From assembly GCA_965217865.1 (NCBI GenBank), contig CBDCJO010000002.1, positions 4,192,001 through 4,256,000 of the forward strand: a stretch of 64,000 nucleotides of DNA. The letters run 5' to 3'. Positions 1-64,000 of the stretch are shown here, piece after piece; position 1 is the first letter of the stretch, and every line of letters starts with the position of its first letter. The notes beneath the pieces are model-generated. The model worked only from the letters and a program-made list of their open reading frames with translations, had not been told where the DNA came from and searched no databases. Both the position numbers and the translations under genes were made by a program. This stretch comes from Candidatus Latescibacterota bacterium (lineage in GTDB: Bacteria > Latescibacterota > UBA2968 > SICM01).

Positions 1-2
1 TC

Positions 3-1493
3 AAAAAAACATCCTATCCCAGTTGAACGCAATCCATGGGCTTCTGCCTCTAGGTATAATATTTGTCCAATTATTCCAGTCTCCCAAAACAGATCCTTAT
101 AGATAAATGGGTGGCTCTCAATTGGATTTTTAAACCAACTTAGCATTCCCAATGAAAAGGCGCTACTACCTGCAATGGATTGACCACAACTGACCATTTC
201 GGCCATTCCCTGAAAATCACCGGTTTTAAGGAGATAAAGAGGTAAACCATTTTCTGTCTTTTGCCATTTTAAATGGGGGTCGGTTTTCTGTTTGAATTCA
301 TTTAGATGACGAGGATTTCTGTTAAACAAATATAAACCGGCATCTAATCCTTCTACTCTGTGAACAAAAATTAAGAGGTCAACATTTTCACCAACCACTT
401 CAACATCGTATGGTGCGCAACCTCTTCTTGGCAACGTTTTATCAAGCATTGCATAAAATTGTTGTTTTGTAACTGAGGTTTCACCGTCAAAGTCGACTGC
501 ACTTCTTCTCTGCCGGAATATTTTGACTGCTTCAATTTCCGAAATTTCTTTTTCCACGAAATCTTCTAAAGCTAAGTTTAACGCTATTTGCTCTGTCAAT
601 GGTTTTCTTGTTAATTTCCTGACGTTTTCAATGACTTCCCATTCAACATAATCATTGCTCAACCGGTTAGGAGTCCCCTCAATAGGAAAGGATTTAAAAT
701 CTTCAATTATTTCATGCGGTATATTTCTAGGGATTAGTGTTTTATCTGACGGGTGTACATAAAAGAGAACCTCTGCACATTCTTGTTCCAGATCATGCCA
801 TTTTGTTTTGTCAAATCCCAAAAGAGTTTCAATTGTGTCATCGGATTGTGAATTAAGACAAGTGACTTTCCATCCCAAAAGGTTTGCCGAAAAAGAAAAT
901 GAAGCTATTGCATGCCCTATATCGTGCTGGCAATATCTAAATGCTCTCTCTCCATACTTCCATGCTTCCCTCCAGTAAATGCTGCTTAATGCCGCAATAA
1001 ATCCTTCAGATTTAAAATGCTCATTAATTTTATTCCAAGTTTCTTTTCCTGCTGATGCACGTTTCTCTAGAATATGAAGATAAGGGTTATAATGATATAC
1101 CCCTCCGGATAATGTTTCATTAATATCAGGAAGAACAAGGTATGCTTCGGTAGGATGAAGATTTCCACTTGATGGGTTGATACGGAGAGCCCATCGAGAA
1201 CCAGGCAATTCTTTCCAGGCAGAAAGCCCAAGTGATAATTCAAGAAAAGCACCTACTAAATCCGGTGTTAAGGCTTCTATTTTATTTAATTCTCTGTCGT
1301 AGATTCCATGGTAATTTGTTTTAAGATCATTTTTTATAAACGGGAGCTGGATTGAAGTTGCCCCCTTATATTCTCTATATGGGATGGGCTGATTCGCCCA
1401 ATCCATGTAGCCAAGTGATGGTGCAAACCTATTGAGATGATGTTTTGTTCTTTCGTGGTAGGCAACAACTTGGTCTGAAAGGCTTAGATTCAT
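3..1493 (-). CDS. SagB/ThcOx-family nitroreductase-like dehydrogenase (3' end runs off the window)
   Basis: Not in the ORF track. Translated by hand at both motifs from ATG at 1493: MNLSLSDQVVAYHERTKHHLNRFAPSLGYMDWANQPIPYREY and WALRINPSSGNLHPTEAY, typical of the family. AT-rich. Confidence 0.85.
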   Translation of the reverse strand, partial: MNLSLSDQVVAYHERTKHHLNRFAPSLGYMDWANQPIPYREYKGATSIQLPFIKNDLKTNYHGIYDRELNKIEALTPDLVGAFLELSLGLSAWKELPGSRWALRINPSSGNLHPTEAYLVLPDINETLSGGVYHYNPYLHILEKRASAGKETWNKINEHFKSEGFIAALSSIYWREAWKYGERAFRYCQHDIGHAIASFSFSANLLGWKVTCLNSQSDDTIETLLGFDKTKWHDLEQECAEVLFYVHPSDKTLIPRNIPHEIIEDFKSFPIEGTPNRLSNDYVEWEVIENVRKLTRKPLTEQIALNLALEDFVEKEISEIEAVKIFRQRRSAVDFDGETSVTKQQFYAMLDKTLPRRGCAPYDVEVVGENVDLLIFVHRVEGLDAGLYLFNRNPRHLNEFKQKTDPHLKWQKTENGLPLYLLKTGDFQGMAEMVSCGQSIAGSSAFSLGMLSWFKNPIESHPFIYKDLFWETGIIGQILYLEAEAHGLRSTGIGCFF

Positions 1494-1706
1494 GAGAGGG
1501 GGATTATTAATTTAGTTTATATACTTTCTGAGAAGTTCTAGTATTTAAAAATACTACAATTATTCAAAAGCCCCCAAATTAATTTAATCCTGGAATTGTG
1601 TAATTCTACTTGCTACGTGCTTAGAAAATGCAAGGGCCCAGACCTACCTGAAGTGATGAACTCTCCCCGCACGACCGGCTATCACCCCTGTGCTTAGGGA
1701 TGCCTT

Positions 1707-2708
1707 ATGCGAATCCTGATCATTGGTGGAACAGATTTCATTCGATCCTCTATCGTAAAAAGGCTAAACGAGATGGGCAACGAAGTAGCCTTGTTTAACG
1801 GGGAACAAACCCAAGCCTTGCCAGCTGGTGTCAACAGAATCGAAGGGAAAAAGGAGAACCTCTCTGACTTTAGAGAAGAGTTCAAGGCTTTTGATCCACA
1901 GATAGTTGTTGACATAGTTCCTTTTGCCGAAGGAGAATCTCGCAACTTAATCAGGACGTTTGAGCGAACGGTAGATCGGATCGTGGCTGTGACCAGCCTG
2001 GATGTTTATCGTGCCTGTGAGGTCTGGGAACGGGATGCACCTGGACCAATAGAGCCAACTCCAATAACAGAGGAGTCACCGCTGAGGCAAAGCCGGGTTG
2101 GGGACGAAAATCCGGATCAGTCCCATTGTGAAACCATGATCGAAAAGGCTGTAATGAATGAATCCGAATCACCGGGTACTGTTTTGCGCATACCGAGGGT
2201 GTACGGTCCAGGGAGTCATAACCTGTTTTCGTACTTGAAGCGAATGGACGACAGCCGGCCTGCTTTTCTGATCGGGAAAGGTTTTGACCGGTGGCGCTGG
2301 ACCAGAGGATACGTAGAAAATGTCGCGGATGCCATAGCCACTGCGATCATAGACCGTCGAGCCGAAGGCAGGACTTACAATCTGGGTGAACCGGATGCTC
2401 TTCCTCAAGCAGAATGGGTGAGAGAGATCGGGCAAGCAGCGGGATGGAAGGGTGAAATCGTTGTCGTACCCACGGATGTCCTGCCCGATCATATGAGGGA
2501 CAACGACAACCCTGAACAAGACATGTTTGTTGACACAAGCCGGATAAGGAAAGAACTGGGATACACTGAGATATTTTCCCGGAAAGAAGCGCTAAAGCGA
2601 ACGATTAATTGGCTTCGAGCAAATCCACCTGATCGAGTTGATCCCAGGGAGTTCGACTACGCAGCAGAAGATAAGATATTAGACGGTTTGAAGCAGCACG
2701 GACATTAA
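1707..2708 (+). CDS. NAD-dependent epimerase/dehydratase (extended SDR)
   Basis: N-terminal MRILIIGGTDFI Rossmann-like motif; VLRIPRVYGPG; RGYVENVADA. Confidence 0.85.
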   Translation: MRILIIGGTDFIRSSIVKRLNEMGNEVALFNGEQTQALPAGVNRIEGKKENLSDFREEFKAFDPQIVVDIVPFAEGESRNLIRTFERTVDRIVAVTSLDVYRACEVWERDAPGPIEPTPITEESPLRQSRVGDENPDQSHCETMIEKAVMNESESPGTVLRIPRVYGPGSHNLFSYLKRMDDSRPAFLIGKGFDRWRWTRGYVENVADAIATAIIDRRAEGRTYNLGEPDALPQAEWVREIGQAAGWKGEIVVVPTDVLPDHMRDNDNPEQDMFVDTSRIRKELGYTEIFSRKEALKRTINWLRANPPDRVDPREFDYAAEDKILDGLKQHGH

Positions 2709-2750
2709 CGTGTAGGTCACGGCTACGGCGCGCTCCGCACCAACTCGCCA
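2703..2750 (+). other. attC half-site remnant
   Basis: taacgtgtaggtcacggctacggcgcgctccgcaccaac overlaps the stop codon and matches the reverse complement of one arm of the attC sites at 41942-42020 and 37850-38011. Confidence 0.6.
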
Positions 2751-2920
2751 AATCCACCCACACCGAAGACGGCCGTGGGTTTTTCTTTTTCCCTTACTAC
2801 CAATTCCATATCTTAATCTATACACGGCCACTTCTACAACCTCTGAAATCGTTCGCCGCAAGCCAGGTTCGCCTGGGGCCAGACCGGACACACTCTTAGA
2901 TTCTGAGGAGAACGAGAATA

Positions 2921-3411
2921 GTGGACGCACACATCAGAGTAGGCACAAAGGCCCTCATTCTTCGAGACGACGCCATTCTGCTTGTTGAATACAATGACGA
3001 ATCGGGAATCCACTACAACATGCCAGGAGGTGGGATTGAGCCCGATGAGACTTTGGAGGAAGTACTTATAAGAGAGGTGAAAGAAGAGACTTGCGCCGAA
3101 ATCGAAGTCGGTCGACCACTCATCATTACGGAGTACGAGCCGAAGAGAAACTCATTCTGGGGAGGCCCTCTCCACAAGCTCACAGTGATTTTCGAGTGCA
3201 GTCTCAAAGGTGGCAAAGAACCCCGAATGCCACAGACACCTGACCCCATCAGACAGCGGTCAAGTGGATCCCCCTGGTTGATCTCGAAAACGTGGAATTG
3301 CTTCCACACGTTACAGATAAAGTTCTGGCCTACGCGAACAAACAGACAACTCTCTACCCAATCTATCTATGCGAACCCATAAACCCCGACAAAGTTCAGA
3401 AGTACCTTTGA
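2921..3411 (+). pseudogene. NUDIX hydrolase, frameshifted near 3247
   Basis: Nudix box GGGIEPDETLEEVLIREVKEET; plausible C-terminus (HQTAVKWIPLVDLENVELLP...VQKYL*) lies in another frame after a C run. Confidence 0.8.
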
Positions 3412-3748
3412 TGTTCTTTGAAGAAAATTGTAGTAGGAGCCCTATTACGTGGGTACTACCGGCTAACACGCGCTTGCGGCTCGTCCTGCCAGCCTAGTTT
3501 AAATATGGGAGGAGAGACTTCAGAATTGCTGGCGGATAGCACAAACTTAGCTGGTCTGAAAAGGCTTCTGTCTTCACGTCAAGCCTTATATGGACGACCG
3601 TTTCAAGCGGGTCGGCGCTACGAAACTCTGGGTTTGCCAACAACAACAAAGGGTTTGTATCCACCTCAATCTCTTCAGCTTTTACTTCGAGCTCCGTTTC
3701 CCAGGTGGGACTAAGGTTTTCCGCAGCACGAATGAAAAATGAACCTAG

Positions 3749-5274
3749 CAGCCTGTTGAAAAAGTGCGTTTATGCCAAGATGACTGTTGTCTTTCCTTGT
3801 GGTTTGGTCCTATGATATATCAGGTTCAAACTGAGAAGGGAGGACGAGCAAATGGCAATGGGAAAACGAGGACGACAGAGACAGGAAAACCTGTTCATCG
3901 CATCGAACACTTTGGTGAAATCTCCGGGTCATCCGTTCTACGAGAAGCTGAATCAGGTATTGGGGGCGAACGGCTTCGACGAGTTCGTCGAGGGGCTTTG
4001 CCAGCGGTATTACGCTCCTCATATGGGTCGCAAGGGCATTCCGCCCGGGGTTTATTTTCGGATGCTTTTGATTGGGTATTTCGAGGGACTTGATTCGGAA
4101 CGTGGGATCGAATGGCGTGTATCTGACTCGCTGACGTTGCGCCGGTTTTTGGGGTATGCCCTTGACGAACAGACCCCGGATCATTCCAGCCTGTCTCGCA
4201 TCCGGCATCGGCTTCCCTTGGAAGTTCACGAAGCGGTTTTCAAGTGGATCCTGAGGGTCTTGTGCAAAGCGGGTCTGGTGAAGGGGAAGACGTTGGGCGT
4301 GGATGCTACGACACTGGAGGCCAACGCCGCGATGCGCAGCATTGTACGCCGTGACACGGGTGAAGGCTACCAGGCATTCCTTGAGAATCTGGCCAAGGCC
4401 TCGGGCATTGAAACGCCTACCCGCGAGGACTTGTCCAAGATCGATAAGAAGCGACCGAAGAAGGGATCGAACCAGGACTGGGAGCACCCGCACGACCCGG
4501 ATGCCAAGATCGCTAAGATGAAGGACGGTCGCACGCACATGGCGCACAAGGTGGAGCACGCGGTGGATCTGGACACCAATGCCATTGTGGCAGTGGCGTT
4601 GTCGGGAGCAGATGAAGGAGATACCGAGTCGTTGCCCTGGACGCTGCTCGAGGCGCCGCTCAATCTCAAGCAGGTCGCGAAGGACGAAAAAGCTGCCAAA
4701 CGTTTGCACAGACAGCGTATACGGGAGGTGGTTGCGGACAAAGGATATCATAGCAACGATGTATTGACCAGTCTGAAGCAAGGCGGCATCCGGAGTTACA
4801 TTTCAGAACCGGATCGGGGACGCCGCAAGTGGAACGGCCGACGAGATGAGCAGGCCGCGGTATATGCGAATCGACGCCGGATCAAGGGAGATCGCGGCAA
4901 GGCCTTGCGCCGAAGTCGTGCAGAACGGGTGGAAAGAACCATCGCTCACACATATGATACCGGTGGCATGCGCAGGTTGCACTTGAGAGACCGCGGCAAT
5001 ATCCTCAAGCGTTTGCTGATCCACATCGGGGGCTGCAACCTGGCTCTGCTCATGCGCAAAGTGATGGGCGTAGGTACTCCGAAGGCCCTCCAGGACCTGG
5101 CCAAGGCCTTGCAGCGTCTACTGCTCGTCCTACAATCACGTTTGCTGCCCTCGGTCACCTTTTTAACCTCTTATCAGCGTCTCCTGCTCAATCTCCTTAC
5201 CTTGATTTATCTGACCCGCACTCCAGGCGTCTTTTCCGTTTATGTGCGTTGAAAGGTAGTTCTTCAACGGGCTG
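3749..5274 (+). mobile_element. IS1182/IS5-like insertion sequence, copy 1 (1526 bp)
   Basis: Terminal IRs cagcctgttgaa / ttcaacgggctg; CTAG on both sides; near-identical to 24598-26123 and 28922-30447. Confidence 0.92.
3852..5252 (+). CDS. DDE transposase (DUF772-like N-terminus)
   Basis: TPDHSSLSRIRHR, GVDATTLEANA, VVADKGY, RVERTIAH motifs. Confidence 0.92.
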   Translation: MAMGKRGRQRQENLFIASNTLVKSPGHPFYEKLNQVLGANGFDEFVEGLCQRYYAPHMGRKGIPPGVYFRMLLIGYFEGLDSERGIEWRVSDSLTLRRFLGYALDEQTPDHSSLSRIRHRLPLEVHEAVFKWILRVLCKAGLVKGKTLGVDATTLEANAAMRSIVRRDTGEGYQAFLENLAKASGIETPTREDLSKIDKKRPKKGSNQDWEHPHDPDAKIAKMKDGRTHMAHKVEHAVDLDTNAIVAVALSGADEGDTESLPWTLLEAPLNLKQVAKDEKAAKRLHRQRIREVVADKGYHSNDVLTSLKQGGIRSYISEPDRGRRKWNGRRDEQAAVYANRRRIKGDRGKALRRSRAERVERTIAHTYDTGGMRRLHLRDRGNILKRLLIHIGGCNLALLMRKVMGVGTPKALQDLAKALQRLLLVLQSRLLPSVTFLTSYQRLLLNLLTLIYLTRTPGVFSVYVR

Positions 5275-5556
5275 CTAGGGGCTTTATCTCTCCCCAGACA
5301 ATTTTCTGTTCTCTGTGCCATCTTTGGGCCGCATCTGGACGATTCAAATGGTCCAGGATCACCCAAGTCATCGACATCGGGATATTGAATGTTACTCTAC
5401 CTTCTGACGGTGCTAGTTTAAATGTCAAAGCGCATGTGGGATTGGGCAGAGATTGGATGAAATCGACATATGCCTCCTGACTCACTGATCCGACTTTCAC
5501 CTGCTGTATCTATTCTGAGATAACAAGAGAAAAGCAGATAAAGGTCCAAGCAAGAT

Positions 5557-6588
5557 TCAGGCAGCCTTGTGGATGGTCTGGGATGTTCTTTGCCGATTGA
5601 TTTCTATGCGGCGCTGCCGAGCCTCCTCCTTTCGACCTTGTCGGTGGTGAAGAATCTTTTGATGCTGGCCTTTATGCCTCTGAAGAGGCGTGACATACTG
5701 TATTGCCCCGTGATAGCGTTCGGCGTTGTAGCTGTGAATGAAGGAATCAATCAGGCCTTCCAGTTGATGGAATGTGAAGATGTCCTGGAAGCGCAGCCAG
5801 TCGTATTTGAATGTCCGGAAAAAGGCTTCGATCCAGGCGTTGTCCGTGGGTGTTTGATATCGGGCAAACAGCTGCGAGATGCCCAGGTCCTTGAAGAATT
5901 GGGCCATCGATTTGGCCTTCATCTGAGATCCGTGATCTGAGAGGGCTGTCAAGCTTATGGGCCCAGTGTCCAGGTCCAGCAGTCCTTCGTTGGCAAGGGC
6001 TTGATCCCAGGCCTGTTTGACCTGCTCCACGGTCGCGTTGAAGGAGAGCTTCCATCCTACGATCTTCCTGGAATACACGTCGAGAATGGCGGTAAAATAC
6101 AGGAACAAACCGAAAAATGGGATGTAGGTCAGGTCCCAGCTCCAGACCTGATTAGGACCTTCAGGTTTGACCTGGGGCTTGCTCTGCTTGACCGGCGTCC
6201 TCACCTGTTTCCTGCGTGCCAGACGTTCTTTCCTGGCCTGTCGGTAGAAGCTGGAGGCCGAGGCCTGCACTACCCCCTTCTCTGAGGCTACCACCGCCAG
6301 CTGATGGGGAGGCAGATCGGCATAGGTCTCATCCCTTAAGAGGGCCGGGATTTGCTCTTTCTCCTCCCTCAGCAATCCGTGTGGGGCCTCATCAGGGGCG
6401 GGCCCGGGCTTCCCATCCAAAAGCGGGTCCGACACCCCATCCAGCTTCTCTTCTCGATCTCGCCGGCTCCAGGCACAATACCGCTGGAGGGGAAGCTGTA
6501 GGATCTCGCAAGAACGGGTGAGTTTCACCCCTTTCTCCTTGGCCCGATGGACCATTAAGAGGATCTCGCGTTTGACCTCAGCTTGCAC
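5557..6588 (-). CDS. Transposase OrfB (rve integrase core)
   Basis: PNQVWSWDLTYI, ILDVYSRKIVGW, SDHGSQM, DNAWIEAFFRTFK, YNAERYHGAIQY. Confidence 0.9.
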   Translation of the reverse strand: MQAEVKREILLMVHRAKEKGVKLTRSCEILQLPLQRYCAWSRRDREEKLDGVSDPLLDGKPGPAPDEAPHGLLREEKEQIPALLRDETYADLPPHQLAVVASEKGVVQASASSFYRQARKERLARRKQVRTPVKQSKPQVKPEGPNQVWSWDLTYIPFFGLFLYFTAILDVYSRKIVGWKLSFNATVEQVKQAWDQALANEGLLDLDTGPISLTALSDHGSQMKAKSMAQFFKDLGISQLFARYQTPTDNAWIEAFFRTFKYDWLRFQDIFTFHQLEGLIDSFIHSYNAERYHGAIQYVTPLQRHKGQHQKILHHRQGRKEEARQRRIEINRQRTSQTIHKAA

Positions 6589-6611
6589 CCGGTGGCCCTT
6601 GATCGGGCCTG

Positions 6612-6947
6612 TCAGATCCCATTCACACTTTTTTTTAGCAGGGAAAGTTCCACAGATTGCTCAATGATCGTTTGCTCCAGGCGTGCCCGCTCTTTGCGCA
6701 GCTGCTCCACCTCCTCAGCCGATACCATCGGCTTGCGGCTCCGGCGACCCTTGAACTCCTTGAGGGCCCCGGACTTGACCGACTCACGAATACGCTTTAG
6801 ATCCGAGGAATGAATGCCCCATTTCCGCAGCACCTGTGCAATGGGAACATCTCCCCGGCTGGCTTCAAGGAAAATCTCATACTTCTGTTCCGGGGACAAG
6901 CTCCTGCGCTTCTTGACCGGGTCACTGTTTGAGGACAGTTGCTCCAT
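6612..6947 (-). CDS. Transposase OrfA (HTH plus coiled coil)
   Basis: KRRSLSPEQKYEIF...LRKWGI HTH; AAAAAAAAG slippery site (6628-6636, minus strand) would give a -1 shift into orfB. Confidence 0.85.
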   Translation of the reverse strand: MEQLSSNSDPVKKRRSLSPEQKYEIFLEASRGDVPIAQVLRKWGIHSSDLKRIRESVKSGALKEFKGRRSRKPMVSAEEVEQLRKERARLEQTIIEQSVELSLLKKSVNGI

Positions 6948-7826
6948 CTTTACTCCTCCTGTGAGGTCAGGGATATCCCAAAATATGTATCCCTTCTCAA
7001 CCCTACAGGCAACCAGGATCTTGCTTCGACCTTGCCCCCGTTTTTTCGGGCGATCTCAGACAAAAGATACCTGCGTGCTGCTTCCCAATCCATTTGAAAT
7101 GAGCATTCCCATCAAATTCGCCAACTTGACGTGAAGTTTCTCCAAGCCCTTCAAGTGTTTCTGAACTTTTTCGGCAAATTCCTGATTTGCCGAAAGTCGT
7201 TGGTTCTTGCCAGCCATGTTCATCAACTCCTTTCTCAATCGGTTCCTGGAAGTATGGAGCTGATTGTTAACTTTCGTCACGGCGATCTCCAGGAAGGAGG
7301 CTATTTCCTTCTGAGAGAGCTCGGCGATATAGAAGAGAATCACAACAGTAAGTTCAGGCTCTGAAAGTGCTTCGATTGCGGTCAGCACCTCTTCTTTTCG
7401 ATTCCTTTCATCCAGAAGCTCGTCTGGACTTTTTTGGTCCGAGGCCACATCCCGGGCCTCATCTAATTGTTCAGTTGGAACTTGCTTTCCCCGAGTGAGC
7501 CGATCACACTGAGTCAAGATCACTCTGCGAAACCACCCTGGAAATGCGGAAGGCACTTTCAGGTTGCGTAGATTTACGAAGGCACCAATAAACGCTTCCT
7601 GAGCAGCATCTTGTGCCAAATGCCAATCCCTGAGTTGCGAGAAAGCAAAGGCCACTGCCATGTCCTGGAACCGCCGAACAATTGTGTCAAAAGCGTCCAG
7701 ATCGCCATTTTGAGCCCGAACTACGACGGCATCTAGCTCTTCCATCTCCCATCCTATCTTATTAGAAGGCCTTCTACGTATAAAGACCCAACCTGGCGCC
7801 AATAGCTTTATAGAGAACTTTCTATC

Positions 7827-8728
7827 ATCTAAAAAGGCCCATCGCCAGTGCCCTCTTACAGGGAATGTAAGTAATTGTGCTATGGAAACAGAAGAGGTTT
7901 ACGAGCTTGCCGAGAAATTGGGGTGTGCGCAGGCAAGGATCGCTGACCGTTCGCCTTCGCCGGGAACTGTCGACACGTCCGTTCCTGGATTGCGGCTGAC
8001 GATTGTCCCGTCGCATGATACACCATATCCTTCGAGCAATCAAAACCGCGCACAGACTCTTCCTGGCGGAGTCGGCTGGCAGAAAGACTCCGCAGCAAAA
8101 TGCGTCGACCGCTACGTGGACGCGGGCGTGGAACGCTTTTTTGTATGGGTCAACGCGTGTCCTGATTGTGAGCGGATTGTACGTGATCTAAAGAGTGCGG
8201 GATTCAGGAGTTTTACAGGCGCCGGTTATCCAGTCTTGGCGCGCTCAGCCGACCGGATCCCGCAACCCGACACGTCATTCGTCGTCCGGCCCTTCAACCC
8301 TTCCCGGGATCGCAAGCGAATTGGTGACTACCCCGATTCAGAACGCCGTGAGGCCATCGTGCGTTCGCTTAAGCATGGCGACGAGCAGTATTTTATTGCT
8401 TGGGAGGGGAAGACCCCAGTTGCAACCGCTTCGGTAGTCGTGAACGGCCTGCTGGGCTATCTTTATGGCACTTTCACACTGGAGCCATATCGTGGCAGAG
8501 GAGCACAGACGGCCCTGATCGCAGCTCGCGTAAACTACGCAGTTGAACTAGGCTGCAAGTGGGTCGCCTCTGAGACGGTAAGTCGAGCCAAGACCTCCTT
8601 GGGGAATCTTAAGCGTCAGGGATTTCGCGTCATATACAAGAAACGAGTCTTCTCCTGGAAGGAGAAGCTCAAATAACGAGTCCCCTTCGGCCATCAAGGA
8701 CGGGCACTGGTGATGGGGCTTTTTAGAT
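7827..8728. repeat. 27-bp inverted repeats (7827-7853, 8702-8728) bracketing a GNAT gene
   Basis: atctaaaaaggcccatcgccagtgccc vs gggcactggtgatggggctttttagat, 25/27 complementary. Confidence 0.8.
7882..8676 (+). CDS. GNAT-family N-acetyltransferase
   Basis: TLEPYRGRGAQTALIAAR acetyl-CoA motif; SLGNLKRQGF. Confidence 0.8.
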   Translation: METEEVYELAEKLGCAQARIADRSPSPGTVDTSVPGLRLTIVPSHDTPYPSSNQNRAQTLPGGVGWQKDSAAKCVDRYVDAGVERFFVWVNACPDCERIVRDLKSAGFRSFTGAGYPVLARSADRIPQPDTSFVVRPFNPSRDRKRIGDYPDSERREAIVRSLKHGDEQYFIAWEGKTPVATASVVVNGLLGYLYGTFTLEPYRGRGAQTALIAARVNYAVELGCKWVASETVSRAKTSLGNLKRQGFRVIYKKRVFSWKEKLK

Positions 8729-8761
8729 CGACGAAGGAGATTCGTTTAATTCGACGACACG

Positions 8762-10198
8762 TCAATTTACCCTGGGAAAGAGCACGGCTCCCTGACGAAT
8801 CTCCGGTCCAGAAAATCTCTCCTTGATTTCTTGCCCGGTTCCGGGTAGAAATGGGGCCAGCCCCTCTCCCACCGATCTAATCGAATCCACCCACCTGGTC
8901 AGGTGCCCTCGAAGGGCGGAAATTCTACCTTCCTTAAGGAGGTCCCACGGTCTGACACTTTCTATTTGCCGGTTCAGATCTGTCACACCCCCTTGTAGGA
9001 TTTCCAAGCATTTGTGATACAGAAATCGATCCGCATAATACGCAACATCAGCGGGCGGATTTGAACCCCTGCCTGGCGTCACTTTGATTCTCGCCCTTTC
9101 ACATAGAGTTTCGAGGCGTCGGACGAGGTTGCCAATACCATTCGCCAGCTCGGACGAGTATACCTCCCGGAACCTGGTGAGCGAAAAGTCCCCATCCGCT
9201 CCGCTGGGGATCGCCCTCAGAAGGAAATAGCGGAGGGGGTCCGGTCCGTACTGGTCGATGATCGGGAAGGGATCGACCGCGTTGTGGCTGGATTTGCTGA
9301 TCTTTTCGCCGTCGACCGTAAGGAAACCGTGCACCACCAACTTATCGGGAAGAGGCAGCCCTGCGGACAGCAGCATCGCCGGCCAGTAGATTGCGTGGAA
9401 GCGAAGGATGTCCTTGCCGATCACGTGTATCTTGCAGGATTGGTCGTTCCAGAAACGCTCGAAGTCTTCGTCGTTTCGGCCAAAGCCGATTCCGGTAAGG
9501 TAGTTTGTCAAAGCATCAAACCAGACATAGAGCACCTGGGATGGGTCCCCCGGAACAGGGACTCCCCAGCCGCCGGACCTCTCGCAAGGCCTGGAAATGC
9601 TGAAATCCACCAGTCCCCGGCGAACGAACTCCAGGGCTTCGTTCTCTCTTGCTTGAGGAAATATCCGGAGCCGCCCGGATGATATCAGGTCTTCGAGTTC
9701 TCGCTGGTAGGCAGAGAGTCGGAAGAAGTAGTTCGTCTCTTCCACAACCTCAGGTTTGGTGGAGTGGATCGGACAACGGCCTTCATCCAGCTCCTCTTCT
9801 TCATAGAAGCCTTCGCAGCCTGCGCAATAGAGCCCCTTATAACGGTGGGGAAAAATGTCACCTTTTCGACAAAGTTCCCAGAATTTCGAAGCACCCAGAT
9901 GATGCGCCGTCAAGGATGTTCGGATGAAGTTGCCGTTTGAAATAAGCAACTCTGCGGACAACCTCTTGAACACGTCCGCGTTTCGATCACAGAGCGCTTG
10001 AGGCGTTAGGCCTGCTTGTTCAGCGGACCGAACGTTCTTCAGGGCATTCTCGTCCGTTCCGGTGAGCAAGAAGGTTTCATTCCCTCTTAGACTTTCCACT
10101 CTGGTAATCACGTCAGCCAGAACGAGTTCAAACGCAAATCCGACGTGGGGGTCCGCGTTTACGTAGGGAATGGATGTTGAGACAAAGGTGGTATTCAT
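8762..10198 (-). CDS. metG: Methionyl-tRNA synthetase, short form
   Basis: STSIPYVNADPHVGF (HIGH variant), LTGTDEN, YVWFDALTNY, GKDILRFHAIYWPAML, KISKS. Confidence 0.93.
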   Translation of the reverse strand: MNTTFVSTSIPYVNADPHVGFAFELVLADVITRVESLRGNETFLLTGTDENALKNVRSAEQAGLTPQALCDRNADVFKRLSAELLISNGNFIRTSLTAHHLGASKFWELCRKGDIFPHRYKGLYCAGCEGFYEEEELDEGRCPIHSTKPEVVEETNYFFRLSAYQRELEDLISSGRLRIFPQARENEALEFVRRGLVDFSISRPCERSGGWGVPVPGDPSQVLYVWFDALTNYLTGIGFGRNDEDFERFWNDQSCKIHVIGKDILRFHAIYWPAMLLSAGLPLPDKLVVHGFLTVDGEKISKSSHNAVDPFPIIDQYGPDPLRYFLLRAIPSGADGDFSLTRFREVYSSELANGIGNLVRRLETLCERARIKVTPGRGSNPPADVAYYADRFLYHKCLEILQGGVTDLNRQIESVRPWDLLKEGRISALRGHLTRWVDSIRSVGEGLAPFLPGTGQEIKERFSGPEIRQGAVLFPRVN

Positions 10199-10325
10199 GG
10201 CACGTCCTTTCCTTATCGAATGCTTTATGAGAGGTGACCGATTTTGACGTGCGCATCCGTTCCAATCCGCCGTTGCTACCTGCCGAAAAGCACTTCATTT
10301 TGCCTCCAGTTTGCCCAAAGAGGGC

Positions 10326-10362
10326 AAAAGAAAAAGCCCGCTGCCAAATCCTGACAGCGGGC
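10326..10362 (-). terminator. Intrinsic terminator/attenuator hairpin upstream of metG
   Basis: Minus strand GCCCGCTG-tcaggatttgg-CAGCGGGC followed by TTTTTCTTTT. Confidence 0.8.
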
Positions 10363-10387
10363 CCTTAGATCGATAGATTGAATCAGT

Positions 10388-10528
10388 TTATGTTCTATAG
10401 TCCAGAGGGTATTCCACTGCCGCGGAAACTCTATCTCGCATAGACATACCCATGCCATTCCGGACAGTGGAGGTGCTTTGCCAATCTTGACAAACTGATT
10501 GAAAACCAAACGTGGCCTTGATTGCCAT
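10388..10528 (-). CDS. Putative 46-aa leader peptide with an MGMSM cluster
   Basis: AAGGAG RBS; MAIKATFGFQSVCQDWQSTSTVRNGMGMSMRDRVSAAVEYPLDYRT*; ends 26 nt before the terminator. Confidence 0.6.
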   Translation of the reverse strand: MAIKATFGFQSVCQDWQSTSTVRNGMGMSMRDRVSAAVEYPLDYRT

Positions 10529-10757
10529 GAAATTCTCCTTTTGCAGCATAAATAAATCTACCTTAATACCGATCCTCTGTCAAGTGGGGAGGTTTTGCTG
10601 CAACGCCTAACAAGCTTTTGCGGCTCGGCGTATCCACACCCCTCGACGACTTCTCCCTCTCACTGATCCCAGCTGGCCACGAAGTCGTCGATGTCGAAAT
10701 CCGCTGGCATTTCGTAAAAGAAGTATTTCATCGGTTAACTCACAAGAGGCAAATCTT

Positions 10758-11696
10758 ATGAAGGTTGATGAGATCAAGCGAATAGCCGTTGTCGGTGCCG
10801 GCTTGATGGGCCACGGGATCGCCCAGGAATTTTCCCTCGCCGGTTATGAAGTCCACCTGCAATCTCGTACCGAAGAGAGTCTGCAAAAAGCCATCTTGGA
10901 TATTCAGAAAAACCTCGAGTTCCTAACGGGGCTTGGACAGGTGACCCCTGAGCAGGCCGAGCCCGTTCCGGCCAGGATCCATACCACTACGGAGTTCGAA
11001 CAGGCGGTCGAAGACGCCGATGTGGTCATCGAGTCCGTCTTCGAGGATCTTGCGCTCAAGCAAAAGATCTTTCAGGACCTTGACAAAGTGTGCCCGGAAC
11101 GCACGATCCTGGCGAGCAACACCTCCAGCTTGATGCCGAGTGCGTTCGCGTCCGGCACCCGCAGGCCTGAAAAGGTGCTCGTGGCACACTACGCCAACCC
11201 GCCTTATTTAATCCCGGTCGTCGAAATCGTCCCGAGTGGGGAGACATCCGACGAAACCGTGACGACCATATCTGATCTCCTCACAAAGATGGGAAAGCGC
11301 CCCGTCATCGTACAAAAAGAAGTCCCGGGTTTCGTCCTCAATCGCCTTCAGGGAGCGCTTCTTCGGGAGGCGCTTTGGCTTGTAGAAAACGGCATTGCGA
11401 GTCCACAGGATGTGGATATCGCCATAAAGAACGGCATCGGACGACGATGGGCGGCGGCCGGAATCTTCGAGGTGTTTGAGATCGCAGGATGGGATTTATT
11501 GATGGCGATGGCTTCAGGCCTTCTCCCCCATCTTGCATCTTCGCCGGAAGTACCTTTGGTGCTGAAAGAGAAAGTCGAACGCGGCGAACTCGGGGTAAAG
11601 ACCGGGAAGGGGTTCTATGAGTGGACTCCGGAGTCGGCCGAGGCCCTGAAACAAAGAATTGCGGAAGCCCTGGTCAAAATAGAGCGGTGGTCCTGA
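10758..11696 (+). CDS. 3-hydroxyacyl-CoA dehydrogenase family protein
   Basis: VVGAGLMGHGIA, ILASNTSS, HYANPPY, PGFVLNRLQ, GVKTGKGFYEW. Confidence 0.92.
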   Translation: MKVDEIKRIAVVGAGLMGHGIAQEFSLAGYEVHLQSRTEESLQKAILDIQKNLEFLTGLGQVTPEQAEPVPARIHTTTEFEQAVEDADVVIESVFEDLALKQKIFQDLDKVCPERTILASNTSSLMPSAFASGTRRPEKVLVAHYANPPYLIPVVEIVPSGETSDETVTTISDLLTKMGKRPVIVQKEVPGFVLNRLQGALLREALWLVENGIASPQDVDIAIKNGIGRRWAAAGIFEVFEIAGWDLLMAMASGLLPHLASSPEVPLVLKEKVERGELGVKTGKGFYEWTPESAEALKQRIAEALVKIERWS

Positions 11697-11812
11697 ACAT
11701 CCTAGTTTCGGTCGGTTCGCAAAACCTGAGAACGTCAAGGCAAGTTCTGCTTTGATCACGAAAAGCCGGCACTGTCCTGGCCCCGCAAGTGAAGGCTCTT
11801 GGAGGATTGTTG

Positions 11813-12993
11813 ATGTCGAAGACCTCAACCAGAAAAGCGAAGTTCATCTCTGAATTGAGAAAACAATTCGTTGATATGCTTTATGCCACCCAGGCCCTTA
11901 AAACAAAAGAAGTCGAAGCAGCCTTGCGATTTGTCCCGAGACACCTATTCGTTGATCGATTCTATGATTTTCAGAAGAAGAAACAATATCGTATAAAAGT
12001 GGATCCTGAAAACCCTACACCTGCACAATTGAAAAAGATATACTGTGACGATGCCCTGGTATCTCACCTGAGTCCGCACCCAACCAGTTCCACATCCCAG
12101 CCCAGTCTTGTTGCTCAGATGCTGGAGGAACTTCAGCTCAAGCCTGGTATGAAGGTTCTCGAAATTGGTGCCGGAACAGGTTGGAATGCTGCTTTGATGG
12201 GACATATTGTTGGTTCCAACGGCCACGTATGCACTATCGATATACAAACGGATGTTGCTCGAGGCGCCCGTCAGAAAATTCGTCGCTTTGACGCTAAGAA
12301 TGTGACGATTATTACTGCCGACGGTTGGAACGGATATCGAAAAGGAGCTCCTTACGACAGAATCATTACGACGGTAAGCTGTCCGGACGTTTCTCCTCAC
12401 TGGACCAGTTGAAGGGAGATGGGGCACTGTTGATAACGCTTCAGGACATACCGGGGGCATGTGATTGTCTTATGCCATTCTTGTGGAAAAAGAAAGATCA
12501 TCTGGAAGGTGAAGTGGTTGGATCGCCTGGATTTATGGTATTGCAGGGAAAGTATGGGATGGAGGTCGTGTTACCTGATGTGGCGAAGGAACGATTGACT
12601 CGTGCAAGAGCCGACAGAAAAGCGCATAAGAAGACAGCACCGTGGATTTGCTGGAATCCAGGCATACGCAGATGGACGGCGCTAGAGCTATTGTTTTTTA
12701 CCACTCTGGAAGGGATGTTCGTTGAGCCTGCATTAAGCCATTGTATTCTTTCCTACAAAGATTCGGAGAGTATCTGTATCACTGATACAGGTGAGGAACA
12801 CATTGAAGTGTATGGCGGCGAAGAAACCTATCGGGCTTTTGAGGATGTGGCTCGAAAATGGATCGAATTAGGGGCTCCGCGAAGAATCGCATACCGTATG
12901 GAAGTTTGGCCGAAGCAGGCTAAGAAGCGTAAACCAAAGAACGGCTGGTTGATGCAGCGTGTTCATTCACAGTTGATTTTTCGATTGAAATAA
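11813..12993 (+). pseudogene. Protein-L-isoaspartate O-methyltransferase-like protein with C-terminal extension, frameshifted near 12405
   Basis: VPRHLF, SSTSQPSLVAQML, VLEIGAGTGWNAA, APYDRII; continues as LDQLKGDGALL in another frame. Confidence 0.8.
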
Positions 12994-13080
12994 GGCTATC
13001 TTCGCATACTCACAACAAGAGGCCGTCCGTCTAAGCTGTACATACAACTCCACCTGAAACCTTTTACAGGAGAACAGGTC

Positions 13081-13629
13081 TTGATAGAGTTGAAAGGAGA
13101 GCTTGTTAAACTTAAAGCTTTAGAGAGAGATCATTGTCACACTTTGTGGGCACAAACTGAAGTGATTGGTGACTTGCCGACACAGGCCTTTCAGCCAAGT
13201 CTTGCTCGGGAAAATGCCGACAAATGGTTTGACGAAATGCAAGAAAAGCAGGGAAAATCACACTTTGATTTTGGCATTTTCGATGCGGAGGGTAATGTTA
13301 TCGGGCACATCCAGCTTCACAGCATCGACTGGCAAATGCGTTCAGCCGAACTGGGGTTAGGTCTGGTCAGTGAATCGAATCGGGGCAAAGGTTACGGCAC
13401 GGATGCCACACGGGTCATTATTCGTTATGGGTTTGACAACCTCGGATTACATCGCATTATGGCTGATCCAGTGGAATTCAACAAACCGGCGATCCGAGTT
13501 CTGGAGAAGTGCGGGTTTTCCGAAGAAGGCCAAGAACGCGAGGCCTTTTACTTCGGCGGTCGTTGGTATGACAGGGTTATATATGCAATCCTGGACGAGG
13601 AATTCCGAGAATCCTCACCGAAAGAATAG
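13081..13629 (+). CDS. GNAT acetyltransferase (RimJ/RimL type)
   Basis: NRGKGYGTDA, LGLHRI, NKPAIRVLEKCGF; AGGAG RBS. Confidence 0.88.
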   Translation: MIELKGELVKLKALERDHCHTLWAQTEVIGDLPTQAFQPSLARENADKWFDEMQEKQGKSHFDFGIFDAEGNVIGHIQLHSIDWQMRSAELGLGLVSESNRGKGYGTDATRVIIRYGFDNLGLHRIMADPVEFNKPAIRVLEKCGFSEEGQEREAFYFGGRWYDRVIYAILDEEFRESSPKE

Positions 13630-13658
13630 TCCCTAATTCGAAGGAGTTGAGGTTCAGT

Positions 13659-14774
13659 ATGAAGACAATCAAAAGCCTCAGACGATTAGAGGAAACAACA
13701 ATCCGCCTCGGCGGTGCCGGTGACGACTGGCACATGACCTGGAGCGACAACGACAAACAGTATTTCAGCCTGAACGATGGAACCGGCTTCCCCGGAATGC
13801 CGCAAAAGAAGTACAACAGCCGCGCCTACGCAGTGTCCGGCGATCCCCCTGAAGTGACCTTCGAATATCTCTCCGGATATCCCGACCTGGTTACCACTCC
13901 AGGATCTGACGATTCGAATCGCTATTACAATTTCGGTATCCTTGCTCTCGACGGCAGGATCTATCAGTTCCTGAGCACCCCGAACCACCCCTTCCGCGAA
14001 CCCGGACCCAGATTTGTGGGTGCGAAGCTGATCTATTCGCCGGACAACGGCCAGACTTGGCGCAATCAGGACGGCTCTGCGCCGGTCAGATGGGAACCCT
14101 GGGAGCAGAGAAGCCGCGAGAACATGCTGTTCTTCTACGAGCCGAACGACGCCTTTTCGCTCCTGACCGTTCTGCAGATGGGAAGGAACTACGAGCACAA
14201 CAGGGACGGATTCGTCTACCTCTATGCCCCTAACGGCAACACGGAAGGGACGATGAACCAGCTTGCGATGTGCCGTGTGCCGAAGGACCGCATAAGCGAC
14301 CGCGGCGCGTATGAGTTCTTCGCGACGCAGCGCTCGGACGGGGGTGCGGAATGGTCGGAAAGGATCGAAGACAGAGGTGTCATTCACACCTTTCCATCCG
14401 GTTGGGTGAACAAAACGGTCCATCCCTGGTCCTGGCAGCCGAGCCTGGTCTACTACCCCTCGACCGGCCAGTACCTGATGGCAAATTGGGGTACGGGCTG
14501 CTCAGCGGAAGGGGAATGGTTTGGAAAACCGAGTTATCTCGGATTCTGGACTGCGCCGGAGCCCTGGGGACCCTGGACCCAGATTCACGAGGAGCAGGAG
14601 TGGACCCCGAAGGGAGACCCAAACGCGTGTGCCTACGAACCCCACATCGCGCCCAAGTGGATTTCCGACGACGGCAGGTCGTTCTGGTTGGTCTGGAGCG
14701 ACTTCCAGGAATTAGGGGGCAACAGACCCTACTACGCGTTTAACGTTCAGAAGGTTGAGGTGCGTCTGGACTAG
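13659..14774 (+). CDS. Hypothetical protein, DUF4185-like/beta-propeller
   Basis: Long ORF with GC3 bias; GDDWHMTW, SPDNGQTW Asp-box-like motif, APEPWGPW, PKWISDDG. Confidence 0.6.
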   Translation: MKTIKSLRRLEETTIRLGGAGDDWHMTWSDNDKQYFSLNDGTGFPGMPQKKYNSRAYAVSGDPPEVTFEYLSGYPDLVTTPGSDDSNRYYNFGILALDGRIYQFLSTPNHPFREPGPRFVGAKLIYSPDNGQTWRNQDGSAPVRWEPWEQRSRENMLFFYEPNDAFSLLTVLQMGRNYEHNRDGFVYLYAPNGNTEGTMNQLAMCRVPKDRISDRGAYEFFATQRSDGGAEWSERIEDRGVIHTFPSGWVNKTVHPWSWQPSLVYYPSTGQYLMANWGTGCSAEGEWFGKPSYLGFWTAPEPWGPWTQIHEEQEWTPKGDPNACAYEPHIAPKWISDDGRSFWLVWSDFQELGGNRPYYAFNVQKVEVRLD

Positions 14775-14961
14775 TAGTGGATTGTTACATACACTATGAT
14801 ATTTCCTGCCTGTCTGAACTGAGAGAATTCTTTTGACTGTGATCGCTATACGGAGTTACATTGCAGGTTGTAGTGAGACAAACAAAGGACCACGACAATC
14901 GTCATCCTGAAGTGTTGATGTTCTCTGACAAGGCAGACGTTTCCGGAAGGGAGAATCAGGT

Positions 14962-15804
14962 ATGGCTGCAAGCGACATCCGTCAACACGGGAAACTCATT
15001 GAGCGGCTCAAAGCCCAGGCTCTAGAGACCCGTCGGTTCCTCGTGGGACACACAATTCGCCACGGAACCCATCTGGGCGGCGCTTTATCAGCCACGGACC
15101 TCCTTACAGCGCTCTACTTCCACTTCATGAGGATACAACCCGAGAATCCGGATTGGGTGGATCGGGACATGTTCATTCTGAGCAAGGGGCATGTGGGCAT
15201 AGCGCTTTACTACCTGCTAGCAAAGAGGGGCTTTTTTTCCATCGAGGATCTCGACAGCTACGAGAAGACAGGAACCATATTTGGCACGCACCCCTCCAAT
15301 AAGATTCCAGGCGCGGAAGTGACCACCGGGTCACTCGGCCACGGCCTCTCCGTAGGTGTGGGAATGGCCATCGTGGGTAAAAGGGATGCAAAAGACTACA
15401 GAGTCTTTGTAATGCTCGGCGACGGCGAGCTCCAGGAGGGATCTGTCTGGGAGGCGGCCATGTCCGCCTCTCACCACAGACTGGACAATCTCATCGCCAT
15501 AGTGGATCGCAACCGGTTCCAGGGGGGAGAAGCGACCGAAGAAATACTCTCTCTCGAGCCCATAGACCGCAGGTTCGCCGCCTTCGGCTGGTCGACGGCC
15601 ACGATCGACGGCCACGATATGGATAATATCGTTCAGACCATGGGAGCCTTGCCCTTCGAGAAGGGCAAACCATCGCTCATCGTTGCCAATACGATCAAAG
15701 GCAAGGGCGTCTCCTTCCTGGAGAACAAAGCTGAGTCCCATATCCTCATTCTATCCAAGGAACAGGGAAAGGAGGCCCTTAAGGGACTGGAGGTGCCCCA
15801 ATGA
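14962..15804 (+). CDS. Transketolase, N-terminal (TPP-binding) subunit
   Basis: RDMFILSKGH, TGSLGHGL, GDGELQEGSVWEA. Confidence 0.92.
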   Translation: MAASDIRQHGKLIERLKAQALETRRFLVGHTIRHGTHLGGALSATDLLTALYFHFMRIQPENPDWVDRDMFILSKGHVGIALYYLLAKRGFFSIEDLDSYEKTGTIFGTHPSNKIPGAEVTTGSLGHGLSVGVGMAIVGKRDAKDYRVFVMLGDGELQEGSVWEAAMSASHHRLDNLIAIVDRNRFQGGEATEEILSLEPIDRRFAAFGWSTATIDGHDMDNIVQTMGALPFEKGKPSLIVANTIKGKGVSFLENKAESHILILSKEQGKEALKGLEVPQ

Positions 15805-16742
15805 GTGCTTATTCATCGTCCACACTCTACGAAGTGTGGGACAGGCAGCTCACAGAGCTGGGGGAGGAAAACAAAGACATTTACACCGTGGACGCCGAGG
15901 CGCTTTTTATGGTGGCGAACTTCAGGAAGGCCCATCCGCAGAGAGCCATTCAGGTGGGCATCGCTGAGCAGAACATGATCGGCGTCGCCGCAGGTATCGC
16001 GGCCAAAGGAAAGATTGTCTTCGCGCACACGATGGCAAATTTCCTGACACTCCGGGCCTGCGAGATGGTCCGGGACGACATCGTCTACAACGGCTTCAAT
16101 GCAAAGATCGTATCCTCCTACGCCAGCGTCCTGGGCGGCCCCTGGGGGTCGACGCATCACGGCTTAGAGGATGTGGCTGTCATGCGGACAATTCCCGGGA
16201 TGACGATCGTTGTGCCGGCCGACGGCTACCAGGTGAAGCAGGCAGCGAGGGCCGCGGCGGGGTTCGAGGGACCGATGTACATCCGCCTTGAATCTGACGT
16301 GCCTGTCGACCTCGACAAATCTGACTTCAAAGTGGGGGGTTCGATAGTGCTCAGGGAAGGCACGGATCTCATCTTGATGGCGTGCGGGGCGATGGTAGGG
16401 CGCTCGCTCGAAGCCGCCCGGATCCTCTCAGAGAAGGGTGTCGATGCGGGTGTGGTGAACATGCACACCGTCAAACCCATTGACAAACAGGCGATTCTCC
16501 GGTCGGGAACGCAGACACGTGGAATCGTCACCGTAGAGGAGCACAGCATCATCGGCGGCCTTGGAAGTGCGGTGGCGGAATTCGTCGCGGAAGAAGTACC
16601 TAACACCAGGGTAAAAAGGATCGGGTTCGAAGACACCTTCTCGATTCTGGGGAAATACGAGGATATCCTCACACACTACGGGCTTGATCCCTCAGGCATC
16701 GCTGAGAAGGCATTGGAGTTTCACAGGGTTCTGACAGAGTGA
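15801..16742 (+). CDS. Transketolase, C-terminal subunit
   Basis: GIAEQNMIGVAAG, THHGLED, TVEEHSIIGGLGS; ATGA overlap with the upstream gene. Confidence 0.92.
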   Translation: MSAYSSSTLYEVWDRQLTELGEENKDIYTVDAEALFMVANFRKAHPQRAIQVGIAEQNMIGVAAGIAAKGKIVFAHTMANFLTLRACEMVRDDIVYNGFNAKIVSSYASVLGGPWGSTHHGLEDVAVMRTIPGMTIVVPADGYQVKQAARAAAGFEGPMYIRLESDVPVDLDKSDFKVGGSIVLREGTDLILMACGAMVGRSLEAARILSEKGVDAGVVNMHTVKPIDKQAILRSGTQTRGIVTVEEHSIIGGLGSAVAEFVAEEVPNTRVKRIGFEDTFSILGKYEDILTHYGLDPSGIAEKALEFHRVLTE

Positions 16743-16844
16743 TCCAGATCTGACCCTGGTGTGAAAATCCCATCTATCCTTCATGAGAAAGAAATCGGCC
16801 TTGCCATCCCGGCAAGGCCGTTAAGTTATAAGGCCGCGGCAGGC

Positions 16845-16964
16845 GCATAACACGACCGTCTGCGGCTCCGGCGCATTCGCCTTAGCCCAACCCGGCTTCC
16901 TCCTCCGTTGCGTTGCAGCTTCGGAGGATAAGCCACAGGTTCGCAGCCCGTGAACGCGTTATTC
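16845..16964 (+). other. attC-like site (plus strand)
   Basis: GCATAAC...ctgcgg...cgcagc...GTTATTC imperfect hairpin. Confidence 0.6.
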
Positions 16965-17131
16965 CGACACTGGCTCCCAAGTAAGAGAGTAAGCGGATTC
17001 GCATGATGTGGTGAGGTTCGGCGTAGATGCAGTAGATATATGATGGGAAAACAAGAATCAGAACCTACGGGGTATATCTCCAGAATACAGGGAAATATGT
17101 TGCTTATACCTAATAGAAAGGAGAACTTTTA

Positions 17132-17278
17132 ATGGAAGCATTAGGAATAGTTGGAGTGACCTTTGGGATTATCGCTTGGGGTCTTATAGCCAGCTTAAGG
17201 AAAGACTTTGAAGAGTTGAAGAAGAACCTACAGGACTCTGGAGTCCTGAAAGAACAACCGAAATCTGAGGATAAATAG
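17132..17278 (+). CDS. Small membrane-anchored hypothetical protein (48 aa)
   Basis: AGGAG RBS; MEALGIVGVTFGIIAWGLIASLRKDFEELKKNLQDSGVLKEQPKSEDK*, one TM helix plus coiled coil; below the ORF-track cutoff. Confidence 0.6.
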   Translation: MEALGIVGVTFGIIAWGLIASLRKDFEELKKNLQDSGVLKEQPKSEDK

Positions 17279-17341
17279 ATTCTATTATTTGCCCAACAAT
17301 TGTTGCAACCAACTATAGCTATAACAGTTTCACCCATCAGT

Positions 17342-17707
17342 TTATTCGTTGGCAGCGATAAAGTCGTCATCGGTAAAATACAGTTCATTACCATCCATAT
17401 CGGCGATTTTCATTACTGGCATGCCCCAATGTTTATTGGATACTTCTACGCCGGAACTCTGGAATTCGTCGGATAAAGCTTCTGTTTCCCCCGGGCCAAT
17501 TGACATGAAAATTCTCCCGTGGCCAGGTTCTTGGCTGCCCTTGTTCAGTATTATTTCGAGTCCGTTGCAGTTAACTTGAGCCGCTATAATCCTACCTTCC
17601 TCATCGTGTTGCCATTTCTTTGTGAATCCGAGATCATTCTCATACATTTGAAGCGATTTCTCGACGTCCTTGGTAAAGAACACAGTACGACAATACCACC
17701 CTGACAT
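17342..17707 (-). CDS. Glyoxalase/bleomycin-resistance (VOC) family protein
   Basis: DVEKSLQMY...LGF and HWGMPVMKIADMDGNELYF; AAGGAG RBS. Confidence 0.8.
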   Translation of the reverse strand: MSGWYCRTVFFTKDVEKSLQMYENDLGFTKKWQHDEEGRIIAAQVNCNGLEIILNKGSQEPGHGRIFMSIGPGETEALSDEFQSSGVEVSNKHWGMPVMKIADMDGNELYFTDDDFIAANE

Positions 17708-17789
17708 GTCTTTCTCCTTTACAAATTGAATGAGTTCGGCCCAACTGTCGAACCCATACTGGGAGGCAACGACAAACTGAGCGTCTGCA

Positions 17790-18100
17790 CCCCTTCTCCC
17801 GCCCTTCGACAGGCTCAGGACAGGCTCCGCAGGAGAAGGGGGACGATGACATTCAATTTCTATATATTAAGGATCTCGCCTTTCCCTTCATTAAACGATT
17901 AGATCATTTTCGATCTTCCCCTCTCCCGGCACCCGGGAGAGGGGTGCCGAGCTTGTGAGGCGGGGTGAGGGAGCACGACGGCGTTCCAAAAAGGTTGCAA
18001 AACTAAAGAAAGTGTTGCACGGAAAGCAATGATTCAAATCTGAGAATACAGAGATCCTTCGACTACGCAGAGCTGCAGCTCTGCTCCGCTCAGGACGTGG
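17790..18100. repeat. Cluster of REP-like palindromes
   Basis: cccctctcccgg..ccgggagagggg; cttcgacaggctcaggac; gatccttcgactacgc...gctccgctcaggac, which recurs inverted near 56757, 57078 and 61083. Confidence 0.65.
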
Positions 18101-18135
18101 CTTTCGGAACAATTCACTGGTGGTTCAAATTAGCT

Positions 18136-18638
18136 ATGAAGAGTGGTGTTTTCGTCGTTGTATTCAACGAGCACAAGACACAGGTATTGCTTCACAAGCA
18201 GGCGGACATCCGCATCTGGTCACTTCCGGGAGGAGGAATTGAATCGGACGAAACATGGGAAGAGGCCGGAGTGCGAGAAGTATACGAGGAAACAGGTTAT
18301 CAGATCAAGATCGAACGGCTGATTGGAGAGTATTCAATCCCCCAAATTGACGGATTCGAATACGCATGTCTTGGCTGCGTTGTTGGCGGAGAGGCGATCA
18401 AAAAGGGACCAGAAACACTGGCTGTCATGTGGTTCGCCACGGACGCCCTGCCCAGAAGCGTGGGAAGTTCGACCGAAAGTACATAAAAGATGCAGTGGGC
18501 AACTCGCCGGCGCCTGTGAAGAAAACCTTGTACATGTCGCCCCCTGAACTCGTTCTGATTCGCACCTTGTTTTTCCTACGGAACCTTCGCATTCGTATCA
18601 GGGAGCTGTTGAAACCTGCTGCTGAGGAGCGATGCTGA
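18136..18638 (+). pseudogene. NUDIX hydrolase, frameshifted near 18470
   Basis: PGGGIESDETWEEAGVREVYEETG; C-terminus in a second frame. Confidence 0.75.
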
Positions 18639-18697
18639 GCTTGAGCACAAGATCCAGGGCTTACTCCTTGAATCCGGTAAGGTTTTCGGAATTTAGT

Positions 18698-20187
18698 TCA
18701 TTTTCTCCTTGCATTTTCCCATAGATGCCGAAACCCGTTCTGTTCTCTTCGCGTCAATATTTTCCATAGAATCAAATTATCCTTAAAATAATTCGAGTCA
18801 TTCAAATGATAATTTTTAAGGTAATTAAAAGATAAAGGCTTGACAAGTGGACCCATATTGTGTATATTATATACACACTTAAGGAGGTTCACAATGAACT
18901 TGTTTGATATTATGACCCGCTTTCCAGACCAGCAGTCATGCATCGATCATCTTGAAAGGATCAGGTTTGGAAACGAGCCTTACTGCCCGCTTTGCGGGGA
19001 TATGGACGTTGCTCGCAAGAAGGAACGAAACCTTGTGGGCCGTTGGAACTGCCACGGTTGCAATTCCAGCTTCAACGTATTGTCCAAGACCATCATGCAG
19101 AAAACGAAGGTGCCGCTTCAGAAGTGGTTCTGCGCAACGTGGTATTTATGTTTGTAATTCCCATAATAATATACCCAATACCAGCCAGGCCGTCAAGCCT
19201 TTATCTTTTAATTACCATTTTTAATTTCTTCAGGCGTTAATCGATCCTTAATTGAAAGATTGACTGGAAATTGTCCAATATTCCGAACATATCCCACTTG
19301 CATCTCTGGGCCAATTGAATAATTGATCCACTCTTCCGCAATGCGTATCATCTTCCGATTATTTTCTAAGGAGCAACCGATCATCCAATTATCCACCCAT
19401 CCGGTTACCCCTTCTTTAGGTTGCGAGAATTTCCAAACCTCCCCCCTTTTTTTAAGCTCATGAAAAGAAAAACCCCACGCTGTCGCCAGAGTAAGACCTT
19501 GTAATTGGTCGGCTTTATCAACACCTACCCAAAATGATTTTGCATTATGTGCAAGGATCTTCAAGTGATGTTGAAACTTTTCATTTTTTCTAAGAAATTC
19601 AAAGTCAAAGATCTGTTCCTTATTAAAACCTAAAGCAAGTGCGGTAATATAAATATTAGCCTCATGGTAATCGGAACTTATTATATAAGCACCAGCGTAT
19701 TTTTTTCCCAAAAAACATTCCAGCTTTTGGGTTCTTTTTTCACGAGACTTGTGTTGTAAGCAAGTCCATAAGGCCCATATACGATAGGGACACCATATAT
19801 CTTATCATCTTGTGTAATATATTCTGCCTTCTTTAAAGCAGGTATGATGTATTGATAATTCGGAATATTTTCCAGGTTAATTGGTAATACAAGCTTTCCG
19901 CGAATTAAATTCCATTGGTGTGATTTTGGAATGTTATGGGCCGGGCTAATAAGATCAACGTTTTTTGCTCGAATTTCATAAAAAAACTCTTTAGGATCGG
20001 AAACGTCTTTAACAACAACCTTTAAATCTATATCATATCTGTTTTTGATGAATTGTTCGAATTGTTTGGTATGCGTCCCTGGAGCGTATCCCTCCCAACA
20101 TAAAATCCTCAATTCTTCAGAATAACAATAGGGAGTAAGAACGATACAAAAAAACAGGATCACGATAAGTCGTGTTAAGATATGCAT
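18698..20187 (-). pseudogene. ABC transporter substrate-binding protein (PotD/PotF-like), frameshifted and IS-interrupted
   Basis: Signal peptide, LRILCWEGYAP, YGVPIVYGPYGLAYN, PKEGVTGWVDNW; frameshift near 19705; last codons (YHLNDSNY...NARRK*) lie beyond the IS1595 remnant. Confidence 0.8.
18820..19216 (+). mobile_element. Internally deleted IS1595-family element (397 bp, MITE-like)
   Basis: 25-bp IRs ggtaattaaaagataaaggcttgac / gtcaagcctttatcttttaattacc; 8-bp DR ATTTTTAA; encodes only the Zn ribbon (CPLCG, CHGC...FNVLSKTIM...KWF). Confidence 0.88.
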
Positions 20188-20375
20188 TCTTTGATCCTCT
20201 CTTGCGAATGCCGCCACCATTCACAGGGTGTTACCATTCTCAGATTTTCACCTCAATTTGCATAGACAAGATAAACGCTAAATAAGGAGGGGGCAAGAGA
20301 TTCCGGTTACAACTGGGAAATTCCGGATCCTGCATGAGCGATAGGTAGGTAACAGGAAATTATAAGGAAGGTAAT

Positions 20376-20831
20376 ATGGAAGAAACAAAATGGCACATCA
20401 GACAGGCATCCATTGAAGATTCTATAAACCTGAAGAACTGTATGGAATCCGCCTACTCGGTTTATCTGCAAAGACTTTGTGATAAACGGCTGCCGCCTAT
20501 GGATGCGGACTACGAAGATGAAATCAGATCTTTTCCGGTTTGGGTTGCAGAATCAGATAAGAAGATAGTGGGTGGTTTAATACTAATGTTTGAAGAGCAC
20601 TATGCTTCAATCGCAAACATCGCTGTGCATCCTGAATTTCAGGGTAATGGTCTTGGCCGAGGTCTTATGGAGTTTGCAGAATCCGAAGCAAAGCGTATGG
20701 GATACGCTGAAATGCGCCTTTCAACCCATGTTTCATTAACTGAAATTGTGTCTTTGTATCTGCATTTGGGGTGGTCAGAAACCGATCGTGATGATGTTCG
20801 AGTATACATGATGAAAAAGCTCGATAGATAG
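20376..20831 (+). CDS. GNAT-family N-acetyltransferase
   Basis: NIAVHPEFQGNGLGRGLM. Confidence 0.88.
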   Translation: MEETKWHIRQASIEDSINLKNCMESAYSVYLQRLCDKRLPPMDADYEDEIRSFPVWVAESDKKIVGGLILMFEEHYASIANIAVHPEFQGNGLGRGLMEFAESEAKRMGYAEMRLSTHVSLTEIVSLYLHLGWSETDRDDVRVYMMKKLDR

Positions 20832-20975
20832 TTCCGCGCTATTGTTTCCTAAGGAGGACACGATGATGCTGAAATCCCATTCGCTCCTTGGAAACCCGCT
20901 TCGCGCGGTTCGTGCCCCCTCTTGACCGTTTTCTGAAATGTCTTTTCCAGCCACTCGCAATCGGTAAACTGTCCC

Positions 20976-21773
20976 GTGGATATTCCAGATCTTCCTGATC
21001 CACTGTATCCTCATCTCGTGGGCTACACATCAGATGGTGAGAACCTGAAAACAGGGTCTTGCGCAGACGTCTTCCATTTCGTTCACCCAACGAAGCAGGG
21101 GTTGTTTCTCAAAATCAGGGATTTGGGGATTGCTCCGAATGAGTGTACTCTTGGCGCGGAGAAGGCCGCGATGTCGTGGTTGAAGGGAAAGCTGAGTGTG
21201 CCTCGCATTGTTTGTTTTCACAACGAAAGAGACACCGAGTACCTCCTTATGACTCAGGTGCATGGCGTTTCTGGAGTCCACGAAGAGTCGTTGAATAATG
21301 GAGCTAATCTCATGCGTGAATTCGCGTTGGGCATGCGTGAGATCCACTCGCTGGGATTCGAGTCGTGTCCATTGGACTGGCGCCTGGAAAACCTTCTTGT
21401 ATGGGCTCAAGATCTGATTGAGACTCTAACAGAGGCCGAAATCCCGAATCGAAAGACAAGGAATTCTCTCAAGCTCGAGCTGCAGGAGCTCAGGGACCGG
21501 CAGCCGTGTCAGGAGGATTTGGTATTTACTCACGGCGACTATTGTCTGCCTAATATTCTGCTGCGCGACGGACGTTTGAGCGGATTTGTCGATTGGGGAT
21601 ATGCTGGAGTCGGTGACCGATACCTGGATATCGTCGAAGCACGAAACACTATTCACCAGAATCTTGGCGCGGATTGGGTGCCGTTGTTTCTCCAGGAGTA
21701 CGGTCTTCAAGAGCTGGACAAGGAGAAAATGGACTATTATCAAAGGGTTTTCGATCTCTTCGAGGTAGCGTAG
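20976..21773 (+). CDS. APH(3')-like aminoglycoside phosphotransferase family kinase
   Basis: LFLK, DLVFTHGDYCLPNIL, GFVDWGYAGVGDRYLD. Confidence 0.85.
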   Translation: MDIPDLPDPLYPHLVGYTSDGENLKTGSCADVFHFVHPTKQGLFLKIRDLGIAPNECTLGAEKAAMSWLKGKLSVPRIVCFHNERDTEYLLMTQVHGVSGVHEESLNNGANLMREFALGMREIHSLGFESCPLDWRLENLLVWAQDLIETLTEAEIPNRKTRNSLKLELQELRDRQPCQEDLVFTHGDYCLPNILLRDGRLSGFVDWGYAGVGDRYLDIVEARNTIHQNLGADWVPLFLQEYGLQELDKEKMDYYQRVFDLFEVA

Positions 21774-21789
21774 AGTAGGAGGACAATCA

Positions 21790-22524
21790 ATGACCCCGAT
21801 TGACCAGGCACGTGAAGCGATTAAACAAAGTGATGTTGACAAGCTCAAGGCGTTGATCGAATCGCATCCCGACCTGCCCAATCAGAGGTCCGAGGACAAC
21901 GACCGAACCCTGCTGCAATCTATTGCGGATTATCCCGGAAACAGACCGAGGGGCGTCGAGATGGCGAGGTTGGTCATCGACGCGGGCGCTAACGTGAACG
22001 TCGGTATTGAAAGTGGGAATGAGACCCCTTTGCACTGGGCGGCAGGCAATGACGACCTCGAATTGACCGAACTACTGCTCGATGCAGGCGCAGAGATCGA
22101 TGTCTACGGCGGTGTGATTGAAAACGGAACGCCGCTCTGGGGTGCGGTCTTTTTTCGCTGCGTGAACGTCGCCAACTTGCTGATCGACCGTGGCGGGGCT
22201 GTAAATCTCATGATCATTGCCGGAGCTGGAAGAAGAGACCTCGTCGACCAGTTCTTCGACGATGAGGGAAATGTAACCGAAAGTGCAGGTGCACTGCCAT
22301 GTTGGGACAAGCCGAAGCCGCCAAAGAGAGCGCTGAACAGTGCGTTCGGTCTCGCGTGTCGAAACGGCCACGTCACCCTTGCGAAAATCCTCCTTGAGCG
22401 CGGAGCCGATCCGGAATGGGTGAACTCGGGAGGGGAAACTGCTTTGCAGCAGGCGAAGAGTGGCAATCACAAGATCGTTGTGGACTGGTTGAAGGAGCGT
22501 GGCATCGCGTCCTCCGATACTTGA
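21790..22524 (+). CDS. Ankyrin-repeat protein
   Basis: ETPLHWAA...LLLDAGA, GTPLWGA, ETALQQA repeats. Confidence 0.88.
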   Translation: MTPIDQAREAIKQSDVDKLKALIESHPDLPNQRSEDNDRTLLQSIADYPGNRPRGVEMARLVIDAGANVNVGIESGNETPLHWAAGNDDLELTELLLDAGAEIDVYGGVIENGTPLWGAVFFRCVNVANLLIDRGGAVNLMIIAGAGRRDLVDQFFDDEGNVTESAGALPCWDKPKPPKRALNSAFGLACRNGHVTLAKILLERGADPEWVNSGGETALQQAKSGNHKIVVDWLKERGIASSDT

Positions 22525-22602
22525 GTCTGCGGCTAACATCAATAGGCGAAGAACAGGAGCCAACGAACAGGGTTTCGAGGTCTTAAAAAGAAAGGAACAG
22601 AA

Positions 22603-23504
22603 ATGGTCCCTATGATCAGCAGTATATGCAAAGGCAGCCTCGGCGTCTGTCAGCTTCCCCGAACCTGGTGGAAAACGTTGACACGTGCCGTAAACCTCCT
22701 CGATTCGGCTTATCCGGATAACAGTGGAGGACTGGACACCTGGTGCCTCCAGGCAATCGAGTTGGACATCGATGAGACATACGACTATCTCCGTTCCGAA
22801 CTCCCCGACTATGTGACCTTCGAACGTTGGATACTCGACAGGAAAAACAATCAATTACCGGCTGCCCGAGTTGAACGATTCAACGAAATTGTAAAATATC
22901 GGCGTCACATTCGCCCACACAAGATCACGGAAACGTACGCGGATATCGGGTTTGACCCAGACGTGGACACCTATACCTCGGCCCTGCTTCTCAACACGCT
23001 GCAGGACTGGCATCTTTTTCACGCCAATGACTATAACTCGGACCAGCACGACATCCCTGCCAATATCTCCCCTCTCGTCAGCAGTATCGAGCAGGTCCGC
23101 TCGATGTCATGCAGCTTCCACGCACCTGGTACAAGGTCATTCTCGAAGCGAAGGGATTGCTCAACAGCGACTATCCTGCCTGCGGCGGCGGCTTGGATCA
23201 AAAAGTTCTTGACGCGCTTGGTCTCGACCGCGAAGAGACCCTTGCTTTTATCCGCGATAACCGACCCACGTACATGGAATTCGAGTTTTGGGTAATCGAC
23301 CGGATCAAAGAAGTCGATCGCGCAAAGGTCGATGCTTTTCAGACCCTCATGCTCAACCGTGAACACGCTGAACCCAAACGCACGGATATCCACGAATTGA
23401 CAGGCTGCGACCGATCAATCAGCAGCGGAGTATTACTGAATCACCTTGAAGATTGGCGATATGCGTACGACGTCACCATCGTACCGCACAAACCCCGACG
23501 ATGA
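22603..23504 (+). pseudogene. Tandem-domain DUF5069-like protein, frameshifted near 23090
   Basis: Two homologous halves: PMISSICKGSLGVCQLPRTWWK...YPDNSGGLD...LLNTLQDW and PLVSSIE(AGPLDVM)QLPRTWYK...YPACGGGLD...LLNHLEDW. Confidence 0.65.
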
Positions 23505-23693
23505 ATTCTCAAAGTGAAAAATGAACCAAAGGATCAGTCAATGGCTATAGTAGGGCAATCTATGAAGGCAATTGTATATCACAAATTTCCTTCAAACCCT
23601 TATCTTTCAAGCTGACACGGCCACTTCTGCCACCCTTGAAGGTTATGCAAAACTTGCCAAAAGTCACATTCCGCCAAAAAAGGGGGAAGATAA

Positions 23694-24122
23694 ATGTCTC
23701 TTCACAAAGCGATTATAGAAGGGGATCAGGAGGCCATACGAGAGATCCTAGATCGTGAGCCAGCAGCTTCTAATGAGGTTAGCCCCGCCGGAGGGTTTAC
23801 AGGTGTAGCGCCGCTCCATCTCGCTGTGAAATACCGCCAACTGAATACAGTGGCCTTGCTAGTCGAAAAAGGGGCTGATCTCGAAATGAAGGATTTTGAA
23901 CATAATGCCTCACCTTTGGGATGGGCAGCCTTCTATGGAAATGCAGAAATGGCCCGCTATCTCATCGAACTAGGAGCGGACGTGAATCATGAGTGTGATC
24001 CCATCCATATCGCTGTCCACGGTCGTGATGGCGAGTGGCGTGAGTTTACCTCAACGACTCCGGAAGATTATCAAGCCGTTATCGATGTCCTTAAAGCGCA
24101 TGGGGCCAGCGACCCCCATTGA
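23694..24122 (+). CDS. Ankyrin-repeat protein
   Basis: APLHLAV...LLVEKGADL, SPLGWAA...LIELGADVN. Confidence 0.88.
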   Translation: MSLHKAIIEGDQEAIREILDREPAASNEVSPAGGFTGVAPLHLAVKYRQLNTVALLVEKGADLEMKDFEHNASPLGWAAFYGNAEMARYLIELGADVNHECDPIHIAVHGRDGEWREFTSTTPEDYQAVIDVLKAHGASDPH

Positions 24123-24206
24123 CGGAGGAGGGCCTACCTCGATAGACGATAATTTTATCCGACATTTTGTCCCTATCTTTAATACTATCTTTTCTCAGTT
24201 ACAAAC

Positions 24207-26528
24207 GTGACTAATCAAATACCAAAGGAAGTAGCAAAACTACTAGATCGACTGGCAATAGGCTGTCAGAAAATCTTAAGTGATACATTTGTTGGTTTTT
24301 ACGTTCACGGTTCATTAACCATGGGATGTTTCAACTTTGAACAAAGTGACATTGATTTCTTAGTCGTCGTAAACGAACCTTTAGATAGGCAAACCAAGAA
24401 AGCATTAGCGGATATGTTGATTCAATTATCTGATGAGGCACCCCCTAAAGGATTTGAAATGAGTATTGTTCTGGAAAAGAACATGCAAAACTTCATTTAT
24501 CCAACGCCATTCGAATTACACTTTGGAGATAATCACATAGAGAAATATAAAGCTGATCCAAATTATTTATGTGAGAATGGAGAAGATCCGGACCTATCAG
24601 CCCGTTGAAGAACTACCTTTCAACGCACATAAACGGAAAAGACGCCTGGAGTGCGGGTCAGATAAATCAAGGTAAGGAGATTGAGCAGGAGACGCTGATA
24701 AGAGGTTAAAAAGGTGACCGAGGGCAGCAAACGTGATTGTAGGACGAGCAGTAGACGCTGCAAGGCCTTGGCCAGGTCCTGGAGGGCCTTCGGAGTACCT
24801 ACGCCCATCACTTTGCGCATGAGCAGAGCCAGGTTGCAGCCCCCGATGTGGATCAGCAAACGCTTGAGGATATTGCCGCGGTCTCTCAAGTGCAACCTGC
24901 GCATGCCACCGGTATCATATGTGTGAGCGATGGTTCTTTCCACCCGTTCTGCACGACTTCGGCGCAAGGCCTTGCCGCGATCTCCCTTGATCCGGCGTCG
25001 ATTCGCATATACCGCGGCCTGCTCATCTCGTCGGCCGTTCCACTTGCGGCGTCCCCGATCCGGTTCTGAAATGTAACTCCGGATGCCGCCTTGCTTCAGA
25101 CTGGTCAATACATCGTTGCTATGATATCCTTTGTCCGCAACCACCTCCCGTATACGCTGTCTGTGCAAACGTTTGGCAGCTTTTTCGTCCTTCGCGACCT
25201 GCTTGAGATTGAGCTGCGCCTCGAGCAGCGTCCAGGGCAACGACCCGGTATCTCCTTCATCTGCTCCCGACAACGCCACTGCCACAATGGCATTGGTGTC
25301 CAGATCCACCGCGTGCTCCACCTTGTGCGCCATGTGCGTGCGACCGTCCTTCATCTTAGCGATCTTGGCATCCGGGTCGTGCGGGTGCTCCCAGTCCTGG
25401 TTCGATCCCTTCTTCGGTCGCTTCTTATCGATCTTGGACAAGTCCTCGCGGGTAGGCGTTTCAATGCCCGAGGCCTTGGCCAGATTCTCAAGGAATGCCT
25501 GGTAGCCTTCACCCGTGTCACGGCGTACAATGCTGCGCATCGCGGCGTTGGCCTCCAGTGTCGTAGCATCCACGCCCAACGTCTTCCCCTTCACCAGACC
25601 CGCTTTGCACAAGACCCTCAGGATCCACTTGAAAACCGCTTCGTGAACTTCCAAGGGAAGCCGATGCCGGATGCGAGACAGGCTGGAATGATCCGGGGTC
25701 TGTTCGTCAAGGGCATACCCCAAAAACCGGCGCAACGTCAGCGAGTCAGATACACGCCATTCGATCCCACGTTCCGAATCAAGTCCCTCGAAATACCCAA
25801 TCAAAAGCATCCGAAAATAAACCCCGGGCGGAATGCCCTTGCGACCCATATGAGGAGCGTAATACCGCTGGCAAAGCCCCTCGACGAACTCGTCGAAGCC
25901 GTTCGCCCCCAATACCTGATTCAGCTTCTCGTAGAACGGATGACCCGGAGATTTCACCAAAGTGTTCGATGCGATGAACAGGTTTTCCTGTCTCTGTCGT
26001 CCTCGTTTTCCCATTGCCATTTGCTCGTCCTCCCTTCTCAGTTTGAACCTGATATATCATAGGACCAAACCACAAGGAAAGACAATAGTCATCTTGGCAT
26101 AAACGCACTTTTTCAACAGGCTGCTAGCCGCACACGCAATGATTACAAAAGAACGTGGGTTGTGCCTTCTTAGTAAACCCATCAGTGAAGTATTTTTCAA
26201 TATTCCGAAAAAATACTATTTGAATTCTATTATTCACGACTCTAGATGGAGTTTTGATAACATCTCCAAAGGTCCAGATTCTGGAACATGTTCTGTACCA
26301 ATGTATGGCGTATTGAATTTTTGCAGAGCACTTGCATTCACTAATAATGGACTAATTACATCAAAACATGAAGGTGGACAATGGGGACTGAAAAATCTTC
26401 CAAAAGAATACTCAGAACTCATCCAACAGGCCTTAAACAAATATTCAGGTGGTAAAAATGCTCAAGAAGTAGAAGCGTCTACACTTAAGAAGTTTGCTAT
26501 TTATGCTATTAATAGATTAGGATCATAA
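24207..26528 (+). pseudogene. Aminoglycoside adenylyltransferase-like nucleotidyltransferase (DUF4111/AadA_C type) interrupted by IS
   Basis: YVHGSLTMG...SDIDFLVV; removing the IS restores GEDPDL|AAHAMITKERG; YGVLNFCR, SKHEGGQW. Confidence 0.85.
24598..26123 (-). mobile_element. IS1182/IS5-like insertion sequence, copy 2
   Basis: Same IRs and length as copy 1; transposase 24620-26020 differs at two residues; CTA duplicated. Confidence 0.92.
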
Positions 26529-26586
26529 TCCCAGAGAAAATGATGCTTCGGATTACGACTATCTGACGAACATTTGAGAGGCCCGG

Positions 26587-27135
26587 ATGGCATTCGACTT
26601 CAAGGAATTCCCAACACTCGAGACGGACAGGTTGATTCTGCGAGAGTTAACCCAGGACGATGCGCAGGATTTCTTCGACATTTGGACCGACCCTGCGATT
26701 GAGGATGGCTTCGACGCAACAGGATTCAAGAATCTAGAAGGCGCACGCAAGCACCTTCAAGTCAAAAGCAATGCTTTCAAGAGGAAACAGCTCCTCACGT
26801 GGGGTATCGAGTCAAAAGACAGTTCACGTCTTATGGGCGCCTGTTTATACGGTAATTTCGCCCGACGAACAAAGGCGGATATATCCTACTACCTTCTGAG
26901 CGAATTCTGCGGACAGGGTATTATTTCCGAGGCCCTCGAACCGGTTGTCGAATTCGGCCTGGAAGAAATGGGATTGCACAGAATACAAGCCCTCATAAGT
27001 CCGGACAATGTGGCTTCTATTCGTGTGATCGAAAAGCTCGGATTTCACAGGGAAGGCTGTCTAAGGAGGTTCCACTACTCACAGCAGCGTGACTGGGTCG
27101 ACAAGATCTCTTATTCACTTCTCTCAACCGATTAA
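26587..27135 (+). CDS. GNAT acetyltransferase (RimJ type)
   Basis: FPTLETDRLILREL, GQGIISEAL, NVASIRVIEKLGF. Confidence 0.88.
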   Translation: MAFDFKEFPTLETDRLILRELTQDDAQDFFDIWTDPAIEDGFDATGFKNLEGARKHLQVKSNAFKRKQLLTWGIESKDSSRLMGACLYGNFARRTKADISYYLLSEFCGQGIISEALEPVVEFGLEEMGLHRIQALISPDNVASIRVIEKLGFHREGCLRRFHYSQQRDWVDKISYSLLSTD

Positions 27136-27296
27136 TCGTCGCCCGATCAAACCTTCACCCTTTTTCTTAGGGATGTGAGTTGCGAGCAAGCGAGCAACGG
27201 TTGGGTGGTAGCAAGAAAAAGGGCGACCTTGGGGGGTGGGGTTGGAAGCAAACAATGAATTGGGGGTCACTTGCGGTTCATAGAGTGAAAGGCAAT

Positions 27297-27935
27297 ATGA
27301 AGAAAGTAGAAAACCACTTTTCAAAACCCTCCTCAGTGGATGAGATGGATAAAAAGCTGGCGCGGGGCATGAGGGAGTGGGAGGAAGACGTCATTCAGAA
27401 GCGTTTCCCTCAAACGGGCAGGATTTTGGATGTTGGCTGTGGCTGTGGTCGAGAGGCCATCCATTTGGCAAAGAAAGGCTACGATGTTGTTGCAGTGGAT
27501 GTTTCGGAGCCTCAGATAGATCGTGCCAGAGAGAATTCCAGGAAGATGAACGTCAAGATCGCATTCGAAAAAACAGATGGGCTGAATTTACCACCTGGAG
27601 ACTTTGATGTCATTATCTTATGGGCACAGGTTCTTGGCAACATCGAAGCCTAACAGGATCAACTGACACTTTTAAGCAATTGCAGGAAGTCACTCACGGA
27701 TTCCGGTCTGATTTCAGGTTCAGGCCACGAGAAGGCGTTTTGCCAAAAGGATTCTCCTGAATATACGGACGAGAATTGGCTTTACCCCTGGGGAAGAGGG
27801 AACTTGAAATATCATCTTTTCACCAAAGAGACTTTGGAGGAATTGTTTGTCCAATCGGAGTTTCACATACTCGATACAGAAGTTCCAACCTCATTGCCGG
27901 CAATTATTCATACTGCTGCTCGAAAAATCACGTAA
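27297..27935 (+). pseudogene. Class I SAM-dependent methyltransferase with an internal TAA at 27651-27653
   Basis: ILDVGCGCGREA; the same frame stays open after the stop to 27935. Confidence 0.75.
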
Positions 27936-28087
27936 TCTTCGAATAACGCAGAACTCATCGTTTGCATCCCTGACACGCTCGTTCATCTAAAGTCGAAAAC
28001 AAAAGTTCTTTCGCTTTTCAATGAAGTGATGGATTCTTTGGACGAAACCGGTAGATTTATCATCCCGTTATTGCCGACAAGAAGAAT

Positions 28088-28133
28088 ACCTAACAAAGCA
28101 AATACACACGGCCGGTGATTTGCAGCGTTAGGT
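28088..28133 (+). other. Short attC-like site (plus strand)
   Basis: ACCTAAC-aaagcaaat...atttgcagc-GTTAGGT, perfectly complementary cores; 46 bp, shorter than typical attC. Confidence 0.55.
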
Positions 28134-28309
28134 TGAATGGTAGCAATGAAATGAACGACAGTAGCTCACGCCGCTTCTTTTTGCAGGAAATCTAAGACAT
28201 TACCCACTGGAATTGTCTTTCCCTCTCCCGGGCCAAGTACCATATTTCCATCGTCAGTAGACATGGTTTGTTCTCCTTTCTTAATGGCCTAAATGGAACA
28301 CTTCTCGCA

Positions 28310-28920
28310 TTACCCCAACAGTATTGGGTTTACGGTCAAACCTCCATCAATGATGTATTCAGAACCAGTGATGAACCAGGCATCGTCTGATGCCAAAAAC
28401 GAAACGAGTTTGGCGATTGCCTCTGATGTACCGAACTCCTTTAACGGAACTCTATTTTGCATGGCTGAGGCAAATCCCTGGATTTGCTCATCACTCATTC
28501 CTGTTTTTCCAAAGATTTCAGTGGCAACAGGACCTGGATTCACCGAATTGACTCTAATCTTTCTAGGGGCCAATTCTGTAGATGCCGTACGCGTATATGA
28601 GTTTAACGCTGCTTTACTGGCGGCATACGCTGCCGTATTGGCCATACCGGTATAGGCGTTGATCGATGAAAGGTTGACTATCGAGGCACCATCGCTCAGA
28701 ACGGGCAGAAATTTCTCTATGGTAAATACTGCACCTTTGAAATTAATGTTCATGATGGTGTCGAACGTAGTGTCATCAATTGATCCTACAGGGGTAGGGT
28801 AGAAGACACCCACATTAACAAATAATATGTCAACTTTGCCGTACGTGTTTTTTACCTCAGCAACCAGGTTATCTGTGTGCTCGAGGTTCCCCTGGTCAGC
28901 CACAATTCCCTTCACCCCTA
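28310..28920 (-). pseudogene. Short-chain dehydrogenase/reductase, 5'-truncated at IS copy 3
   Basis: YAASKAA, RVNSVNPGPVAT, ITGSEYIIDGG; the TGxxxGIG N-terminus is missing. Confidence 0.85.
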
Positions 28921-28921
28921 T

Positions 28922-30447
28922 CAGCCTGTTGAAAAAGTGCATTTATGCCAAGATGACTGTTGTCTTTCCTTGTGGTTTGGTCCTATGATATATCAGGTTC
29001 AAACTGAGAAGGGAGGACGAGCAAATGGCAATGGGAAAACGAGGACGACAGAGACAGGAAAACCTGTTCATCGCATCGAACACTTTGGTGAAATCTCCGG
29101 GTCATCCGTTCTACGAGAAGCTGAATCAGGTATTGGGGGCGAACGGCTTCGACGAGTTCGTCGAGGGGCTTTGCCAGCGGTATTACGCTCCTCATATGGG
29201 TCGCAAGGGCATTCCGCCCGGGGTTTATTTTCGGATGCTTTTGATTGGGTATTTCGAGGGACTTGATTCGGAACGTGGGATCGAATGGCGTGTATCTGAC
29301 TCGCTGACGTTGCGCCGGTTTTTGGGGTATGCCCTTGACGAACAGACCCCGGATCATTCCAGCCTGTCTCGCATCCGGCATCGGCTTCCCTTGGAAGTTC
29401 ACGAAGCGGTTTTCAAGTGGATCCTGAGGGTCTTGTGCAAAGCGGGTCTGGTGAAGGGGAAGACGTTGGGCGTGGATGCTACGACACTGGAGGCCAACGC
29501 CGCGATGCGCAGCATTGTACGCCGTGACACGGGTGAAGGCTACCAGGCATTCCTTGAGAATCTGGCCAAGGCCTCGGGCATTGAAACGCCTACCCGCGAG
29601 GACTTGTCCAAGATCGATAAGAAGCGACCGAAGAAGGGATCGAACCAGGACTGGGAGCACCCGCACGACCCGGATGCCAAGATCGCTAAGATGAAGGACG
29701 GTCGCACGCACATGGCGCACAAGGTGGAGCACGCGGTGGATCTGGACACCAATGCCATTGTGGCAGTGGCGTTGTCGGGAGCAGATGAAGGAGATACCGA
29801 GTCGTTGCCCTGGACGCTGCTCGAGGCGCCGCTCAATCTCAAGCAGGTCGCGAAGGACGAAAAAGCTGCCAAACGTTTGCACAGACAGCGTATACGGGAG
29901 GTGGTTGCGGACAAAGGATATCATAGCAACGATGTATTGACCAGTCTGAAGCAAGGCGGCATCCGGAGTTACATTTCAGAACCGGATCGGGGACGCCGCA
30001 AGTGGAACGGCCGACGAGATGAGCAGGCCGCGGTATATGCGAATCGACGCCGGATCAAGGGAGATCGCGGCAAGGCCTTGCGCCGAAGTCGTGCAGAACG
30101 GGTGGAAAGAACCATCGCTCACACATATGATACCGGTGGCATGCGCAGGTTGCACTTGAGAGACCGCGGCAATATCCTCAAGCGTTTGCTGATCCACATC
30201 GGGGGCTGCAACCTGGCTCTGCTCATGCGCAAAGTGATGGGCGTAGGTACTCCGAAGGCCCTCCAGGACCTGGCCAAGGCCTTGCAGCGTCTACTGCTCG
30301 TCCTACAATCACGTTTGCTGCCCTCGGTCACCTTTTTAACCTCTTATCAGCGTCTCCTGCTCAATCTCCTTACCTTGATTTATCTGACCCGCACTCCAGG
30401 CGTCTTTTCCGTTTATGTGCGTTGAAAGGTAGTTCTTCAACGGGCTG
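28922..30447 (+). mobile_element. IS1182/IS5-like insertion sequence, copy 3
   Basis: Transposase 29025-30425 translates identically to copy 1; same IRs. Confidence 0.92.
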
Positions 30448-30461
30448 ATAGCCCAACATCG

Positions 30462-31235
30462 TTAGTCGTCGTTCCGCACGAAGCAATATGTTTGTCCGAT
30501 ATCTCGAAATCCTAGCCGCCGGTATAGGTGTTGGGGCCAGTCGTCGGCCTCGGTGAGAAGAAAAATGAAATCACATCCTTGCTTTCGAGCATGGTCAGTC
30601 GCTGTATTGATGACGGCGGTCCCATAACCTCGTCCCTCAAAAAGAGGATCAGTCGTTATCTCGTCAATTTGCGCCGTCGCCCCCCTCCGGTATAACACAC
30701 AGCGGGATACGAAAGCATCATCTATTCGAACGGCAGAATACGCAAGTTCGCAGCACTGTTGGTACGTTATCGCACGATCCGTGAGGCGCCGAGCGCCCTC
30801 TTCAGATTTGCCCATGTGTCGCCAAAACCCTTCGATACCCGGCCTGGCCTCATCGAAAGTCACAATTTCTGCCTCAATACCTGGCTGCCGCGTTGGTGCG
30901 TCAATTAAGGCCATGTACAAGTCCGATGATAGCTCATAGTTATCCTCTTGCAAAGCAGGTGCCAAAGCGTCAACCAGACTTTTGTCGTCAATTGAGATGA
31001 CACGAAACGCTACTCCGACTTCATCGAATACGCGATCGAGTTGTAAAAGCAAGTCCCCCGGCGGCACGTCGTGATCGACACGTGCGAAATTATGAGAGAG
31101 CGCATTGAGATGGTCGGTGTTCAGAACGATGCTTCCAAATTGAGTCTTCACAATTTCAGTGGCGGCTCCGTCCAATAGTGCCCTCTCGTGTTCCAAGGCT
31201 CGCGAAAGCATCTTGTTGGCGGTGCCGTTGGTCAT
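30462..31235 (-). CDS. GNAT acetyltransferase (cassette gene)
   Basis: TDPLFEGRGYGTAV, LYRRLGF; GAGGAGG RBS just after an attC. Confidence 0.85.
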   Translation of the reverse strand: MTNGTANKMLSRALEHERALLDGAATEIVKTQFGSIVLNTDHLNALSHNFARVDHDVPPGDLLLQLDRVFDEVGVAFRVISIDDKSLVDALAPALQEDNYELSSDLYMALIDAPTRQPGIEAEIVTFDEARPGIEGFWRHMGKSEEGARRLTDRAITYQQCCELAYSAVRIDDAFVSRCVLYRRGATAQIDEITTDPLFEGRGYGTAVINTATDHARKQGCDFIFLLTEADDWPQHLYRRLGFRDIGQTYCFVRNDD

Positions 31236-31519
31236 CTATATCCCCTCCTCATATGTCAGTTAACGTTTGGCACCCCCGAACCTGCAGCGGGCGCGGCACT
31301 TGCCCTTAAGGACTTTCACAAAAGCAGCAAGCGCCGTGTCCGCGATAGCAGGTTTGGTCGAGGGCCGTCAGGCCCGAGCTGGGGGTGCCTTGTTACACGA
31401 CGTGGTTGCTGTTAGATGTTTTGTTTCGTTGCGTCCAATCAGTTCGAAGAAGCCCATATACGACTCGATCCTTCCAAACCCCCTCATGAAGCGAATGCAT
31501 TCTTAGATCGCCTTCTTTA

Positions 31520-31763
31520 CTCATTCCACACTACTTGACAGTGCTCTAGAAAGCGTGTGAGCCAACCGCATACTGATGAAGAACAAATGCGCAGACAGCT
31601 CTGGCAGATTGTTTATTGTCACGACGTGCTCATTCGGAATGACGAACATATGCCCCGGATTAGCGGGATGCAGTGCCATCAGTCCGGTAACCAACTCGTC
31701 GGCATAGACAATACTTGCTGGCGCTTCTCGCCGAGCGATTTAGCAGAAGATACATGATTTCAT
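31520..31763 (-). pseudogene. HIT-family protein pseudogene
   Basis: MKSCIFC*IARREAPASIVYADE...HPANPGHMFVIPNEH; early stop, C-terminus lost; end coordinate approximate. Confidence 0.7.
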
Positions 31764-32192
31764 GGCTCTGATATTCCTGTTACGAGAACGACCGCTCTGC
31801 TCATGGTCGTTGGATGAGGAGATTGGCAGGAAGGCGACTATCTGACCGCCCAACCTGCACAAAGCGCTCTCGTCCTTGACCAACTCAGTGCCTCATCTGG
31901 CCACGTTCAATCCCACCATCTCTCCTCCCCACACTTTCTCGAACGGTAACTCGTTATTGAACTCAAGAATGCAGTATATCCTCTTCTATTCTGGAAATAT
32001 GCTGCAAGTGTGTTTGTCCCATCTCGTCCCATGTCATTTAACGTCTTCGCCACTTGCGAACCCGCCACCGGCGGGTTGCCGGAGGCCAAGGCGCGAATGC
32101 GCCGCAGCGCAAGTCGCGCTGTTAGAAGATGTGGTATACCCCCATCTATCCAAACTGTAAATCAAATGAAGACTTTACTACGGTTTATAAGC

Positions 32193-32672
32193 TCACCAAG
32201 AGTCAAGAAAATTCTTACTGCGCTCGTGAAGTCTGGCGCCTTTCGGCGGCATAAGGAATCTGAACCCAGACTTCTCGTGTGTCTGCCATTTGTATGGAGT
32301 ATCGCATCGTGGACACTTGATAGCATTATTCTCCGGTTCGCATCCCCGCATTGTCGCATGGCAGACTTTACAAAACGTCACACAACCGTAGCTATCTATG
32401 TCTCGCGATTGTTTCTCGCCAGAGAAATCGTCATGGACAGTCTTGCAATTCAAGCAGACGAATAGCCCATGTCTATCAGGTTTCCTTCCTTCATATTCAC
32501 GGAAATACCGCAGTATGGCCTCCTGTGCTTCGATGCTGATTTGACGAAAGGATTTCACTTTGGCTTCGCAGAACTGACATGGAAAGCTAATCCACTCCAC
32601 CAGTTTCTTCAGACCAAAAGCAAACACCACCAGTCCCGCGAGGCCAAATCCAATAAGAAGTGCTGGATGCAT
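32193..32672 (-). CDS. Hypothetical membrane-anchored protein with four CxxC pairs (cassette gene)
   Basis: N-terminal TM helix; CQFC, CLNC, CKVC, CPRC. Confidence 0.7.
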   Translation of the reverse strand: MHPALLIGFGLAGLVVFAFGLKKLVEWISFPCQFCEAKVKSFRQISIEAQEAILRYFREYEGRKPDRHGLFVCLNCKTVHDDFSGEKQSRDIDSYGCVTFCKVCHATMRGCEPENNAIKCPRCDTPYKWQTHEKSGFRFLMPPKGARLHERSKNFLDSW

Positions 32673-33017
32673 GGTTCATCTCCAATTTCGGACCTGCAAT
32701 TGAGCAGCGACAACGCAGTATATCCCGATCTATTCCGGAGCTATACTAAACAGGTCTCTATCCCTTCCATTTCTTCTAACGTCCGCGCACTTGCGAACTG
32801 CCGGCCTGTCCTCCGGAGCTGCGGCCTGTCCTTCCGAAGCTCCGAAGGAGCGAAGGAGGAAGGAGCGAAGGAGGGAGGAAAGTTGGGTCGAGGGCCGTCA
32901 GGCCTGAGCCGCAAGTGCAGTTGTTATGGGAAGTTCCAGCCGGCTTCTTGACTATCTTCCCAAAAAGCATCAACTTCAGAATCGGATATTGGGTCTTAAT
33001 TTCAGAAGAGCGATCCT

Positions 33018-33668
33018 ATGGAAGATCTACAATCACTCATTAGACAGACGCGAGAAGGCAATCTCCGCGCATTTGGCTATGTAGTCCGAAGATTTCACGA
33101 CATGGCGGTCGGATACGCCTTCTCCATCCTGAACGATTTTCATTTGGCGGAAGATGTCGCTCAAGAAGCCTTTGTGCAGGCTTTCTCCAGGCTCAGTCAG
33201 CTTACGGCCCGCAGGAAACTGAAGGACATCATCACCAGCAAATTCGATGAGTTGTTGCCAGAAACTTCGCCAACACACACCTATCAAGGAGCCCAGCATA
33301 TGTTCAAAACGATGTTTCCCGAGCTGCACGTATCCGACGTCGAAAAGGCGGCGACCTTTTTCTCAGAGGCGCTTGGTTTCAAAAGAGGATTTACATACGA
33401 GGAGGAGGGGAATCTGGACTTCGTTGTAATGTCCCACGGAGACAAGACCATATACCTCCACCACATGCTTCCTGATGTTGAGTCCGAGCAACCACGTCGG
33501 ATGAGACTCTACTTCCAGCCGTACGACATTGATCGCCTTCACACAGAGCTGAAGTCAAAGGGGTTCCAGGTTTCGCAGCTTGAAGATGAGAGCTACGGGG
33601 CAAGGACGTTCACTCTGAAAGGACCTGACCAGTACGAGATTTGGTTCCAGCAATGGACATCGAACTAG
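33018..33668 (+). CDS. Internally deleted ECF sigma factor fused to a VOC/glyoxalase domain (inverted within its cassette)
   Basis: VRRFHDMAVGYAFSILNDFHLAEDVAQEAF jumps to TARRKLK; then PELHVSDVEKAATFFSEALGF...YGARTFTLKGPD. Confidence 0.75.
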   Translation: MEDLQSLIRQTREGNLRAFGYVVRRFHDMAVGYAFSILNDFHLAEDVAQEAFVQAFSRLSQLTARRKLKDIITSKFDELLPETSPTHTYQGAQHMFKTMFPELHVSDVEKAATFFSEALGFKRGFTYEEEGNLDFVVMSHGDKTIYLHHMLPDVESEQPRRMRLYFQPYDIDRLHTELKSKGFQVSQLEDESYGARTFTLKGPDQYEIWFQQWTSN

Positions 33669-33792
33669 AGTTACCTTGGGCTGGAATTTCCCATAACGTC
33701 TCGCGCATGTCCGCAGCGAGGATTTGGGAGGAAGCCGGTGGTTTTCTCCGGCTGTAGCCGGACATGCGCTGTTATATGAAGTTCGACCCCAT

Positions 33793-34539
33793 TCAATTAT
33801 ACTTTGTAGATATTTCATTGTACGATAAATTTCCCCCATAGATGTCAAGGGCAGAACCAACCGTAAAATTGATTTTGCTATTTCCATGCTTCTCTACTAA
33901 TGATATATCATTATATGATTTTATTCCTCCTGCATATGTTGTAGTAATAGGAGAAAATTCACCAAGCATTTTTATCAAATCTACTTCAACGCCTGACATT
34001 TTCCCTTCAACATCAACAGCATGCACTAAAAATTCATCACAATATTCTGATAAAAACAATAAGCAATCTTTATCAATTTTACAGTTTGTGAACTTGCTCC
34101 ACTTGTCGGTCATAATATAATAATCTGTCTCCTTTTTCCTTGAACTCAGATCTAATACAATATTATCTTTTTCAACAACCTTTCGGAGTTTTTTAAGATT
34201 ATTTAGATCAATTTCACCATTATTAAACACAAATGATGTTACAATTATATGTGATGCTCCTTTTGAAATATAATAGTCAGCATTTTCGTCATTAATCCCA
34301 CCGCCAACTTGAAGCCCTTTTGGGAACACTTCAAGGGCCTTTATTACTTGAGATTCATTTCCAGGGCCTAGCATCATAATATGACCGCCATATAGATTGC
34401 TGTTTTTAAACATTGTAGCATAATAGGTTGCTGGTTGAGTAGAAATAAAATTCTGTTTAATTTCATTGTCTTTTAATGTACTGCCAATAATCTGTTTTAC
34501 TAATCCATTATGAAGGTCAATACATGACCTGAATTTCAT
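33793..34539 (-). CDS. hisA: ProFAR isomerase, His6-like HisA type (cassette gene)
   Basis: KFRSCIDLHNGLVKQIIGST, LQVGGGIN, EFLVHAVDVEG, TYAGG, TVGSALDIYGG; very AT-rich. Confidence 0.88.
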   Translation of the reverse strand: MKFRSCIDLHNGLVKQIIGSTLKDNEIKQNFISTQPATYYATMFKNSNLYGGHIMMLGPGNESQVIKALEVFPKGLQVGGGINDENADYYISKGASHIIVTSFVFNNGEIDLNNLKKLRKVVEKDNIVLDLSSRKKETDYYIMTDKWSKFTNCKIDKDCLLFLSEYCDEFLVHAVDVEGKMSGVEVDLIKMLGEFSPITTTYAGGIKSYNDISLVEKHGNSKINFTVGSALDIYGGNLSYNEISTKYN

Positions 34540-34747
34540 TTATCATTACCTATTAGAAATATTATACAATGGGGTCGAATTTCATATCACGTTTCGGCTG
34601 TCCTGAACCGCGAAGCGGTTGGGTCGGAAGGAGCGAAGCGACTGGAGCCAGGAACAGCCTGATATTAATATAAAGGCCCTCGTTGTCAGGAGAGGTTATA
34701 ATTGAGATCCGGATATCTCAATCACCTTTCTCCCACAGGAGGGCCTT

Positions 34748-35791
34748 ATGCAATACGCAAGGATCGACTCGAACTATTTCTGTGGCATCGATCTCCACGC
34801 CAGAACGATGTTTGTCTGCATCATGGACAAGATGGGAGAGATTGTGTTCCAGCGCAACCTGAAAAACGACTTCAAGCTCCTGCTGCAGGTGCTGGAAACT
34901 CACCTCGGTAGCATCGCCGTCGGGGTGGAGTCAACCTTCAACTGGTACTGGCTGGCTGACGGGTGTCACAAGGCCGGGATTCCATTCTACCTGGGACACG
35001 CCCTGTATATGAAGGCGATCCATGGGGGCAAGAAAAAGAACGACCGTCTCGATTCCAGAATGCTGGCTGAGCTGATGCGCTGCAACCTGTTCCCGATGGC
35101 CTATGCCTATCCGCAAGAGATGCGGGCAACCCGGGACCTGCTCCGGCGAAGACACCGGTTTGTGGCCTTACGGGCTGAGTGTTACACCCACATCCAGAAC
35201 ACCTTCTCTCAGCAAGCTATCCTGGATCCTCTCAGCGACCAGGTCAAAAAGAAGAGCAACAGGAGAAAGCTGTGCGAACGTCTGGCCGACCCAGATCTGA
35301 GTATGTCTGTGGACTGCGATCTGGACCTGGTTGACTCCCTGGACAAAATGATCTACAAAGTCGAGAAGCAAGTCTTGGCACAGGCCAAACATCACGATCG
35401 CAATGTCCTGTCTATCCTGATGACGGTTCCCGGACTTGGGGAGATGTTGGCCATGACCATCCTGTATGAAATCCACACGATTGAACGGTTCAAATCCGCT
35501 TCAGCCTTCTCCTCCTACAGCCGGCTGATCAAAGTCGAGAGAGAGTCCGCTGGAAAGAAGACAAAGGACGGGAATAACAAAATCGGCAACCCACACCTAA
35601 AGTGGGCCTTCTCAGAAATCATCCTCGTCGCCCAGCGATGGTCAGAACCGATCAATAGATACTACGAGAAGCTCAAAAGCAAACAAGGTCCGGGAAAAGC
35701 CAAGAGCGTCATCGCTCACAAATTCGGCGTGGCCGCCTACCAAATGCTCAAAAACGGCCAGGCATTCGACGAGAAACGGTTTGTAGCATAA
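34748..35791 (+). CDS. IS110 DEDD recombinase/transposase
   Basis: GIDLH, VGVES, KNDRLDS, TVPGLG, ESAGK, KIGNPHLKWA. Confidence 0.93.
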   Translation: MQYARIDSNYFCGIDLHARTMFVCIMDKMGEIVFQRNLKNDFKLLLQVLETHLGSIAVGVESTFNWYWLADGCHKAGIPFYLGHALYMKAIHGGKKKNDRLDSRMLAELMRCNLFPMAYAYPQEMRATRDLLRRRHRFVALRAECYTHIQNTFSQQAILDPLSDQVKKKSNRRKLCERLADPDLSMSVDCDLDLVDSLDKMIYKVEKQVLAQAKHHDRNVLSILMTVPGLGEMLAMTILYEIHTIERFKSASAFSSYSRLIKVERESAGKKTKDGNNKIGNPHLKWAFSEIILVAQRWSEPINRYYEKLKSKQGPGKAKSVIAHKFGVAAYQMLKNGQAFDEKRFVA

Positions 35792-36270
35792 TGGGTGGGG
35801 CGGTTAACCCGGCGCCTAACTGGCAGGGCAACGTCCGGACAATAGCCCAGCTCATCGGCTTGATTGGGAAGCCGCCTTCACCCCTTATTTAGAACATAGA
35901 TGAGCGGATCTGAGACAGTCAGTCCGTCTGCCCCCGCGATGAACCCGAACCTAACTGGCGTTCCCCCTCATAAAAGGGGAGAACAGCCATCCTTCTTGAT
36001 TGGGACTCAAGGGGTACCGATTATTTTCTGGAGGGAGAGGACAATGCCTCTCCCAGGGCGCTCCACAGTATACCGTGAGAGGCGCTTGATTCCCGATACG
36101 TGTTTGGTGCAGATGGCTCACATCTAGCCCGGTTTGTGAAAATCAAGTCAGACCGACGACTGACAAAGATCCGAACATCGCCAAACCTCTTCGGATCGGC
36201 TCATTGCACGCCCCGAACGTTAGGGTCGCAAAAAAACGGTGAAAATCGTGATGGAGGAGTCTTTTTTTCT
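35792..36270 (+). ncRNA. Putative bridge/seek RNA region of the IS1111-type element
   Basis: ~480-nt non-coding right end with two copies of an aacccg..cctaactggc...cttgattggga framework; boundaries uncertain. Confidence 0.55.
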
Positions 36271-36366
36271 TGACCCGGGGCCTTTAATATGTGTTATGTG
36301 TCTGTGGCAGTTTTGCGATGAGTCAAAACAATAAAGGGGACACCATCAACTTCCCTGGTTTTTCTT

Positions 36367-36888
36367 TTAATCTATCACAATTCTCAGTAGGGTTTCAAAA
36401 CGCTTCTCCATATAGTGGACCTCAGGTGCATCTTCTCTTGGCCCCAAATCCTTCCATCCATACTTCAAATAAAATCTCGCCGCAACAGCATTCGACGGAC
36501 TGACATTAAGTCGGGCTCTCTTACATCCAAGCTGTTTAAAAAATAATCCTACATGCTTGTCGAGCAAATAACCCATACCTTTCTCTCGATATTCCGGAAT
36601 CAGATAATAGAGGTTGACATATCCTACAGCGGGGTCAATCCTCCATCTGCCCATCTCGATCTGACCAATGATCTTATCATCCTTCCAGACGTGGATACAG
36701 CTATTAGGAATCTCACCCATGCGCTGTCTGAGCCAGTTAATATATCTTTCGGCTCCTTTTCCATCGACCTCATGGAATCTCTCTGCCGATCCGAAACTGC
36801 AGATGTAAGAATCCTCTCTGAACTTGATGCACAAATCGGCATGTCGCTCCAAATCAATAGGAATGAAATCCAGATGGTCAACCTTCAT
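36367..36888 (-). CDS. GNAT acetyltransferase (cassette gene)
   Basis: LIPEYREKGMG, NAVAARFYLKYGW. Confidence 0.85.
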   Translation of the reverse strand: MKVDHLDFIPIDLERHADLCIKFREDSYICSFGSAERFHEVDGKGAERYINWLRQRMGEIPNSCIHVWKDDKIIGQIEMGRWRIDPAVGYVNLYYLIPEYREKGMGYLLDKHVGLFFKQLGCKRARLNVSPSNAVAARFYLKYGWKDLGPREDAPEVHYMEKRFETLLRIVID

Positions 36889-37256
36889 ACTTTTGTTCCT
36901 ACGACTATAAAATGGTCTTATTCACTGTCGAACAGGCATATCTGAATATCAAGATCGAATTGTGGCAAACCGGGCAAGGATGATGGGAGAACTGATTTTG
37001 TCCCCCTTGTGTTTTTCAGATCGACCCCAAAACTGCCATTGCACATAACGTCTGAACACTCCCGAAGGGGCCGTGTATCGGAAAAGGAAGCAGTGTTTTT
37101 TGCCATCAGCCAATGAATCAGTCACGGCCCTTTTGACCGAGCGCAGCGAGTCGGGAGTGGGTTGTTAAATGCTGGTGGCGCGCCCCCTTCACGGCGAAGC
37201 CCTAAACGGGGCGGAAATACAGCGCACCCCTTCACCTTGTTTTCCCTACTTCGATC

Positions 37257-37853
37257 CTAATCCAACTTCTCCCTCGCAATCTCCACAATCCGGCCTCGCA
37301 CCACCTGTACGTCCTGTTCTCGAACTGTCCCCAGAGATCCTATCTCATCTCGAATCAGGCCTGCCACACGCTCCGTCACATTCTGGAAAATTCGATCCTG
37401 CACGGCCTGGCTAGCCCCATTCAGCGCAACTGCCAAATCTCTCGTATTCAGCTCACGTAGCATCCCTTGTATTTCCCGGTCGCTCAAATTTATAAGATCC
37501 TCAAACGTGTTCACCTCACGTATCCGTTCCGATAACCGACTTACCTGCTCCATCTCTTCGGCCGAAAGCGACCAGTCGAACACATCCATATTCTCTTTCA
37601 GATGCCCCTCTGAACTCGCCTTGGGAATCACCACCATCCCCTGCTGCACCAACCACCGCAGTCCCACCTGCCCGGGGGTCTTACTGTGGCACTGGCCAAT
37701 ATTGATCAGAGCAGGCTCTCCCAGAATGCGACCCCTTCCTAACGGCGTATGTGCTGTCACCACCACGTTGTGTTCTCGACACCATCGCAACACGTCCCGC
37801 TTCTCCTCCCCGGGATGGTACCTGATCTGGTTCACGCTAATGGGTACCTCGCT
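37257..37853 (-). pseudogene. 5'-truncated aldo/keto reductase fused to a FliG C-terminal domain
   Basis: NQIRYHP, AHTPLGRG, IPKASSEGHLKENMDVFDWSLS, then TFEDLINLSDREIQGMLRELNTRDLAVALNGAS...IFQNVTERVA. Confidence 0.82.
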
Positions 37854-38075
37854 AACGTCCGAAGCTGCGCTTTGCCCACCATAGCTTCCATGGCCACCGA
37901 AGCTTCCCTGGCCACCGAAGCGTCAGCGAAGGTGGCAGAGTAGGTGGGCAGCAGCGGAGGAGGAAGTGGGTTGGTGCGGAGCGTAGCGGAGCCGTGAGCC
38001 ACATGTTAAATGCAGTGCAGGTTTAGCATGCACATTACCTGACGGGGCAAATCTTTGACTCTGCGTTGAAGAAAA

Positions 38076-39401
38076 CTACCCTTCCTTCGGTTTCTTGAAC
38101 CACCACGTGGCTTCAAGGTGTTTTGGAGGAGGGGGGTGGGGCAGCGGGATCCAGGCCCCGACATCCACATCAGGACCCGTAGTCCCAGAGGGCCGGATAT
38201 CATCAGACGGACTCCCGTCTCCGGAATACTTGATATATAGCTTTAGAAATTTCGTCTTTTGTGTAACAACATCAGTTCCAAGGAAATTGCGGATCGGGAA
38301 GAAAAGCTTTACCCGTGCCTCACGTGGGGAATATGTATAAGCTCCTGTTGATTCCTCAAGGGAATCGGTACCGGGAGATAAGCGCCACCCTTTCCTCCAG
38401 ACGATCTCTCCTGTATGGCGGACCTGCATTGGTTCGTGAGGCCGAACGATACCCATCTCCTCTACTTCAATGGGCTCATAGGCAGTTCCCTCATTGTCCT
38501 CCAAATAAATGGTCCAGTTCTTCAACGAAAGAAAAGAGGGCGCGTAAGGTGTTCTCACCTTAAGGCGGATGAAAATGGCGTTCTCAATCCGGTTTTTCGA
38601 CCAGTAAGCCTCACGGATCGTAGATAAGTTCCGACCCTTTGGATTGTAGTATTTGCAGATATGGTGGACTTCTGCCTCGACCAGGTCGGGCGACATCAGG
38701 GTGGCGGCCACGGTGAGGGGTGAACGAACAAGACGATTCTCCAGCCCTGGCCCATGCTTTCCACGGGTCGGCTGCCATAAATCGTCTGTAATGTGCGACT
38801 CACCTCGCAGGGGATCGTTTAAGGGCGCGTACGTTCTAACTATCCAAGTCTTCAGGAGGTCGGAGTAGGACTTCGACTGATCCTGCTTCTGGGGCTTGGT
38901 AAAACTGACATAGTAAACATCCGTTTGATTTGGTTCGTGCAGCCCAGCCCAGGTGTCAATGTAACAGAAAGGCATCTTTTGGTTAAACCGAAGGTCCAAC
39001 AGGCGATCCTTGCGTTTCGTCATATCATCCAGACGGTCCTGCTGCCGGCTGTCGAGACTTCCTCTGAAGTTGTTCAAGACTCTGTCGACTTCTGCGATTG
39101 CTTTCTTCTTTCTATCCCTTACCTCGTTGAGGTCTCCACTCATCCCTTTCCAGATAGCTGCTTCAGATGTCATCCTCGCATAGTCCCACTCGAAGGCCTT
39201 CAAAGTATTTCGGATCTGGGAAATCTTCCACCTTGCTGAATCCTGTTGCGCTGGGGATAGCTTTAGTTTCTTTGTGAGCTTTCGAAGGTCCAACAGATCT
39301 TCCGGTCCTCGACCATGACCATAGGCAACCAAAGCCGGAAAAATGATACAGAGCGCCACAAAGAACCGAGGCCAATGTGTGGTAGTACTTTTTCTCACCA
39401 T
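38076..39401 (-). CDS. Secreted hypothetical protein, 441 aa (cassette gene)
   Basis: Signal peptide; helical N-region (LKLSPAQQ...LDSRQQ); no recognised family. Confidence 0.75.
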   Translation of the reverse strand: MVRKSTTTHWPRFFVALCIIFPALVAYGHGRGPEDLLDLRKLTKKLKLSPAQQDSARWKISQIRNTLKAFEWDYARMTSEAAIWKGMSGDLNEVRDRKKKAIAEVDRVLNNFRGSLDSRQQDRLDDMTKRKDRLLDLRFNQKMPFCYIDTWAGLHEPNQTDVYYVSFTKPQKQDQSKSYSDLLKTWIVRTYAPLNDPLRGESHITDDLWQPTRGKHGPGLENRLVRSPLTVAATLMSPDLVEAEVHHICKYYNPKGRNLSTIREAYWSKNRIENAIFIRLKVRTPYAPSFLSLKNWTIYLEDNEGTAYEPIEVEEMGIVRPHEPMQVRHTGEIVWRKGWRLSPGTDSLEESTGAYTYSPREARVKLFFPIRNFLGTDVVTQKTKFLKLYIKYSGDGSPSDDIRPSGTTGPDVDVGAWIPLPHPPPPKHLEATWWFKKPKEG

Positions 39402-39858
39402 TCCCCCCTACCCTTGCTGTAGGTTGAATACCTGCATTGCATTTAATGTTCAGGGTTGCAGAAGTGGCCGTGCATTGGTAAAGATAAAAAAGTTTTACAG
39501 GAAAGTATAAAAGAAAAACCTACGGCCATTTTTGGGGTGGGTGGAAGGTGAGGTGGGGAACTGCAACCCGGTGTTAGACGCCGCGGGCTCCGCTTTTCAC
39601 ATCCTCATGATTTATTTAAGAGAGGCCTCAGTTCCCTTCGCGTTTCCACGGCAGTGCGCTTTGCTCAACGGCTTTTCGGACATTACCGAGCCAAATTGGC
39701 CATAACCAATCCGTCTCGCACCCGAGGGGCAGATACTTCTTGTCAATAATGTGCTTCTGCTCGCGGTCAACTTTGGCTTGGACATAGCGTTCAACCTGAG
39801 AGAAGGGAATCCACGCATAGGGTCCACTCTCAAAGTAGGATCTGTCATTTTTAGGTGT

Positions 39859-40059
39859 TCAAAGGCGACGGTGAGGAGCGCAGAACAGCATTTCGACACC
39901 ATTCCACATCCTCTCGCGGTCGGAGGTCAATCGGACATCAAGCTCGACGGCATCCACGCCAAGGTCAATTGCACGCTGAAAAGCTTGAATAGTATTCTCA
40001 GGTGCTTCACCAGGAGCACCTCTATGAGCTACGATCTCGAATTGATCCACTTTCTCCAA
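39859..40059 (-). pseudogene. Glycerophosphodiester phosphodiesterase N-terminal fragment
   Basis: IVAHRGA...PENTIQAF...[10 protein letters not shown], then similarity is lost. Confidence 0.75.
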
Positions 40060-40335
40060 GGCCGCTGTTTAATAACCGTTTATGAATTGCTCCCCCCCTT
40101 GCCCACTCTCGAATTACCACAAACCCTCATTTCGCCTAACGATTTCGCCGTGCCCGAACCGGCGGCTTGTCCACCGAAGCGGCGTCTTACCCACCGTAGC
40201 TTCCCTGGCCACCGAAGCGTCAGCGAAGGTGGGCAGCCGCGAAGGTGGAAGCCGGTTGGGCGAAGGGCGTAAGCCCGTAGCCGGGCACGGACGTGTTATG
40301 CGGCGTTAGCTTCCTCTCGTTCATCACAAGGGAAA

Positions 40336-40917
40336 TTAAGAATCCAACATTTTCCTCAAGTGCTGCAATACCAGTGTATCTCGTTTAGTCCAAAGCGGCG
40401 GATTCGCGGTCGGCGAATTAAGTAGAGCCGAGTTTTTCTGGATCGCATCATCGATTGTTACCCAGGTAGGAGTAAACTCCAGATCCTCTTCGTATTGATC
40501 CAAGGTTTGCTCTCCGAGCGTCGGCTCTACGTCACAGAGATAATAGTGGGATCTCATCTTAAAAACGTCGTAGTCTGCATCAGAAGCCGGACCGTAGGTT
40601 ACCATCTTTCCATAAGCACCACGAACAGCCGTAACCTTTGTCCCACACTCTTCACGTATTTCTCGAACAAGTGCCTCTTCGTGCGTCTCGCCAGACTCAA
40701 TGCCACCACCTGGAAACTTGAAATCGCCATTCTTGGGAGAGAATACCATCAGCAACTCACATTCACGAAGAATAATGCCCCGTACCGCATCTCTCAGACA
40801 TGTCCGACCACTGAGATCTAGGTCTTCCGGCCGAATCAGTTTTCCAATAACTTGCATATCGTATAACTCTTTAGTGATGTGATCGCGAGTTGATGCTACC
40901 AGAGGTTGATGAGTCAA
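40336..40917 (-). CDS. NUDIX hydrolase (cassette gene)
   Basis: KFPGGGIESGETHEEALVREIREECG; true start probably the internal MQVIGK. Confidence 0.85.
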   Translation of the reverse strand: MTHQPLVASTRDHITKELYDMQVIGKLIRPEDLDLSGRTCLRDAVRGIILRECELLMVFSPKNGDFKFPGGGIESGETHEEALVREIREECGTKVTAVRGAYGKMVTYGPASDADYDVFKMRSHYYLCDVEPTLGEQTLDQYEEDLEFTPTWVTIDDAIQKNSALLNSPTANPPLWTKRDTLVLQHLRKMLDS

Positions 40918-41219
40918 CTAAGTCTCTAACTAATGCCGCATAACGTTCGTGGATCTCTAAACCCGCCCGTGTTTTTTTGGCGGGTTGCCGAAGGCCGAAC
41001 GACCGAAGGGAGTGAGCAGAGATCCATTGTTATAGGATGTGCCAGCCCGGGGTGGGGTAGGGGCTTGCCAAGAACGGAAAGCTTCGGAGAATCTTCAAGA
41101 CGCAGATAGCATATCTCCTGGAGCATATGTCTCCACAGGGCCTCCTTCGCTACATCCAGCCCCCCTCATGTCCTGGTTAAACAGCGATCTCAGCCTGGGC
41201 TCTCCGAGGTTGCCTACAG

Positions 41220-41870
41220 TCAATATAGGACATTGAGCTTCTGCTCAACAATATGGGGGTTGTCACCGCTTTGAATCGACTTGATGCCCTCAAGGACTTT
41301 CCGATATTTCACCTTCTGTTCATGTAGCAAAGACTCCATCCAGGTGCTAAGAATTGCCTGAACCAGTTCTGGTTCCGTTCCATCCACGGCTAGCCGAACA
41401 GCCGTAGTCAAAAACTTATCGCCCGGGCTTTGCACCATATTTTCCAACGTCATGATGCCTTCTCTCCGAGCTATCTCGGCAAACCCGACAAACAGCCTGT
41501 TAATCTCATCGGAACCGAGCTCAGAGAGCGGACGCTTGATGGTGGTTCTTATCGCCCGTTTCGTAGCGAGGTATTTCTTCCCAAGCTTGGGCTTTTTAAG
41601 TTGCCTTACAGTTTTCACGATGGACAACTGCACATCCTCCACATCGCGCATTGGAATCGGATCGGAAATTTCCATTTCCTCTCTGACCATCGTCCGCACA
41701 CGCTTCGACATATTGCCAAATATTCGACCTTTCAGCTCCTTTGTCGCACCTTTCAGTGCAACAGCCAGGTCTTTCGTGTCCACCTCCCGTAGCATCAGCT
41801 GGATCTCCCGATCCGTTAGTTTCGAGAGATCGTCAAAGGTGATTTCATGGGTTGCTTGCGTCGCTGACAT
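41220..41870 (-). CDS. FliG C-terminal domain fused to the cytoplasmic part of MotA, no TM helices (cassette gene)
   Basis: AAGGAGG RBS; TFDDLSKLTDREIQLMLREVDTKDLAVALKGA...NMSKRVRTMVREEM (FliG_C); AEIARREGIMTLE...FLTTAVRLAVDGTEPE and LEGIKSIQSGDNPHIVEQKL (MotA). Confidence 0.85.
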   Translation of the reverse strand: MSATQATHEITFDDLSKLTDREIQLMLREVDTKDLAVALKGATKELKGRIFGNMSKRVRTMVREEMEISDPIPMRDVEDVQLSIVKTVRQLKKPKLGKKYLATKRAIRTTIKRPLSELGSDEINRLFVGFAEIARREGIMTLENMVQSPGDKFLTTAVRLAVDGTEPELVQAILSTWMESLLHEQKVKYRKVLEGIKSIQSGDNPHIVEQKLNVLY

Positions 41871-42054
41871 GATTATGTCCTCCTTATGAGTCGTTAAGGG
41901 TGGTCTGGGATGGCCGCCTCTTGTTTTTGGGCTGGCATTTCCTATAACGTTCAGTGGCTCACGAACCCGCGCCAGCGGGTTGGTGCGGAGCGCAGCGGAG
42001 CCGTGAGCCACATGTTATGAGAAGTGCTGCCCGAAGATACTTCCACAGCATCGC

Positions 42055-43031
42055 TCATCGAGCACCGAGGGACGCATATCCGCTTCGCTCCCAAATCTGC
42101 TCTGGGGGGTACTTGTAGAAGTCCAGCCAGGAGTCCTTCCCGTGCCGATTCGTGTATGCCTCACAGAGTCGGAATCCCAAAAAGTAGGCAAGTCGATCGA
42201 CGGCGCCGTCCCAAGGATAGACGTGCCACTGGTGGAACTTGCTTATCGTCTCCCAATCACATGAGCCGAGATCCGGAACCGCAGCTGACACTACCTCCCG
42301 CTCATGGGCTAGTGCCCATTTCCACGCTTCCTCGCTGAACGATATATGCTTCGGCGAAGAGCCGCGTCCCTCCCAGCATATCCGGTTCAGAAAGCAGCAG
42401 AATCCTTCCTCCACTATCGACCTGACGAGTGTTATCGGAACTGAGGGATGAGCCGTGTTGTAGACTTGATGGTTCAGCTCGTGCGGCAGCATGAACCTGA
42501 AATGCTCTTCCGGCTTTTCCCCAAGATTGGACAGATTTGCCCACATCGTACCTTGGGTCCCTCCAAGATCTCCGCCAGCCAAGTAAACCAGGTACCAGTC
42601 CCCATGGGGCTTGCGTCCCGTGGTCCGAATGAATATCTCAGCAACCTCGCTGAACATATCGGTGAAATTGAGCCGGAAAGGGAGTTGGAAGGCCGGGTTC
42701 CCGACATCAGAGATCTCGGGAATCCCCGTTTCGGCCCACTGGCGGAGGTTTTCCTCCCTGGGGAAGAGAAACTGCCATAGGTGAGGTGAATGGCCGGTAG
42801 GTGTCTACGACGAACTGGTGTGTTCGTCGAGCGAGGTCCTGACCATCAGTTCGCGCCACGGAGAGGATCTGCTCTTTCCAGACGTGGATGAGCCTCAGGC
42901 CGGTATTCGGAATGAATTCCTCAACTGCCGGCGATGCTTCCAGAATCCGGGTAGCTTCCTGCAGGCTCTGTGGAATCTGTGGTGCCAATGCCAGAACCTC
43001 ACTTTGGAGTCAGCAGTATGGGTTTGCTCAT
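42055..43031 (-). pseudogene. DUF2268-like putative Zn metalloprotease, frameshifted (first cassette)
   Basis: PHELNH, VEEG, AYFLGFRLC; several frame breaks upstream of 42700. Confidence 0.6.
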
Positions 43032-43048
43032 TTCACGGGCAGCATTTC

Positions 43049-43130
43049 TCATAACTTACGGTATTCCTGAACTCCTACGCAGATTCCATCATTTCGGCAC
43101 ATCTCCCGCCCTTCGCAGATACCTCCCCAC
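43049..43130 (-). other. Probable attI site
   Basis: GTTATGA core (43055-43049, minus) complementary to the end of cassette 1; no attC hairpin upstream; next to the integrase remnant; upstream boundary uncertain. Confidence 0.55.
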
Positions 43131-43207
43131 GAAGAACCAACCCGTATATGTTCGTAGATCCCTTGTTATTAGGAGAAATCGTTTTAGGACGAACCCACCT
43201 TTGACAA

Positions 43208-43343
43208 TTACATTATACTATCCAGAGCACTCTGAATCTTTCCGATATTTCGGGTTGTGACCCTGGGATAGATTTCGGTGGTCTTAGAACTCTTATCCTA
43301 ACAATTCTTGAATATAACGCAAATCCGTTCCACGTTCAAGCAA
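43208..43343 (-). pseudogene. C-terminal remnant of a tyrosine recombinase/integron-type integrase
   Basis: LLERGTDLRYIQELLG / frameshift / KSSKTTEIYPRVTTRNIGKIQSALD*; box II with the catalytic Tyr. Confidence 0.78.
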
Positions 43344-43576
43344 AGGCGCCTTCGAAACCCTGGCCTTTGGACGCTCCACACAGAATTTGGACACTCAGAA
43401 GCATTCAGGTCTTTATCGCATAAAAATAAACACACTTGCACGAACCCGGTCCATTTCCGTTGCAATTTAAGAGGGGTTTTCGCCAATCTCAATACGGACG
43501 CGAGTTTTGGTGGTAACCCCTCGTTTGTCATTGCTATGGATCGACTTTTGAGTTAGTATCCCTTTGTATAATTTTA

Positions 43577-44473
43577 GGTGATTGAGTAGATATTGGCACC
43601 AGCGTATATTAATAATATGCTGGTAATTAATCCACTTAAGTTAGCAAATGACTGCAAGATAAGTAGGGCCTATTTTCGTGCAGCCCGTTGGGGTGGAAAA
43701 AGGCGATGTCCAAGCTGCGATTATCAGCGCAGGTTGCCCTTATTAAAAGACGATCGGTTCAGGTGTTCACGGTGTGGATATCGGTTTAAAGATTTCACGG
43801 GCACTTATCTTGAAAGGCTTCGAATTTCATTTGACGAGCTTGCCCATTTACTTTATCTGTTTGTATTGGGAGTGCCCTCTTACCGATCCAGGCACTACCT
43901 GTCCGTATCGCTGAAAACGGCTCAGCGGATTTATACCACGTTTCGCCAGGCCATCTACGATCATAGCTTTACGGACCAGGTGCTTTGGGGTGAGATCGAG
44001 TTGGACGAGGCGATGTATGGAGGTCATCATAAGGGTAAGCGTGGATGGGGAGCAGCCGGAAAACACTTGGTTTTCGGGCTTTATCAGAGGAACGGAAAAG
44101 TCCTCACCTTTCCCATTCCGGATCGAAGTCGAAACACCCTTACACCGCTTGTGACCTCACACACCAAAGCAGGCAGTCTATACTACACCGATGACTGGCA
44201 CGCCTACACTTGGCTGTCAGTCAAAGGTGACCACGTGGTTGTTCGAAAAGAAGAAGGGGTGCCCAAAGGCAAAGGCCGACATCACATCAATGGCATCGAA
44301 GGCTTCTGGAGTTTTTCTAAAAATTGGCTATATCAATACAGAGGAATCCCTCGACATCATTTCCATTTATACCTGAAGGAAACAGAGTTCAGATTCAACC
44401 AGGAAGACGAGGATCTCTTCCCAATTATTGCTTCATATCTGGTGAATCTGGTACCAATATCTTCCTAATTACC
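43577..44473 (+). mobile_element. IS1595-family insertion sequence (transposase 43593-44468)
   Basis: IRs ggtgattgagtagatattggcacc / ggtaccaatatcttcctaattacc; 8-bp DR TAATTTTA; Zn ribbon, IELDEAMYGG, YYTDDW, HINGIEGFWS, YLKETEFRFN. Confidence 0.92.
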
Positions 44474-44642
44474 TAATTTTACAAGGTTTGGGAAACCTGC
44501 TACTACAAAATTTGGACATCTTTTGGGTCGTTAACTGTTGGTTTCCTTGAGTCGGTGCTCCACCGATAACCTTAATCTGGGGAAGACAGCAATAGAGCAC
44601 AAGTTTTACATCTATATAGGATTGGGGAAAGGGCTGAAAAAG

Positions 44643-46552
44643 ATGGGTGTCATGTCTGCCAGAGGAGCTTTTAAAGCGTTACTGTTCAATGTTTTTTTTC
44701 TTAATCTGCTATTAAATCCTGCCTTAGCGGACGACGAAAGTTCACAGTTAGTAGATGAGGATGAGTGGATCTTTGATCTCCCCCTGGAGGAGTTAGTAAA
44801 TGTACAAATTGTCTCGGCTGCAAAAACGTCCGAAAAAATTGAAGAAATCCCCGCCAGTGTTGTCCTGATAACGAGGGAAGAGATAGAATATTTCGGGTAT
44901 GCAACTTTGGCCGAATTGCTCGAACACATTCCGGGATTGTACCAGATCGATGACTACCAGGAAGGCTCTAAACTCGGTGTGCGGGGATTCTGGTCCGGTG
45001 TGCCAAAAAAAGTGATGATTTCCATTTTGTTTTCAACACTTCATACTACAAAACAGCCGGCATCGATGAGCCGTACAGTACATTACAAAGCTCACCTTCA
45101 CCTGGTGCTGTGGGTCTAAGCACAGGGAATAGGCTGGAAGACGAAGAAAAGTATCTCAAATTCTCCTGGGGTTATAAGAGCGTTTCAATCAACACCAGTT
45201 ACAGCCAGTCGAAAAAGGAATTCTTCTTTCCCCTACCGGCCGTTGTAGATGGGTCTTTGCGAAAAACTGAGGCCGTTAATATCTCTATCGGCACTCGAAA
45301 TCAGGTTTCTCAGCCGCTCACCCTAGAAGGACGATTTGTCTTTTCCACGAACAACGCCTCTCTAAAATACGACATCAGAAGACCGGGGTGGGTCGGAAAT
45401 CAAAACTGGAAATCCTCAGCTTACGAGTTTGAACTGAATGCTTTCTTTCAGCCAAATGAGCAGGTGAACGCAACTTTCGGTTTAAAAAACAGGTCTGTGT
45501 TCGATCTGTCTGATCGTTTTCACATACCTTCATCAGGTTTTCCAAGCACACAAAACGCGGCAAGACTTCTCGAAGATGGAGAGCAGATCCTTACGCAGGC
45601 GTTTTTCTCTCAGGTGAACGTTAGCCTTTCCAGTAATCTATTGCTGGTGGCTGGCCTCAGAATGGAAAGACAACTTCCGTACGGTTTGAGCGATTCAAAA
45701 GCGAGAGGGTTGCCTCAGTTCACGTTCGTGAGAGGTCGATTCGATAAGGACAAGGTCGCATTCATACCCAGAGCAGCAGCCATTTTCAAACAAAGCAGTA
45801 ACAACATCTTCAAAATGATGTATGGTGAGGCAATCAACCGGCCTTCCTTTTTGCAGAACATAACAAATACGCTTGACCCGGATCGAGATAGCCTGGAACC
45901 GGAGAAGATTCGGACCTTGGAGCTGAACTATATTTCTGTTTTAGCTAAGAAATACCGAGTGAATTTGAGCCTCTTCAGAAATTCCCTTACAAATCTGATA
46001 ACCCGTCAAGCATTGTTTGTCGACGGTGATTATGAGACGTTTTCGGATAACGGGGGCAGATTGGTTACCAAAGGGATTGAAATGACAGTTCGAGCCCGAA
46101 TCGCGGACAGGCTAACGCTTGAGCCTAGCGGCACCTTTCAGGCAACCCACGACGAAGATGCCGGCAACAGAAGTGTAGCTTATTCGCCCAATATACTTGC
46201 CTACCTGAAAGCCATTTACCGTATTTCAGAAAAAGCGAGTTTTTCTTTAACGAGCAATTATGTGGACGGTATGGAGCCATTCTATGACATTACCCTTGTT
46301 GATCCGACTCAGGGACCCGGCAGCGCCCTAAGGGGGAGAATAGGTGATAAGGTGGACGGTTACTTTACGCTGGGTACAAATTTCCGAATAGAAGACCTCT
46401 ACCTGAAAGGTTTATACCTCAACATAAGGGCCACAAACCTTCTGGATAAAACGATAAGGTATCCAAATTTCACAACCAATGCGTGGGCAGATAAAGGCAC
46501 ATTGGGCATAGGGAGATCCTTGTTCACCACTCTCGGTTGGAAATTCTGGTAA
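44643..46552 (+). pseudogene. TonB-dependent receptor, broken by a deletion/frameshift near 45010-45110
   Basis: DLPLEELVNVQIVSAAK...IPASVVLITREEI plug; LEPEKIRTLE; C-terminal LGWKFW. Confidence 0.8.
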
Positions 46553-46749
46553 GCAATCAACTGCGATGTGTTCCTCTAACATCAGAAAAGCTGTCTAGAA
46601 TCTGTTTGAAACCTACCGGTCAGCGATCTTAGTCCGCGCGGGTGGTGTCCAGCGGCATTCCCAACCGGAGGCGTCAGCCTGTGCGGGCTTGGTTTATGAG
46701 TTTTAGGGACTGGACACAGAGTTTGCGCCCAACACAGACACACGCTTGC

Positions 46750-47613
46750 CTGTTCGACGCCTTCGTCCAGACGGCTTCAGGTCAGAAGAAGCATGAGGGA
46801 ACGGGCCTGGGGCTGCCGATTAGCCAGCAGTTCGTCAGGCTGATGGGGGGGGAGTTGACGGCGAGCAGCGAGGTGGGCAAGGGATCCGTCTTCAGGTTCG
46901 ACATTCGGATGGGCATGGCGGAAGCGTCAGAGGTGCCTGTGGAACAGCCTGCACGGCGTGTGGTCGGTCTCGAGCCGGGCCAGCCGGTCTACCGCATCCT
47001 GGTGGTAGAGGATGTGTTTGAAAATCGAAAGCTGTTGCTGAATCTGCTGATCCCACTGGGGTTTGATGTTCGGGGAGCCGAGAACGGCCAGGAAGGGATT
47101 GAGGTGTGGGAAACGTGGGAGCCGCATCTGATCTGGATGGACATGCGGATGCCCGTGATGGACGGATACGAGGCGACAAGGCGAATTAAGGCGACACCAA
47201 AGGGACAGGACATTGTAATCGTTGCTTTAACGGCGAGTGCGTTTGAGGAGCAACGTCCTGAGGTAATGTCTGCAGGTTGCGATGGGTTTGTTCGGAAACC
47301 GTATCGGGAGCAAGAGATTGTCGAGGTGATGGCGAAACATCTGGGGGTCCGGTTTCTGTATGATCGGGAGGCCGAACCGGAATTGGAACGATCCGCCCAG
47401 AAGGCCCTTACAAGGGAGGCGTTGTCGGGTGTATCCGCTGTTTGGACGGCCGAGGTGCACCGTGCGGCCACGCAGGCGGATGGGGAGATGATTCACAGCC
47501 TGGTCGGAGAGATCGAAGGGGAGCACGAGCCAGTGGCCAGCGCCTTAAGAAATCTGGCCGACACATTCAGGTTTGACGAAATTATGGCTTTGACCGGACC
47601 TGAAGAGGTTTGA
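46750..47613 (+). pseudogene. C-terminal fragment of a hybrid histidine kinase (end of HATPase plus receiver)
   Basis: EGTGLGLPISQQFVRLMGG, ILVVED, IWMDMRMPVMDG, FVRKP; H-box and sensor absent. Confidence 0.82.
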
Positions 47614-47760
47614 CAAAAGGACTCAGACTGTTCGGCAAATGAAGATTGTGCATCTTGCGATGTCCCTATAACCTAGAGACGGCGCCGGGGGATTTTCTCC
47701 CAAGGACGCTTCCGCTGGCTGAAACTCATTTCGGATCTCCTTGATAATTATGGAGCTTGA

Positions 47761-49365
47761 ATGCAATATCATTCGTGGCCGTTGGTCATCATCGCCATCC
47801 TGATCCTGTCCGATTGTTCGGAGAGAACGAATACTGATCGCGTCCTGGTGATGGGACGCGGGGGGGATTCGGTGGGCCTCGACCCCGCCCTCGAGGATGA
47901 TGGGGAATCCTTCAAAGTGTGCGACAACATCTACGATACCCTCGTCGGCTACAAGCAGGAGACAACCGAGCTGCAACCCGGTCTGGCCGAGTCCTGGGAA
48001 GCCTCCCGGGACGGCCTGACGTGGACCTTCCATCTTCGAAAAGACGTTAAATTCCACGATGGGTCCGACTTCAACGCGGAAGCCGTCGTCTTCTCCATGA
48101 AGCGGCAATATGTGAAGGATCACCCCGCCCACAAAGTGGAAGGGACATTCAAATACTGGAAAGCCATGGGGATGAGCGATATCGTCAAAGACATCCGGGC
48201 CACGGATCCGCACACCCTTGTCATCGAGTTGAAACAGCCGAACGCCCCATTCCTGTCCAACCTGGCCATGAACTTTTGTTCCATCGTCAGCCCCACAGCC
48301 GTCCGGAAATATGGCGTGGACTTTTTTAAAAATCCCGTCGGAACCGGACCTTTTCGCTTCAAGACATGGATCAAAGACGATCGGATCGTCCTGGAGCGTA
48401 ACCCGGGCCACTGGCGGGGGAACCCCAGGCTTGAACGGTTGATATTCCGGAGCATCCCGGACCAGTCTGTCCGGCTGCTTGAACTGAAAAAAGGCACCAT
48501 AGACGGAATGGACAACCTGCACCCCGACTTCCTGTCTGAAATTCAGGGAGACCAAAATTTGAGGTTCGTCTCGCAGCCTGGCATGAACGTGGGATACCTT
48601 GCTATGAACACCGATGTTCCTCCGTTTAACGACGTACGGGTGCGGCGGGCCCTGAACCACGCCATCAACCGCCGTTCACTCGTCGACAATCTCTTTCAAG
48701 GCCTGGCCGAACCGGCAAAAAATCCGATCCCCCCGACCATGTGGAGCTACAACGACGATGTTCAGGATTATGAATATGACCCGGGGAGGGCTAAAAAGCT
48801 TTTGTCGGAAGCCGGATATCAAAACGGGTTTCAGACGGAACTCTGGACCATGTCGGTCCCCCGCCCCTACATGCCCCATCCCCTCAAGATCGCCCAGGCC
48901 ATTCAGGCGGATCTGGACGCAGTAGGAATCCAGGCCAAAATTGTTACTTGGGAATGGGGCACGTACCTGAACAAGGTGGAGAACGGAGAACACCCCATGG
49001 CCCTCCTTGGATGGATAGGCGACAACGGGGACCCGGACAACTTCCTGTACGTCCTCCTCGATAAAAGCGTGGCAACGTCCCGGCCGTCCCAGAACATCGC
49101 TTTCTATCGAAGCGATGAACTGCACGAAGTCCTGATCGAGGCACGCCGCGTGACCGACCAGGACCGCCGTACGGCCCTCTATCGGAAAGCCCAGGAGATC
49201 GTACACCGCGATGCGCCATGGGTCCCCCTCGTCCACACCACGCAGACCGCCGCCCTGCAAGCCGGGGTACGAGGTTTCCACCTCCACCCCACCGGACGCT
49301 TCTGGTTTTTTGAGACCGAAAAAGTGGCGGACATTTCGACATCTATTGCGCCCGCAACGAATTAA
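47761..49365 (+). CDS. dppA: Dipeptide ABC transporter substrate-binding protein
   Basis: LAESWEAS..GLTWTFHLRKDVKFHDG, PVGTGPF, GWIGDNGDPDNF. Confidence 0.9.
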   Translation: MQYHSWPLVIIAILILSDCSERTNTDRVLVMGRGGDSVGLDPALEDDGESFKVCDNIYDTLVGYKQETTELQPGLAESWEASRDGLTWTFHLRKDVKFHDGSDFNAEAVVFSMKRQYVKDHPAHKVEGTFKYWKAMGMSDIVKDIRATDPHTLVIELKQPNAPFLSNLAMNFCSIVSPTAVRKYGVDFFKNPVGTGPFRFKTWIKDDRIVLERNPGHWRGNPRLERLIFRSIPDQSVRLLELKKGTIDGMDNLHPDFLSEIQGDQNLRFVSQPGMNVGYLAMNTDVPPFNDVRVRRALNHAINRRSLVDNLFQGLAEPAKNPIPPTMWSYNDDVQDYEYDPGRAKKLLSEAGYQNGFQTELWTMSVPRPYMPHPLKIAQAIQADLDAVGIQAKIVTWEWGTYLNKVENGEHPMALLGWIGDNGDPDNFLYVLLDKSVATSRPSQNIAFYRSDELHEVLIEARRVTDQDRRTALYRKAQEIVHRDAPWVPLVHTTQTAALQAGVRGFHLHPTGRFWFFETEKVADISTSIAPATN

Positions 49366-49821
49366 AGCCGGATAACAGCTTTTTTCATGGCCTTGCCACT
49401 CGGCGTGACTCGGCACTACACGGCGTACCTGAGCGCCATTCTTCGTTCTGATGGTCAATATTTGGTCACCGAAAAGAGGAACCCAGCTTCTCGTTACTGC
49501 CTCACGGGAAACGGGGCGATTTTGGTAGTGTCCTAATTTCCCTTGACCGATTCAGGCTCAGTTGCCGATATTAGGGGGTGGTCAATTGAATCCGGAGAGC
49601 TGTGAATACTATATGAAGTATTCATCTTGGATAGATTGGTAACCTTCTCTGCTCTTTTCTTTCTCGCTTTGGCGTATGGTTTTTTGTCGCTCACAAAAGA
49701 GACTATGGAGTCGGACTGATCGGCATAGCTTGCTTTTTCCTAATTATGGGCGTACTGTTAAGATTGCTGTGTTTGTGGTTTTCTTTCAGGCTGTCTAATT
49801 ATATTGTGAACAAACGGAAAG

Positions 49822-50922
49822 GTGGCAATGGCAAAGATAAGTTTTCCAAATCGTGGTGAATTTAACAAGACTTTACAGAGTCGAGTCGAGCAGTATTTTA
49901 CAGAGCGAGGTTTATCGAAATATGGAGATTGGCGCATGCTTTCGAAGACGGCCATTATTCTGCCATGGCTGGTGGTCTCCTACGTATTGTTAGTGTTTTT
50001 TTCCACCTCTCTCCTCATGGCCGCCATCACGGCATTTGCAGTATGTCAGGGCTTTGTGCTGATCGGCTTTAATATCATGCACGACGGGAATCACGGCAGC
50101 TATTCAAGAAGCAAACGCATCAATCGAGTTATGGGCTTAACTTTGGATTTAATCGGCGGAAGCAATTTGCTGTGGCGACAAAAGCACAATATTTTACATC
50201 ACACATACACCAACATCGACCAGTTGGATGACGATCTTCATACATCCGGATTGCTGCGCTTGAGCCCCAATCAACGATGGCGTCCGTGGCATCGCTTTCA
50301 ACACTTATATGCGTTTCCGGTCTATAGTTTTTTAACGCTATCGTGGGTCACTTACAACGATTTCAGGAAATTTTTCGGGCGCCGTATCGGAGCGTATGAC
50401 CTTCGCAAGGTATCTGCCTCGGATGCCACCCTGTTTTTTCTGGCCAAGCTTTTCTACTTCGGGTATATGATTGCACTTCCCCTGTTTTTTCATCCGTTTC
50501 TGCATGTGCTTGTCACCTTTGTGTCGATTCATTTAGTGTTAGGCTTTACGCTTTCTATCATCTTTCAATTGGCGCATAGTCTGGAAGGGAACACATTTCC
50601 GAGCCCAGATGCTGATACTGGCCTTATCGATAATGAATGGGCTATTCATCAGGTTGAAACGACCGCAAATTTTGCCCCGAAAAACTGGATATTAACCAGG
50701 TATCTGGGAGGTCTGAATTTTCAAATCGAACACCATCTTTTTCCAAAAATCTGTCATATCCATTATCCGGAGGTTAGCAGAATTGTAGAAGAGAACTGTC
50801 GCTCCTTTTCAGTTTTGTACGTCAGTTTTCCGACAGTCAGATCTGCCATCGCAGCCCATCTTCGATTTCTAAGGACGCTTGGAACACCCCCGACAATCAC
50901 GCCTCGAAATAATCTCCATTAG
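49822..50922 (+). CDS. Membrane fatty-acid (acyl-CoA) desaturase
   Basis: His boxes HDGNH, HNILHH, QIEHH. Confidence 0.92.
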   Translation: MAMAKISFPNRGEFNKTLQSRVEQYFTERGLSKYGDWRMLSKTAIILPWLVVSYVLLVFFSTSLLMAAITAFAVCQGFVLIGFNIMHDGNHGSYSRSKRINRVMGLTLDLIGGSNLLWRQKHNILHHTYTNIDQLDDDLHTSGLLRLSPNQRWRPWHRFQHLYAFPVYSFLTLSWVTYNDFRKFFGRRIGAYDLRKVSASDATLFFLAKLFYFGYMIALPLFFHPFLHVLVTFVSIHLVLGFTLSIIFQLAHSLEGNTFPSPDADTGLIDNEWAIHQVETTANFAPKNWILTRYLGGLNFQIEHHLFPKICHIHYPEVSRIVEENCRSFSVLYVSFPTVRSAIAAHLRFLRTLGTPPTITPRNNLH

Positions 50923-51036
50923 TCGCATATAATTGTCGTTGTTTCCTCTTCGGCTTATTCCTTTTGGGACCGAAAAGGGGACTCCGGGATCATAAGTTTT
51001 TCTTCTGTATTCTGTCTCCTGTATTCTATAATCCCA

Positions 51037-52041
51037 TTGCCTTCTTTCATCCTCCATCGATTCCTCTCGCTCATTCCAACCCTGTTGGGAATCATCGTCG
51101 CAGTCTTCCTCATGGTCCATCTTGTTCCGGGCGATCCTGCACAGGTGATGCTGGGTGAGCGGGCGAGCGCGCAAAGCCTTGCAGAAGTCCGTGCCGAGAT
51201 GGGACTCGACCAGCCCCTCCACGTCCAGCTCGGGCGATTTCTTTCCGGCCTGGCAAAAGGCGATCTTGGACGGTCGATCAAGACGCACGAGCCGATCTGG
51301 GACGAACTGAAAACACGATTTCCGGCCACCGTCGAGCTTGCCCTCGCGAGTATGCTGTTCGCTTCGGTCTTCGGCATTACGGCAGGGGTGTTTTCCGCCA
51401 TACGGCGGGGATCGGCCATCGATTACACAGGAATGACCGCATCGCTGGTCGGTGTCTCCATGCCGATCTTCTGGCTTGGCCTGATCCTCATCCTCATTTT
51501 CTCCGTGAAGCTCGGCCTCTTTCCGATCTCGGGCCGGATCGATCCCCACGCCTTCGTCTCCCCAACAACTGGATTTCTGTTGATCGACAGCCTGCTTACC
51601 GGAAATCTCCGCGTCTTCGGGGATACCCTCCGTCATCTCGTCCTCCCGGCCGTGACCCTCGGGACCGTTCCGATGGCCGTCATCTCCAGGATGACACGAT
51701 CCAGCATGCTCGAAGTCTTGCACGAGGACTATATCAGAACCGCCCAGGCGAAGGGATTATCCGAATGGGCGACCGTCTCAAGGCACGCCATGCGCAACAG
51801 TTTTATCCCGGTGCTTACGGTCATGAGCATGGAGTTCGGCTACCTCCTCGGAGGGGCCGTAATCACCGAGACGATCTTTGCGTGGCCCGGTGTGGGACGT
51901 TGGCTACTCCTGGCCGTGGAAGCAAGGGACTTCCGGGCGGTGCAGGGCGGTGTCCTCCTTCTGTCAACCGTCTTTATCCTGATCAATCTCGTCGCAGATG
52001 TACTGTATGCCTGGCTGGATCCCAGGATCAAGTATCAATAA
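51037..52041 (+). CDS. dppB: Dipeptide ABC transporter permease
   Basis: PGDPA, FPATVEL, DYIRTAQAKG, DPRIKY. Confidence 0.9.
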   Translation: MPSFILHRFLSLIPTLLGIIVAVFLMVHLVPGDPAQVMLGERASAQSLAEVRAEMGLDQPLHVQLGRFLSGLAKGDLGRSIKTHEPIWDELKTRFPATVELALASMLFASVFGITAGVFSAIRRGSAIDYTGMTASLVGVSMPIFWLGLILILIFSVKLGLFPISGRIDPHAFVSPTTGFLLIDSLLTGNLRVFGDTLRHLVLPAVTLGTVPMAVISRMTRSSMLEVLHEDYIRTAQAKGLSEWATVSRHAMRNSFIPVLTVMSMEFGYLLGGAVITETIFAWPGVGRWLLLAVEARDFRAVQGGVLLLSTVFILINLVADVLYAWLDPRIKYQ

Positions 52042-52053
52042 CGGGAGATAGAG

Positions 52054-52962
52054 ATGACGCCCAATGATCCGAAAGAGCGGAGGATGGGGGGAACCGGGGA
52101 GGGCGGAAAAGGAGCTCCCTCCCCACGCCCTCACGCTCTCCTACTCCTCTGGCGCAGGATGCGTAGGAATCGCCTTTCCCTGGCCGGGGGGCTCCTGCTC
52201 CTTCTCTTCCTGGGTGTTGCGGCCTTCGCGCCTTGGATCGCCCCGATGGATCCCCATTCACAGGACCTTTATGGCCGGCTTTCTCCGCCATCTCTGAAGA
52301 ACTGGTTCGGAACGGATGATTTTGGCCGGGATATACTGAGCCGGATCATCTACGGATCACGCATCTCCCTCCGGGTTGGAGTGGCAGCCGTGGCCATCGC
52401 CCTTTTAATCGGCACGTTCATCGGCCTGATCGCAGGCTACTGGGGAGGCATTCTCGACAACCTTTTGATGAGGTTCATGGACATGATGCTCGCTTTTCCC
52501 AGCATCCTTTTGGCCATCGTCATCGTGGCCATACTCGGTCCGGGCCTTGCAAACGCGATGCTCGCCATAGGAATCGTCTCTATTCCGAAGTATGCCCGTC
52601 TGGTGCGTGCTTCTGTCCTTTCCATCCGTGAGAAGGACTACGTTGCCGCGGCACGTGCCCTTGGGGCCGGAGATGCACGGATCATCCTGACCGCGATTCT
52701 TCCAAACTGCATCGCCCCGCTCACTGTCCAATCAACTCTCGGCATGGCCAGCGCCATCCTTGATGCGGCCGGACTCAGCTTCCTTGGGTTAGGGGCGCAA
52801 CCCCCAATCCCGGAATGGGGGGCCATGTTGAGCGGAGGGCGGGACTTTATCACGAAGGCCCCCTGGGTACTGACCTTTCCGGGCCTCGCGATCCTGCTCA
52901 CGGTTCTCTCCTTCAATATGCTGGGGGATGGCCTTCGAGACGCCCTGGATCCGAAGGGTTAG
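52054..52962 (+). CDS. dppC: Dipeptide ABC transporter permease
   Basis: FGTDDFGRD, YVAAARALGA, LSFLGLG..PEWG, GDGLRDALDP. Confidence 0.9.
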   Translation: MTPNDPKERRMGGTGEGGKGAPSPRPHALLLLWRRMRRNRLSLAGGLLLLLFLGVAAFAPWIAPMDPHSQDLYGRLSPPSLKNWFGTDDFGRDILSRIIYGSRISLRVGVAAVAIALLIGTFIGLIAGYWGGILDNLLMRFMDMMLAFPSILLAIVIVAILGPGLANAMLAIGIVSIPKYARLVRASVLSIREKDYVAAARALGAGDARIILTAILPNCIAPLTVQSTLGMASAILDAAGLSFLGLGAQPPIPEWGAMLSGGRDFITKAPWVLTFPGLAILLTVLSFNMLGDGLRDALDPKG

Positions 52963-53375
52963 CAAGAAAAAGGGGGACCTTGGGGGGGGTTAGAAACAAA
53001 CAAAATGACTTTCCAATTAAAGAAGTCAACCTGTACTCTCAGTAACATAAATCATAATATCGGTTTTTGACGCGAAGCGAACTTGGGGGGAGTGGGGACA
53101 AACAAAATGACCCTTCAATTACGGAGTCTACCTGAACCCTCAATACCTCAGTCATATTATCGGTTTCTGGGCGCGACTCTGTCCCTCCTTATTAACGTTC
53201 CACCGGAGTCCGGTTAAGCCACGAGCCCTCTCGGTACAACACAAAATTCTGATTGCCATCTACATTTCGGCTTAGGCGCGCCCAGCCTCCGCGGCGTTTG
53301 AGCGGCATATGAGCAAGAAAAAGGGCGACCTTGGGGGGTGGGGTTGGATGAAAACAAGATGACTCTCGACTCTTG
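52961..53375. repeat. Interspersed composite repeat cluster
   Basis: Unit gcaagaaaaagggcgaccttgggggg..ggttggaagcaaacaaaatgactct..., also near 27209, 56210-57190 and 60590-61240. Confidence 0.85.
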
Positions 53376-53511
53376 ACACCCATCCCAGGCCAGCGATGGT
53401 GCCGCATTAAGGGTTAGGACACCAGCCTAACTTGACAGTCCAAACGGTTTCGCCTATATTCAATTTGAGGTTGAAATTCATAATTAATGGGAATTATTCC
53501 GTAAAATCGGG

Positions 53512-55266
53512 GTGAAATCACACTCAGGAAATTCAACGTTGCCCGCCTTCCGTGCCCTTATCTCCATTCTGATTTTTCTTTCCGGGGGCTGCGCCTCCAC
53601 CCTCCAGACCGTCTCTCCCGAACCCGAAACCGTAGTCCGAGAACCTGCGGATCCTCGCGCCGTGGAATTCCTGATCGCCGCAAAGGTCTATGAGTTTCAG
53701 GGGAAACACGCAAAGGCCGCTGCGGAACTCGAAAAGGCCGTGGCGATCGATTCATCCTCCGTGACACTATCCCGGGCACTCGTGGAAAACTATCTTCGAG
53801 CCAACAACCCCGGGGCGAGTCTTTCCGTTGCAAGGCGGGCGGTCTCTCTCGATTCATCCTCTGTTGAACTCCGATGGCTCTTCGTGACAGCGCTTCGGAA
53901 AACCGGGGATGACTCGACCGCCGCAGAGGAGATGGAATCGATCCTTGCCCTCGACCCCCAACAATTGGAGGCCTATACCCACCTGGCTGATTTCTACCGT
54001 CGAACAGCTCAACCCAATCGGTTGATCGCAGTCCTCGACCGCCTGAGACAACTGCCAAACCTGACGATTAACACCAGACTTCAAATAACCAGACAGTACG
54101 TTGAAGTCGACCTTCTCGACAAGGCGGAAGCCGAATGCAGGGCCATCCTTGAGGAACATCCTGAGACCGAACGGGCATGGCAGGCCCTTGGCCTGATCCA
54201 GATTGCCATGAAGGACTCCCTGGCTGCTGCGAAAACCTGCCGCAGGGCCCTATCCGCAACGCAGCTCAAGATGGACAGTCCTGTCCGCCAGTTCCTCGTT
54301 TCCCTCTATCGTACCAAAAACCTTCTTGACTCGACGCTCGAGGAGGTCCCTCCGGACACGACATTTCTTTCTGACCTGGGTCGCTCTTTCCTTGCTTCAC
54401 GGCTTTTTCCAGAGGCCACCCGGACCTTCGAAAGGATCATCTCTGCACCCCATCCATCCGTCCATCAATGGATCGACGCTGCGTTTGTATACGGGGCGCA
54501 GGGAAATATCGGGCGCTCTGCCGAGATACTCCGAAAAGCATTGGCCATGTTTCCGGACAACGACGGCCTGCTCTACCACTTCGGCCGAACCCTGATGGGG
54601 ATGGGGGAATTAGAGGAGGCGGAAGAGGCATTTCGGAAAGCTTATGCCCTCAACCCCGACCATCACGATTATCAATACGGTATCGGGCTTGTATACCAGC
54701 GACAGAAAAGGTGGTCGAATGCCGTCCAGACCTTTACCGATCTTTCGAGAAAGGTGCCGGAGCGGAGCATTCGGTATATCGATGTTCTCTTCGGCCTGGG
54801 GAGTAGCCTGGAACGATCCGGCCGGTTTGAAGATTCCGTGGAAGCATTCCAGAAGTTGATAAATCTTTCGCCGCGTCACGCGGAAGCCCTCAACTACCTG
54901 GGTTACATGTTTGCTGAAAAGGGAATACGCCTCGATGAGGCCGAAACCCTCGTCAAGCGGGCCCTTGCCGAAGATCCGGATAATGGGGCTTTCCTCGACA
55001 GCCTTGGATGGACGCACTACCAGCGAGGACAGTACAATGAGGCCGAGAAACTCCTGGATAAGGCGATTCACGCGGAGATCAAACGGAACGGAGATGAGGA
55101 CAGCATCTCCATCATATGGGAGCACATCGGGGACAATGCAATGACGCTCGGAAAACAACAAAAGGCCCTGGAGAGCTGGCAGAAGGCCATACAGGCAAAT
55201 CCCTCGAATAAAAAGATCGGGGAAAAGCTCCAGGCGTTGAAAAGGGAAATGCAAAATGGAAAGTGA
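53512..55266 (+). CDS. TPR-repeat lipoprotein
   Basis: Lipobox-like SGGC; TPR repeats; ALNYLGY...NGAFLDSLGW. Confidence 0.88.
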   Translation: MKSHSGNSTLPAFRALISILIFLSGGCASTLQTVSPEPETVVREPADPRAVEFLIAAKVYEFQGKHAKAAAELEKAVAIDSSSVTLSRALVENYLRANNPGASLSVARRAVSLDSSSVELRWLFVTALRKTGDDSTAAEEMESILALDPQQLEAYTHLADFYRRTAQPNRLIAVLDRLRQLPNLTINTRLQITRQYVEVDLLDKAEAECRAILEEHPETERAWQALGLIQIAMKDSLAAAKTCRRALSATQLKMDSPVRQFLVSLYRTKNLLDSTLEEVPPDTTFLSDLGRSFLASRLFPEATRTFERIISAPHPSVHQWIDAAFVYGAQGNIGRSAEILRKALAMFPDNDGLLYHFGRTLMGMGELEEAEEAFRKAYALNPDHHDYQYGIGLVYQRQKRWSNAVQTFTDLSRKVPERSIRYIDVLFGLGSSLERSGRFEDSVEAFQKLINLSPRHAEALNYLGYMFAEKGIRLDEAETLVKRALAEDPDNGAFLDSLGWTHYQRGQYNEAEKLLDKAIHAEIKRNGDEDSISIIWEHIGDNAMTLGKQQKALESWQKAIQANPSNKKIGEKLQALKREMQNGK

Positions 55267-56056
55267 AAAATGGAGATTGCAAAACAACCCCTTCCATTTT
55301 CCATTTTTCATTTTGCATGTTTCACTTTCCTTCCTCCTCCTCTCCTGCGCAGCTCCCAAGTCCCTCCAGCGGCAAGTCCCTTTCGAATCCGCTGCAGACC
55401 TCCTGCAGATCGTTTCCGACGACATCTCCCGGCTTCAGACCTTCGAGGGTGAAGCCCGGATATCCGTTCGCATCGAAGGGGTGAGACACAAGGCTTCGGC
55501 CATGGTCCTTTTCCGGCGGCCGGATCTGCTTAAGTTCGAGGTCACCGGGACCCTGGGCATGCGCCTCCTGACCGGGGTGGCCACTTCGGAAAGCCTCCGT
55601 ATCTTCCTCCCCCGAGTCGGCGATCTTTATGAGGGACCGGCGGACGGGGACATCCTTGAGCGGATCACAGGAGTGAACCTGAGCGCATGGCCTCCCTGGA
55701 AGGCCATGCTGGGTGTGGCCTCGTGCAATTCCCGCCCGGAAAGGGAAATCGAGAAACAGGGGGATCGACTCTTCGTGTGGACAGTTGGAGAAAAATTCAA
55801 ACGCCGGCTGACATTCGATAGGAAAAGTTTGACACTCGCGGCGGAGGAAATCTACGATGATGCTGGGGAAACGATCGCCAAAAGAACCATGTCGGACTAC
55901 CGATCGGTGAAAGGGGTGGTCCTTCCGCGACGGATCGCATTAATCCAGGGGGAGGACGAGATCAGACTCGATTACAAGACCTGGAAGATCAACGAAGAAA
56001 TGAGGGATGAAAGGCTGCGGCTGCGGTTGCCCAGGGAGGTGAATCGGGTTAAGTGA
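55256..56056 (+). CDS. Lipoprotein with LolA/LolB-like fold (DUF4292-like)
   Basis: LLSC lipobox; RPDLLKFE, DYRSVKGVVLPRRI; coupled to the TPR gene. Confidence 0.65.
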   Translation: MESEKWRLQNNPFHFPFFILHVSLSFLLLSCAAPKSLQRQVPFESAADLLQIVSDDISRLQTFEGEARISVRIEGVRHKASAMVLFRRPDLLKFEVTGTLGMRLLTGVATSESLRIFLPRVGDLYEGPADGDILERITGVNLSAWPPWKAMLGVASCNSRPEREIEKQGDRLFVWTVGEKFKRRLTFDRKSLTLAAEEIYDDAGETIAKRTMSDYRSVKGVVLPRRIALIQGEDEIRLDYKTWKINEEMRDERLRLRLPREVNRVK

Positions 56057-56089
56057 GGAGGAGCAGGGGCCGGGTTCCAGGTGCTAAGT

Positions 56090-57215
56090 GGATTGTTTCG
56101 AAAGCCACGTCCTGAGCCCTTCGGCTAGCTCAGGATGAACTCCGTAGCGCGTCAACGTTGCGGAGTCGAAGGAAGGCACTAAATTCTGATTGCATGTAGT
56201 GCCCGGCATGAGCAAGAAATTGGACGAACTTGGGGAAGGGGTTGGATGAAAACAAAATGACTCTCCAATCACGGAAGCCTAACGGTACTCTCATTGCCTG
56301 AATCATACTATTGGTTTTTGGGCGCGACTCTGTCCCTCCTTTGAACGTACCGCCCAGCCTCGGCTTCCGGTTTTGACTTTCCCGGCCTGACCTCTTGCCC
56401 CTGATCCGGCCTTTCCATGGTCCCCGACCTCTGGCCCCTGACTTTTCCAATTTTCTTTTTTCTTTTTTCATTTCCATGGCCTCCGCGGCGCTGCGAACTT
56501 AGGTGTTAGCTAGAAAAAAAGCGACTTGGGAGGAGTGGAGACAAACGAAATGACTCTCCAATCACGGAAGCCTAACGGTACTCTCAGTACCTGAATCATA
56601 TTATCGGTTTTGGGGCGCGACGCTGTCCCTCCTTATTAACCTTCCACCCAAAGCACGGTAAAGGCACAAGCCCTCTCGGGACCACACAAAATCCTGATTG
56701 CCATCTTACACTTCGGCTTCGGCGCGCCCAGCCTCCGCGGCGTTTGAGCAGAGCATGTCCTGAGCGGAGCGGCGGTTTTGCCGCGTAGTCGAAGGATCCT
56801 TCTTTTTCAGCCCTTTTTCTAGGATGAGCAAGAAAAAGGGCGACCTGGGGGAGGGGTTGGAAGCAAACAAAATGACTCTTCAATTACAGAAGTCTACCCG
56901 TACTCTCAGTACCTGAATCATATGCTCGGTTTTTGGGCGCGACTCTGTCCCTCCTTTTTAATGTTCCACTGGGGCCCGGTTAAGTCACGATCCCTCTCGG
57001 AACCACACAAAATTCTGATTGCTATCCTACATTCCGGCTTAGGCGCGCCCAGCCTCCGCGGCGTTTGAGCAGAGCATGTCCTGAGCGGAGCGGCGGTTTT
57101 GCCGCGTAGTCGAAGGATCCTTCTTTTTCAGCCCTTTTTCTAGGATGAGCAAGAAAAAGGGCGACCTGGGGGGAGGGGTTGGAAGCAGGACATCAATCCC
57201 AGGCCAGCGGTGTTG
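56090..57215. repeat. Tandem composite repeat/REP cluster
   Basis: 56726-56860 is repeated at 57046-57185; 56580-56750 recurs near-identically at 60690-60862. Confidence 0.88.
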
Positions 57216-57256
57216 TTAAATGAAAGGCTAATTCCGGTACACTCCACTGGTTCCCT

Positions 57257-58093
57257 TCACACCGCCATCTCCGCTTTAATCGCAGGATGATGCCGGTAAT
57301 CGATCAGTTCAAAATCATCAAAACCAAAATCTTCGATCGTTTTCTGTCCCCTCTCGTTGATCTGGAGTGCGGGCAGGGGGAAAGGGATCCGCTTCAACTG
57401 CTCCTTCACGGCATCGATATGGTTCAGGTAAATGTGGGTGTCCCCGAGGGTATGGATGAATTCGTGAGGCTCCAGGTTTGTGATCTTTGCGACCATATGG
57501 AGCAGGAGGGAGTAGGAGGCGATGTTCAAAGGAACGCCCAGGAACATGTCGCACGAGCGCTGGTACATCTGGAGAGACAACCGGTTTCCTTCAACGTAGA
57601 ACTGAAAGAAGGAATGACACGGAGGAAGCGCGACCTCCTTCGGGTCCGCCTCAGCGGCGTTCCAGGCATCCACGATGATCCGCCTCGAGTCCGGATTGTC
57701 CCGGATAGTGTCGATGGCCTCCTGTAGCTGATCGACCGTCCGGTCCACCCCCCGCCATTTCCGCCACTGCACACCGTAGATCCTCCCCATCGACCCGTCC
57801 CCCTCCGACCTCCCGGTTCTTTTCAAATAATCTCTGTAATTTCCGTCCCAGAGCTTGTTATGGGGATAGATCTTTTTGAGATCGTTGATGTTGTCGGATC
57901 CCGAGATGAACCAGAGCAGTTCGGAGACCATCGATTTCCATACCAGCCTTTTGGTCGTCACGGCCGGAAAGCCATCGCTCATAAGAAACCGATCCTGGAA
58001 GCCGAAGCACGAGATGACCCCCACTCCGGTCCGATCCTTCTTCTCAGTCCCGTGATCCAGAATATATCGCAACTGGTCTAAATAGGTCTTCAC
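57257..58093 (-). CDS. thyA: Thymidylate synthase
   Basis: DRTGVG, LPPCH, YQRSCDMFLGVPLN, GDTHIYLNH. Confidence 0.96.
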   Translation of the reverse strand: MKTYLDQLRYILDHGTEKKDRTGVGVISCFGFQDRFLMSDGFPAVTTKRLVWKSMVSELLWFISGSDNINDLKKIYPHNKLWDGNYRDYLKRTGRSEGDGSMGRIYGVQWRKWRGVDRTVDQLQEAIDTIRDNPDSRRIIVDAWNAAEADPKEVALPPCHSFFQFYVEGNRLSLQMYQRSCDMFLGVPLNIASYSLLLHMVAKITNLEPHEFIHTLGDTHIYLNHIDAVKEQLKRIPFPLPALQINERGQKTIEDFGFDDFELIDYRHHPAIKAEMAV

Positions 58094-58172
58094 GTTGCCC
58101 CCCCAAACCGCAGTTGCTGTCCGATCTATAGCTGGAACTCTTTTGACATTTCATCATCCCTCACCCTTTTCT

Positions 58173-59315
58173 TCATTTTTCCCTTCCATACCTCCTCCCC
58201 TTCCAAACAAATCCTCCAAAACTCCCAGCTATCCCTGCGAAGACGATATAAGGATATTGAAGAATCGTCCAGATCGGAAAGACCCACAAAAGATCGAAAC
58301 GCTTGAAAAGGGAAGCCCCGCGAACCAGGACGACGAAGTCCGCCAGCGATTTCGTCAGAAAGCAGAGGAGGGAAACGCTTAAAAAATTGCCCTGGTAGAG
58401 TGCATGGACCAGGGCAACCGGAATTAGAAGATGGGTGAGGAAAAGCGATGCGATATAAAGGAAAAAGGGTCTGTTTAATCGGACTTGATAGGCCGCGTTC
58501 GAAGCCCATCGCGACCGCTGCCCGAGGAATCCGGGGAGGGACTCGACCCGATCCGTGGTGTTAAACGACCCGGGGTCCGTGTTAAAAACGATCCGTCCAA
58601 GCCCTGTCCGGCGAAACAGCTGGAGAAGCAGGACGTCGTCCCCCGACGGCCTTTGCGCGATATCCCGGAACCCCCCCGAAGCCTCGAACAGGGACCGCAG
58701 GTATGCCAGGTTCTGGCCCGATGCTGCCCACGGAACACCGAGGTTCGCTGCTCCGGCTGCAGCGGACATGAGCGCCAGAAAATCGACCCCCTGCAATTTC
58801 TGGATCAACGTGTGGCTGTTCGAACGGTTGACTTGGGAGAACCCGATGACCCCTACGACCCCGGGTCCGAAACAGGCTGCGGTGGACGCAACCCAAGTCG
58901 GGGGAACCCGGCAGTCCGCATCGGTCGTCATCACCACCTCGCCCCGACTCCCCCGGATTCCCGCGTTCATCGGCCGCTTTTTGGCCTTCAGCCCCTCATC
59001 CTCAGGTCCGGGGGTCAACACCCGAACTTGAGCGTTCCGTTCGCGGAACCCCTCCACCACCTCCCGGGTACCGTCTTCCGAGTCATCGTCCACCACGATG
59101 ATCTCAAAACGATTCGCCGGATAGGTTTGCCGAACAAGACTCTCGAGACATTCGCCGATAAACGATTCTTCGTTCCGCGCGGCAACCACGACCGAAATAA
59201 ATGGTTGGGCGACCACCCCTCCCTTCCGGTTCCGGAACATTCCGATAACGAAAAACAACGAAGCAACAACAGTTAAACTTGTGACTGAGATCAGAACCTG
59301 ATCCAGAAGGGTCAC
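58173..59315 (-). CDS. Family 2 glycosyltransferase (membrane)
   Basis: SVVVAARNEE, VDDDSED, TTDADC, SGDD, QRSRW; GTG start overlaps the radical SAM stop. Confidence 0.88.
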   Translation of the reverse strand: MTLLDQVLISVTSLTVVASLFFVIGMFRNRKGGVVAQPFISVVVAARNEESFIGECLESLVRQTYPANRFEIIVVDDDSEDGTREVVEGFRERNAQVRVLTPGPEDEGLKAKKRPMNAGIRGSRGEVVMTTDADCRVPPTWVASTAACFGPGVVGVIGFSQVNRSNSHTLIQKLQGVDFLALMSAAAGAANLGVPWAASGQNLAYLRSLFEASGGFRDIAQRPSGDDVLLLQLFRRTGLGRIVFNTDPGSFNTTDRVESLPGFLGQRSRWASNAAYQVRLNRPFFLYIASLFLTHLLIPVALVHALYQGNFLSVSLLCFLTKSLADFVVLVRGASLFKRFDLLWVFPIWTILQYPYIVFAGIAGSFGGFVWKGRRYGREK

Positions 59316-60370
59316 TTTCGGATGTCCTCGATGTCGAAGAACTGGTCCTTCAACCCTTCGGAGCAGTTGCTGCACATCGGGATGCTCGCACGATCTGAGA
59401 GGACCCTGTTCCTGAAGTCCCGGTACGCCGTCCCTTCCCAAACCTCTGAAAGGCTCTGTCCCTGAACCGCATTGCCAAGGCTGTGCCTCCCGTCCTTGTC
59501 GAAACAACACGGAGATACAGAGCCGTCCCAGTTGACCACAGTGCTGTACCAGAGATGTTTGCAGCTGTTCACTACGGGTGCCTTGGTCACCAGCCCCTCC
59601 ACGCCATAGCGATAACGGCTGTGCCGCTCTTCCGTCGGGAGATAGAGATCCCGATCGGTTTCGGTATAGACCTGTGCAGTCTTCAGGGAGATCCGATCCG
59701 CCCCCAGCCGGCGGCCAAGGCTTCGCGCCTCGTCGATCTCTCCCTCATTATGCTTCATGATGATGAACTGTAGATGGATGACCGGGTGATCCGCCCTCAT
59801 GTCATGCTTTGCCTGGCACAGGGTGCGAATCCCCTCGACCACCCGATTGAAGTTCCCACCGACCCGGTACTTCGCGTAGGACGCTTCGGTCGTACCGTCC
59901 AGAGACACGATGATCTCGTCGAGCCCGGATGACACGATTTCGCGGGCGTCCTCCTGAGATCGAATGAAGTGGACATTCGTGCTCGTAATCGTCGGGATGC
60001 GTTTTGACTTTGCATACCGGACCATATCCAGAAGATCTTTGTTGATAAACGGCTCCCCCTGGTTCCAGAGCATCAGCAGAAAGATGTAGTCCGAGGCCTC
60101 GTCCAGGATGTGGTAGAAGTGTGTCAACGCCATATTCCCACGGCCTCGCCCCAGTGTATCGTTTCCGGACGGACAGAGGGGACACCGCAGGTTGCAGAAA
60201 CTCGTCGGTTCGATCATCAGCACGCATGGCCGTCCAAAACGAAGGTCCCGCCTGAACATTCGGGAGAGGCTGTATGAAGTCACGACCTTTCCGAAGTTCC
60301 ATGCCCTGCGCCACGTAAGGGAGCTACGGTAACGAAGGACCGCATCGGGAAGTAATTTCCAGGAGAACAT
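59312..60370 (-). CDS. Radical SAM protein with SPASM/Twitch domain
   Basis: CNLRCPLC; GEP; C-terminal CKHLW...GSVSPCC...CSNC. Confidence 0.92.
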   Translation of the reverse strand: MFSWKLLPDAVLRYRSSLTWRRAWNFGKVVTSYSLSRMFRRDLRFGRPCVLMIEPTSFCNLRCPLCPSGNDTLGRGRGNMALTHFYHILDEASDYIFLLMLWNQGEPFINKDLLDMVRYAKSKRIPTITSTNVHFIRSQEDAREIVSSGLDEIIVSLDGTTEASYAKYRVGGNFNRVVEGIRTLCQAKHDMRADHPVIHLQFIIMKHNEGEIDEARSLGRRLGADRISLKTAQVYTETDRDLYLPTEERHSRYRYGVEGLVTKAPVVNSCKHLWYSTVVNWDGSVSPCCFDKDGRHSLGNAVQGQSLSEVWEGTAYRDFRNRVLSDRASIPMCSNCSEGLKDQFFDIEDIRK

Positions 60371-60489
60371 AAGAAGATTGGTGAGTGGTGTACGGTGAGT
60401 GTTCAGTGGTGACACGTAATTCTTGAGTCATCACCGAATCAAGTTCGACATAAAACGCAGACGGGTCAACCCTATTCTTCTCTCTACTA

Positions 60490-61250
60490 GTGATTGTTTC
60501 GAAAGCCACGTCCTGAGCGGAGCAGCGCTTCAGCGCTGCGTAGGCGAAGGAGATCTTTCTTTTTGCGTCCTTTTTCTTAGGGATGTGGGTTGCGAGCAAG
60601 CGAGCACGGTGGGTGGTAACAAAAAAAAAGGACGACCTGGGGGAGAGAATGTAAGCAAACAAAAGACTCTCCAATTATGGAAGTCTACCTGTACTCACAG
60701 TACCTGAATCATATTATCGGTTTTTGGGCGCGACGCTGTCCCTCCTTATTAACCTTCCACCCAAAGCACGGTAAAGGCACAAGCCCTCTCGGGACCACAC
60801 AAAATCCTGATTGCCATCTTACACTTCGGCTTCGGCGCGCCCAGCCTCCGCGGCGTTTGAGCGGCATCCTTCTTTTTCAGCCCTTTTTCTAGGATGAGCA
60901 AGAAAAAGGGCGACCTTGGGGGGTGGGGTTGGAAGCAAACAAATTGCTCTCCAATTACGGAAGCCTAACGGCACTTTCAGTACCTGAGTCATATTATCGG
61001 TTTTGGGCGCGACACGGTTTCATTGCATTTTTCATTTTTCATTTTGCATTTCCATGGCCTCCGCGGCGTTTGAGCAGAGCCTGTCCTGAGCGGAGCGGCG
61101 CATCAGCGCCGCGTAGTCGAAGGATCTTTCATTTTGGCACTTTTTCTAACGAGCAAGAAAAAGTGCGAACTTGGAGGTAGGGTGAGATCAAACGAGCAAT
61201 GGTGGGGTGGTAGCAAGAGAAAGGGCGATCTGGGGGAGGGGTGTGGGGGT
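60490..61250. repeat. Composite repeat/REP cluster
   Basis: Same modules as 27155-27260, 52961-53375 and 56090-57215. Confidence 0.85.
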
Positions 61251-61284
61251 TAGGTCCGACCCCCGACGCCTGACCCCCGATTTC

Positions 61285-62442
61285 CTACCATTTGAATTTT
61301 TTCAACCCTCCCAGTATGCTGAAGACGACCACATACGGAATATACACGGCTTCCAGGAGGGGAAAATATCTCAACGTGCGGGAGGAACCCATCAGCCGCT
61401 TCGCCCGGAAAAGGAAGGCCAGGTCCACCGTGCACTTGGCCGTCATCCCGATGCCGACCGGGGTCAATATCCCCGATAAGAAAATGGCTGGAGGAATTCC
61501 AGCCAGGAGCAACAGGTGAAACAGGTATATCGCCCCCGCCAGATAAAAGATCGGCCCCCCATAGTGGCGGGCTTTGGAGGCATGTCGAGCCTTCTGATGA
61601 TAAAGATCCGTCGGGGAAATCGAACTGGGCGCGGTTGGCACAATCGTTTCCGATTCCGTGGCATAGCAGATCTTCCAGGGGGTATCCGTGGCGATCATAC
61701 GCATCAGAAGGACATCGTCACCCCCTATGATATGCCCGACTCGATCGAATCCTCCGACCGCTTCGAAGGCCGAGCGCCGATAGGCCAGGTTCCGCCCGGT
61801 GCAGGACAATGGAACACCGACCCCGATGCTCCCCGCGGCCAGTCCAGCCTTGGCCAAGGCCTCAAGCGCCAGGACCCCATAGGTCAATCCCCTCTGCGAT
61901 TCCGGAGGTGAATGACCGGCCACCATTCCGACATCGGGGTTGAAGTGTCTGACCATGCCTGCTAGCCATCCCGGGCCCGGCCTGCAATCTGAATCCGTCG
62001 TGAGTAAGATTTCCCCCCGGCTGCGGGAAATCCCGAGCGCCAGGGCATTTTTTTTCCGGCAGAAATATCCCTGCTCTTTCACCTGCAGGACCTGGACGCA
62101 GGACTGCAGACCTTCGTAGCGTCGCGCAATCTCAAGCGTACGGTCAACGGAACGGTCGTCTACCACGATCACCTCGAAGCGGTCCGCCGGGTAATCCTGT
62201 GCGATCAAGCCCTCCAGACACCAACCGATCCGGTCCTCTTCGTCCCGGGTTGCAACAACCACGGAGACGAAAGGGCCGTGCGAGGCCTTTCCCTGCTTGA
62301 GCCGGGACATCCCGAAGGCCAGTGCCAGCACTGAAAAGCAATATATCCCTCCGGAGATTCCGATCATCCAGGAAATCAACTCCAAGAGGGATATATGAAA
62401 AGGATAGCTCTCTAGAAATTGAAAAATGAAAAGGAATAACAA
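61285..62442 (-). CDS. Family 2 glycosyltransferase (membrane)
   Basis: SVVVATRDEE, VDDRSVD, TTDSDC, GGDD; paralog of 58173-59315; start uncertain. Confidence 0.88.
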   Translation of the reverse strand: MLFLFIFQFLESYPFHISLLELISWMIGISGGIYCFSVLALAFGMSRLKQGKASHGPFVSVVVATRDEEDRIGWCLEGLIAQDYPADRFEVIVVDDRSVDRTLEIARRYEGLQSCVQVLQVKEQGYFCRKKNALALGISRSRGEILLTTDSDCRPGPGWLAGMVRHFNPDVGMVAGHSPPESQRGLTYGVLALEALAKAGLAAGSIGVGVPLSCTGRNLAYRRSAFEAVGGFDRVGHIIGGDDVLLMRMIATDTPWKICYATESETIVPTAPSSISPTDLYHQKARHASKARHYGGPIFYLAGAIYLFHLLLLAGIPPAIFLSGILTPVGIGMTAKCTVDLAFLFRAKRLMGSSRTLRYFPLLEAVYIPYVVVFSILGGLKKFKW

Positions 62443-62526
62443 AGCTCACTCCAATTCATCACACGACCCAAGTTCCAAGTTAAACCCTTCATCCTCAACC
62501 CTTACCGTTCAACGTTTAAACCACTC

Positions 62527-63291
62527 TCATGTCTCCGACCCCTTATCTCCGATCATCTTTAAGATATCGATCGGAAGCGGGAATACGATCGTGGAGGTCT
62601 TGTCCATGGCGATCTCGGTCAGGGTCTGAAGGTATCTGAGCTGGATCGCCGCCGGGGCGCGGCCGATCACCTCCGCCGCCTGGGTCAATCGCTCTGAGGC
62701 CTGGAATTCACCTTCCGCGTGGATCACCTTGGCCCGACGTTCCCGCTCGGCTTCAGCCTGGCGCGCAATGGCACGCCTCATCCCCTCGGGCAGGTCCACA
62801 TCCTTCACCTCCACCGCCGATACCTTGACCCCCCACGGTGCGGTCCGTTCGTCGATGATCCGCTGAAGCTGCTGATTGATCAGCTCCCTGCTTGCCAGCA
62901 GATCGTCAAGTTCGTGTTCCCCCAGTACGCTCCGGAGGGTCGTCTGCGCCATCTGGGACGTCGCAAAGAAGTAGTCCTCCACGTTCACCACCGCGTCCTC
63001 CGCCTTTATCACCCGGAAGTATAACACCGCGTTCACCTTGATCGAGACATTGTCCTTGGTGATCACATCCTGAGGGGGCACATCCATTGCGAGCACCCGC
63101 AGGCTGACCCGGACCATCCGGTCAACGATCGGGATCAGAAGGATCAGACCCGGTCCCTTTTCCCTGAGGAGTCGACCCAGGCGAAAGATGACCCCGCGTT
63201 CGTATTCCCGAAGCACTTTGATCGCATTCGCGAGGATCATCACGGCAATCGTCAGTATGACGATGAATCCTGGAATCCAAGACGGTATCAT
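62527..63291 (-). CDS. SPFH/band 7 (slipin/stomatin-like) protein
   Basis: [41 protein letters not shown]. Confidence 0.93.
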
Positions 63292-63360
63292 ATCGAGTTC
63301 CTTTCGGGAAAAAGATAGAAATGGATCGAAATTTATTCGTTTAAATTCAGCAGATCTTTC

Positions 63361-64000
63361 TTAAACCCTTTCCACCGTAAGCGTCGAGCCATCCACAGCC
63401 TTGACTCGGACCTTCGAACCTGACTCCAACATCTCTTCCGAAACGGCATTCCAGTACTCCCCGTGCACGACGACCATGCCCTCCTCGTGGACGGCTGTGC
63501 GGGTTTTGCCGATCTTCCCCACCATGTCGTCCACACCGGTCACGGGTTTGCGTTTCTGGGCCCGGACTCCAAGCCCCAACGCAACCAGAATGAAAACCGC
63601 GGTACCGGCCACAGCAGGGACAATCACCGCCCAGGAGACCCGAAGGAACGGCTCCGGCGACTCAAACAGCATTGCGGATCCCAGGCCCATGGCCACGACC
63701 CCACCGATGGTTAGCGCCCCGTGCGATACGATCTGTACCTCCAGGATCAACATCACAACCCCGACGATAATCAGGATAAGCCCCGCATAGTTGATCGAAA
63801 GGGTCTGAAAAGAGAAGAACGCCAGGATGATACAGATGCTGCCGATCACACCCGGAAAGATCGATCCCGGGCTGTAGATCTCGAACAGGAGTCCGTAGAA
63901 TCCAAGCATCATCAAGACGTAGGCGACATTCGGGTCGGAAAGGGTGGCCAGAAACCGCTGCCGCAAACCCATCCGTCTGGTCACGACTTCCAGCCCGCTC
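63361..64000 (-). CDS. nfeD: NfeD-family membrane protein (5' end outside the window)
   Basis: DPNVAYVLM..G.YGL.FE..PG...PG; C-terminal OB domain G.V.VHGEYW.A; adjacent to the SPFH gene. Confidence 0.88.
   Translation of the reverse strand, partial: SGLEVVTRRMGLRQRFLATLSDPNVAYVLMMLGFYGLLFEIYSPGSIFPGVIGSICIILAFFSFQTLSINYAGLILIIVGVVMLILEVQIVSHGALTIGGVVAMGLGSAMLFESPEPFLRVSWAVIVPAVAGTAVFILVALGLGVRAQKRKPVTGVDDMVGKIGKTRTAVHEEGMVVVHGEYWNAVSEEMLESGSKVRVKAVDGSTLTVERV

Follow-up and report, generated by a model that had tools for sequence, protein, structure and literature searches.

Motor-derived genes of the window

The window, a stretch of 64,000 nucleotides from a Latescibacterota genome, contains three accessory genes that carry domains of the flagellar motor, along with the mobile elements and recombination sites that surround them:

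3494-3748, minus strand: ECF-FliM piece 3, with the last part of the FliM middle domain and no C-terminal FliN-binding domain
3749-5274, plus strand: IS1182-like element, DUF772 and DDE, 4-bp target duplication
5275-5504, minus strand: ECF-FliM piece 2, FliM middle domain, GGXG absent
5505-7069, minus strand: IS3-like element, rve and HTH transposase ORFs, 5-bp target duplication
7070-7745, minus strand: ECF-FliM piece 1, with both ECF sigma regions (2 and 4) and the beginning of the FliM middle domain
37043-37170, minus strand: weak attC-like site downstream of reductase-FliG_C, core boxes present, about 1 SD over shuffles
37257-37856, minus strand: aldo/keto reductase-FliG_C gene, 5'-truncated, last ~105 reductase residues plus FliG_C
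37850-38011, minus strand: attC-like site upstream of the reductase, core boxes and repeats in common with other attC sites, about 1 SD over shuffles
40134-40301, minus strand: attC closing the neighbouring NUDIX cassette, folding at -44.1 against -35.3 +/- 3.1 for shuffles
40938-41035, minus strand: attC closing the FliG_C-MotA cassette, core boxes paired, -18.4 against -12.0 +/- 2.3
41220-41870, minus strand: FliG_C-MotA gene, intact, 216 aa, with FliG_C at residues ~10-92, a basic linker and the MotA cytoplasmic domain at ~112-216
41942-42020, minus strand: attC upstream of the FliG_C-MotA cassette, core boxes paired, -26.1 against -13.9 +/- 2.2
43050-43344, no strand given: candidate attI-like entry of the array, 89% identical to DNA flanking a recombinase elsewhere in the genome

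The FliG_C, FliM, MotA and ECF domains called in a sequence-only reading of this DNA all hold in Pfam and NCBIfam profile searches, and a scan of the 66 window ORFs agrees with its statement that no canonical flagellar gene is present here. The genome as a whole has an ordinary flagellar set (five flagellins, FlhA, three near-identical FliG and one divergent, two FliM, and motA/motB), and the possibility that these are orphan domains in a non-flagellated organism is thereby ruled out. That reading had counted three accessory genes; their domain content stands, but only the FliG_C-MotA gene is intact, the ECF-FliM gene being split in three and the reductase gene truncated.

In the ECF-FliM gene the ECF part replaces the CheY-binding N-terminus of FliM, and the protein stops after the middle domain. 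The FliM pieces match TIGR01397 (E 3.6e-6 and 1.3e-3), and one is above the Pfam FliM (PF02154) cut-off. The GGXG motif is that by which FliM binds the FliG middle domain; it is absent at the aligned place from the window piece and from four intact homologues. Two insertion sequences, which from their Pfam matches we take to be of the IS3 and IS1182 families, break the gene, whose sigma regions and fused domain do not lie in one ORF here. Counted by eye, the genome holds ~34 full copies of the former and ~90 of the latter, three of these in the window, which amounts to a large IS expansion. One low-depth contig (run X3) spans the IS1182-like site without a break, but 46 of 237 letters differ on one side, and it probably comes from a relative. 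Intact ECF-FliM genes are rare elsewhere (four clusters; P0121-P0124 have sigma factor and PF02154 in one ORF), and piece 1 is 84% identical in nucleotides to the intact gene of G040.

The reductase-FliG_C gene is likely a pseudogene. Its reductase part corresponds to no more than positions 151-258 of the 267 in the DkgB model, the first ~150 residues being missing, and with them the N-terminal catalytic residues, and it begins at 37856, at the GTT crossover of the upstream attC-like site, which lies in the reductase reading frame. The FliG_C part (Pfam E 5e-23) keeps the torque residues R281 and D289. Intact counterparts are again rare, with two clusters, of which P0126 is full-length (347 aa, complete barrel); no full-span match occurs in 131 other genomes of the class.

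The sequence-only reading placed two of the genes in attC cassettes. This is sound for FliG_C-MotA, a single ORF between two strong attC hairpins with paired core boxes, next to GNAT and NUDIX genes, but less so for the reductase, whose sites barely outfold their shuffles. By sequence identity 43050-43344 is likely the attI-like entry of the array; the recombinase with the matching flank is an integron-like tyrosine recombinase, frameshifted, and no recombinase of the genome exceeds the TIGR02249 cut-off for IntI integrase. Downstream attC sites were found for 2 of 32 accessory genes and 3 of 19 fliG controls, in a scan so insensitive that it missed the weak site of the window; nothing in it suggested that such genes usually reside in cassettes.

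A FliG_C-MotA protein without membrane helices

The product of 41220-41870 joins a FliG_C domain (here G; Pfam E 8e-29) to a MotA cytoplasmic domain (A; NF005997 E 1.5e-14). Like FliG (PF01706, TIGR00207) it has the C-terminal torque domain, but it falls far below the TIGR00207 cut-off (78 versus 227 bits), and in a Pfam scan neither it nor the reductase-FliG_C protein matched FliG_N or FliG_M. Since the N and middle domains of FliG (~335 aa in full) bind FliF and FliM, the G-A protein would not build a C-ring. With MotA/PomA it shares the cytoplasmic loop and the C-terminal tail, but not the four-helix ion channel formed with MotB: the loop between helices 2 and 3 is spliced straight onto the tail, and all four membrane helices are absent (helices 1-2 missing, and a 75-residue gap over helices 3-4 in the alignment to MotA). 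The 19-residue hydropathy maximum is 0.63. Some 17 residues present in relatives are missing from the window protein, for which AlphaFold2 gives pLDDT 85; its FliG_C superposes on 1lkv with an rmsd of 0.8 Å over 82 columns.

Both torque surfaces retain their charges. Alignment of residues 10-93 to Salmonella FliG 234-317 equates R57, E64 and E65 with R281, D288 and D289; these positions and K264 are all represented, and R297 is lost. On the MotA side, R135 and E143 fall in columns where all of 15 canonical MotA proteins have R and E, and which, by their motif, we assume to be R90 and E98 in E. coli numbering.

A large family with one or two MotA domains

Homologues of the window protein fall into 31 further clusters (43-99% identity); of these, 30 span at least 91% of the query. 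Among 150 matches listed from 168 genomes searched the full-span module is found in at least 16 other genomes. The Latescibacterota G-A family is large, and it is under purifying selection, with dN/dS in comparisons with relatives of 0.09 for the A part and 0.15 for the G part (dS was unsaturated in two of six comparisons). The module, with its clean deletion of helices 3-4 and its charges, is retained in more than 100 clusters at 50% identity. The commonest form, in 66 of the best 150 representatives, has one FliG_C and two MotA domains (G-A-A). Architectures are otherwise highly variable, LRR and TPR domains being among the partners, and many of the proteins carry neither an effector nor a sigma domain. 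The proposal that motor domains are reused as non-flagellar modules is borne out far more widely than was first seen. One-off decayed chimeras were the outcome named as fatal to that proposal; FliG_C-MotA is no such case, and the other two genes each have intact homologues.

The nearest relatives of the module's parts are the FliG (up to 73% identity) and MotA of the lineage itself. Among the modules listed, those of the class occur only in genomes with flagellar genes (15 of 15, with FlhA in 13 and flagellins in two), and 78 of 132 class genomes have neither a G nor an A match. Two module loci (L056, L067) adjoin fliG/fliM; at a strict cut-off, the 55 annotated neighbour ORFs share no common theme. 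Look-alikes are found in Treponema, and proteins of that type seem to have come to a similar design independently.

Databases list members of the family as, for example, 'FliG C-terminal domain-containing protein' or 'flagellar motor component MotA', which hides it from view. A GTDB scan with A1 returned mostly ordinary MotA among the matches listed. Searches of the literature, judged from listings and covering sources other than subscription journals and supplements, gave nothing relevant to the architecture, and the words 'fusion', 'fused' and 'truncated' were not found in the accessible portion of a 2025 survey of MotAB diversity (PMC12505986).

Division of the torque charges

The complex of the MotA5B2 stator with FliG_C (PDB 8UCS), obtained with a laboratory MotA-FliG_C fusion (PMC11302681), has FliG_C gripped by two adjacent MotA cytoplasmic domains. 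The G-A-A proteins have the same two domains in the same ratio of one FliG_C to two MotA, with the charges kept, and the 8UCS chains are matches to them in both sequence and fold. The two A copies differ in the charges they carry. Arginine fills the R90 column in 60 of the 67 second copies, as it does in 41 of the 67 first copies and in 66 of 71 single copies, a single-A set that takes in 32 close relatives of the query; in second copies the column ranks third of 112 columns in conservation, though these are the most diverged class. The E98 column is acidic in only 17 of 67 second copies, as against 51 of 67 first and 54 of 71 single copies. The alignments therefore point to a division of the torque charges, with R90 mostly on copy 2 and E98 mostly on copy 1. 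Fisher values for the split (2e-4 and 2e-9) are overstated, since a single group with weak support takes in most of the second copies, and the split may for the same reason reflect one or few events. On the FliG side, an acidic residue fills the D289 column in 123 of the 138 G domains linked to A, versus 9 of 16 hand-picked G domains without A; R281, kept in 14 of these 16, does not discriminate, and K264 is variable across the family.

AlphaFold2 models G-A-A as one unit with pTM 0.89, a value that does not measure the geometry of the 8UCS grip, and G-A with pTM 0.65, from alignments of different depth (56 and 29 rows). The G-A-A model matches stator structures with Z 12-14. The comparison with the 8UCS grip is one of 1:2 architecture, charge split and pTM, all of which fit, rather than of contacts read from the model; MI-APC covariation between G and A columns in 56 sequences gave no interpretable pairs.

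Links to sigma factors

Among 38 proteins picked for unexplained extensions 12 are ECF fusions, and two more were found at L037 and L064. The second, divergent G-A gene of the source genome overlaps a small ECF gene; a metagenome scan with the divergent G-A protein yielded 33 loci, all of which matched the MotA part alone. Members of this genome's ECF clade bear as tails the PheRS catalytic core (two cases), a nuclease, TPR, FliG_C, FliM and glyoxalase. The presence of unrelated tails such as the PheRS core, nuclease and TPR fits a generic capture of domains and counts against a specific role for the grip. An unnamed N-terminal domain of the lineage likewise carries ankyrin or TPR tails, and an atlas search with it retrieved hypothetical clusters only, under 0.9.

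Possible roles of the module

The reading that we favour, at somewhat less than even confidence, is that the window G-A protein rebuilds the stator's grip on the rotor away from the membrane: an unpowered switch that closes on itself and whose likely task is to sense or buffer free motor parts. In G-A-A the two A domains would flank the torque helix as in 8UCS, E98 of the first copy facing R281 and R90 of the second facing D289. Single-A proteins, that of the window included, would complete the grip by dimerising, which would have each A keep both charges. Free FliG, MotA or motor-binding proteins could then prise the grip open by competing for one of its halves; this opening would gate transcription where the module is fused to ECF, and stand-alone forms would serve as sinks. 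ECF-FliM and reductase-FliG_C would be separate captures of motor domains, both inactivated in the source genome. A broader proposal is more tentative: that the torque interface has been excised at least twice in bacteria to give a soluble single-chain switch, a FliG domain clamped by two specialised MotA domains, through which, by way of ECF, the supply or state of motor parts controls transcription, and which offers a natural membrane-free model of rotor and stator.

It is less probable that the module brakes or declutches the motor of the cell that makes it, G binding stators and A binding FliG of the C-ring, such that a two-headed protein jams or uncouples the two. The charges kept on both torque surfaces, the presence of flagellar genes in every class genome with a listed module, the resemblance to the lineage's own FliG and MotA, the loci beside fliG/fliM and the precedents of YcgR and EpsE on the same surfaces would all suit such a function. 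Yet a chain that holds both partners at 1:2 and is predicted to fold as one unit should satisfy itself, the division of charges between A copies fits an internal site, and a brake has no need of sigma, LRR or TPR fusions.

Close behind in probability is a reading in which the domains are bait or scaffold, taken up from core machines and unconnected with the state of the motor; ECF sigma factors and the unnamed N-terminal domain would use such pieces to detect foreign or stress proteins that attack those machines. The varied tails of the ECF clade and of that domain, the FliM tail devoid of the FliG-binding motif and the two window genes in attC cassettes amid GNAT and NUDIX genes are as such a role would predict, but the module is missing from the 78 class genomes without FliG, many members lack an effector or sigma domain, and nothing defence-like was seen among the annotated neighbours.

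Neutral domain shuffling, in genomes rich in IS and integron-like recombinases, is very improbable. Two of three window genes are broken, the IS expansion is large and architectures vary widely, but dN/dS is low both in G-A and between the ECF-FliM pieces and the G040 gene (0.18-0.33), module, deletion and charges are widely retained, and a similar design seems to have a separate origin in Treponema-type proteins; for G-A this explanation is already largely refuted, and neutral debris was rejected. Most improbable of all is the network of the sequence-only reading, in which the three proteins dock through their motor surfaces and so tie a sigma factor, an enzyme and an adaptor together, and we reject it: the reductase's FliG_C does retain R281 and D289, and three such genes fall within 38 kb in only 0.6% of random placements of eight genes, but two are broken, the FliM part lacks GGXG, none of the three has a FliG middle domain, relatives show neither co-occurrence nor clustering (in G040 the ECF-FliM and FliG_C-MotA genes are ~1.6 Mb apart), and with the array counted as one locus equally tight clustering arises in 23% of placements.

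Relation to known systems

Rotor-stator contact is transient, and its structure was obtained only via the engineered MotA-FliG_C fusion. In contrast to 8UCS, the G-A family is natural and soluble, has no membrane helices, MotB or ion path, runs in the order G then A and often bears an ECF or other N-terminal domain. With both faces at 1:2 on one natural soluble chain of ~360 residues, the torque interface would become easy to crystallise and mutate.

YcgR, EpsE and MotI are soluble flagellar brakes or clutches that act on FliG or MotA. G-A resembles them in being soluble and in involving the proteins that they target, but their folds are unrelated and they contain no copies of the motor's own surfaces.

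ECF41, ECF42 and similar groups are ECF sigma factors with regulatory C-terminal extensions. Compared by description, the ECF fusions of this lineage likewise attach a further domain behind sigma regions 2 and 4, and differ in that their tails are the FliM middle domain, FliG_C, G-A, G-A-A or other pieces of core machines; if the gating proposed above is true, they would give motor parts a new way of controlling genes.

The FliG_C-MotA cassette gene

Three accessory genes in the window carry flagellar-motor-like domains:

7745-3494, minus strand, ECF sigma factor-FliM gene, in pieces
37856-37257, minus strand, aldo/keto reductase-FliG_C gene
41870-41220, minus strand, FliG_C-MotA gene

The FliG_C-MotA gene is intact, encodes 216 amino acids and is flanked by two good attC hairpins. 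Residues 10-93 of its product line up with Salmonella FliG 234-317 with no net gap, making R57 equivalent to R281, E64 to D288, E65 to D289 and K40 to K264, while R297 is lost. The remainder aligns to about residues 72-130 and 203-242 of MotA, with a 75-residue gap that spans helices 3-4, and no hydrophobic segment was found in this MotA part. R135 and E143 fall in columns that are R and E, respectively, in 15 of 15 canonical MotA proteins; by their motif we take these to be R90 and E98. Throughout 29 close relatives R57, E65 and R135 are unchanged. In the motor, R90 pairs with D289 and E98 with R281, according to the available text of PMC7564593.

Further attC-like hairpins lie beyond the main array (window 16845-16964, 32774-32929 and 33691-33777), around GNAT, NUDIX, APH, ankyrin and IS-split nucleotidyltransferase genes. 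Between cassettes, 38076-39401 holds an ORF of 441 aa, which probably starts with a signal peptide and has no match in Pfam.

Spread and architectures

The window protein matches 31 other clusters at 43-99% identity. Profile matches occur in 73 of 168 phylum genomes, mostly via ordinary FliG; among the 150 matches listed out of 522, the full-span module, a FliG_C torque domain (G) joined to a MotA cytoplasmic domain without membrane helices (A), is present in at least 16 genomes besides this one. When the profile was run against 1.84 billion representatives, 362 matched at E 1e-30. The best 150 of these comprise 66 G-A-A types, about 40 single-A types, and a remainder that includes chains with A repeats ahead of G (one of them named Treponema sp.) and FliG_C fusions to membrane MotA. 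N-terminal partners of the module are an unnamed 80-residue domain, LRR, TPR and ECF sigma factors, the last in 12 of 38 proteins chosen for unexplained extensions. The unnamed domain (P0021) recurs at least 10 times in this genome, attached to ankyrin, TPR or G-A proteins (L233-L240); it has no Pfam match, and its atlas matches are all below 0.9. Another G-A gene of this genome, divergent in sequence, shares 4 bases with a small ECF sigma gene:

L013:1444-2573 (G000 C2:2803570-2804699), second G-A gene (32% identity to the one in the window), its D288/D289 and R90 charges lost

In a tree of 114 columns, with a MotA sample biased toward the query and reduced from 72 to 35 rows, a 100/99 branch sets most Latescibacterota-type A domains beside Latescibacterota MotA, and Treponema-type A domains are placed elsewhere with moderate support. 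Two origins are likely.

A putative unpowered grip

In PDB 8UCS, a laboratory MotA-FliG_C fusion (available text of PMC11302681), one FliG_C is gripped between two adjacent MotA cytoplasmic domains; G-A-A, the commonest family form, has the same ratio of one G per two A. From the sequences and models we tentatively propose, with somewhat less than even confidence, that the family would form a self-closing, unpowered grip, with the role of a switch or a sink for parts of the motor. First and second A copies retain different surface motifs. They also differ in the torque charges: the second, drawn largely from one lineage, keeps R90 in 60/67 proteins and an acidic E98 in only 17/67, and the first has R in 41/67 (R or K in 45/67) and an acid at E98 in 51/67. 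Single A copies have R90 in 66/71 and acidic E98 in 54/71. R281 is retained even in 14 of 16 G domains lacking A. AlphaFold2 gave pLDDT 94.7 and pTM 0.89 for a G-A-A member and 85.4 and 0.65 for the window protein, from alignments of different depth. Fold searches matched FliG at Z 15-17 and stator A subunits at Z 12-14, both well above unrelated chains.

This genome (6.43 Mb, two contigs; nearest named relatives of its proteins labelled Candidatus Latescibacterota) has an ordinary flagellar set: five flagellins, FlhA, four FliG (three near-identical, one divergent), two FliM, and motA/motB. The flhA and motA frames read as shifted, which may be assembly error. All 45 FlhA-positive class genomes fall within the 54 with profile matches (78 of 132 have none); five of the nine FlhA-negative matching genomes were checked and all have flagellin matches, fragmentary only in G158. 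In that 96% complete genome FlhA has no match, and flagellin, FliG and the A domain are matched only by fragments; its flagellar system may be decaying, or the assembly may be poor. Many class genomes carry several divergent FliG and FliM paralogues each.

Less probably than forming a self-closing grip, the module would brake the native motor; slightly more doubtful is a motor-independent bait or scaffold. Neutral shuffling is very improbable.

The component domains of the proposed grip are already known. In the open-access text available, we found no description of the soluble FliG_C-MotA architecture, and no known system matching the soluble 1:2 module or its use as a regulatory tail; 'fusion', 'fused' and 'truncated' do not occur in the main text of a 2025 MotAB survey (PMC12505986).

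The reductase-FliG_C and ECF-FliM genes

Both domains claimed for the aldo/keto reductase-FliG_C gene were matched, the reductase being reduced to its last ~105 residues. The upstream attC-like site supplies the GTT where the frame begins, which suggests recombination into the gene. The two domains occur together in only two other clusters among 71 matches, one a complete 347-aa protein; no full-span match was found in 131 other class genomes (E 1e-25).

The sequence-only reading took 3494-7745 as one ECF-FliM gene. Sigma regions 2 and 4 have Pfam matches and two downstream pieces match the FliM model, but the frame is split by two IS elements, each with a target duplication. (Genome-wide, one IS type has ~90 copies and another ~34, counted by eye; 50-200-bp intergenic repeat families, up to 9 copies, occupy window 52958-53357, 56208-57193 and 60510-61257.) The intact counterpart in a relative, G040, encodes 383 aa and is 80-86% identical in DNA across all three pieces, with dN/dS of 0.18-0.33; G040 has a second ECF-FliM paralogue, and intact ECF-FliM forms 4 clusters among 884 candidates. 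The FliM portion is the middle domain alone, and lacks the GGXG motif, which binds FliG's middle domain (available text of PMC6700473).

That the three window proteins dock as one network of sigma factor, enzyme and adaptor, as first read, is most improbable and fails because two genes are broken, relatives carry the genes unlinked or not at all, and the surfaces for FliM-FliG contact are lacking. Their clustering arises in 0.6% of random placements, or 23% with the cassette array taken as one locus.

Other members of this ECF clade in the genome end in a PheRS catalytic core (two genes), a nuclease, TPRs, FliG_C or a glyoxalase domain; the FliM tail is thus one among many that have been exchanged. 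ECF factors with the phenylalanyl-tRNA synthetase alpha catalytic core, two full and one 5'-truncated, are:

L223, G000 C2:189510-190814
L224, G000 C2:679221-680561
L241, G000 C2:557100-558038

Further ECF tails are bifunctional-nuclease domains or TPRs, and at window 33018-33668 sigma region 2 joins a glyoxalase domain directly, region 4 missing.

Other fusions of motor proteins

Fusions of membrane MotA to FliG_C also occur in nature, at about 370-570 aa (P0288, P0298, P0313, P0342, L263:498-1613). In domain order they resemble the laboratory construct behind 8UCS; their helices 3-4 look altered. A formylglycine-enzyme (FGE-sulfatase) domain precedes full-length FliG in two genomes (L066:1447-3690, L067:3066-5222). 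FliM behind one or two receiver-like domains, a label assigned by eye, and FliM-FliG single chains also occur (L119, L120, L121, L123, L125, L130, L133; L124, L126), as do one or two FliG_C followed by a membrane helix, some with a long C-terminal domain (L005:1504-2994; L266, L271, L280).

Follow-up and report, generated by a model that had tools for sequence, protein, structure and literature searches.

On the minus strand of the window, that is, the whole 64,000-nucleotide stretch of Latescibacterota DNA analysed here, three coding fragments are separated by two insertion sequences (IS), which raises the question of whether they are the remains of one gene joining an ECF sigma factor to the middle domain of flagellar FliM and, if so, how such a protein would work. 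The features of the locus are as follows.

3494..3748, minus strand: piece 3, approximately codons 299-383, the end of the FliM middle domain and the stop codon (3494-3496).
3749..5274, plus strand: IS-A, with its transposase at 3852-5252 (DUF772 + DDE_Tnp_1).
5275..5504, minus strand: piece 2, approximately codons 224-299, the central FliM middle domain (Pfam FliM, 7.5e-6).
5505..7069, minus strand: IS-B, with orfA at 6612-6947 (HTH_Tnp_1) and orfB at 5557-6588 (rve).
7070..7745, minus strand: piece 1, codons 1-225, comprising sigma2, sigma4, a conserved linker helix, and the first FliM middle-domain helix.
7764..7775, no strand assigned: 12-bp palindrome AGAAGGCCTTCT, just downstream of the -10-like word.
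7784..7809, minus strand: predicted promoter, with the -10-like word GGGTCT (7784-7789) and the -35-like word AAAGCT (7804-7809).

Excision of both elements with their target duplications gave one 1152-nt frame of 383 amino acids with one stop codon and the junctions STQV|KVGSV and IKPL|GSFF, exactly as the original prediction had them. That prediction had placed the end of IS-B at 7070, whereas it is fixed at 7069 by 38 full copies together with an independent contig of 1565 nt (run X8); the reconstruction nevertheless holds, because the excised length (1570 nt) is identical in both versions. An open 1152-nt frame alone is not proof, since 1144 nearby cut combinations yield one too. The proof is that the reconstructed protein is collinear, with no gaps, with the intact 383-residue orthologs P0001 and P0002 at 77–79% identity per piece (pieces 1 and 3, 78% to P0001; piece 2, 77–78% to P0001 and P0002), and the sigma-FliM reconstruction is thereby confirmed. 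Intact orthologs holding both parts, which the original prediction required, do exist (P0001, P0002, and P0003; 383 amino acids, 78% identical), which rules out chance read-through. An assembly artefact is likewise ruled out, as both IS junctions are present in contigs of other runs. No Rfam match was obtained over 2500-9000 of the window.

IS-A, which we take to be of the IS1182/IS5 type, is flanked by the target duplication CTAG (3745-3748 and 5275-5278) and has 87 full copies in the genome with a median identity of 99.8%. IS-B, presumably of the IS3 type, has 38 full copies (median identity, 99.9%); its duplication is 5 bp here (5500-5504 and 7070-7074), and 4 bp (17), 5 bp (3), or none detectable (20) at the other copies. 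Moreover, the IS-B-free joint, skipping 1570 nt, was found in public contigs of runs X1, X2, and X7. The near-identical IS copies, this IS-B-free allele, the lack of stop codons, and dN/dS values of 0.17–0.34 in the separated pieces (0.17 for piece 3) bear out the claim that the insertions are recent. As present, piece 1 runs into IS-B and stops after 229 residues (ORF 7056-7745); since neither IS touches the sigma core, this allele still encodes a 229-residue sigma factor with a tail stub. The window thus holds natural tail knock-outs, with IS insertions still variable among populations, in a genome with a decaying flagellum.

The N-terminal part proved to be an ECF sigma factor, as predicted. 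PF04542 and PF08281/PF04545 scored above their cut-offs in piece 1 (Sigma70_r2, 22-80; Sigma70_r4_2, 118-170) and in P0001, where sigma2 ends at 87, sigma4 begins at 118, and no sigma3 (PF04539) match was found at E<=0.01. ECF (group 4) factors are defined by sigma2 and sigma4, no sigma3, and at most 50 residues between sigma2 and sigma4 (PMC7826278), and the same organization is found here. Among the best 25 NCBIfam matches no equivalog scored above its cut-off, TIGR02937 alone doing so, and the ESM Atlas returned only generic sigma clusters with scores below 0.9. C-terminal extensions typically accompany the absence of an anti-sigma factor (PMC7826278). The sigma-FliM proteins agree with this pattern: the extension is about 205 residues in 30 proteins, above the 50 that characterize C-terminal-extension ECFs, and no co-oriented anti-sigma gene lies downstream at the window locus and the six intact loci read.

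The extension itself is derived specifically from FliM, rather than from CheC. Pfam FliM (PF02154) matched an intact ortholog over 10-189 of 192 positions (2.5e-15; 57.3 bits; cut-off, 27), and matched pieces 2 and 3 at profile positions 43-93 and 122-191, respectively. The predicted fold superposed on the FliM middle domain with Z 23.6 (rmsd, 1.8; 174 residues aligned), as compared with Z 17.4 for CheC and 18.0 for FliY, and all 9 PDB sequence matches of the tail profile were FliM. Its fold is CheC-like, as originally predicted, and no CheC motif is conserved. Indeed, the CheC phosphatase catalytic consensus, D/S-x3-E-x2-N, is absent from the window protein and is matched three times in 2 of 30 tails, at positions that do not align, so that a tail acting as a response-regulator phosphatase of the CheC/CheX type, although it would share the fold, is highly improbable and was rejected, FliM being closer by both sequence and structure.

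The tail has nevertheless lost much of what FliM uses in the motor. The CheY-binding peptide of FliM, with the motif LSQxEID, is absent from the reconstructed protein, and Pfam found no FliMN_C/SpoA domain in the pieces or the intact ortholog, both in keeping with the original prediction; the TIGR01397 score was 60.6 bits against a cut-off of 219.6. The GGxG loop, the FliG-binding motif of FliM (PMC4642947), is found in 25 of 25 motor FliMs versus none of 30 fused tails; piece 2 spans the corresponding loop. At 7 of the 10 self-association (ring-contact) positions taken from Table 1 of that paper, the motor residue is kept in at most 8% of 26 fused tails, and mean retention of motor residues over 110 conserved columns is 35%. 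Both the FliG-binding loop and the majority of ring contacts are thus gone from the tail, although the host FliM remains conserved. Purifying selection, however, acts on the tail as strongly as on the sigma core: dN/dS against the ortholog of genome G077 was 0.23 (0.15–0.35) for the tail and 0.30 (0.18–0.50) for the core. Fused tails have a median pairwise identity of 23%, compared with 46% in the sigma core and 63% in motor FliM, and newly conserved polar residues were not found in them; because of this fast divergence and lack of new conserved polar residues, no binding site can be located in the tail.

All 30 sigma-FliM proteins found belong to Latescibacterota wherever a taxon is named, and the tail is present in 28 of the best 150 representative matches, no two of which share a 50%-identity cluster. 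A metagenome scan with P0001 yielded 36 loci, none a close full-length ortholog. A few weak matches in metagenomes were seen with a tail profile that included the linker. Among 94 further clade proteins the tails include ankyrin (20), BFN (9), FliG_C (6), T2SSF (5), and, more rarely, tRNA-synt_2d (3), T2SSE (2), Rho (2), and others. Over 93 proteins with a readable linker, its P, F, and V are conserved at 83, 89, and 89% in FliM-tailed and 85, 87, and 72% in other-tailed members. FliM is thus one swappable module, since the same sigma clade bears many tails behind one conserved linker helix.

In the predicted structural model, the linker (approximately residues 187-200) forms one continuous helix with FliM helix 1; with a pTM of 0.51 and pLDDT below 50 at residues 181-186, the model gives a tentative domain packing. 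A 36-column linker profile, a length at which homology could be missed, had no match in the PDB or in anti-sigma Pfam families. As this profile matched nothing, the likeness of the linker to helix 4 of class I anti-sigma domains is a putative resemblance. That helix has a binding role (PMC7406223).

We next weigh what the tail does. Its occurrence alongside FliM would fit a motor-coupled sensor, in which a component of the switch, whether a FliG paralog, FliM/FliN, or CheY-P, remains a binding partner of the tail and the sigma factor reports the assembly or state of the C-ring. Among genomes with a clade sigma factor, full-length sigma-FliM occurs in 6 of 25 with FliM and 0 of 26 without it (Fisher p 0.01, with kin not independent and only 11 candidates per genome scored); no match to the fused-tail profile was found in the 99 genomes (of 168) that lack FliM; the five other carriers have 4–12 FliG_M matches each; two sigma-FliM genes of G077 have sigma-FlhA-C and sigma-FliG_C genes no more than 17 kb away; and the window genome lost the tail along with a working flagellar operon, which has decayed. 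The same co-occurrence is also expected, however, if fliM was needed merely as a donor, an intact sigma-FliG_C gene remains in the non-motile window genome, and no flagellar genes adjoin sigma-FliM at the loci read. With GGxG gone from every tail and the ring contacts largely lost despite a conserved host FliM, we regard this reading as unlikely.

Less likely still is that the tail is passive cargo, captured without a signalling role when a sigma core, once duplicated, came to lie within or ahead of a copy of fliM. Such a capture route has been described for Planctomycetes ECFs (PMC7671368), and the clade carries many unrelated tails. Moreover, all four lesions seen fall in the tail, and the sigma-core tree forces at least three changes of the FliM label. 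The purifying selection on the tail, equal to that on the core, argues against this reading, as does the same domain boundary at which the tail is trimmed in more than 20 clusters below 50% identity. In addition, the 30 fused domains are separated from 22 motor FliMs by a 99-supported branch in a quick tree with long branches and no outgroup; since they branch apart, the tail is not a fresh capture from the host fliM.

A third reading, which we hold to be distinctly improbable, sees the tails as integrated decoys, that is, baits copied from cell machines, the FliM tail detecting proteins of phages or competitors that target the flagellar switch, or damage to it. Fragments of the flagellum, type IV pilus/T2SS, ATP synthase, Rho, Pol III, and PheRS are indeed found among the clade tails, which evolve fast yet keep their fold, and the surroundings of the sigma-FliM genes are variable islands containing GNAT, NUDIX, and epimerase genes, without any neighbour that is conserved. 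Reading these neighbours by eye revealed no defence genes, and a decoy should retain the host surfaces that are lost here. As for an integron gene cassette, only a short attC-like half site lies after the stop codon, no full attC was found beside the gene by scan, and no IntI integrase scored above cut-off in the window genome (G000).

We judge the chances about even that sigma-FliM is a one-component ECF factor in which the linker helix is autoinhibitory and the FliM tail a repurposed built-in sensor. The linker helix would dock on sigma2 in the manner of class I anti-sigma helix 4; a ligand other than FliG, either a protein or a small molecule, would bind the tail, most likely at the hypervariable loop, and pull the helix off; and the freed sigma factor would transcribe from the promoter ahead of its own gene. 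Precedents are the inhibitory extensions of ECF41 and the protein-binding extensions of ECF42 (PMC8999054). It counts against this reading that 3 of 9 sigma-FliM copies in six genomes are broken in the tail. Because both insertions hit only the tail, the remaining 229-residue sigma factor would be signal-blind.

The predicted promoter is probably autoregulatory, judging from the upstream sequences. A GG(G/T)(T/G)C(T/C)-like word, chosen with a permissive pattern, lies 27–54 nt upstream of the start in all 8 sigma-FliM genes and all 13 other genes of the clade that were read. Of 41 sigma starts examined, 14 have the 10-bp core of the palindrome upstream; it occurs 49 times in the 6.4-Mb genome. 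A genome scan with the promoter matrix gave 23 hits per Mb versus 18 in the shuffled background control, with no regulon above background.

More broadly, though we consider it rather doubtful, the sigma clade may be a plug-in sensor platform, with a fixed core, promoter, and autoinhibitory linker and with re-evolved machine-derived baits (FliM, FliG, FlhA, pilus, ATP synthase, Rho, and Pol III), in which engagement of a machine-like surface would switch on transcription. The clade would then correspond, at the level of bacterial transcription, to integrated-decoy receptors, and sigma-FliM would form one of its larger branches. In any case, one core and linker with dozens of tails make the clade a natural series for testing control of ECFs by C-terminal extensions and for asking whether tails of this kind have a function or arose by accident, which PMC7671368 leaves undecided.

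No description of a sigma-FliM fusion was found in the open-access literature and supplement portions searched, and none linking Latescibacter, sigma factors, and flagella. The "FliM" of one ECF paper, a name applied there to a FliA anti-sigma factor, is presumably FlgM. That mention (PMC7406223) was accordingly set aside as not FliM. The main texts and searched supplement portions of PMC7826278 and PMC7671368 make no relevant reference to FliM, FliG, or CheC, nor does the main text of PMC8999054 refer to FliM; within these portions of the ECF classification papers searched, a FliM domain as a sigma regulatory tail is not among the extension types.

Like the known C-terminal-extension ECFs, sigma-FliM combines a sigma2 + sigma4 core with a soluble extension of about 200 residues and no adjacent anti-sigma gene, and one-component control is likely in both; unlike them, its extension is a FliM middle domain, and, whereas one extension type defines a known group, here a fixed linker is followed by many exchangeable tails within one sigma clade. 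With the middle domain of flagellar FliM (PDB 2HP7, 4GC8, and 4FHR) the tail shares fold and sequence (Z 22–24, 20–23% identity, PF02154 above cut-off), but it is without the CheY-binding peptide, SpoA, and GGxG loop, has most self-association residues changed, diverges far faster, and sits outside the flagellar operon. The CheC/CheX/FliY phosphatases have the pseudo-symmetric alpha/beta/alpha fold in common with it (Z 11–18), but their catalytic motif is not conserved in the tail, which is closer to FliM. Finally, the Planctomycetes ECFs with fortuitously captured extensions likewise join a conserved sigma core to many unrelated tails; the sigma-FliM tail differs in having clean boundaries, in evolving under purifying selection, and in its retention across a deep radiation.

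The sigma-FliM gene starts at 7745 on the minus strand and is interrupted by two insertion sequences (IS-A and IS-B), which split it into three pieces.

Features of the interrupted gene
3494-7745, minus strand: sigma-FliM gene, including both insertions
3749-5274: IS-A, DUF772/DDE transposase; 87 full copies in the genome, median identity 99.8%
5505-7069: IS-B, orfA (HTH_Tnp_1) and orfB (rve); 38 full copies in the genome, median identity 99.9%

IS-A has a CTAG target duplication and IS-B, at this gene, one of 5 bp. The boundaries given in the original prediction held for IS-A, and for IS-B the end moves by one base to 7069, leaving the removed length unaffected. Excision of 1530 and 1570 nt indeed yielded the predicted 1152-nt frame, encoding 383 residues with one stop. 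Because many alternative cuts near the IS ends also produce an open frame, orthology is the real test of the reconstruction. The anticipated intact orthologs exist: P0001 and P0002, each of 383 residues, align without gaps to the three pieces at 77–79% identity, P0002 being encoded in G077, a relative that shares its class with the window's genome, and a third ortholog, P0003, is 57% identical to P0001.

Residues 1–175 contain sigma2 and sigma4, 30 residues apart, and lack sigma3, in agreement with the predicted ECF sigma factor as defined in PMC7826278 (sigma2, sigma4, no sigma3). Residues 194–383 form the predicted FliM middle domain (hereafter the tail), as judged by Pfam (2.5e-15), by PDB sequence matches (9/9 FliM) and by the fold; the AlphaFold model of P0002 (pLDDT 80.8, pTM 0.51) gave Z 23.6 and rmsd 1.8 against FliM-M, Z 18.0 against FliY and Z 17.4 against CheC. 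In this model, the linker and FliM helix 1 constitute a single long helix (187–220). As foreseen, neither a CheY-binding peptide nor a SpoA domain was found in the protein, and no membrane helix is predicted (maximum 19-residue hydropathy, 1.52). Both the reconstruction and the domain call of the original prediction are right. No sigma-FliM fusion was found in the literature searched, including the main texts and parts of the supplements of PMC7826278 and PMC7671368 and the main text of PMC8999054.

The GGxG loop of FliM, FliG-binding according to PMC4642947 and PMC4938800, occurs in 25/25 motor-type FliMs versus 0/30 fused tails, in which the loop at this place is hypervariable in both length and sequence. 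FliM–FliM cross-link positions (Table 1 of PMC4642947) were transferred through PDB alignment, the numbering transfer being our own. In the 26 tails counted, leaving out four partial or aberrant ones, the motor residue is found in 0–8% at positions 57, 64, 76, 94, 184, 185 and 186 and in 42–50% at positions 56, 63 and 93, with a mean retention of 35% across 110 conserved columns. A conserved CheC motif is also absent, and the core residues H205, W315, ETxP and LCYP are retained. From this combination of losses and retained core, we conclude that the tail is a folded scaffold bearing new surfaces, for which a place in the C ring, or FliG binding of the known kind, is unlikely.

A profile built from five fusions was searched against 1.84 billion representatives, and the tail was present in 28 of the best 150 matches; P0001 and P0002 bring the set to 30 sigma-FliM proteins, a sample skewed toward the fusion and including partial proteins. 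In 168 genomes from the phylum, with 11 candidates scored in each, full-length or broken copies occupy at least nine loci in at least six genomes and at least six genera. In the one pair compared, purifying selection on the tail equals that on the sigma core in strength (dN/dS 0.23 vs 0.30). Over depth, the tail diverges far more quickly than the core or motor FliM (median identity 23%, 46% and 63%, respectively). In a quick, unrooted tree with long branches, a 99-supported branch parts the 30 fused domains from 22 motor-type FliMs. In the sigma-core tree, which omits six of 153 proteins (five with a short core and the window's truncated product), a 99-supported branch sets 22 of 25 FliM-tailed proteins and seven others apart from the rest; the remaining three FliM-tailed ones lie elsewhere, so some shuffling took place. 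Every lesion observed in the family falls within the tail, and two copies (L026 in G011 and L088 in G163) carry a TAG there, through which the near-identical P0056 and P0051 read.

The surrounding sigma clade bears varied tails: FliG_C (7/30 proteins scanned in one set and 6/94 in another), FliG_N/M, ankyrin repeats, BFN, T2SSF, T2SSE, PilM, histidine kinase, ATP synthase alpha/beta, citrate synthase, PheRS core, Rho and Pol III finger, with FlhA-C on a more distant sigma in G077. Most clade proteins share the linker M-x3-L-x3-R-P-S-x-D-x2-F-x3-V behind sigma4, and most of the genes are preceded by the word GG(G/T)(T/G)C, often followed by the palindrome GAAGGCCTTC. Thus, judging from these shared sequences, promoter, core and linker appear to travel as a unit with an exchangeable tail. 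Neither conserved neighbours nor a following anti-sigma gene were found at the sigma-FliM loci read. One locus of G077 (L085, G077:C1:943472-960123) contains four sigma factors within 17 kb, two tailed by FliM, one by FlhA-C and one by FliG_C. In the window, a second clade gene (33018-33668) keeps only its first 62 codons, fused to an unrelated tail, and its upstream motif. Divergent FliM middle domains are also fused to an N-terminal helical domain of another, non-sigma kind (L023:2692-3744, L025:2697-3755, L029:1593-2444), for which a Pfam scan of two of the proteins gave no match. The window further holds short attC-like remnants, a half site directly after the sigma-FliM stop codon (3450-3495) and a 46-nt hairpin (28088-28133), in an IS-rich island with GNAT, NUDIX and similar small genes.

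Contigs from 8 of 21 sequencing runs were compared with the locus, X1 and X2 representing one sample that is possibly the source of the window. An IS-B-free joint (5498 to 7069, 1570 nt absent) occurs in X1 and X2 at depths of 20 and 29, near single-copy, with a short side of 24 letters, below the 31-letter threshold, and in X7 with 64 letters at depth 2.8; the IS-B junction is present in X3, X4 and X6. Since X1 and X2 contain the IS-A right junction, IS-A likely inserted first, and the presence of IS-B still differs among populations. These joints, together with the zero stops and dN/dS of 0.34 and 0.17 in the separated pieces, bear out the prediction that both insertions are recent. One X3 contig (window 3503-5528, depth 2.6) has the IS-B left junction without IS-A (net 1530 nt); its 3' part differs at 46/237 positions, and this allele probably arose by recombination with a diverged homolog. 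The window allele encodes 229 residues (303 with IS-A alone); as both insertions leave promoter, core and linker untouched, it may be signal-blind rather than null.

In each of the other five carrier genomes, fliM, fliG and flagellin genes are present, with full flhA in four. Of the 168 genomes, 69 have a FliM match, and 68 of these were also hit by the tail profile; the 99 FliM-negative genomes gave no hit. Among clade-sigma genomes, sigma-FliM occurs in at least 6/25 with FliM vs 0/26 without, among the candidates scored (p 0.01, uncorrected for kinship). The flagellar operon of the window's genome has suffered large deletions, a frameshift and IS insertions, and the genome carries 125 full copies of IS-A and IS-B, five within 90 kb; a sigma-FliG_C gene remains intact. 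Co-occurrence and decay fit a flagellum-related role; they also fit the mere availability of a donor together with a general burst of IS copies. Motor-coupled sensing by the tail is unlikely, though the best placed of the alternatives. In the decayed operon (G000:C2:2185900-2205400; L119, L120), about 190 of 446 fliI codons are left, flgD, fliK, fliJ and motAB are gone, flgE is 5'-truncated, IS-B occupies the fliO position, and a deletion that removed flhB joins fliR to flhA, itself frameshifted. The intact FliG_C-tailed ECF sigma has 281 residues (G000:C2:2600666-2601583; L121:3667-4512). Genome-wide, there are 13 FliG_C matches, several near-identical stand-alone fliG copies, five flagellin matches and, away from the operon, two stand-alone fliM copies. 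This expansion is shared by relatives, and the window holds two FliG_C fusions (about 37266-37541 and 41595-41852).

That the tail is passive cargo, as in PMC7671368, is somewhat less probable than motor-coupled sensing; that it is a decoy is quite improbable, and a phosphatase is hardly credible. The favoured reading, to which we give an even chance, is a one-component switch. The conserved linker helix would dock on sigma2 and be displaced when the repurposed tail binds a ligand or protein; the released sigma factor would presumably fire its own promoter. The promoter search yielded no regulon, and sequence searches gave no connection between the linker and anti-sigma domains. The proposed docking would be analogous to that of helix 4 of class I anti-sigma domains, which docks on sigma2 according to PMC7406223.

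Follow-up and report, generated by a model that had tools for sequence, protein, structure and literature searches.

A probable methionine-codon attenuator ahead of an accessory methionyl-tRNA synthetase gene in a Latescibacterota genome

Methionine is an awkward amino acid for leader-peptide control, since the same enzyme charges the initiator tRNA needed to start the leader. The question is raised by an accessory gene for methionyl-tRNA synthetase (MetRS), metG, encoded on the minus strand of the window, i.e., the whole 64-kb stretch of DNA analysed, and preceded by a short ORF with clustered Met codons and a terminator: can a ribosome reading this ORF report on Met-tRNA? A sequence-only reading of the DNA had proposed a Met-codon attenuator controlling a back-up or inhibitor-resistant enzyme. 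From sequence comparison and modelling, it now appears highly probable that the leader is a ribosome-read transcription attenuator sensing Met-tRNA, which would raise expression of the second metG when charged elongator Met-tRNA is short.

All parts of the locus lie on the minus strand. A sigma-70-type promoter-like site (TTGACA-17-TAGATT; 10583-10555), recognised by consensus match only (10 of 12 positions), is followed by the RBS AAGGAG (10540-10535), read from the sequence, and by a leader ORF of 46 codons (10528-10388) with homologous leaders in relatives. The control codons are Met26, Met28 and Met30, within ATG-GGT-ATG-TCT-ATG (10453-10439). Four segments take part in alternative folds, namely (i) segment 1, with the core CCACTGTC (10470-10463), a predicted anti-antiterminator pairing with segment 2 in fold 1:2, (ii) segment 2, GGCAGTGG (10421-10414), located 17 nt past Met30 and forming the 5' arm of the antiterminator in fold 2:3, (iii) segment 3, CCGCTGTC (10360-10353), common to antiterminator and terminator, and (iv) segment 4, GGCAGCGG (10345-10338), in the 3' part of the GC-rich intrinsic terminator 3:4, which carries a U-tract (10366-10325, stem 10366-10332) and was identified by folding and terminator scan. 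The RBS, the 46-codon ORF with its Met codons and the U-tract hairpin that the sequence-only reading had described are all present, and the antiterminator pairing it had suggested between segment 2 and the 5' arm of the terminator extends over 8/8 positions, two of them G-U. Two elements add to that reading: segment 1, with which the attenuator has its full set of four segments, and a second uORF at the metG start.

The leader ORF gave no match in a protein family search, its peptide retrieved itself as sole match in a protein database, and tblastn and blastn revealed no second copy in the genome. The accessory metG (10198-8762, 478 aa) is probably monocistronic since the next gene, encoding a GNAT acetyltransferase (7882-8676), is on the opposite strand; a terminator-like hairpin lies past metG (8667-8649). 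The arrangement is not an assembly artefact, as a single related-strain contig from another study covers 8600-10892 in one piece with 56 differences. The scans for promoters and terminators carry little weight by themselves (3 found, with 1.3 and 3.0 expected); genome-wide, a terminator together with an upstream ORF of at least 3 Met in 10 codons precedes 5 of 3666 long ORFs, this locus being among the five. As for the surroundings, the GNAT gene, convergent with metG, matches AAC(6') weakly and falls far short of the cut-off, and an ORF at 20976-21773 (plus strand) was named by eye as aminoglycoside-phosphotransferase-like. Transposase-like ORFs, also named by eye, are found near the locus at 3852-5252 (plus), 5557-6947 (minus) and 18840-19157 (plus), one of which adjoins the end of an ECF sigma gene (7056-7802), and a PIMT/FxLD-like methyltransferase gene (11789-12993, plus) occurs in two overlapping frames, probably following a frameshift.

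Folding of the leader region supports mutually exclusive hairpins. Folded whole, the leader forms 1:2 together with 3:4 (z -3.58), and each segment pair folded alone adopts the corresponding hairpin as its minimum-energy structure, i.e., 1:2 (-28.7 kcal/mol, z -3.21), 2:3 (-25.2 kcal/mol, z -2.53) and 3:4 (z -3.40), segment 1 resembling segment 3 and segment 2 resembling segment 4. Two Met codons of the window leader sit in a small hairpin of the fold. The features of an attenuator are present, namely an RBS-led short ORF, a cluster of cognate Met codons, a terminator and predicted exclusive hairpins. A ribosome-walk model, computed at equilibrium with the RNA masked to 10 nt beyond the A-site codon, gives upstream pairing of segment 3 of about 80% while codons 17-32 occupy the A site, which places Met26, Met28 and Met30 within the antitermination window; once codon 34 or a later one is reached, this pairing is about 30% at most. 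In the no-ribosome control of this equilibrium model, segment 3 is still paired upstream at 0.53. A ribosome on the control codons would, on this model, mask segment 1 and free segment 2. The same calculation gave no clean antitermination window for the five distant relatives modelled (L078, L009, L010, L133 and L134).

The proposed sequence of events is as follows. With ample Met-tRNA, the ribosome would reach the stop codon, 1:2 and 3:4 would form and transcription would end near 10330. With scarce Met-tRNA, it would pause at codons 26-30 and cover segment 1, segment 2 would be left free, 2:3 would form and RNA polymerase would continue into metG. Classical attenuators terminate without leader initiation, according to the accessible part of PMC1183508, and this leader needs fMet-tRNA to start; as such, it has to be assumed that elongator tRNA-Met drains before the initiator tRNA.

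Conservation was addressed from the gene and from the leader. The closest homologues are labelled Candidatus Latescibacterota, one of them (G036, locus L001) being from the same class as the window genome. Two metG matches occur in 7 of 61 related genomes, the extra copy being of the accessory type, and 24 of 168 genomes of the phylum match metG at E 1e-112 or better, one match being a long housekeeping-type gene. A DNA search of these 168 genomes with the window leader returned one clear relative, in G036, and five short weak matches. A wider family was assembled from the regions upstream of metG and thrS homologues. Dereplicated loci, grouped by a FastTree tree, were scanned with unchanging detector settings, which required a terminator no farther than 650 nt and an ORF whose end lies no more than 80 nt ahead of it. 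A terminator preceded by a leader holding 3 or more Met within 10 codons was called before 15 of 25 genes in the window clade, where 18/25 have a terminator and ORF and all 18 of these leaders hold at least two Met. Leaders with 3 or more Met within 10 codons were likewise called before 30 of 38 genes of a Ktedonobacteria clade, which is separate, and before 2 of 4 genes of a Pseudomonadales group. With the same detector, such leaders were called before 0/22 housekeeping metG copies, 0/102 other rows, mostly Patescibacteria, and 4/175 genome-wide controls. Among the seven uncalled genes of the window clade, inspection by eye revealed a Met leader with a terminator for four (L073, L120, L121, L130), the attenuator of two (L002, L003) stands before the first gene of a longer operon, and no device was seen by eye for L025. 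Conservation of the leader Met codons upstream of homologues, on which the sequence-only reading depended, is thereby borne out before accessory versus housekeeping copies. Five leader-bearing genomes from other groups have two metG matches each. In the order of G169, a strong match was obtained in 1 of 251 sampled genomes, i.e., G169 itself, together with four weak matches without a leader call.

Met is the most enriched leader residue in both main clades, and clustered Met is the only leader motif found in common between them. Over a fixed interval upstream of the terminator, the ATGs share one frame in 62/79 cases (18 loci) and 189/217 cases (34 loci), a bias reached by 0 of 20,000 random draws for each set with no ORF chosen beforehand. 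Fourteen leaders come from one genus, and the conservation counts overstate significance because kin are not independent. Separately, loci L226-L255, from the class of Ktedonobacter, have leaders whose Met codons number about nine at most, together with terminators bearing GGCGACA-like arms; the accessory metG of this class is type-1, the other metG being of a distant type in the two genomes checked.

Beyond metG, the leaders could be confronted with the genes they precede. Eight attenuators with the window scaffold were aligned (alignment A2), the segments being picked for best pairing. Helix 2:3 is paired in 62/64 cells and helix 3:4 in 77/80 across the eight homologues (25-68% in slid controls). 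Covariation in 2:3 does not exceed that of shuffles (261/500), and in 3:4 it is modest (8/500 shuffles). Counting Met (M), His (H) and Thr (T) control codons, the three loci with metG alone score M3/H0/T2, M4/H0/T2 and M3/H0/T0, whereas the window scaffold found before an archaeal-type thrS standing alone (scaffold at L272, G054:C1:50852-51087) has Thr-rich codons (M1/H0/T7). The four loci with his or prs genes score H2-5, T3-6 and M1-2, namely (i) thrS-metG-prs in G056 (L262:7430-14111; M1/H5/T6), (ii) methyltransferase-GNAT-hisG-metG-prs-like in G098 (L261:9278-14500; M2/H5/T4), (iii) thrS-prs in G113 (M2/H4/T5) and (iv) an apparent prs remnant, seen by eye, with metG in G001 (M2/H2/T3). Two loci outside the alignment agree, i.e., a broken thrS-metG-hisI-prs-prs operon in G040 (L265:2401-7600) with Met, His and Thr codons, and metG-hisI-prs in G123 (L264:860-4109) with tandem His-rich leaders containing Met. 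The control codons of the eight homologous attenuators thus appear roughly to follow the downstream genes. Three cases fit less well: G113 holds 2 Met without metG, G098 holds 4 Thr with thrS absent from the 18 kb examined there, and the attenuator copy in G002 has no recognised gene downstream up to the end of its contig. A lag after gene loss may explain such mismatches. The window switch may have descended from the Thr/His/Met leader of a back-up operon (thrS, metG, hisG/hisI, prs), only Met codons being kept as the operon shrank to metG.

Some further traits of these loci deserve description. The back-up operons of G056, G098, G040 and G123 combine a divergent archaeal-type ThrRS (PRK03991), MetRS, HisG or HisI and PRPP synthetases under leaders mixing Thr, His and Met, several copies being broken by IS elements or deletions, and their HisI reads NCEQN where that of the window genome reads DCDGD. 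At L133 and L134, 350 nt upstream of metG, two tandem attenuator-like units each consist of a His-rich leader with Met and a terminator-like hairpin.

The enzyme itself is a type-1 MetRS, with 379.9 bits against TIGR00398 (cut-off 336.35) and E 1.4e-104 against PDB 2csx. It was described from sequence as short with HVGF/KISKS variants, which agrees with its 478 aa and both motifs; its single zinc knuckle is intact and it has no C-terminal extension. The motif changes are HIGH to HVGF, EHGxKI to ENALKN and KMSKS to KISKS. Compared with the type-1 enzymes of PDB 2csx, 4dlp and 7wpi, the catalytic, knuckle and anticodon-binding regions are the same, and it differs by these three motifs and by its grouping with Patescibacteria enzymes in a FastTree tree, which indicates grouping only and neither donor nor direction. 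A zinc-free MetRS paralogue was considered and rejected, the knuckle being kept in 23/23 clade proteins and 2-4 Cys in 38/38 Ktedonobacteria proteins.

A back-up role accords with the housekeeping metG that a search of the genome for a second copy uncovered; it encodes 647 residues with a canonical HIGH, has no leader call and is 38.6% identical to the accessory metG. The accessory MetRS may be a back-up with low Km. The other half of the earlier proposal, i.e., inhibitor resistance, does not follow from the motifs put forward: HxGF/KISKS is shared with Patescibacteria, of which 5/5 genomes checked yielded the accessory type as their only metG, and it is therefore not by itself a mark of resistance. 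Another change invites comparison, as EHG is replaced by ENA or ENS in 67/67 genes of the three leader-bearing groups, 29 of which also have Asn three residues on, and is kept in 18/22 housekeeping copies; EN(A/S) is also found in the majority of the 102 other rows, so that this change predates the leader. The substitutions G54S/A and I57N are reported to confer resistance to REP8839. In S. aureus MetRS, residues 51-57 line an auxiliary pocket bound by inhibitors, as reported in the accessible part of PMC9071491. From a reading of residue names, the ENA/ENS motif would correspond to these residues, and an inhibitor-resistant accessory MetRS is a tentative idea, possible but on the unlikely side. 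Regarding methionine supply, MetX and MetA were not found in the window genome (96% complete), MetH appeared only as pieces under cut-off and MetE-like domains are present, a pattern that does not establish methionine auxotrophy.

Several other explanations of the leader have to be weighed against control by Met-tRNA. It could be a general sensor of ribosome stalling, by antibiotic or arrest peptide, with the same hairpins and incidental Met codons, for which ermC/vmlR-like leaders provide the model: the antitermination window spans about 16 codons, so any stall inside it would open the antiterminator, some Met codons lie in paired regions and Ser is enriched too (17/18 and 28/35 leaders versus 72/175 controls). 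Such a sensor leaves unexplained that clustered Met alone recurs across clades, that the ATGs keep one frame and that control codons vary with the downstream genes, and it is judged improbable. More improbable still is metal sensing by a Met/His/Cys-rich leader, or an operon acting as a zinc-starvation back-up set. ThrRS, MetRS and HisI are zinc enzymes, and the thrS-metG-hisI/hisG-prs content as well as leaders with His and Cys speak for it, but the accessory MetRS retains its knuckle as counted above and the control stretch of the window leader is devoid of His and Cys. Zinc lack could still be an upstream stress, read via tRNA charging.

The device might also amount to a terminator, constitutive or in decay, accompanied by an ORF present by chance, or to a switch made of RNA alone such as a T-box, a SAM or another riboswitch. 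Decay or chance would fit the 9.3% contamination rating of the window genome, the broken copies in relatives L087, L088 and L133 and the degenerate second uORF of the window. Nevertheless, both metG genes are on one 5.8 Mb contig, the single-contig relatives G036, G038 and G056 likewise carry two, and the ATG frame bias together with the low genome background rate argues against a chance origin. A switch of RNA alone is countered by the absence of any match between the window and all Rfam families at gathering score, while covariance models detected no T-box (RF00230) in window or genome and no SAM-I in the genome. Taken as a whole, these last explanations seem scarcely probable. With a conserved leader and Met cluster, no T-box or SAM match and a second metG, the attenuator reading responding to Met-tRNA stands. 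Elsewhere in this genome, a 28-codon leader with Trp-Trp, plus Phe and Tyr codons, and a terminator lie before a gene named by eye as trpE-like (G000:C2, about 1269200-1269616), and a selenocysteine tRNA is encoded at G000:C2:1826890-1826987.

Downstream of the terminator, the start of metG is overlapped in a different reading frame by the second uORF, which has 56 codons (10298-10128), the RBS GGAGG (10307-10303) and a single internal Met (10256). Six relatives keep the frame of this uORF, a Gly-Gly-x-x-x-Met motif and an RBS-led start. Such a start is found in this frame in 7/7 sequences, and the window alone has a further one in another frame. The second uORF has been lost from L001 and L120. 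In the six relatives, the Met codon of the uORF falls in the arm of a hairpin hiding the RBS and start of metG, and the energy for opening the metG start drops from 10.7-20.2 to 5.9-9.6 kcal/mol with a ribosome at Met, whereas in the window it is 4.1 without a fall and the RBS-hiding fold is weak (z +1.58). Because CAUG at the start of metG is the pairing partner of this Met codon, base pairing could by itself account for the conservation of the codon. From these energies, translational attenuation by the second uORF in relatives has about even chances, and in the window, where the uORF is degenerate, it is doubtful. The model for such a mechanism is given by the mycobacterial polycysteine sORF attenuators, in which, according to the available text of bioRxiv 10.1101/834739, the Shine-Dalgarno region of the following gene is paired with the control codons until a ribosome stalls and releases it; the second uORF differs by having 1-3 Met codons, by being leadered and overlapping the gene start, and by its weak fold in the window.

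A broader scenario, rather unlikely as a whole, would have a reprogrammable Thr/His/Met attenuator controlling a mobile back-up cassette of enzymes with altered active sites (archaeal-type ThrRS, Patescibacteria-type MetRS, HisG/HisI and PRPP synthetase) as an inducible defence against a natural inhibitor, with MetRS resistant via its auxiliary pocket (EHGxKI to ENAxKN) and a second, translational Met sensor on the metG start. We know of no inhibitor of the accessory MetRS; if resistant, this enzyme would point to undiscovered natural MetRS inhibitors. A working Met attenuator would report directly, in vivo, on whether elongator tRNA-Met empties ahead of the initiator tRNA, and could serve as a biosensor for inhibitors of MetRS. 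A natural experiment is offered by the eight homologous leaders, where one RNA scaffold is kept and the control codons shift with the operon.

Paralogous synthetases under leader-peptide systems have precedents, e.g., the auxiliary indolmycin-resistant trpRS1 of Streptomyces. In bacilli, the hisS* paralogue likewise has a His leader, as described in the accessible part of PMC2965389. The present system differs from both by its Met specificity and by the recurrence of one RNA scaffold with Met, Thr, or His, Thr and Met codons. No paper describing a Met leader before metG was found in the literature searched, a picture that the attenuator lists supplementary to PMC2965389 and papers in subscription journals may alter; the accessible part of PMC4833913 contains no methionine case, and in that of PMC1262725 no conserved RNA structure is reported upstream of the methionine operons of Actinobacteria. 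A Met-specific leader has nonetheless already been suggested in print, as a putative metL, proposed as a methionine-dependent leader peptide, precedes metNIQ in S. lividans; per the accessible part of PMC8079986, it stands before a transporter, without an intrinsic terminator, and its two internal Met codons are set between Cys and Thr ones, unlike the window leader. The nearest architecture is that of E. coli pheM-pheST and of the Streptomyces trpS and leuS attenuators (PMC1262725, accessible part), where, as in the window, a leader ORF with cognate codons, an antiterminator and a terminator precede a synthetase gene; the window locus departs from them by its long leader (46 codons), by the second gene copy under control, and by control codons for Met, which is also the amino acid initiating the leader.

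What the first reader, a model, noticed from the sequence alone, without database searches (positions are those of the whole stretch)
31254..43055. Cassette ends form ~20-bp extended stems with a G:T pair fixed at position 11
Seen: complementarity between each cassette's two ends extends well past the 7-bp core: 42014-42033 vs 43036-43055 (19/20), 41029-41048 vs 41929-41948 (18/20), 38005-38022 vs 39430-39447 (16/18), 33771-33790 vs 34571-34590 (18/20), 32923-32940 vs 33680-33697 (17/18). The stem sequences differ, yet on the plus (attC bottom) strand the 11th base from GTT is G opposite T in all of these and also at the cassettes ending 40295, 39573 and 32121. Known: IntI recognises folded bottom-strand attC through structural irregularities inside the R boxes. 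Inference: an extra determinant outside the canonical attC, formed only in the excised circle, or a footprint of how cassettes are made.
Basis: partly seen in the sequence, partly recalled or inferred. Interest (0 to 1): 0.75.

Follow-up and report, generated by a model that had tools for sequence, protein, structure and literature searches.

The report
Strand-marking wobble in integron-like cassette ends
The two ends of most gene cassettes in this array are complementary over about 15-20 bases with one fixed G-T wobble at position 11, a mark shared by arrays in several bacterial phyla and phages that lie beside a recombinase lacking the hallmark segment of integron integrases, and the wobble likely tells that enzyme which DNA strand to cut.

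Summary
Observation confirmed; interpretation partly. The five stems have the stated counts, and cognate ends beat all 100,000 reshufflings. But G11 and T11 are fixed letters of every site, so G-T also forms in the array: 9 of 11 sites here, 29 of 37 genome-wide. It is not circle-only. The enzyme is not IntI: the array starts at an attI-like leader behind a remnant of a tyrosine recombinase about 42 residues shorter than IntI in the signature region. The inner hairpins lack the classical extrahelical G. Beside homologues, G-T at 11 recurs in 16 of 19 (same phylum) and 30 of 32 (Bacilli) adjacency-defined cassettes, in Bacteroidota and in phages, against 1 of 45 Vibrio cassettes. It follows site polarity, not gene direction. 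Best reading (inferred): T11 is read on the cut strand, and G is the partner that keeps T off the other strand, a strand selector replacing the extrahelical G. Ten literature searches found no description. This scan reported the same mark before on other DNA.

The parts
31250..43055 (+). Array of 11 attC-like sites and 11 cassettes. The plus strand reads toward the attI-like site and is called 'bottom' here by analogy with integrons; most cassette genes are on the minus strand.
   Evidence: Pfam hits of cassette proteins
42014..42033 (+). R'' arm of the first cassette, G at position 11 (42024)
   Evidence: 19 of 20 pairs with 43036-43055
43036..43055 (+). R' arm of the first cassette, T at position 11 (43045); abuts the attI-like leader
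41029..41048 (+). R'' arm, pairs with 41929-41948, G-T at 11
   Evidence: 18 of 20
41929..41948 (+). R' arm of cassette 41029-41948 (FliG_C-domain gene)
40295..40944 (+). NUDIX cassette; ends pair over 15 positions with G-T at 11
39573..40140 (+). Cassette with weakly matching ends (9 of 20), G-T at 11 nominal only
38005..39447 (+). Cassette with 441-aa gene; ends pair 16 of 18, G-T at 11 (and at 1)
37164..37856 (+). Unit with non-cognate ends (4 of 20, G-A at 11) and a fused aldo-keto-reductase/FliG_C ORF; probably a deletion scar
   Evidence: scar reading is inference
36293..37049 (+). GNAT cassette; long stem with a one-base bulge, G-T restored past the bulge
   Evidence: duplex -18.6 kcal/mol
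34661..36290 (+). IS110-family element inserted in the right arm of site 34591-36292, two bases before the GTT
33771..34590 (+). HisA-like cassette; ends pair to about position 23, G-T at 11
32923..33697 (+). Cassette whose gene (33018-33668) is on the plus strand, opposite to the others, yet with G-T at 11 on the same strand as the rest
32121..32780 (+). Cassette; ends pair to position 14, G-T at 11
31392..32042 (+). Cassette; ends pair to position 14 with two mismatches, G-T at 11
41949..42013 (+). Example inner hairpin: 5-nt versus 2-nt unpaired spacer, 10-bp stem with no bulged G, ending at a CG-AAC motif
43049..43210 (-). attI-like first site and conserved leader. It keeps the CG-AA motif of the inner arm but has no partner GTT; 7 near-identical copies genome-wide, most followed by unrelated cassette ends
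43211..43343 (-). 3' remnant of a tyrosine-recombinase gene, broken, same direction as the cassette genes
   Evidence: near-complete frameshifted copy at G000:C2:1657175-1658351 (L001); intact 99% twin P0001
43569..44481 (+). IS1595-family element upstream of the recombinase remnant (not part of the system)

Best explanation
The paired cassette ends are the outer arm of the folded sites of an integron-like system that lies beside a tyrosine recombinase without the IntI insertion, and the fixed G-T wobble at position 11 likely acts as the mark that tells this enzyme which strand to cut and so which way round to insert a cassette. Shown: private stems of about 15-18 bp; separately conserved G8/C8 and G11/T11; inner hairpins with an uneven spacer and no bulged G; linkage to this recombinase family and an attI-like site; neighbours exchanged at the AAC box. 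Inferred: the enzyme reads T11 (about ten pairs from the cut) on the strand it cleaves, where it pairs with A in duplex attI and with G in the folded site. A at the partner position would make both strands look alike, whereas G still pairs with T on one strand and leaves C (an A-C mismatch) on the other. The wobble would thus do the job that the extrahelical G and the I2 segment do in classical integrons.
For: Detectors blind to positions 8 and 11 give G-T at 11 in 13 of 15 cognate pairs in this genome, 16 of 19 and 30 of 32 adjacency-defined cassettes in same-phylum and Bacilli loci, 28 of 30 in metagenome loci and 4 of 5 in two plasmid loci, and A-C on the outward-reading strand in 127 of 143 distinct pairs in viral contigs. 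Control: 1 of 45 Vibrio cassettes, where 60% are Watson-Crick at 11; 46 of 51 versus 1 of 45, Fisher p 2e-20, overstated because kin are not independent. T11 is nearly fixed (33 of 37, 46 of 47, 57 of 57) while its partner is G, sometimes T or C, and A in 0 of 141 inner-hairpin-defined sites. In phage arrays the genes face the other way, and the mark stays on the strand reading toward the first site (90 of 113; first marked cassette within 90 nt of the recombinase in 20 of 42 loci). Recombinase: catalytic R, K, H, R, H, Y invariant in 27 homologues; 53-59 residues between two motifs against 100-101 in IntI; sites found on the antisense strand downstream, 47 versus 5 and 57 versus 0. In classical integrons one extrahelical G sets strand choice (PMC2727003, passages) and needs the I2 segment (PMC4792948, passages); both are missing here.
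Against: No recombination was assayed and the cut strand is not shown. A does occur at the partner position: 4 of 72 Bacilli pairs from the complementarity-based detector, at least two of them real-looking cassettes. Folding energy hardly separates the strands (0.1-1.8 kcal/mol in favour of the plus strand in 8 of 11, reversed in 3), so the effect would have to come from protein read-out, which I could not model. The uneven spacer (2-4 nt longer on one side) could set the strand by itself. Position 10 is also often mismatched (T-T in 5 of 19 and 16 of 32), which fits a flexible hinge as well. This genome's recombinase copies are broken in the assembly. No circle junction appeared among the listed joints.
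Confidence: 0.6

Rival explanations
1. The wobble, often with a T-T mismatch at position 10, is a flexible hinge or shape cue that the recombinase needs for binding, bending or synapsis; strand choice comes from the uneven spacer instead.
For: T-T or T-G next to the wobble in 8 of 19 and 17 of 32 cassettes; the first pair beyond the inner stem is also a mismatch at a similar distance from the spacer (A-C or A-G in 41 of 47 and 50 of 57); the spacer is uneven in all sites detected.
Against: A hinge would be served by many mismatches, yet T is almost invariant on one arm and the partner is G in about 90%; T-G in the reverse sense is 0 of 141.
Confidence: 0.22
2. About the long private stems (compatible with the main reading): in a single-stranded array a cassette's own ends pair and, with the two neighbouring inner hairpins, pre-form a four-way junction that one pair of strand exchanges resolves directly into a circle plus a shortened array.
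For: Predicted pairing of cognate ends 0.56-0.99 on the plus strand in 5 of 6 cassettes folded with both flanking sites, in-array arms at most 0.35; cognate duplexes -17 to -24 kcal/mol for the seven long stems against -3.5 to -10.8 for in-array arms.
Against: Equilibrium folding of naked 1-kb DNA ignores SSB and kinetics; the other strand folds almost as well; stems could be kept purely because the circle must be a good insertion substrate; classical cassettes also extend to 9-11 nt (PMC2727003).
Confidence: 0.3
3. The stems and the wobble are a footprint of cassette birth (one end copied from the other, with a fixed lesion or primer base) and have no role in recombination.
For: Complementarity is private to each cassette and needs some generating process; some stems run past 24 bp; no accepted model of cassette genesis exists (PMC4792948, passage).
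Against: Copying gives A-T; the same two letters are kept across phyla and phages; pairing ends sharply at a lineage-specific point (after 15 in same-phylum loci, after 18 in Bacilli); the mark ignores gene direction, which argues against an RNA-derived origin.
Confidence: 0.08
4. One reading: an extra determinant for a classical IntI that exists only in the excised circle.
For: The full 15-20-bp stem is most complete in the circle; relatives of this organism do carry true IntI genes (17 of 168 genomes).
Against: G-T forms in array sites too; no IntI over cut-off in this genome; the attI-like leader is tied to the insertion-less recombinase; loci around true IntI genes give 25 pairs in 1.45 Mb with 1 G-T and 3 A-C.
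Confidence: 0.03

Closest known systems
Classical integrons (IntI, attI, attC; IntI1, Vibrio cholerae VchIntIA, PDB 2a3v)
   Same: Array of single-gene cassettes between hairpin sites with inverted AAC/GTT triplets; a half-site beside a tyrosine recombinase; neighbours change at the AAC box; 2a3v is the best sequence and fold match of P0001; cognate ends extend past 7 bp, known to 9-11 nt (PMC2727003, passage; confirmed on 45 Vibrio cassettes).
   Different: Recombinase about 42 residues shorter in the IntI-specific region, often with an extra N-terminal domain (weak HARP hit, E 0.0095); no bulged G needed to pair the inner stem; spacer uneven by 2-4 nt; outer stem 15-18 bp with fixed G8-C8 and G11-T11.
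'Integron-like' subgroup of tyrosine recombinases (Smyshlyaev et al. 2021, PMC8138268)
   Same: [quoted passage not shown]
   Different: In the passages read, no cassettes, sites or wobble are described for the members without the insertion.
Reverse-orientation integrons (Spirochaetota) and archaeal integrons with attI downstream of intI
   Same: Recombinase and cassettes in the same direction, attI behind the stop codon (bioRxiv 2022.02.06.479319, passages).
   Different: Those integrases are stated to carry the IntI additional domain; this one does not.
XerC/XerD and archaeal XerA
   Same: Same catalytic-domain length class; NCBIfam NF040815 and XerC/D models hit below their cut-offs.
   Different: Separate, fully supported branch; sits beside cassette arrays, with private hairpin sites rather than one dif site.

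Membership tests
Classical integron | Integrase with the IntI-specific additional domain (I2) | tested here: not met
   TIGR02249 positions 181-234 unmatched; P0001 265-287 versus 2a3v 176-240; motif spacing 53-59 versus 100-101 residues; no match over cut-off in the genome
Classical integron | Catalytically intact tyrosine recombinase next to the array | tested here: inconclusive
   Only a broken 3' remnant in the window and a frameshifted copy elsewhere in the assembly; an intact 99%-identical protein exists (P0001) with invariant catalytic residues
Classical integron | attI site at the head of the array with crossover at the AAC/GTT triplet | tested here: met
   Constant leader begins at the TAAC and is preceded by different cassette ends in 7 copies; activity not tested
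Classical integron | attC with inverted R boxes, unpaired spacer, inner stem and variable terminal structure | tested here: met
Classical integron | Extrahelical G in the L'' box, 6+7 versus 5+8 geometry | tested here: not met
   Inner stems pair ungapped over 7-12 bp with left arm 2-4 nt longer; most of the 38 genome sites need no bulge
Classical integron | Cognate cassette ends more complementary than in-array ends | tested here: met
   91 of 132 versus shuffled mean 50.5
Classical integron | Cassettes are mobile units exchanged at the R' box | tested here: met
   Five contigs from other runs leave the reference at or within 6 nt of an R' box (31266, 34587, 40146, 41943; 40948); two genome sites share hairpin and R'' arm but differ in R' arm. 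Indirect; no circle seen
Classical integron | Single-strand (bottom) hairpin recombination with replicative resolution | not testable with these tools
   needs a recombination assay
Classical integron | Pc promoter driving the cassettes | not tested
   no promoter scan run; no RNA holder listed
XerC/XerD-dif system | Protein groups with XerC/D and passes their family cut-offs | tested here: not met
   below cut-offs in pieces; separate branch 100/100

The most novel reading that the evidence does not exclude
This is the older form of the integron. A recombinase without the I2 segment picks its strand by a T in a G-T wobble on the outer arm and excises cassettes by resolving a four-way junction pre-folded from the cassette's own ends. 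Classical IntI arose inside this family (IntI groups with two insertion-less proteins, 97/97, whose cassettes carry the mark) and replaced the wobble by an extrahelical base plus I2. The position-11 rule then gives a simple search key for a large, so far uncounted cassette pool in Bacillota, Bacteroidota and phages, including the unit that carries tet(X3).
Probability: 0.3. Interest if true: 0.9.

Novelty: new variant of a known kind. Interest (0 to 1): 0.7.

Why it matters
Integrons are defined by an integrase segment that grips unpaired bases to choose one DNA strand, and surveys built on that definition found no complete integrons in Firmicutes (PMC4889954, passage). Here an array system without that segment and without the bulged G occurs in 16 of 301 sampled Bacilli-class genomes (recombinase) with marked cassettes in the loci fetched. 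A single conserved wobble offers a concrete, cheap test of how strand and direction can be chosen without I2, bears on how integrons arose from simpler recombinases, and gives a diagnostic for finding these arrays.

Tried and rejected
IntI in this genome: none over cut-off. Arrays beside true IntI genes in relatives gave only 7 cassettes with a classical-geometry detector, none with G-T at 11; too few, so Vibrio arrays were used (that script stopped after the cognate table, so the Vibrio in-array table is incomplete). Planctomycetota IntI loci added few pairs. A degenerate site pattern over all GTDB genomes found 4 stretches, none an array of this type: the pattern was too narrow. One Vibrio phage record had no cassettes, and a first Vibrio script found nothing because the locus had not yet arrived. 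The Clostridium plasmid homologue lies beside an IS91 transposase gene, not an evident array. Upstream sides of same-phylum loci gave 0 pairs. Folding stability as the strand selector was rejected as too weak. The extra N-terminal domain is not required for the mark: G-T at 11 in 11 of 14 and 6 of 7 pairs beside proteins whose match starts late, though some of these may be broken genes. Circle junctions: none among the listed joints in 8 runs of contigs, which drop rare variants; joints between look-alike hairpins were disregarded. No RNA holder listed. One site of 38 was dropped before the count of 37 as a classical-type site; the reversed-genome null gave 4, so a few of the 37 may be false. 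The Messier and Roy paper was not held.
Full report
1. The observation. The region holds 11 hairpin sites and a first half-site, all reading AAC...GTT on the plus strand. G faces T at position 11 in 9 of 11 cassettes; the misses are one cassette with a one-base bulge that restores the pair and one unit whose ends are not cognate. Cognate ends pair at 91 of 132 scored cells (positions 8 and 11 left out) against a mean of 50.5 and a maximum of 86 in 100,000 reshufflings.

2. The wobble is not confined to the circle. A detector that uses only TAAC, GTTA and the inner stem found 38 sites in the genome (4 in a reversed-genome null); one classical-type site was dropped. In the 37, the R'' arm has G at 8 in 34 and G at 11 in 32; the R' arm has C at 8 in 31 and T at 11 in 33; G-T forms in the array arrangement in 29. 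In the window it forms in 9 of 11 array sites. For the 15 of 37 arms with a clear cognate partner, position 11 is G-T in 13 and Watson-Crick in none. So G8, G11, C8 and T11 are consensus letters of a long outer arm, and the other positions are private and complementary. Folding six cassettes with both flanking sites as single-stranded DNA predicts that cognate ends pair (0.56-0.99 on the plus strand in five, 0 in the weak one) in preference to in-array arms; the opposite strand does so nearly as well in four.

3. The enzyme is not IntI. No match passes the integron-integrase cut-off in this genome. The first site is followed by a conserved leader found in 7 close copies and more distant ones, which lies at the 3' end of a tyrosine-recombinase gene. 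The window keeps a broken remnant at 43211-43343; a near-complete copy elsewhere is frameshifted in this assembly; an intact protein 99% identical to it exists (P0001). It matches TIGR02249 at 3-180 and 235-315 only. Against VchIntIA the unaligned stretch is 265-287 versus 176-240, and the spacing between two conserved motifs is 53-59 residues in the family members where it could be measured against 100-101 in IntI. Catalytic residues are invariant in 27 homologues. The predicted fold (mean pLDDT 84) matches 2a3v best. There is a weak HARP hit at the N terminus (E 0.0095). The inner hairpins pair without a bulged G and have a left arm 2-4 nt longer than the right.

4. The mark goes with this recombinase family. 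Homologues: 249 proteins at E 1e-30, 27 of 168 genomes of the phylum, 16 of 301 sampled genomes of the class holding a Bacilli genome. Downstream of them, inner-hairpin detection gave 47 sites in 13 of 30 same-phylum loci and 57 in 11 of 14 Bacilli loci, on the antisense strand (5 and 0 on the sense strand). G-T at 11 in array form: 40 of 47 and 53 of 57. In cassettes defined by adjacency alone: 16 of 19 and 30 of 32, with Watson-Crick pairs at 17 of 19 and 28 of 32 at both position 9 and position 12. A complementarity detector blind to positions 8 and 11 gave 40 of 49 (phylum), 28 of 30 (metagenome loci), 4 of 5 (plasmid loci; the four are Rufibacter) and 63 of 72 (Bacilli). In viral contigs the arrays lie upstream and show A-C on the outward-reading strand in 127 of 143 distinct pairs; many of these contigs are close kin. 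Downstream of the viral recombinases the same detector gave mostly background (6 of 28). Controls: 45 Vibrio cassettes pair well to position 9-11 and fall to 13% at 13, with G-T at 11 in one, in line with the published 9-11 nt (PMC2727003, passage); 1.45 Mb around true IntI genes gave 25 pairs with 1 G-T and 3 A-C.

5. Polarity. In the phage arrays the genes point toward the recombinase, so G-T is on the gene-sense strand (A-C on the antisense strand in 90 of 113), yet it is still on the strand that reads toward the first site, which lies within 90 nt of the recombinase match in 20 of 42 loci. In the window, the cassette with a reversed gene keeps the same mark. The mark therefore follows the geometry of recombination, not transcription.

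6. Mobility. Contigs from other public runs follow the window and then leave it at or just beyond R' boxes (31266, 34587, 40146, 41943; 40948). Two genome sites share hairpin and R'' arm but differ in the R' arm. Both fit a crossover at the AAC of R', as in integrons (PMC5027507, passage). No circle junction was among the listed joints.

7. Mechanism (inferred). T11 is nearly invariant on the R' arm (33 of 37, 46 of 47, 57 of 57). Its partner is G, sometimes T or C, and A in 0 of 141 such sites, although A would pair best and neighbouring positions are Watson-Crick. A is not wholly excluded: 4 of 72 pairs. After insertion at attI the same T sits in an ordinary A-T duplex. The simplest reading is that the enzyme needs T11 on the strand it cuts, about ten pairs from the cut and so within a usual recombinase arm (arm length recalled), and that G is the one partner that still pairs with it while leaving C on the other strand. 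That makes only one of the two folded strands a substrate. In classical integrons this choice rests on an extrahelical G (PMC2727003, passages) held by the I2 segment (PMC4792948, passages), both absent here. Against: nothing was assayed; folding energies differ little between strands; the uneven spacer could select the strand; frequent mismatches at position 10 fit a hinge. I give the strand-selector reading 0.6, and about 0.9 that the mark serves this recombinase in some way.

8. Relation to what is known. It works like an integron but fails two defining tests (IntI domain, extrahelical G), so I do not file it as a classical integron. A 46-protein tree joins the insertion-less proteins and IntI against three Xer-type proteins of this genome (100/100) and places IntI beside two insertion-less proteins (97/97); the insertion-less set was one side of a branch in 2% of bootstrap trees. 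The outgroup is small, one branch is long, insertion columns were kept and no clade test was run, so this is a lead. Smyshlyaev et al. note that the insertion is not fully conserved in their integron-like subgroup (PMC8138268, passage). Nivina et al. 2020 report important features in the R box and just outside the L box, none beyond the R box in the passages read (PMC7439510).

9. Novelty. Ten full-text searches showed no description of this wobble or of such arrays; the search combining attC and wobble listed nine papers, none with the word wobble. I read passages only, of ten papers, and no supplements; subscription papers were not searchable, so an earlier report may exist. Within this scan the system and the position-11 mark with a strand-marking reading were noted before on other DNA; my strand-selector note was written, and those notes are not independent evidence. 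Verdict: a real, family-wide feature; new variant of a known kind; interest 0.7.

Noticed in passing
window 34661-36290 and G000:C2 (8 copies of one IS end): An IS110-family element sits two bases before the GTT of a site; 7 of 8 copies of this IS end in the genome follow what looks like the right arm of such a site. It behaves like the attC-targeting IS1111 group (name recalled) but on these non-classical sites.
   Followed up: partly
viral loci L147-L215: In large phage contigs the array lies upstream of the recombinase and the cassette genes point toward the first site (96 of 113 pairs), the reverse of the integron rule; expression must come from elsewhere.
   Followed up: partly
L218:8922-10131 (plasmid pHH1107): The tet(X3) gene lies directly behind tnpF, a truncated member of this recombinase family, in a unit whose ends pair at 1-4, 8-10 and 12-15 with A-C at 11 on the gene strand (read). 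The same homologue is on 24 Acinetobacter plasmid records; their flanks were not read.
   Followed up: partly
G000:C2 genome-wide: About 37 sites and at least 9 copies of the attI-like leader are scattered over the chromosome as mini-arrays, several with only the 3' tip of the recombinase gene: the platform itself seems to have been copied many times.
   Followed up: partly
L011, L014, L225, L232, L237: Relatives G011, G039 and G078 carry both a true IntI and the insertion-less recombinase, each beside its own site type. In several IntI-linked sites the bulged base appears as C on the strand reading AAC-G; which strand is used was not resolved.
   Followed up: no
window 37257-37835 and 41220-41889: Two cassettes encode FliG C-terminal domains outside any flagellar context, one fused to the tail of an aldo-keto reductase.
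   Followed up: no
window 37876-37974, 40163-40259, 32802-32880: Repeated palindromic elements are embedded in the variable tips of three sites.
   Followed up: no
window 30453-31264: A further GNAT cassette whose distal site appears cut off by the IS at 28918-30451; its ends show G at 8 and G-T at 11 by eye.
   Followed up: no
L048:15300-17500: Three sites of this type lie in the opposite polarity to the nearby recombinase gene.
   Followed up: no
L217:14983-17020: A family homologue is paired twice with an IS91 transposase gene on a Clostridium plasmid, with no evident array.
   Followed up: no
window 43199-43224: A sigma-70-like promoter shape by eye on the plus strand, pointing into the 3' end of the recombinase gene, kept in several leader copies.
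   Followed up: no

Follow-up and report, generated by a model that had tools for sequence, protein, structure and literature searches.

Two halves of an aldo/keto reductase–FliG_C cassette gene and of an attC site at two distant junctions of a Candidatus Latescibacterota genome

How does a cassette gene come to begin in the middle of an enzyme domain, and what became of its first half? The question is raised by a window, the whole stretch of 64,000 nucleotides analysed here, on contig C2 of a Candidatus Latescibacterota genome (G000). It contains a cassette array on the minus strand, whose attC-like sites were found, among many weaker candidates, by a scan for paired L boxes. The features discussed are collected in Table 1.

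The minus-strand frame at 37257-37922 is open over 221 codons. According to Pfam, its residues 23-130 are the C-terminal half of an Aldo_ket_red domain (profile positions 152-289 of 291; E = 2.7e-16, 60 bits against a cut-off of 24), directly followed by FliG_C at residues 128-218 (E = 7.3e-23, over cut-off). An earlier note on this DNA had described this in-frame fusion of an aldo/keto reductase (AKR) to FliG_C, and had called its tail homologous to the domain at 41220-41870; both statements hold, the two cassette FliG_C parts being 46% identical over 80 aa. Of the domains of the flagellar rotor protein FliG, Pfam finds FliG_C only in the product, without the N or middle domain. Reductase homology begins, as had been noted, at GTTAGCG (37850-37856): its first codon, GTT at 37856, encodes a Val and corresponds to residue 149 of full-length homologues. 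A frame-shifted reductase homology upstream of this GTT was rejected, the stretch there being an attC repeat. GTTAGCG resembles an R' core, but is coding sequence exposed at a junction. No ATG stands at the beginning of the window half; a product of 192 aa could be made from a GTG at 37835. No RNA run is found among the public runs listed for 36900-38600.

A search for full-length homologues, which the earlier note had suggested, retrieved an intact one, P0004: it is 347 aa long, carries both domains with the same linker, shows 56% identity across the whole query, and has the GTT position internal, at residue 149. The closest relative of the enzyme part, P0138, is unbroken across the junction and ends early, at residue 206. 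Residues D43, Y48, K73 and H106 (P0138 numbering), which we take to be the catalytic residues of the reductase, are all missing from the window half (0 of 4), and the tetrad is found in a distant 5' half, described below. A complete barrel, with the tetrad on one chain, is present in P0004 and lacking in the window product. The 3' end of the cassette is in order, the ORF being followed by a foldable attC with R'', L'', L' and R' (37043-37170). Between its end core (37164-37170) and the present start, GTTAGCG, there are three mismatches, as against 0-1 in seven of the eight other pairs compared in the array and 2 in the remaining one; the exceptional lack of complementarity, pointed out in the earlier note, is confirmed.

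The bases that precede the GTT belong to an incomplete attC. The arms of 37850-38011 had been reported as unpaired, and the folding check, run on 37848-38014, agrees: the predicted fold is no better than those of shuffled sequences (z = -0.95, with 37 of 200 shuffles as good), whereas an intact control site at 40133-40292 gives z = -2.15, with 6 of 200 shuffles as good. The L'' box (37993-38002) has no partner and stays unpaired, and intact copies of the same family fold fully; the pairing of L'' with L' and of R'' with R', proper to the folded bottom strand of a functional attC, is lacking in 37858-38011. The site had been thought to be chimeric. It is not made of two attCs, and is the left part of a single one, of the family of 41942-42020 and C2:3245211-3245325, cut in its terminal stem. 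According to the fold of an intact copy, the cut lies about 31 nt before the R' box, in the right arm of the terminal stem and beside an internal loop. In comparison with the family copy C2:3245211-3245325, 11 nt of the family end at the junction, named J1. A chimeric site was rejected, as a genome search with the distal end of the site gave no intact attC ending in that way, and as the family copies continue with 10 nt that are absent at J1. The site has lost these 10 nt; its right arm, including L' and R', is now found at a second junction (from C2:5005672), and a 258-aa gene is located at C2:5005703. J1 itself reads AC and then GTTA, the A coming from the attC and the C from a Ser codon, with a homology of 0-2 nt only.

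Table 1. Positions of the features discussed in the text; positions without prefix are those of the window.
Feature	Position	Strand	Evidence or remark
attC-like sites	41942-42020, 40938-41035, 40134-40301, 39441-39579, 37043-37170, 33691-33777, 32774-32929, 32036-32127, 31258-31398	-	paired-L-box scan
3' half of split AKR–FliG_C gene	37257..37857	-	codons 149-347 + one base
Aldo/keto reductase barrel, C-terminal part	37533..37856	-	PF00248 profile positions 152-289 (Pfam)
FliG_C domain	37269..37541	-	PF01706, positions 8-99 of 108; Pfam and alignment with FliG
GTTAGCG, Val-Ser codons of the reductase	37850..37856	-	R' core look-alike
Intact attC closing the AKR–FliG_C cassette	37043..37170	-	paired L boxes
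Hairpin element of about 65 nt	37171..37235	-	between stop codon and R''
Junction J1	37857..37858		attC left part / reductase 3' half
Left part of cut attC	37858..38011	-	R'' 38005-38011, L'' 37993-38002, long inner palindromic repeat
Upstream cassette owning the cut attC	38012..39446	-	441-aa ORF 38076-39401, no Pfam match
Intact short attC of the cut site's family	41942..42020	-	displays the right arm absent from the cut site
5' half of AKR–FliG_C gene	G000:C2:5005230-5005671	+	genome search with N-terminal halves
Second FliG_C-carrying cassette gene	41220..41870	-	FliG_C at 41223-41870, E 8.2e-29 (Pfam)
intI 3' remnant and downstream region	43050..43344	-	head of the array part now preceding J1
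Partial intI 3'-end copies	43050-43344; C2:4999306, 2034926, 1990301, 1789624, 3803509, 1982584, 3496223, 4801708		
FliG_C-like modules on non-FliG ORFs	41220-41870; C2:2803570, 2600666-2601583, 4746786, 3668706, 4972018		
Decayed FliG_C remnants	L029:4328-4600; L045:3341-3595		behind a reductase now stopping at 256-260 aa

The missing half is located on the opposite strand of the same contig, 776 kb from the window locus (C2:4229856, minus strand). It is 94% identical to residues 1-146 of P0138, and the window half is 90% identical to residues 146-194 of the same protein. The cassette that carries it starts at C2:5005142, and this start is complementary to the end of the window cassette (37164-37172) at 9 of 9 positions, and at 14 of 18 over the first 18, restoring the core complementarity that the present start lacks. 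The half consists of 442 bases, directly followed by the attC right arm (second junction, C2:5005671/2), where the attC family resumes 10 nt later and continues to the G of R', as aligned to C2:3245211-3245325. Altogether, 443 of the 444 bases needed before Val149 are present; the gene is 1 nt short, possibly through a consensus error, as single frameshifts occur elsewhere in the assembly. A CG dinucleotide at the second joint can be assigned to either parent, giving an overlap of 2 nt. The polarity of the cassettes is maintained at both joints, the second of which is known from the assembly alone. The 5' half was not deleted, because it is present here, joined to the missing attC arm: the earlier proposal that a rearrangement broke the fusion gene stands, and the part of it that had recombination remove the 5' half does not. 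Very probably, the gene and the attC were each cut once and the pieces were joined crosswise, so that two arrays exchanged their parts reciprocally and with inverted polarity.

In order to verify J1, public sequencing runs were inspected. Twenty-two runs are listed for 36900-38600, six of which hold at least half of the words, and four (X2, X6, X7 and X8) were examined. J1 is bridged with no differences by contigs of two of the four, X2 (study P2, depth 20) and X6 (study P1), one or other of which studies may include the source sample. J1 is not an assembly error, because these contigs cross 37857/8 without difference. A contig of 1,110 nt from X7 (study P3) matches 37858-37930 and then reads, on the cassette strand, the 10 lost bases, GGATAAGACG, followed by the right arm of the family; it is an uncut attC allele in another population. 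Another contig of the same run lies over the 441-aa cassette; in X7 the gene half is not covered, and the loose ends listed include no uncut allele of the gene. X8 gave pieces only, with none across the joint among those listed. An uncut allele of the gene of the source strain was not recovered from these runs.

The two gene halves lie on opposite strands of one contig, and the exchange would therefore have been an inversion when it occurred. The present geometry is less simple. GC skew over the interval is +0.040, like that of the surroundings. Third-position skew, calculated on long ORFs, is reversed in the first two of 19 full 40-kb bins to the right of J1 (-0.075 +/- 0.026 and -0.080 +/- 0.023), and positive in the other 17. 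A single recent 776-kb inversion within one replichore is contradicted by this base skew. The simplest reading would be an inversion at both joints, followed by further rearrangement or by mis-ordering at repeats: a later IS-mediated rearrangement, or the ordering of contigs at IS copies, probably set the present 776-kb spacing. The genome contains 90 near-full copies of one IS, which we take, from Pfam domains, to be IS1182-like, and 35 of another, likewise taken to be IS3-like. No inverted IS pair with swapped flanks, which would prove a second event, was found. IS1595 and IS3 copies near the second joint were rejected as such a pair, as their flanks match; a pair of IS1182-like copies, at 4.313 and 4.976 Mb, is inverted, but with target sites too similar for swapped flanks to be recognised. 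An IS-mediated inversion at the joints themselves finds no support, as no repeat of at least 300 nt at 95% identity or more covers either of them.

As to the joining, we give an even chance to cross-joining of two double-strand breaks by Ku/LigD, which would have swapped the heads of two oppositely oriented cassette arrays; end-joining as the joining chemistry is held with about the same, balanced confidence. In the proposed sequence of events, the attC would have been cut inside its terminal stem, at a break arising at the extruded hairpin; the reductase–FliG_C gene would have been broken at codon 148/149; and Ku/LigD would have joined the two breaks crosswise, giving two reciprocal junctions. 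Ku (PF02735) is encoded in the host genome (E = 1.5e-45, over cut-off), and adjoining it is a LigD-like frame of 777 aa, matched in two pieces, each below the family cut-off. Both joints have the features of end-joining scars, i.e. small losses and microhomology of 0-6 nt or fill-in. Scars of non-homologous end-joining (NHEJ) described in Streptomyces show microhomologies of 1-6 nt, fill-ins and deletions, and large rearrangements are possible there (PMC5869714); PMC10127599 describes a junction that formed within the terminal structure of an attC independently of integrase. Routes other than Ku/LigD can also leave small losses and short microhomology, and the joints do not pin the acting enzyme. 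Moreover, the gene-side break lies within 2 nt of a G/TT. GTT occurs 18 times in the 1,045 nt of the gene, and the chance of a random break falling so near is 0.05 for GTT, 0.026 for GTTR and 0.009 for GTTA. A role of the GTT is possible; its position favours a cut by the integrase or by an IS110 element on the gene side, and counts against pure end-joining. The routes are not exclusive, as an integrase or a transposase could have made the break that Ku/LigD healed.

The main rival to Ku/LigD end-joining is an inversion initiated by the integrase, which we consider clearly less probable, yet still a serious possibility. Here IntI would have cut the GTT of the reductase gene as an attG-like secondary site, and the failed reaction with an inverted partner would have been rescued by an illegitimate break in the attC stem, with loss of bases. 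In the published reactions, IntI cleaves the folded attC at the G/TT of R' with conservation of bases, and its inversions proceed by second-strand exchange between double-stranded sites (PMC4792948, PMC10127599). The joints are not a clean integrase product, because the attC is cut about 31 nt upstream of the G/TT of R' and the joints are 10 nt out of register, with a loss of 10 nt from the attC and of 1 nt from the gene in what should be a conservative exchange; recombination at a secondary GTT site, as first proposed in the earlier note, fails on the same counts. On the gene side, the GTT within 2 nt of the break does agree with the GNT/GWT of secondary sites and with the GWT consensus given for attG (10.1101/2022.09.11.507474). 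The maintained polarity at both joints and the presence of intI in the genome also speak for the integrase, as do the inversions reported between inverted secondary sites, in one case with the motif at one end only (PMC10127599), and the rare inversions between inverted attC sites, which required an unexplained second cleavage (PMC4792948). The crossover in the latter inversions, as published, was held at the canonical AAC. The only near-complete intI (C2:1657178-1657988; loci L001 and L002), moreover, is below the family cut-off and split into two frames in the assembly, by a frameshift that is either real or a consensus error. A deletion of the 5' half by IntI recombination of the upstream attC with a secondary GTT, along the lines of the earlier note, would explain the GTT at the start of the remnant and the core mismatch with the cassette end; it can hardly be right, given that the genome does contain the 5' half and the cassette start at another place, attached to the missing attC arm, and that, if these belonged to a second broken copy, two breaks would have to coincide within 1 nt of a 1,045-nt gene and share one attC.

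Cuts by a transposase, either off-target by an attC-targeting IS110-family element or by an HUH Y1 single-strand transposase acting on the attC hairpin, are improbable. Eight near-full copies of an IS110-family element (including G000:C2:3238635-3240551) are inserted exactly at the R' crossover of attCs, with AC at the end of 10 of 10 left flanks and GTTA after 9 of 10 complete right ends; J1 has the same AC/GTTA, and one copy (C2:5003210-5005141) stands directly before the reductase 5'-half cassette. The AC at J1 may match by chance, its A deriving from the attC and its C from the Ser codon; no IS sequence is found at either joint, and the parental sites are both unlike the ends of the element. 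IS110 recombinases are able to invert DNA, and genomic inversions by them have been observed, though rarely (PMC11208160); bridge recombination is conservative, whereas bases were lost here. As regards Y1 transposases, 19 matches over cut-off are present in the genome, but single-strand transfer alone would not yield both joints. Still less probable is template switching during replication at a stalled attC hairpin, which would have made both joints via the CG microhomology, with no dedicated ligase: the long inner palindrome of the attC and the 2-nt CG overlap at the second joint agree with it, but homology at J1 is 0-2 nt, and template switches seldom yield two balanced joints with so little loss. 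It is very unlikely that the second junction, or the apparent inversion, is an artefact of this long-contig MAG (9.3% contamination). The second junction does rest on the assembly, the skew does not favour an inversion for most of the interval, and 90 near-full copies of one IS could mislead the ordering of contigs. Mis-ordering, on the other hand, could alter the distance and not the joints, no repeat spans either of them, J1 is confirmed in two studies, and an assembler is not expected to generate pieces of an attC and of a gene that complement each other exactly.

A more speculative reading, which we regard as improbable when taken as a whole, would combine integron and end-joining in a hand-off. 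IntI would cut a GTT inside a cassette gene, with a second break in an extruded attC hairpin; Ku/LigD would cross-join the ends, inverting the chromosome and swapping two array heads; and the lineage would have escaped the cost, in the way of inverted Vibrio integrons under laboratory conditions, through an intI frameshift and IS-mediated re-inversion. The same reading would have the cargo come from an undescribed protein set, in which the FliG C-terminal module is a portable tag, borne by a reductase, a MotA-like segment and a sigma-factor-like protein, and docking enzymes at the flagellar switch.

Parallels with known systems are partial. Inversions and translocations are named by Cury et al. 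(PMC4889954) as a cause of integrase-less attC clusters (CALIN). As in the CALIN described there, the clusters found here lack an adjoining full integrase, are rich in ISs, and have intI elsewhere in the genome; unlike in those cases, both breakpoints are resolved at the base, one in an attC stem and one in a cassette gene, without IS. The off-target IntI1 inversions on plasmid R388 reported by Souque et al. (PMC10127599) likewise disrupt genes, with GTT at one end, but in the clear cases among them GTT is in register on both sides, whereas here the attC is cut away from GTT and bases are lost. The attC x attC inversions of Escudero et al. (PMC4792948) share inverted sites and an inversion as the viable product, and differ by a canonical AAC crossover. 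Streptomyces NHEJ, as described in PMC5869714, is similar in its short microhomology, small losses, possible fill-in and large rearrangement, and Ku/LigD genes are present here too; there, breaks were induced and genes knocked out, while here the enzyme is inferred. Inverted Vibrio cholerae integron arrays, in the account of Richard et al. (PMC11023631), were rescued by intI frameshift or IS3-mediated re-inversion. The present case resembles them in the inverted array, the frameshifted intI, and a skew suggesting that most of the interval was turned back; that system was engineered and followed in real time, whereas here the re-inversion is not located and the frameshift is maybe a consensus error.

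Both products of the exchange would be dead ends. The cut attC can presumably no longer fold, L'' and L' being apart, and the 441-aa cassette, because of this, would be left without a recombination site and would not be excisable as a unit. The (beta/alpha)8 enzyme would be divided between a catalytic half, of 150 aa, and a half that lacks a start and bears FliG_C. That arrays are split by inversion is already known (PMC4889954), and an earlier example of a junction in the terminal structure of an attC exists (PMC10127599). What is new is a natural, base-resolved pair of reciprocal junctions with an uncut allele, together with the reductase–FliG_C architecture; no description of such a junction pair was found in the main texts of open-access papers. 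It is uncommon for a case to offer both breakpoints, an uncut allele from another population and a loss of bases that can be counted. The present one indicates that chromosome-scale exchanges can have their break points in attC terminal stems, the joints being free of IS, and warns annotators that a 'truncated cassette starting at GTT' can be one half of an inversion, the other half being far off. It is one scar of one lineage, and carries moderate general weight.

The AKR–FliG_C fusion is real, and appears to be old, rare (one intact full-length sequence was found) and repeatedly lost. Both domains occur in three of the 288 proteins gathered by the searches, namely P0004, P0005, which is a 192-aa C-terminal piece of P0004, and the window's own product. 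A search for longer forms gave two matches among 4,123 candidates of 350-2000 aa, both with FliG_C only, which is weak evidence; a search of representatives found both domains in none of the best 150 of 14,395 matches; and no intact fusion was seen among the matches listed for 40 genomes of relatives. The ESM Atlas, among the clusters shown, has none with both domains, and, as it covers clusters of at least 50 only, says nothing on novelty. No description of the fusion was found in the main texts of open-access papers. At the DNA level, one of 167 other genomes of the phylum (G079, 71%) matches across both domains, and the nearest named homologues belong to genomes labelled Ca. Latescibacterota and Gemmatimonadota. 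In two of 114 loci examined, L029 and L045, 99.9% identical to each other, the reductase ends at a stop and a decayed FliG_C comes after it. Their DNA shares 71% identity with the window along 604 nt, which include the stop codon and bases beyond it, and their reductase belongs to a cluster of 22 members. These two are not established as cassettes, because the six window attCs, used as queries for attC-like arms near the reductase, matched none of the 114 loci.

The best solved relatives of P0004 are 2,5-diketo-D-gluconate reductase B and YvgN (PDB 3up8, 3f7j), over residues 5-270 (E from 1e-58 to 1e-56); the stretch shared with them ends by residue 270, and the FliG_C tail is extra. From the intact gene one would expect a reductase of the 2,5-diketo-D-gluconate reductase type, dependent on NADPH and extended by a tail derived from FliG. 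The window tail is 49-52% identical to the host's own FliG and, in the alignment with it, retains the Arg and Asp/Glu of the charged ridge, residues presumably involved in motor torque. Unlike FliG (PF01706), it is cassette-borne, fused to an enzyme, and free of the FliG N and middle domains. Our best guess is that the tail would most likely dock the reductase on FliG-type partners at the flagellar switch. In the host genome FliG_C is found on seven non-FliG ORFs; besides FliG genes, three of them full or near-full, and a frameshifted paralogue, the FliG_C queries match six further ORFs that are not FliG. The modules are found ahead of a MotA-like segment (twice), behind a sigma-factor-like region, and alone (twice), and one lies inside a 499-aa protein with a C-terminal hydrophobic stretch; the labels other than FliG_C are our reading of the sequences. 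A weak similarity (41% over 51 aa) links the C-terminal part of the 41220-41870 gene to an ORF here taken to be MotA-like.

Both array heads carry a 3' remnant of intI (43050-43344 in the window, and C2:4999306-4999635), and nine partial copies of the intI 3' end and downstream region, 80-99% identical and including these two, are scattered in the genome; the cassettes lie downstream of intI, in the same orientation. The hairpin of about 65 nt, placed before the R'' of the window cassette, is found at four other places of the genome (C2:247375, 1656241, 5726107 and 5726701), in unrelated cassettes, and also in cassettes of other genera (L133, L134), at 75-89% identity; it may be a vestige of cassette formation. 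A palindromic repeat, nested in the terminal structure, is shared by attCs of different families (37858-37950 and 40160-40250 in the window; C2:5725074-5725186). The R' core at 39441-39447, before the 441-aa cassette, has an A in place of the initial G, and the two ends of this cassette are complementary over 19 nt with three differences. Within the same array, a glycerophosphodiester phosphodiesterase (GDPD) cassette gene at 39612-40059 (minus strand) is broken into two short frames, and a reverse-oriented cassette gene at 33018-33668 (plus strand) has sigma-70 region 2 fused to a glyoxalase domain. A HisA/His6-like gene of low GC content (PF00977; 33793-34539, minus strand) lies inside the array, adjoining an IS110-family transposase gene.
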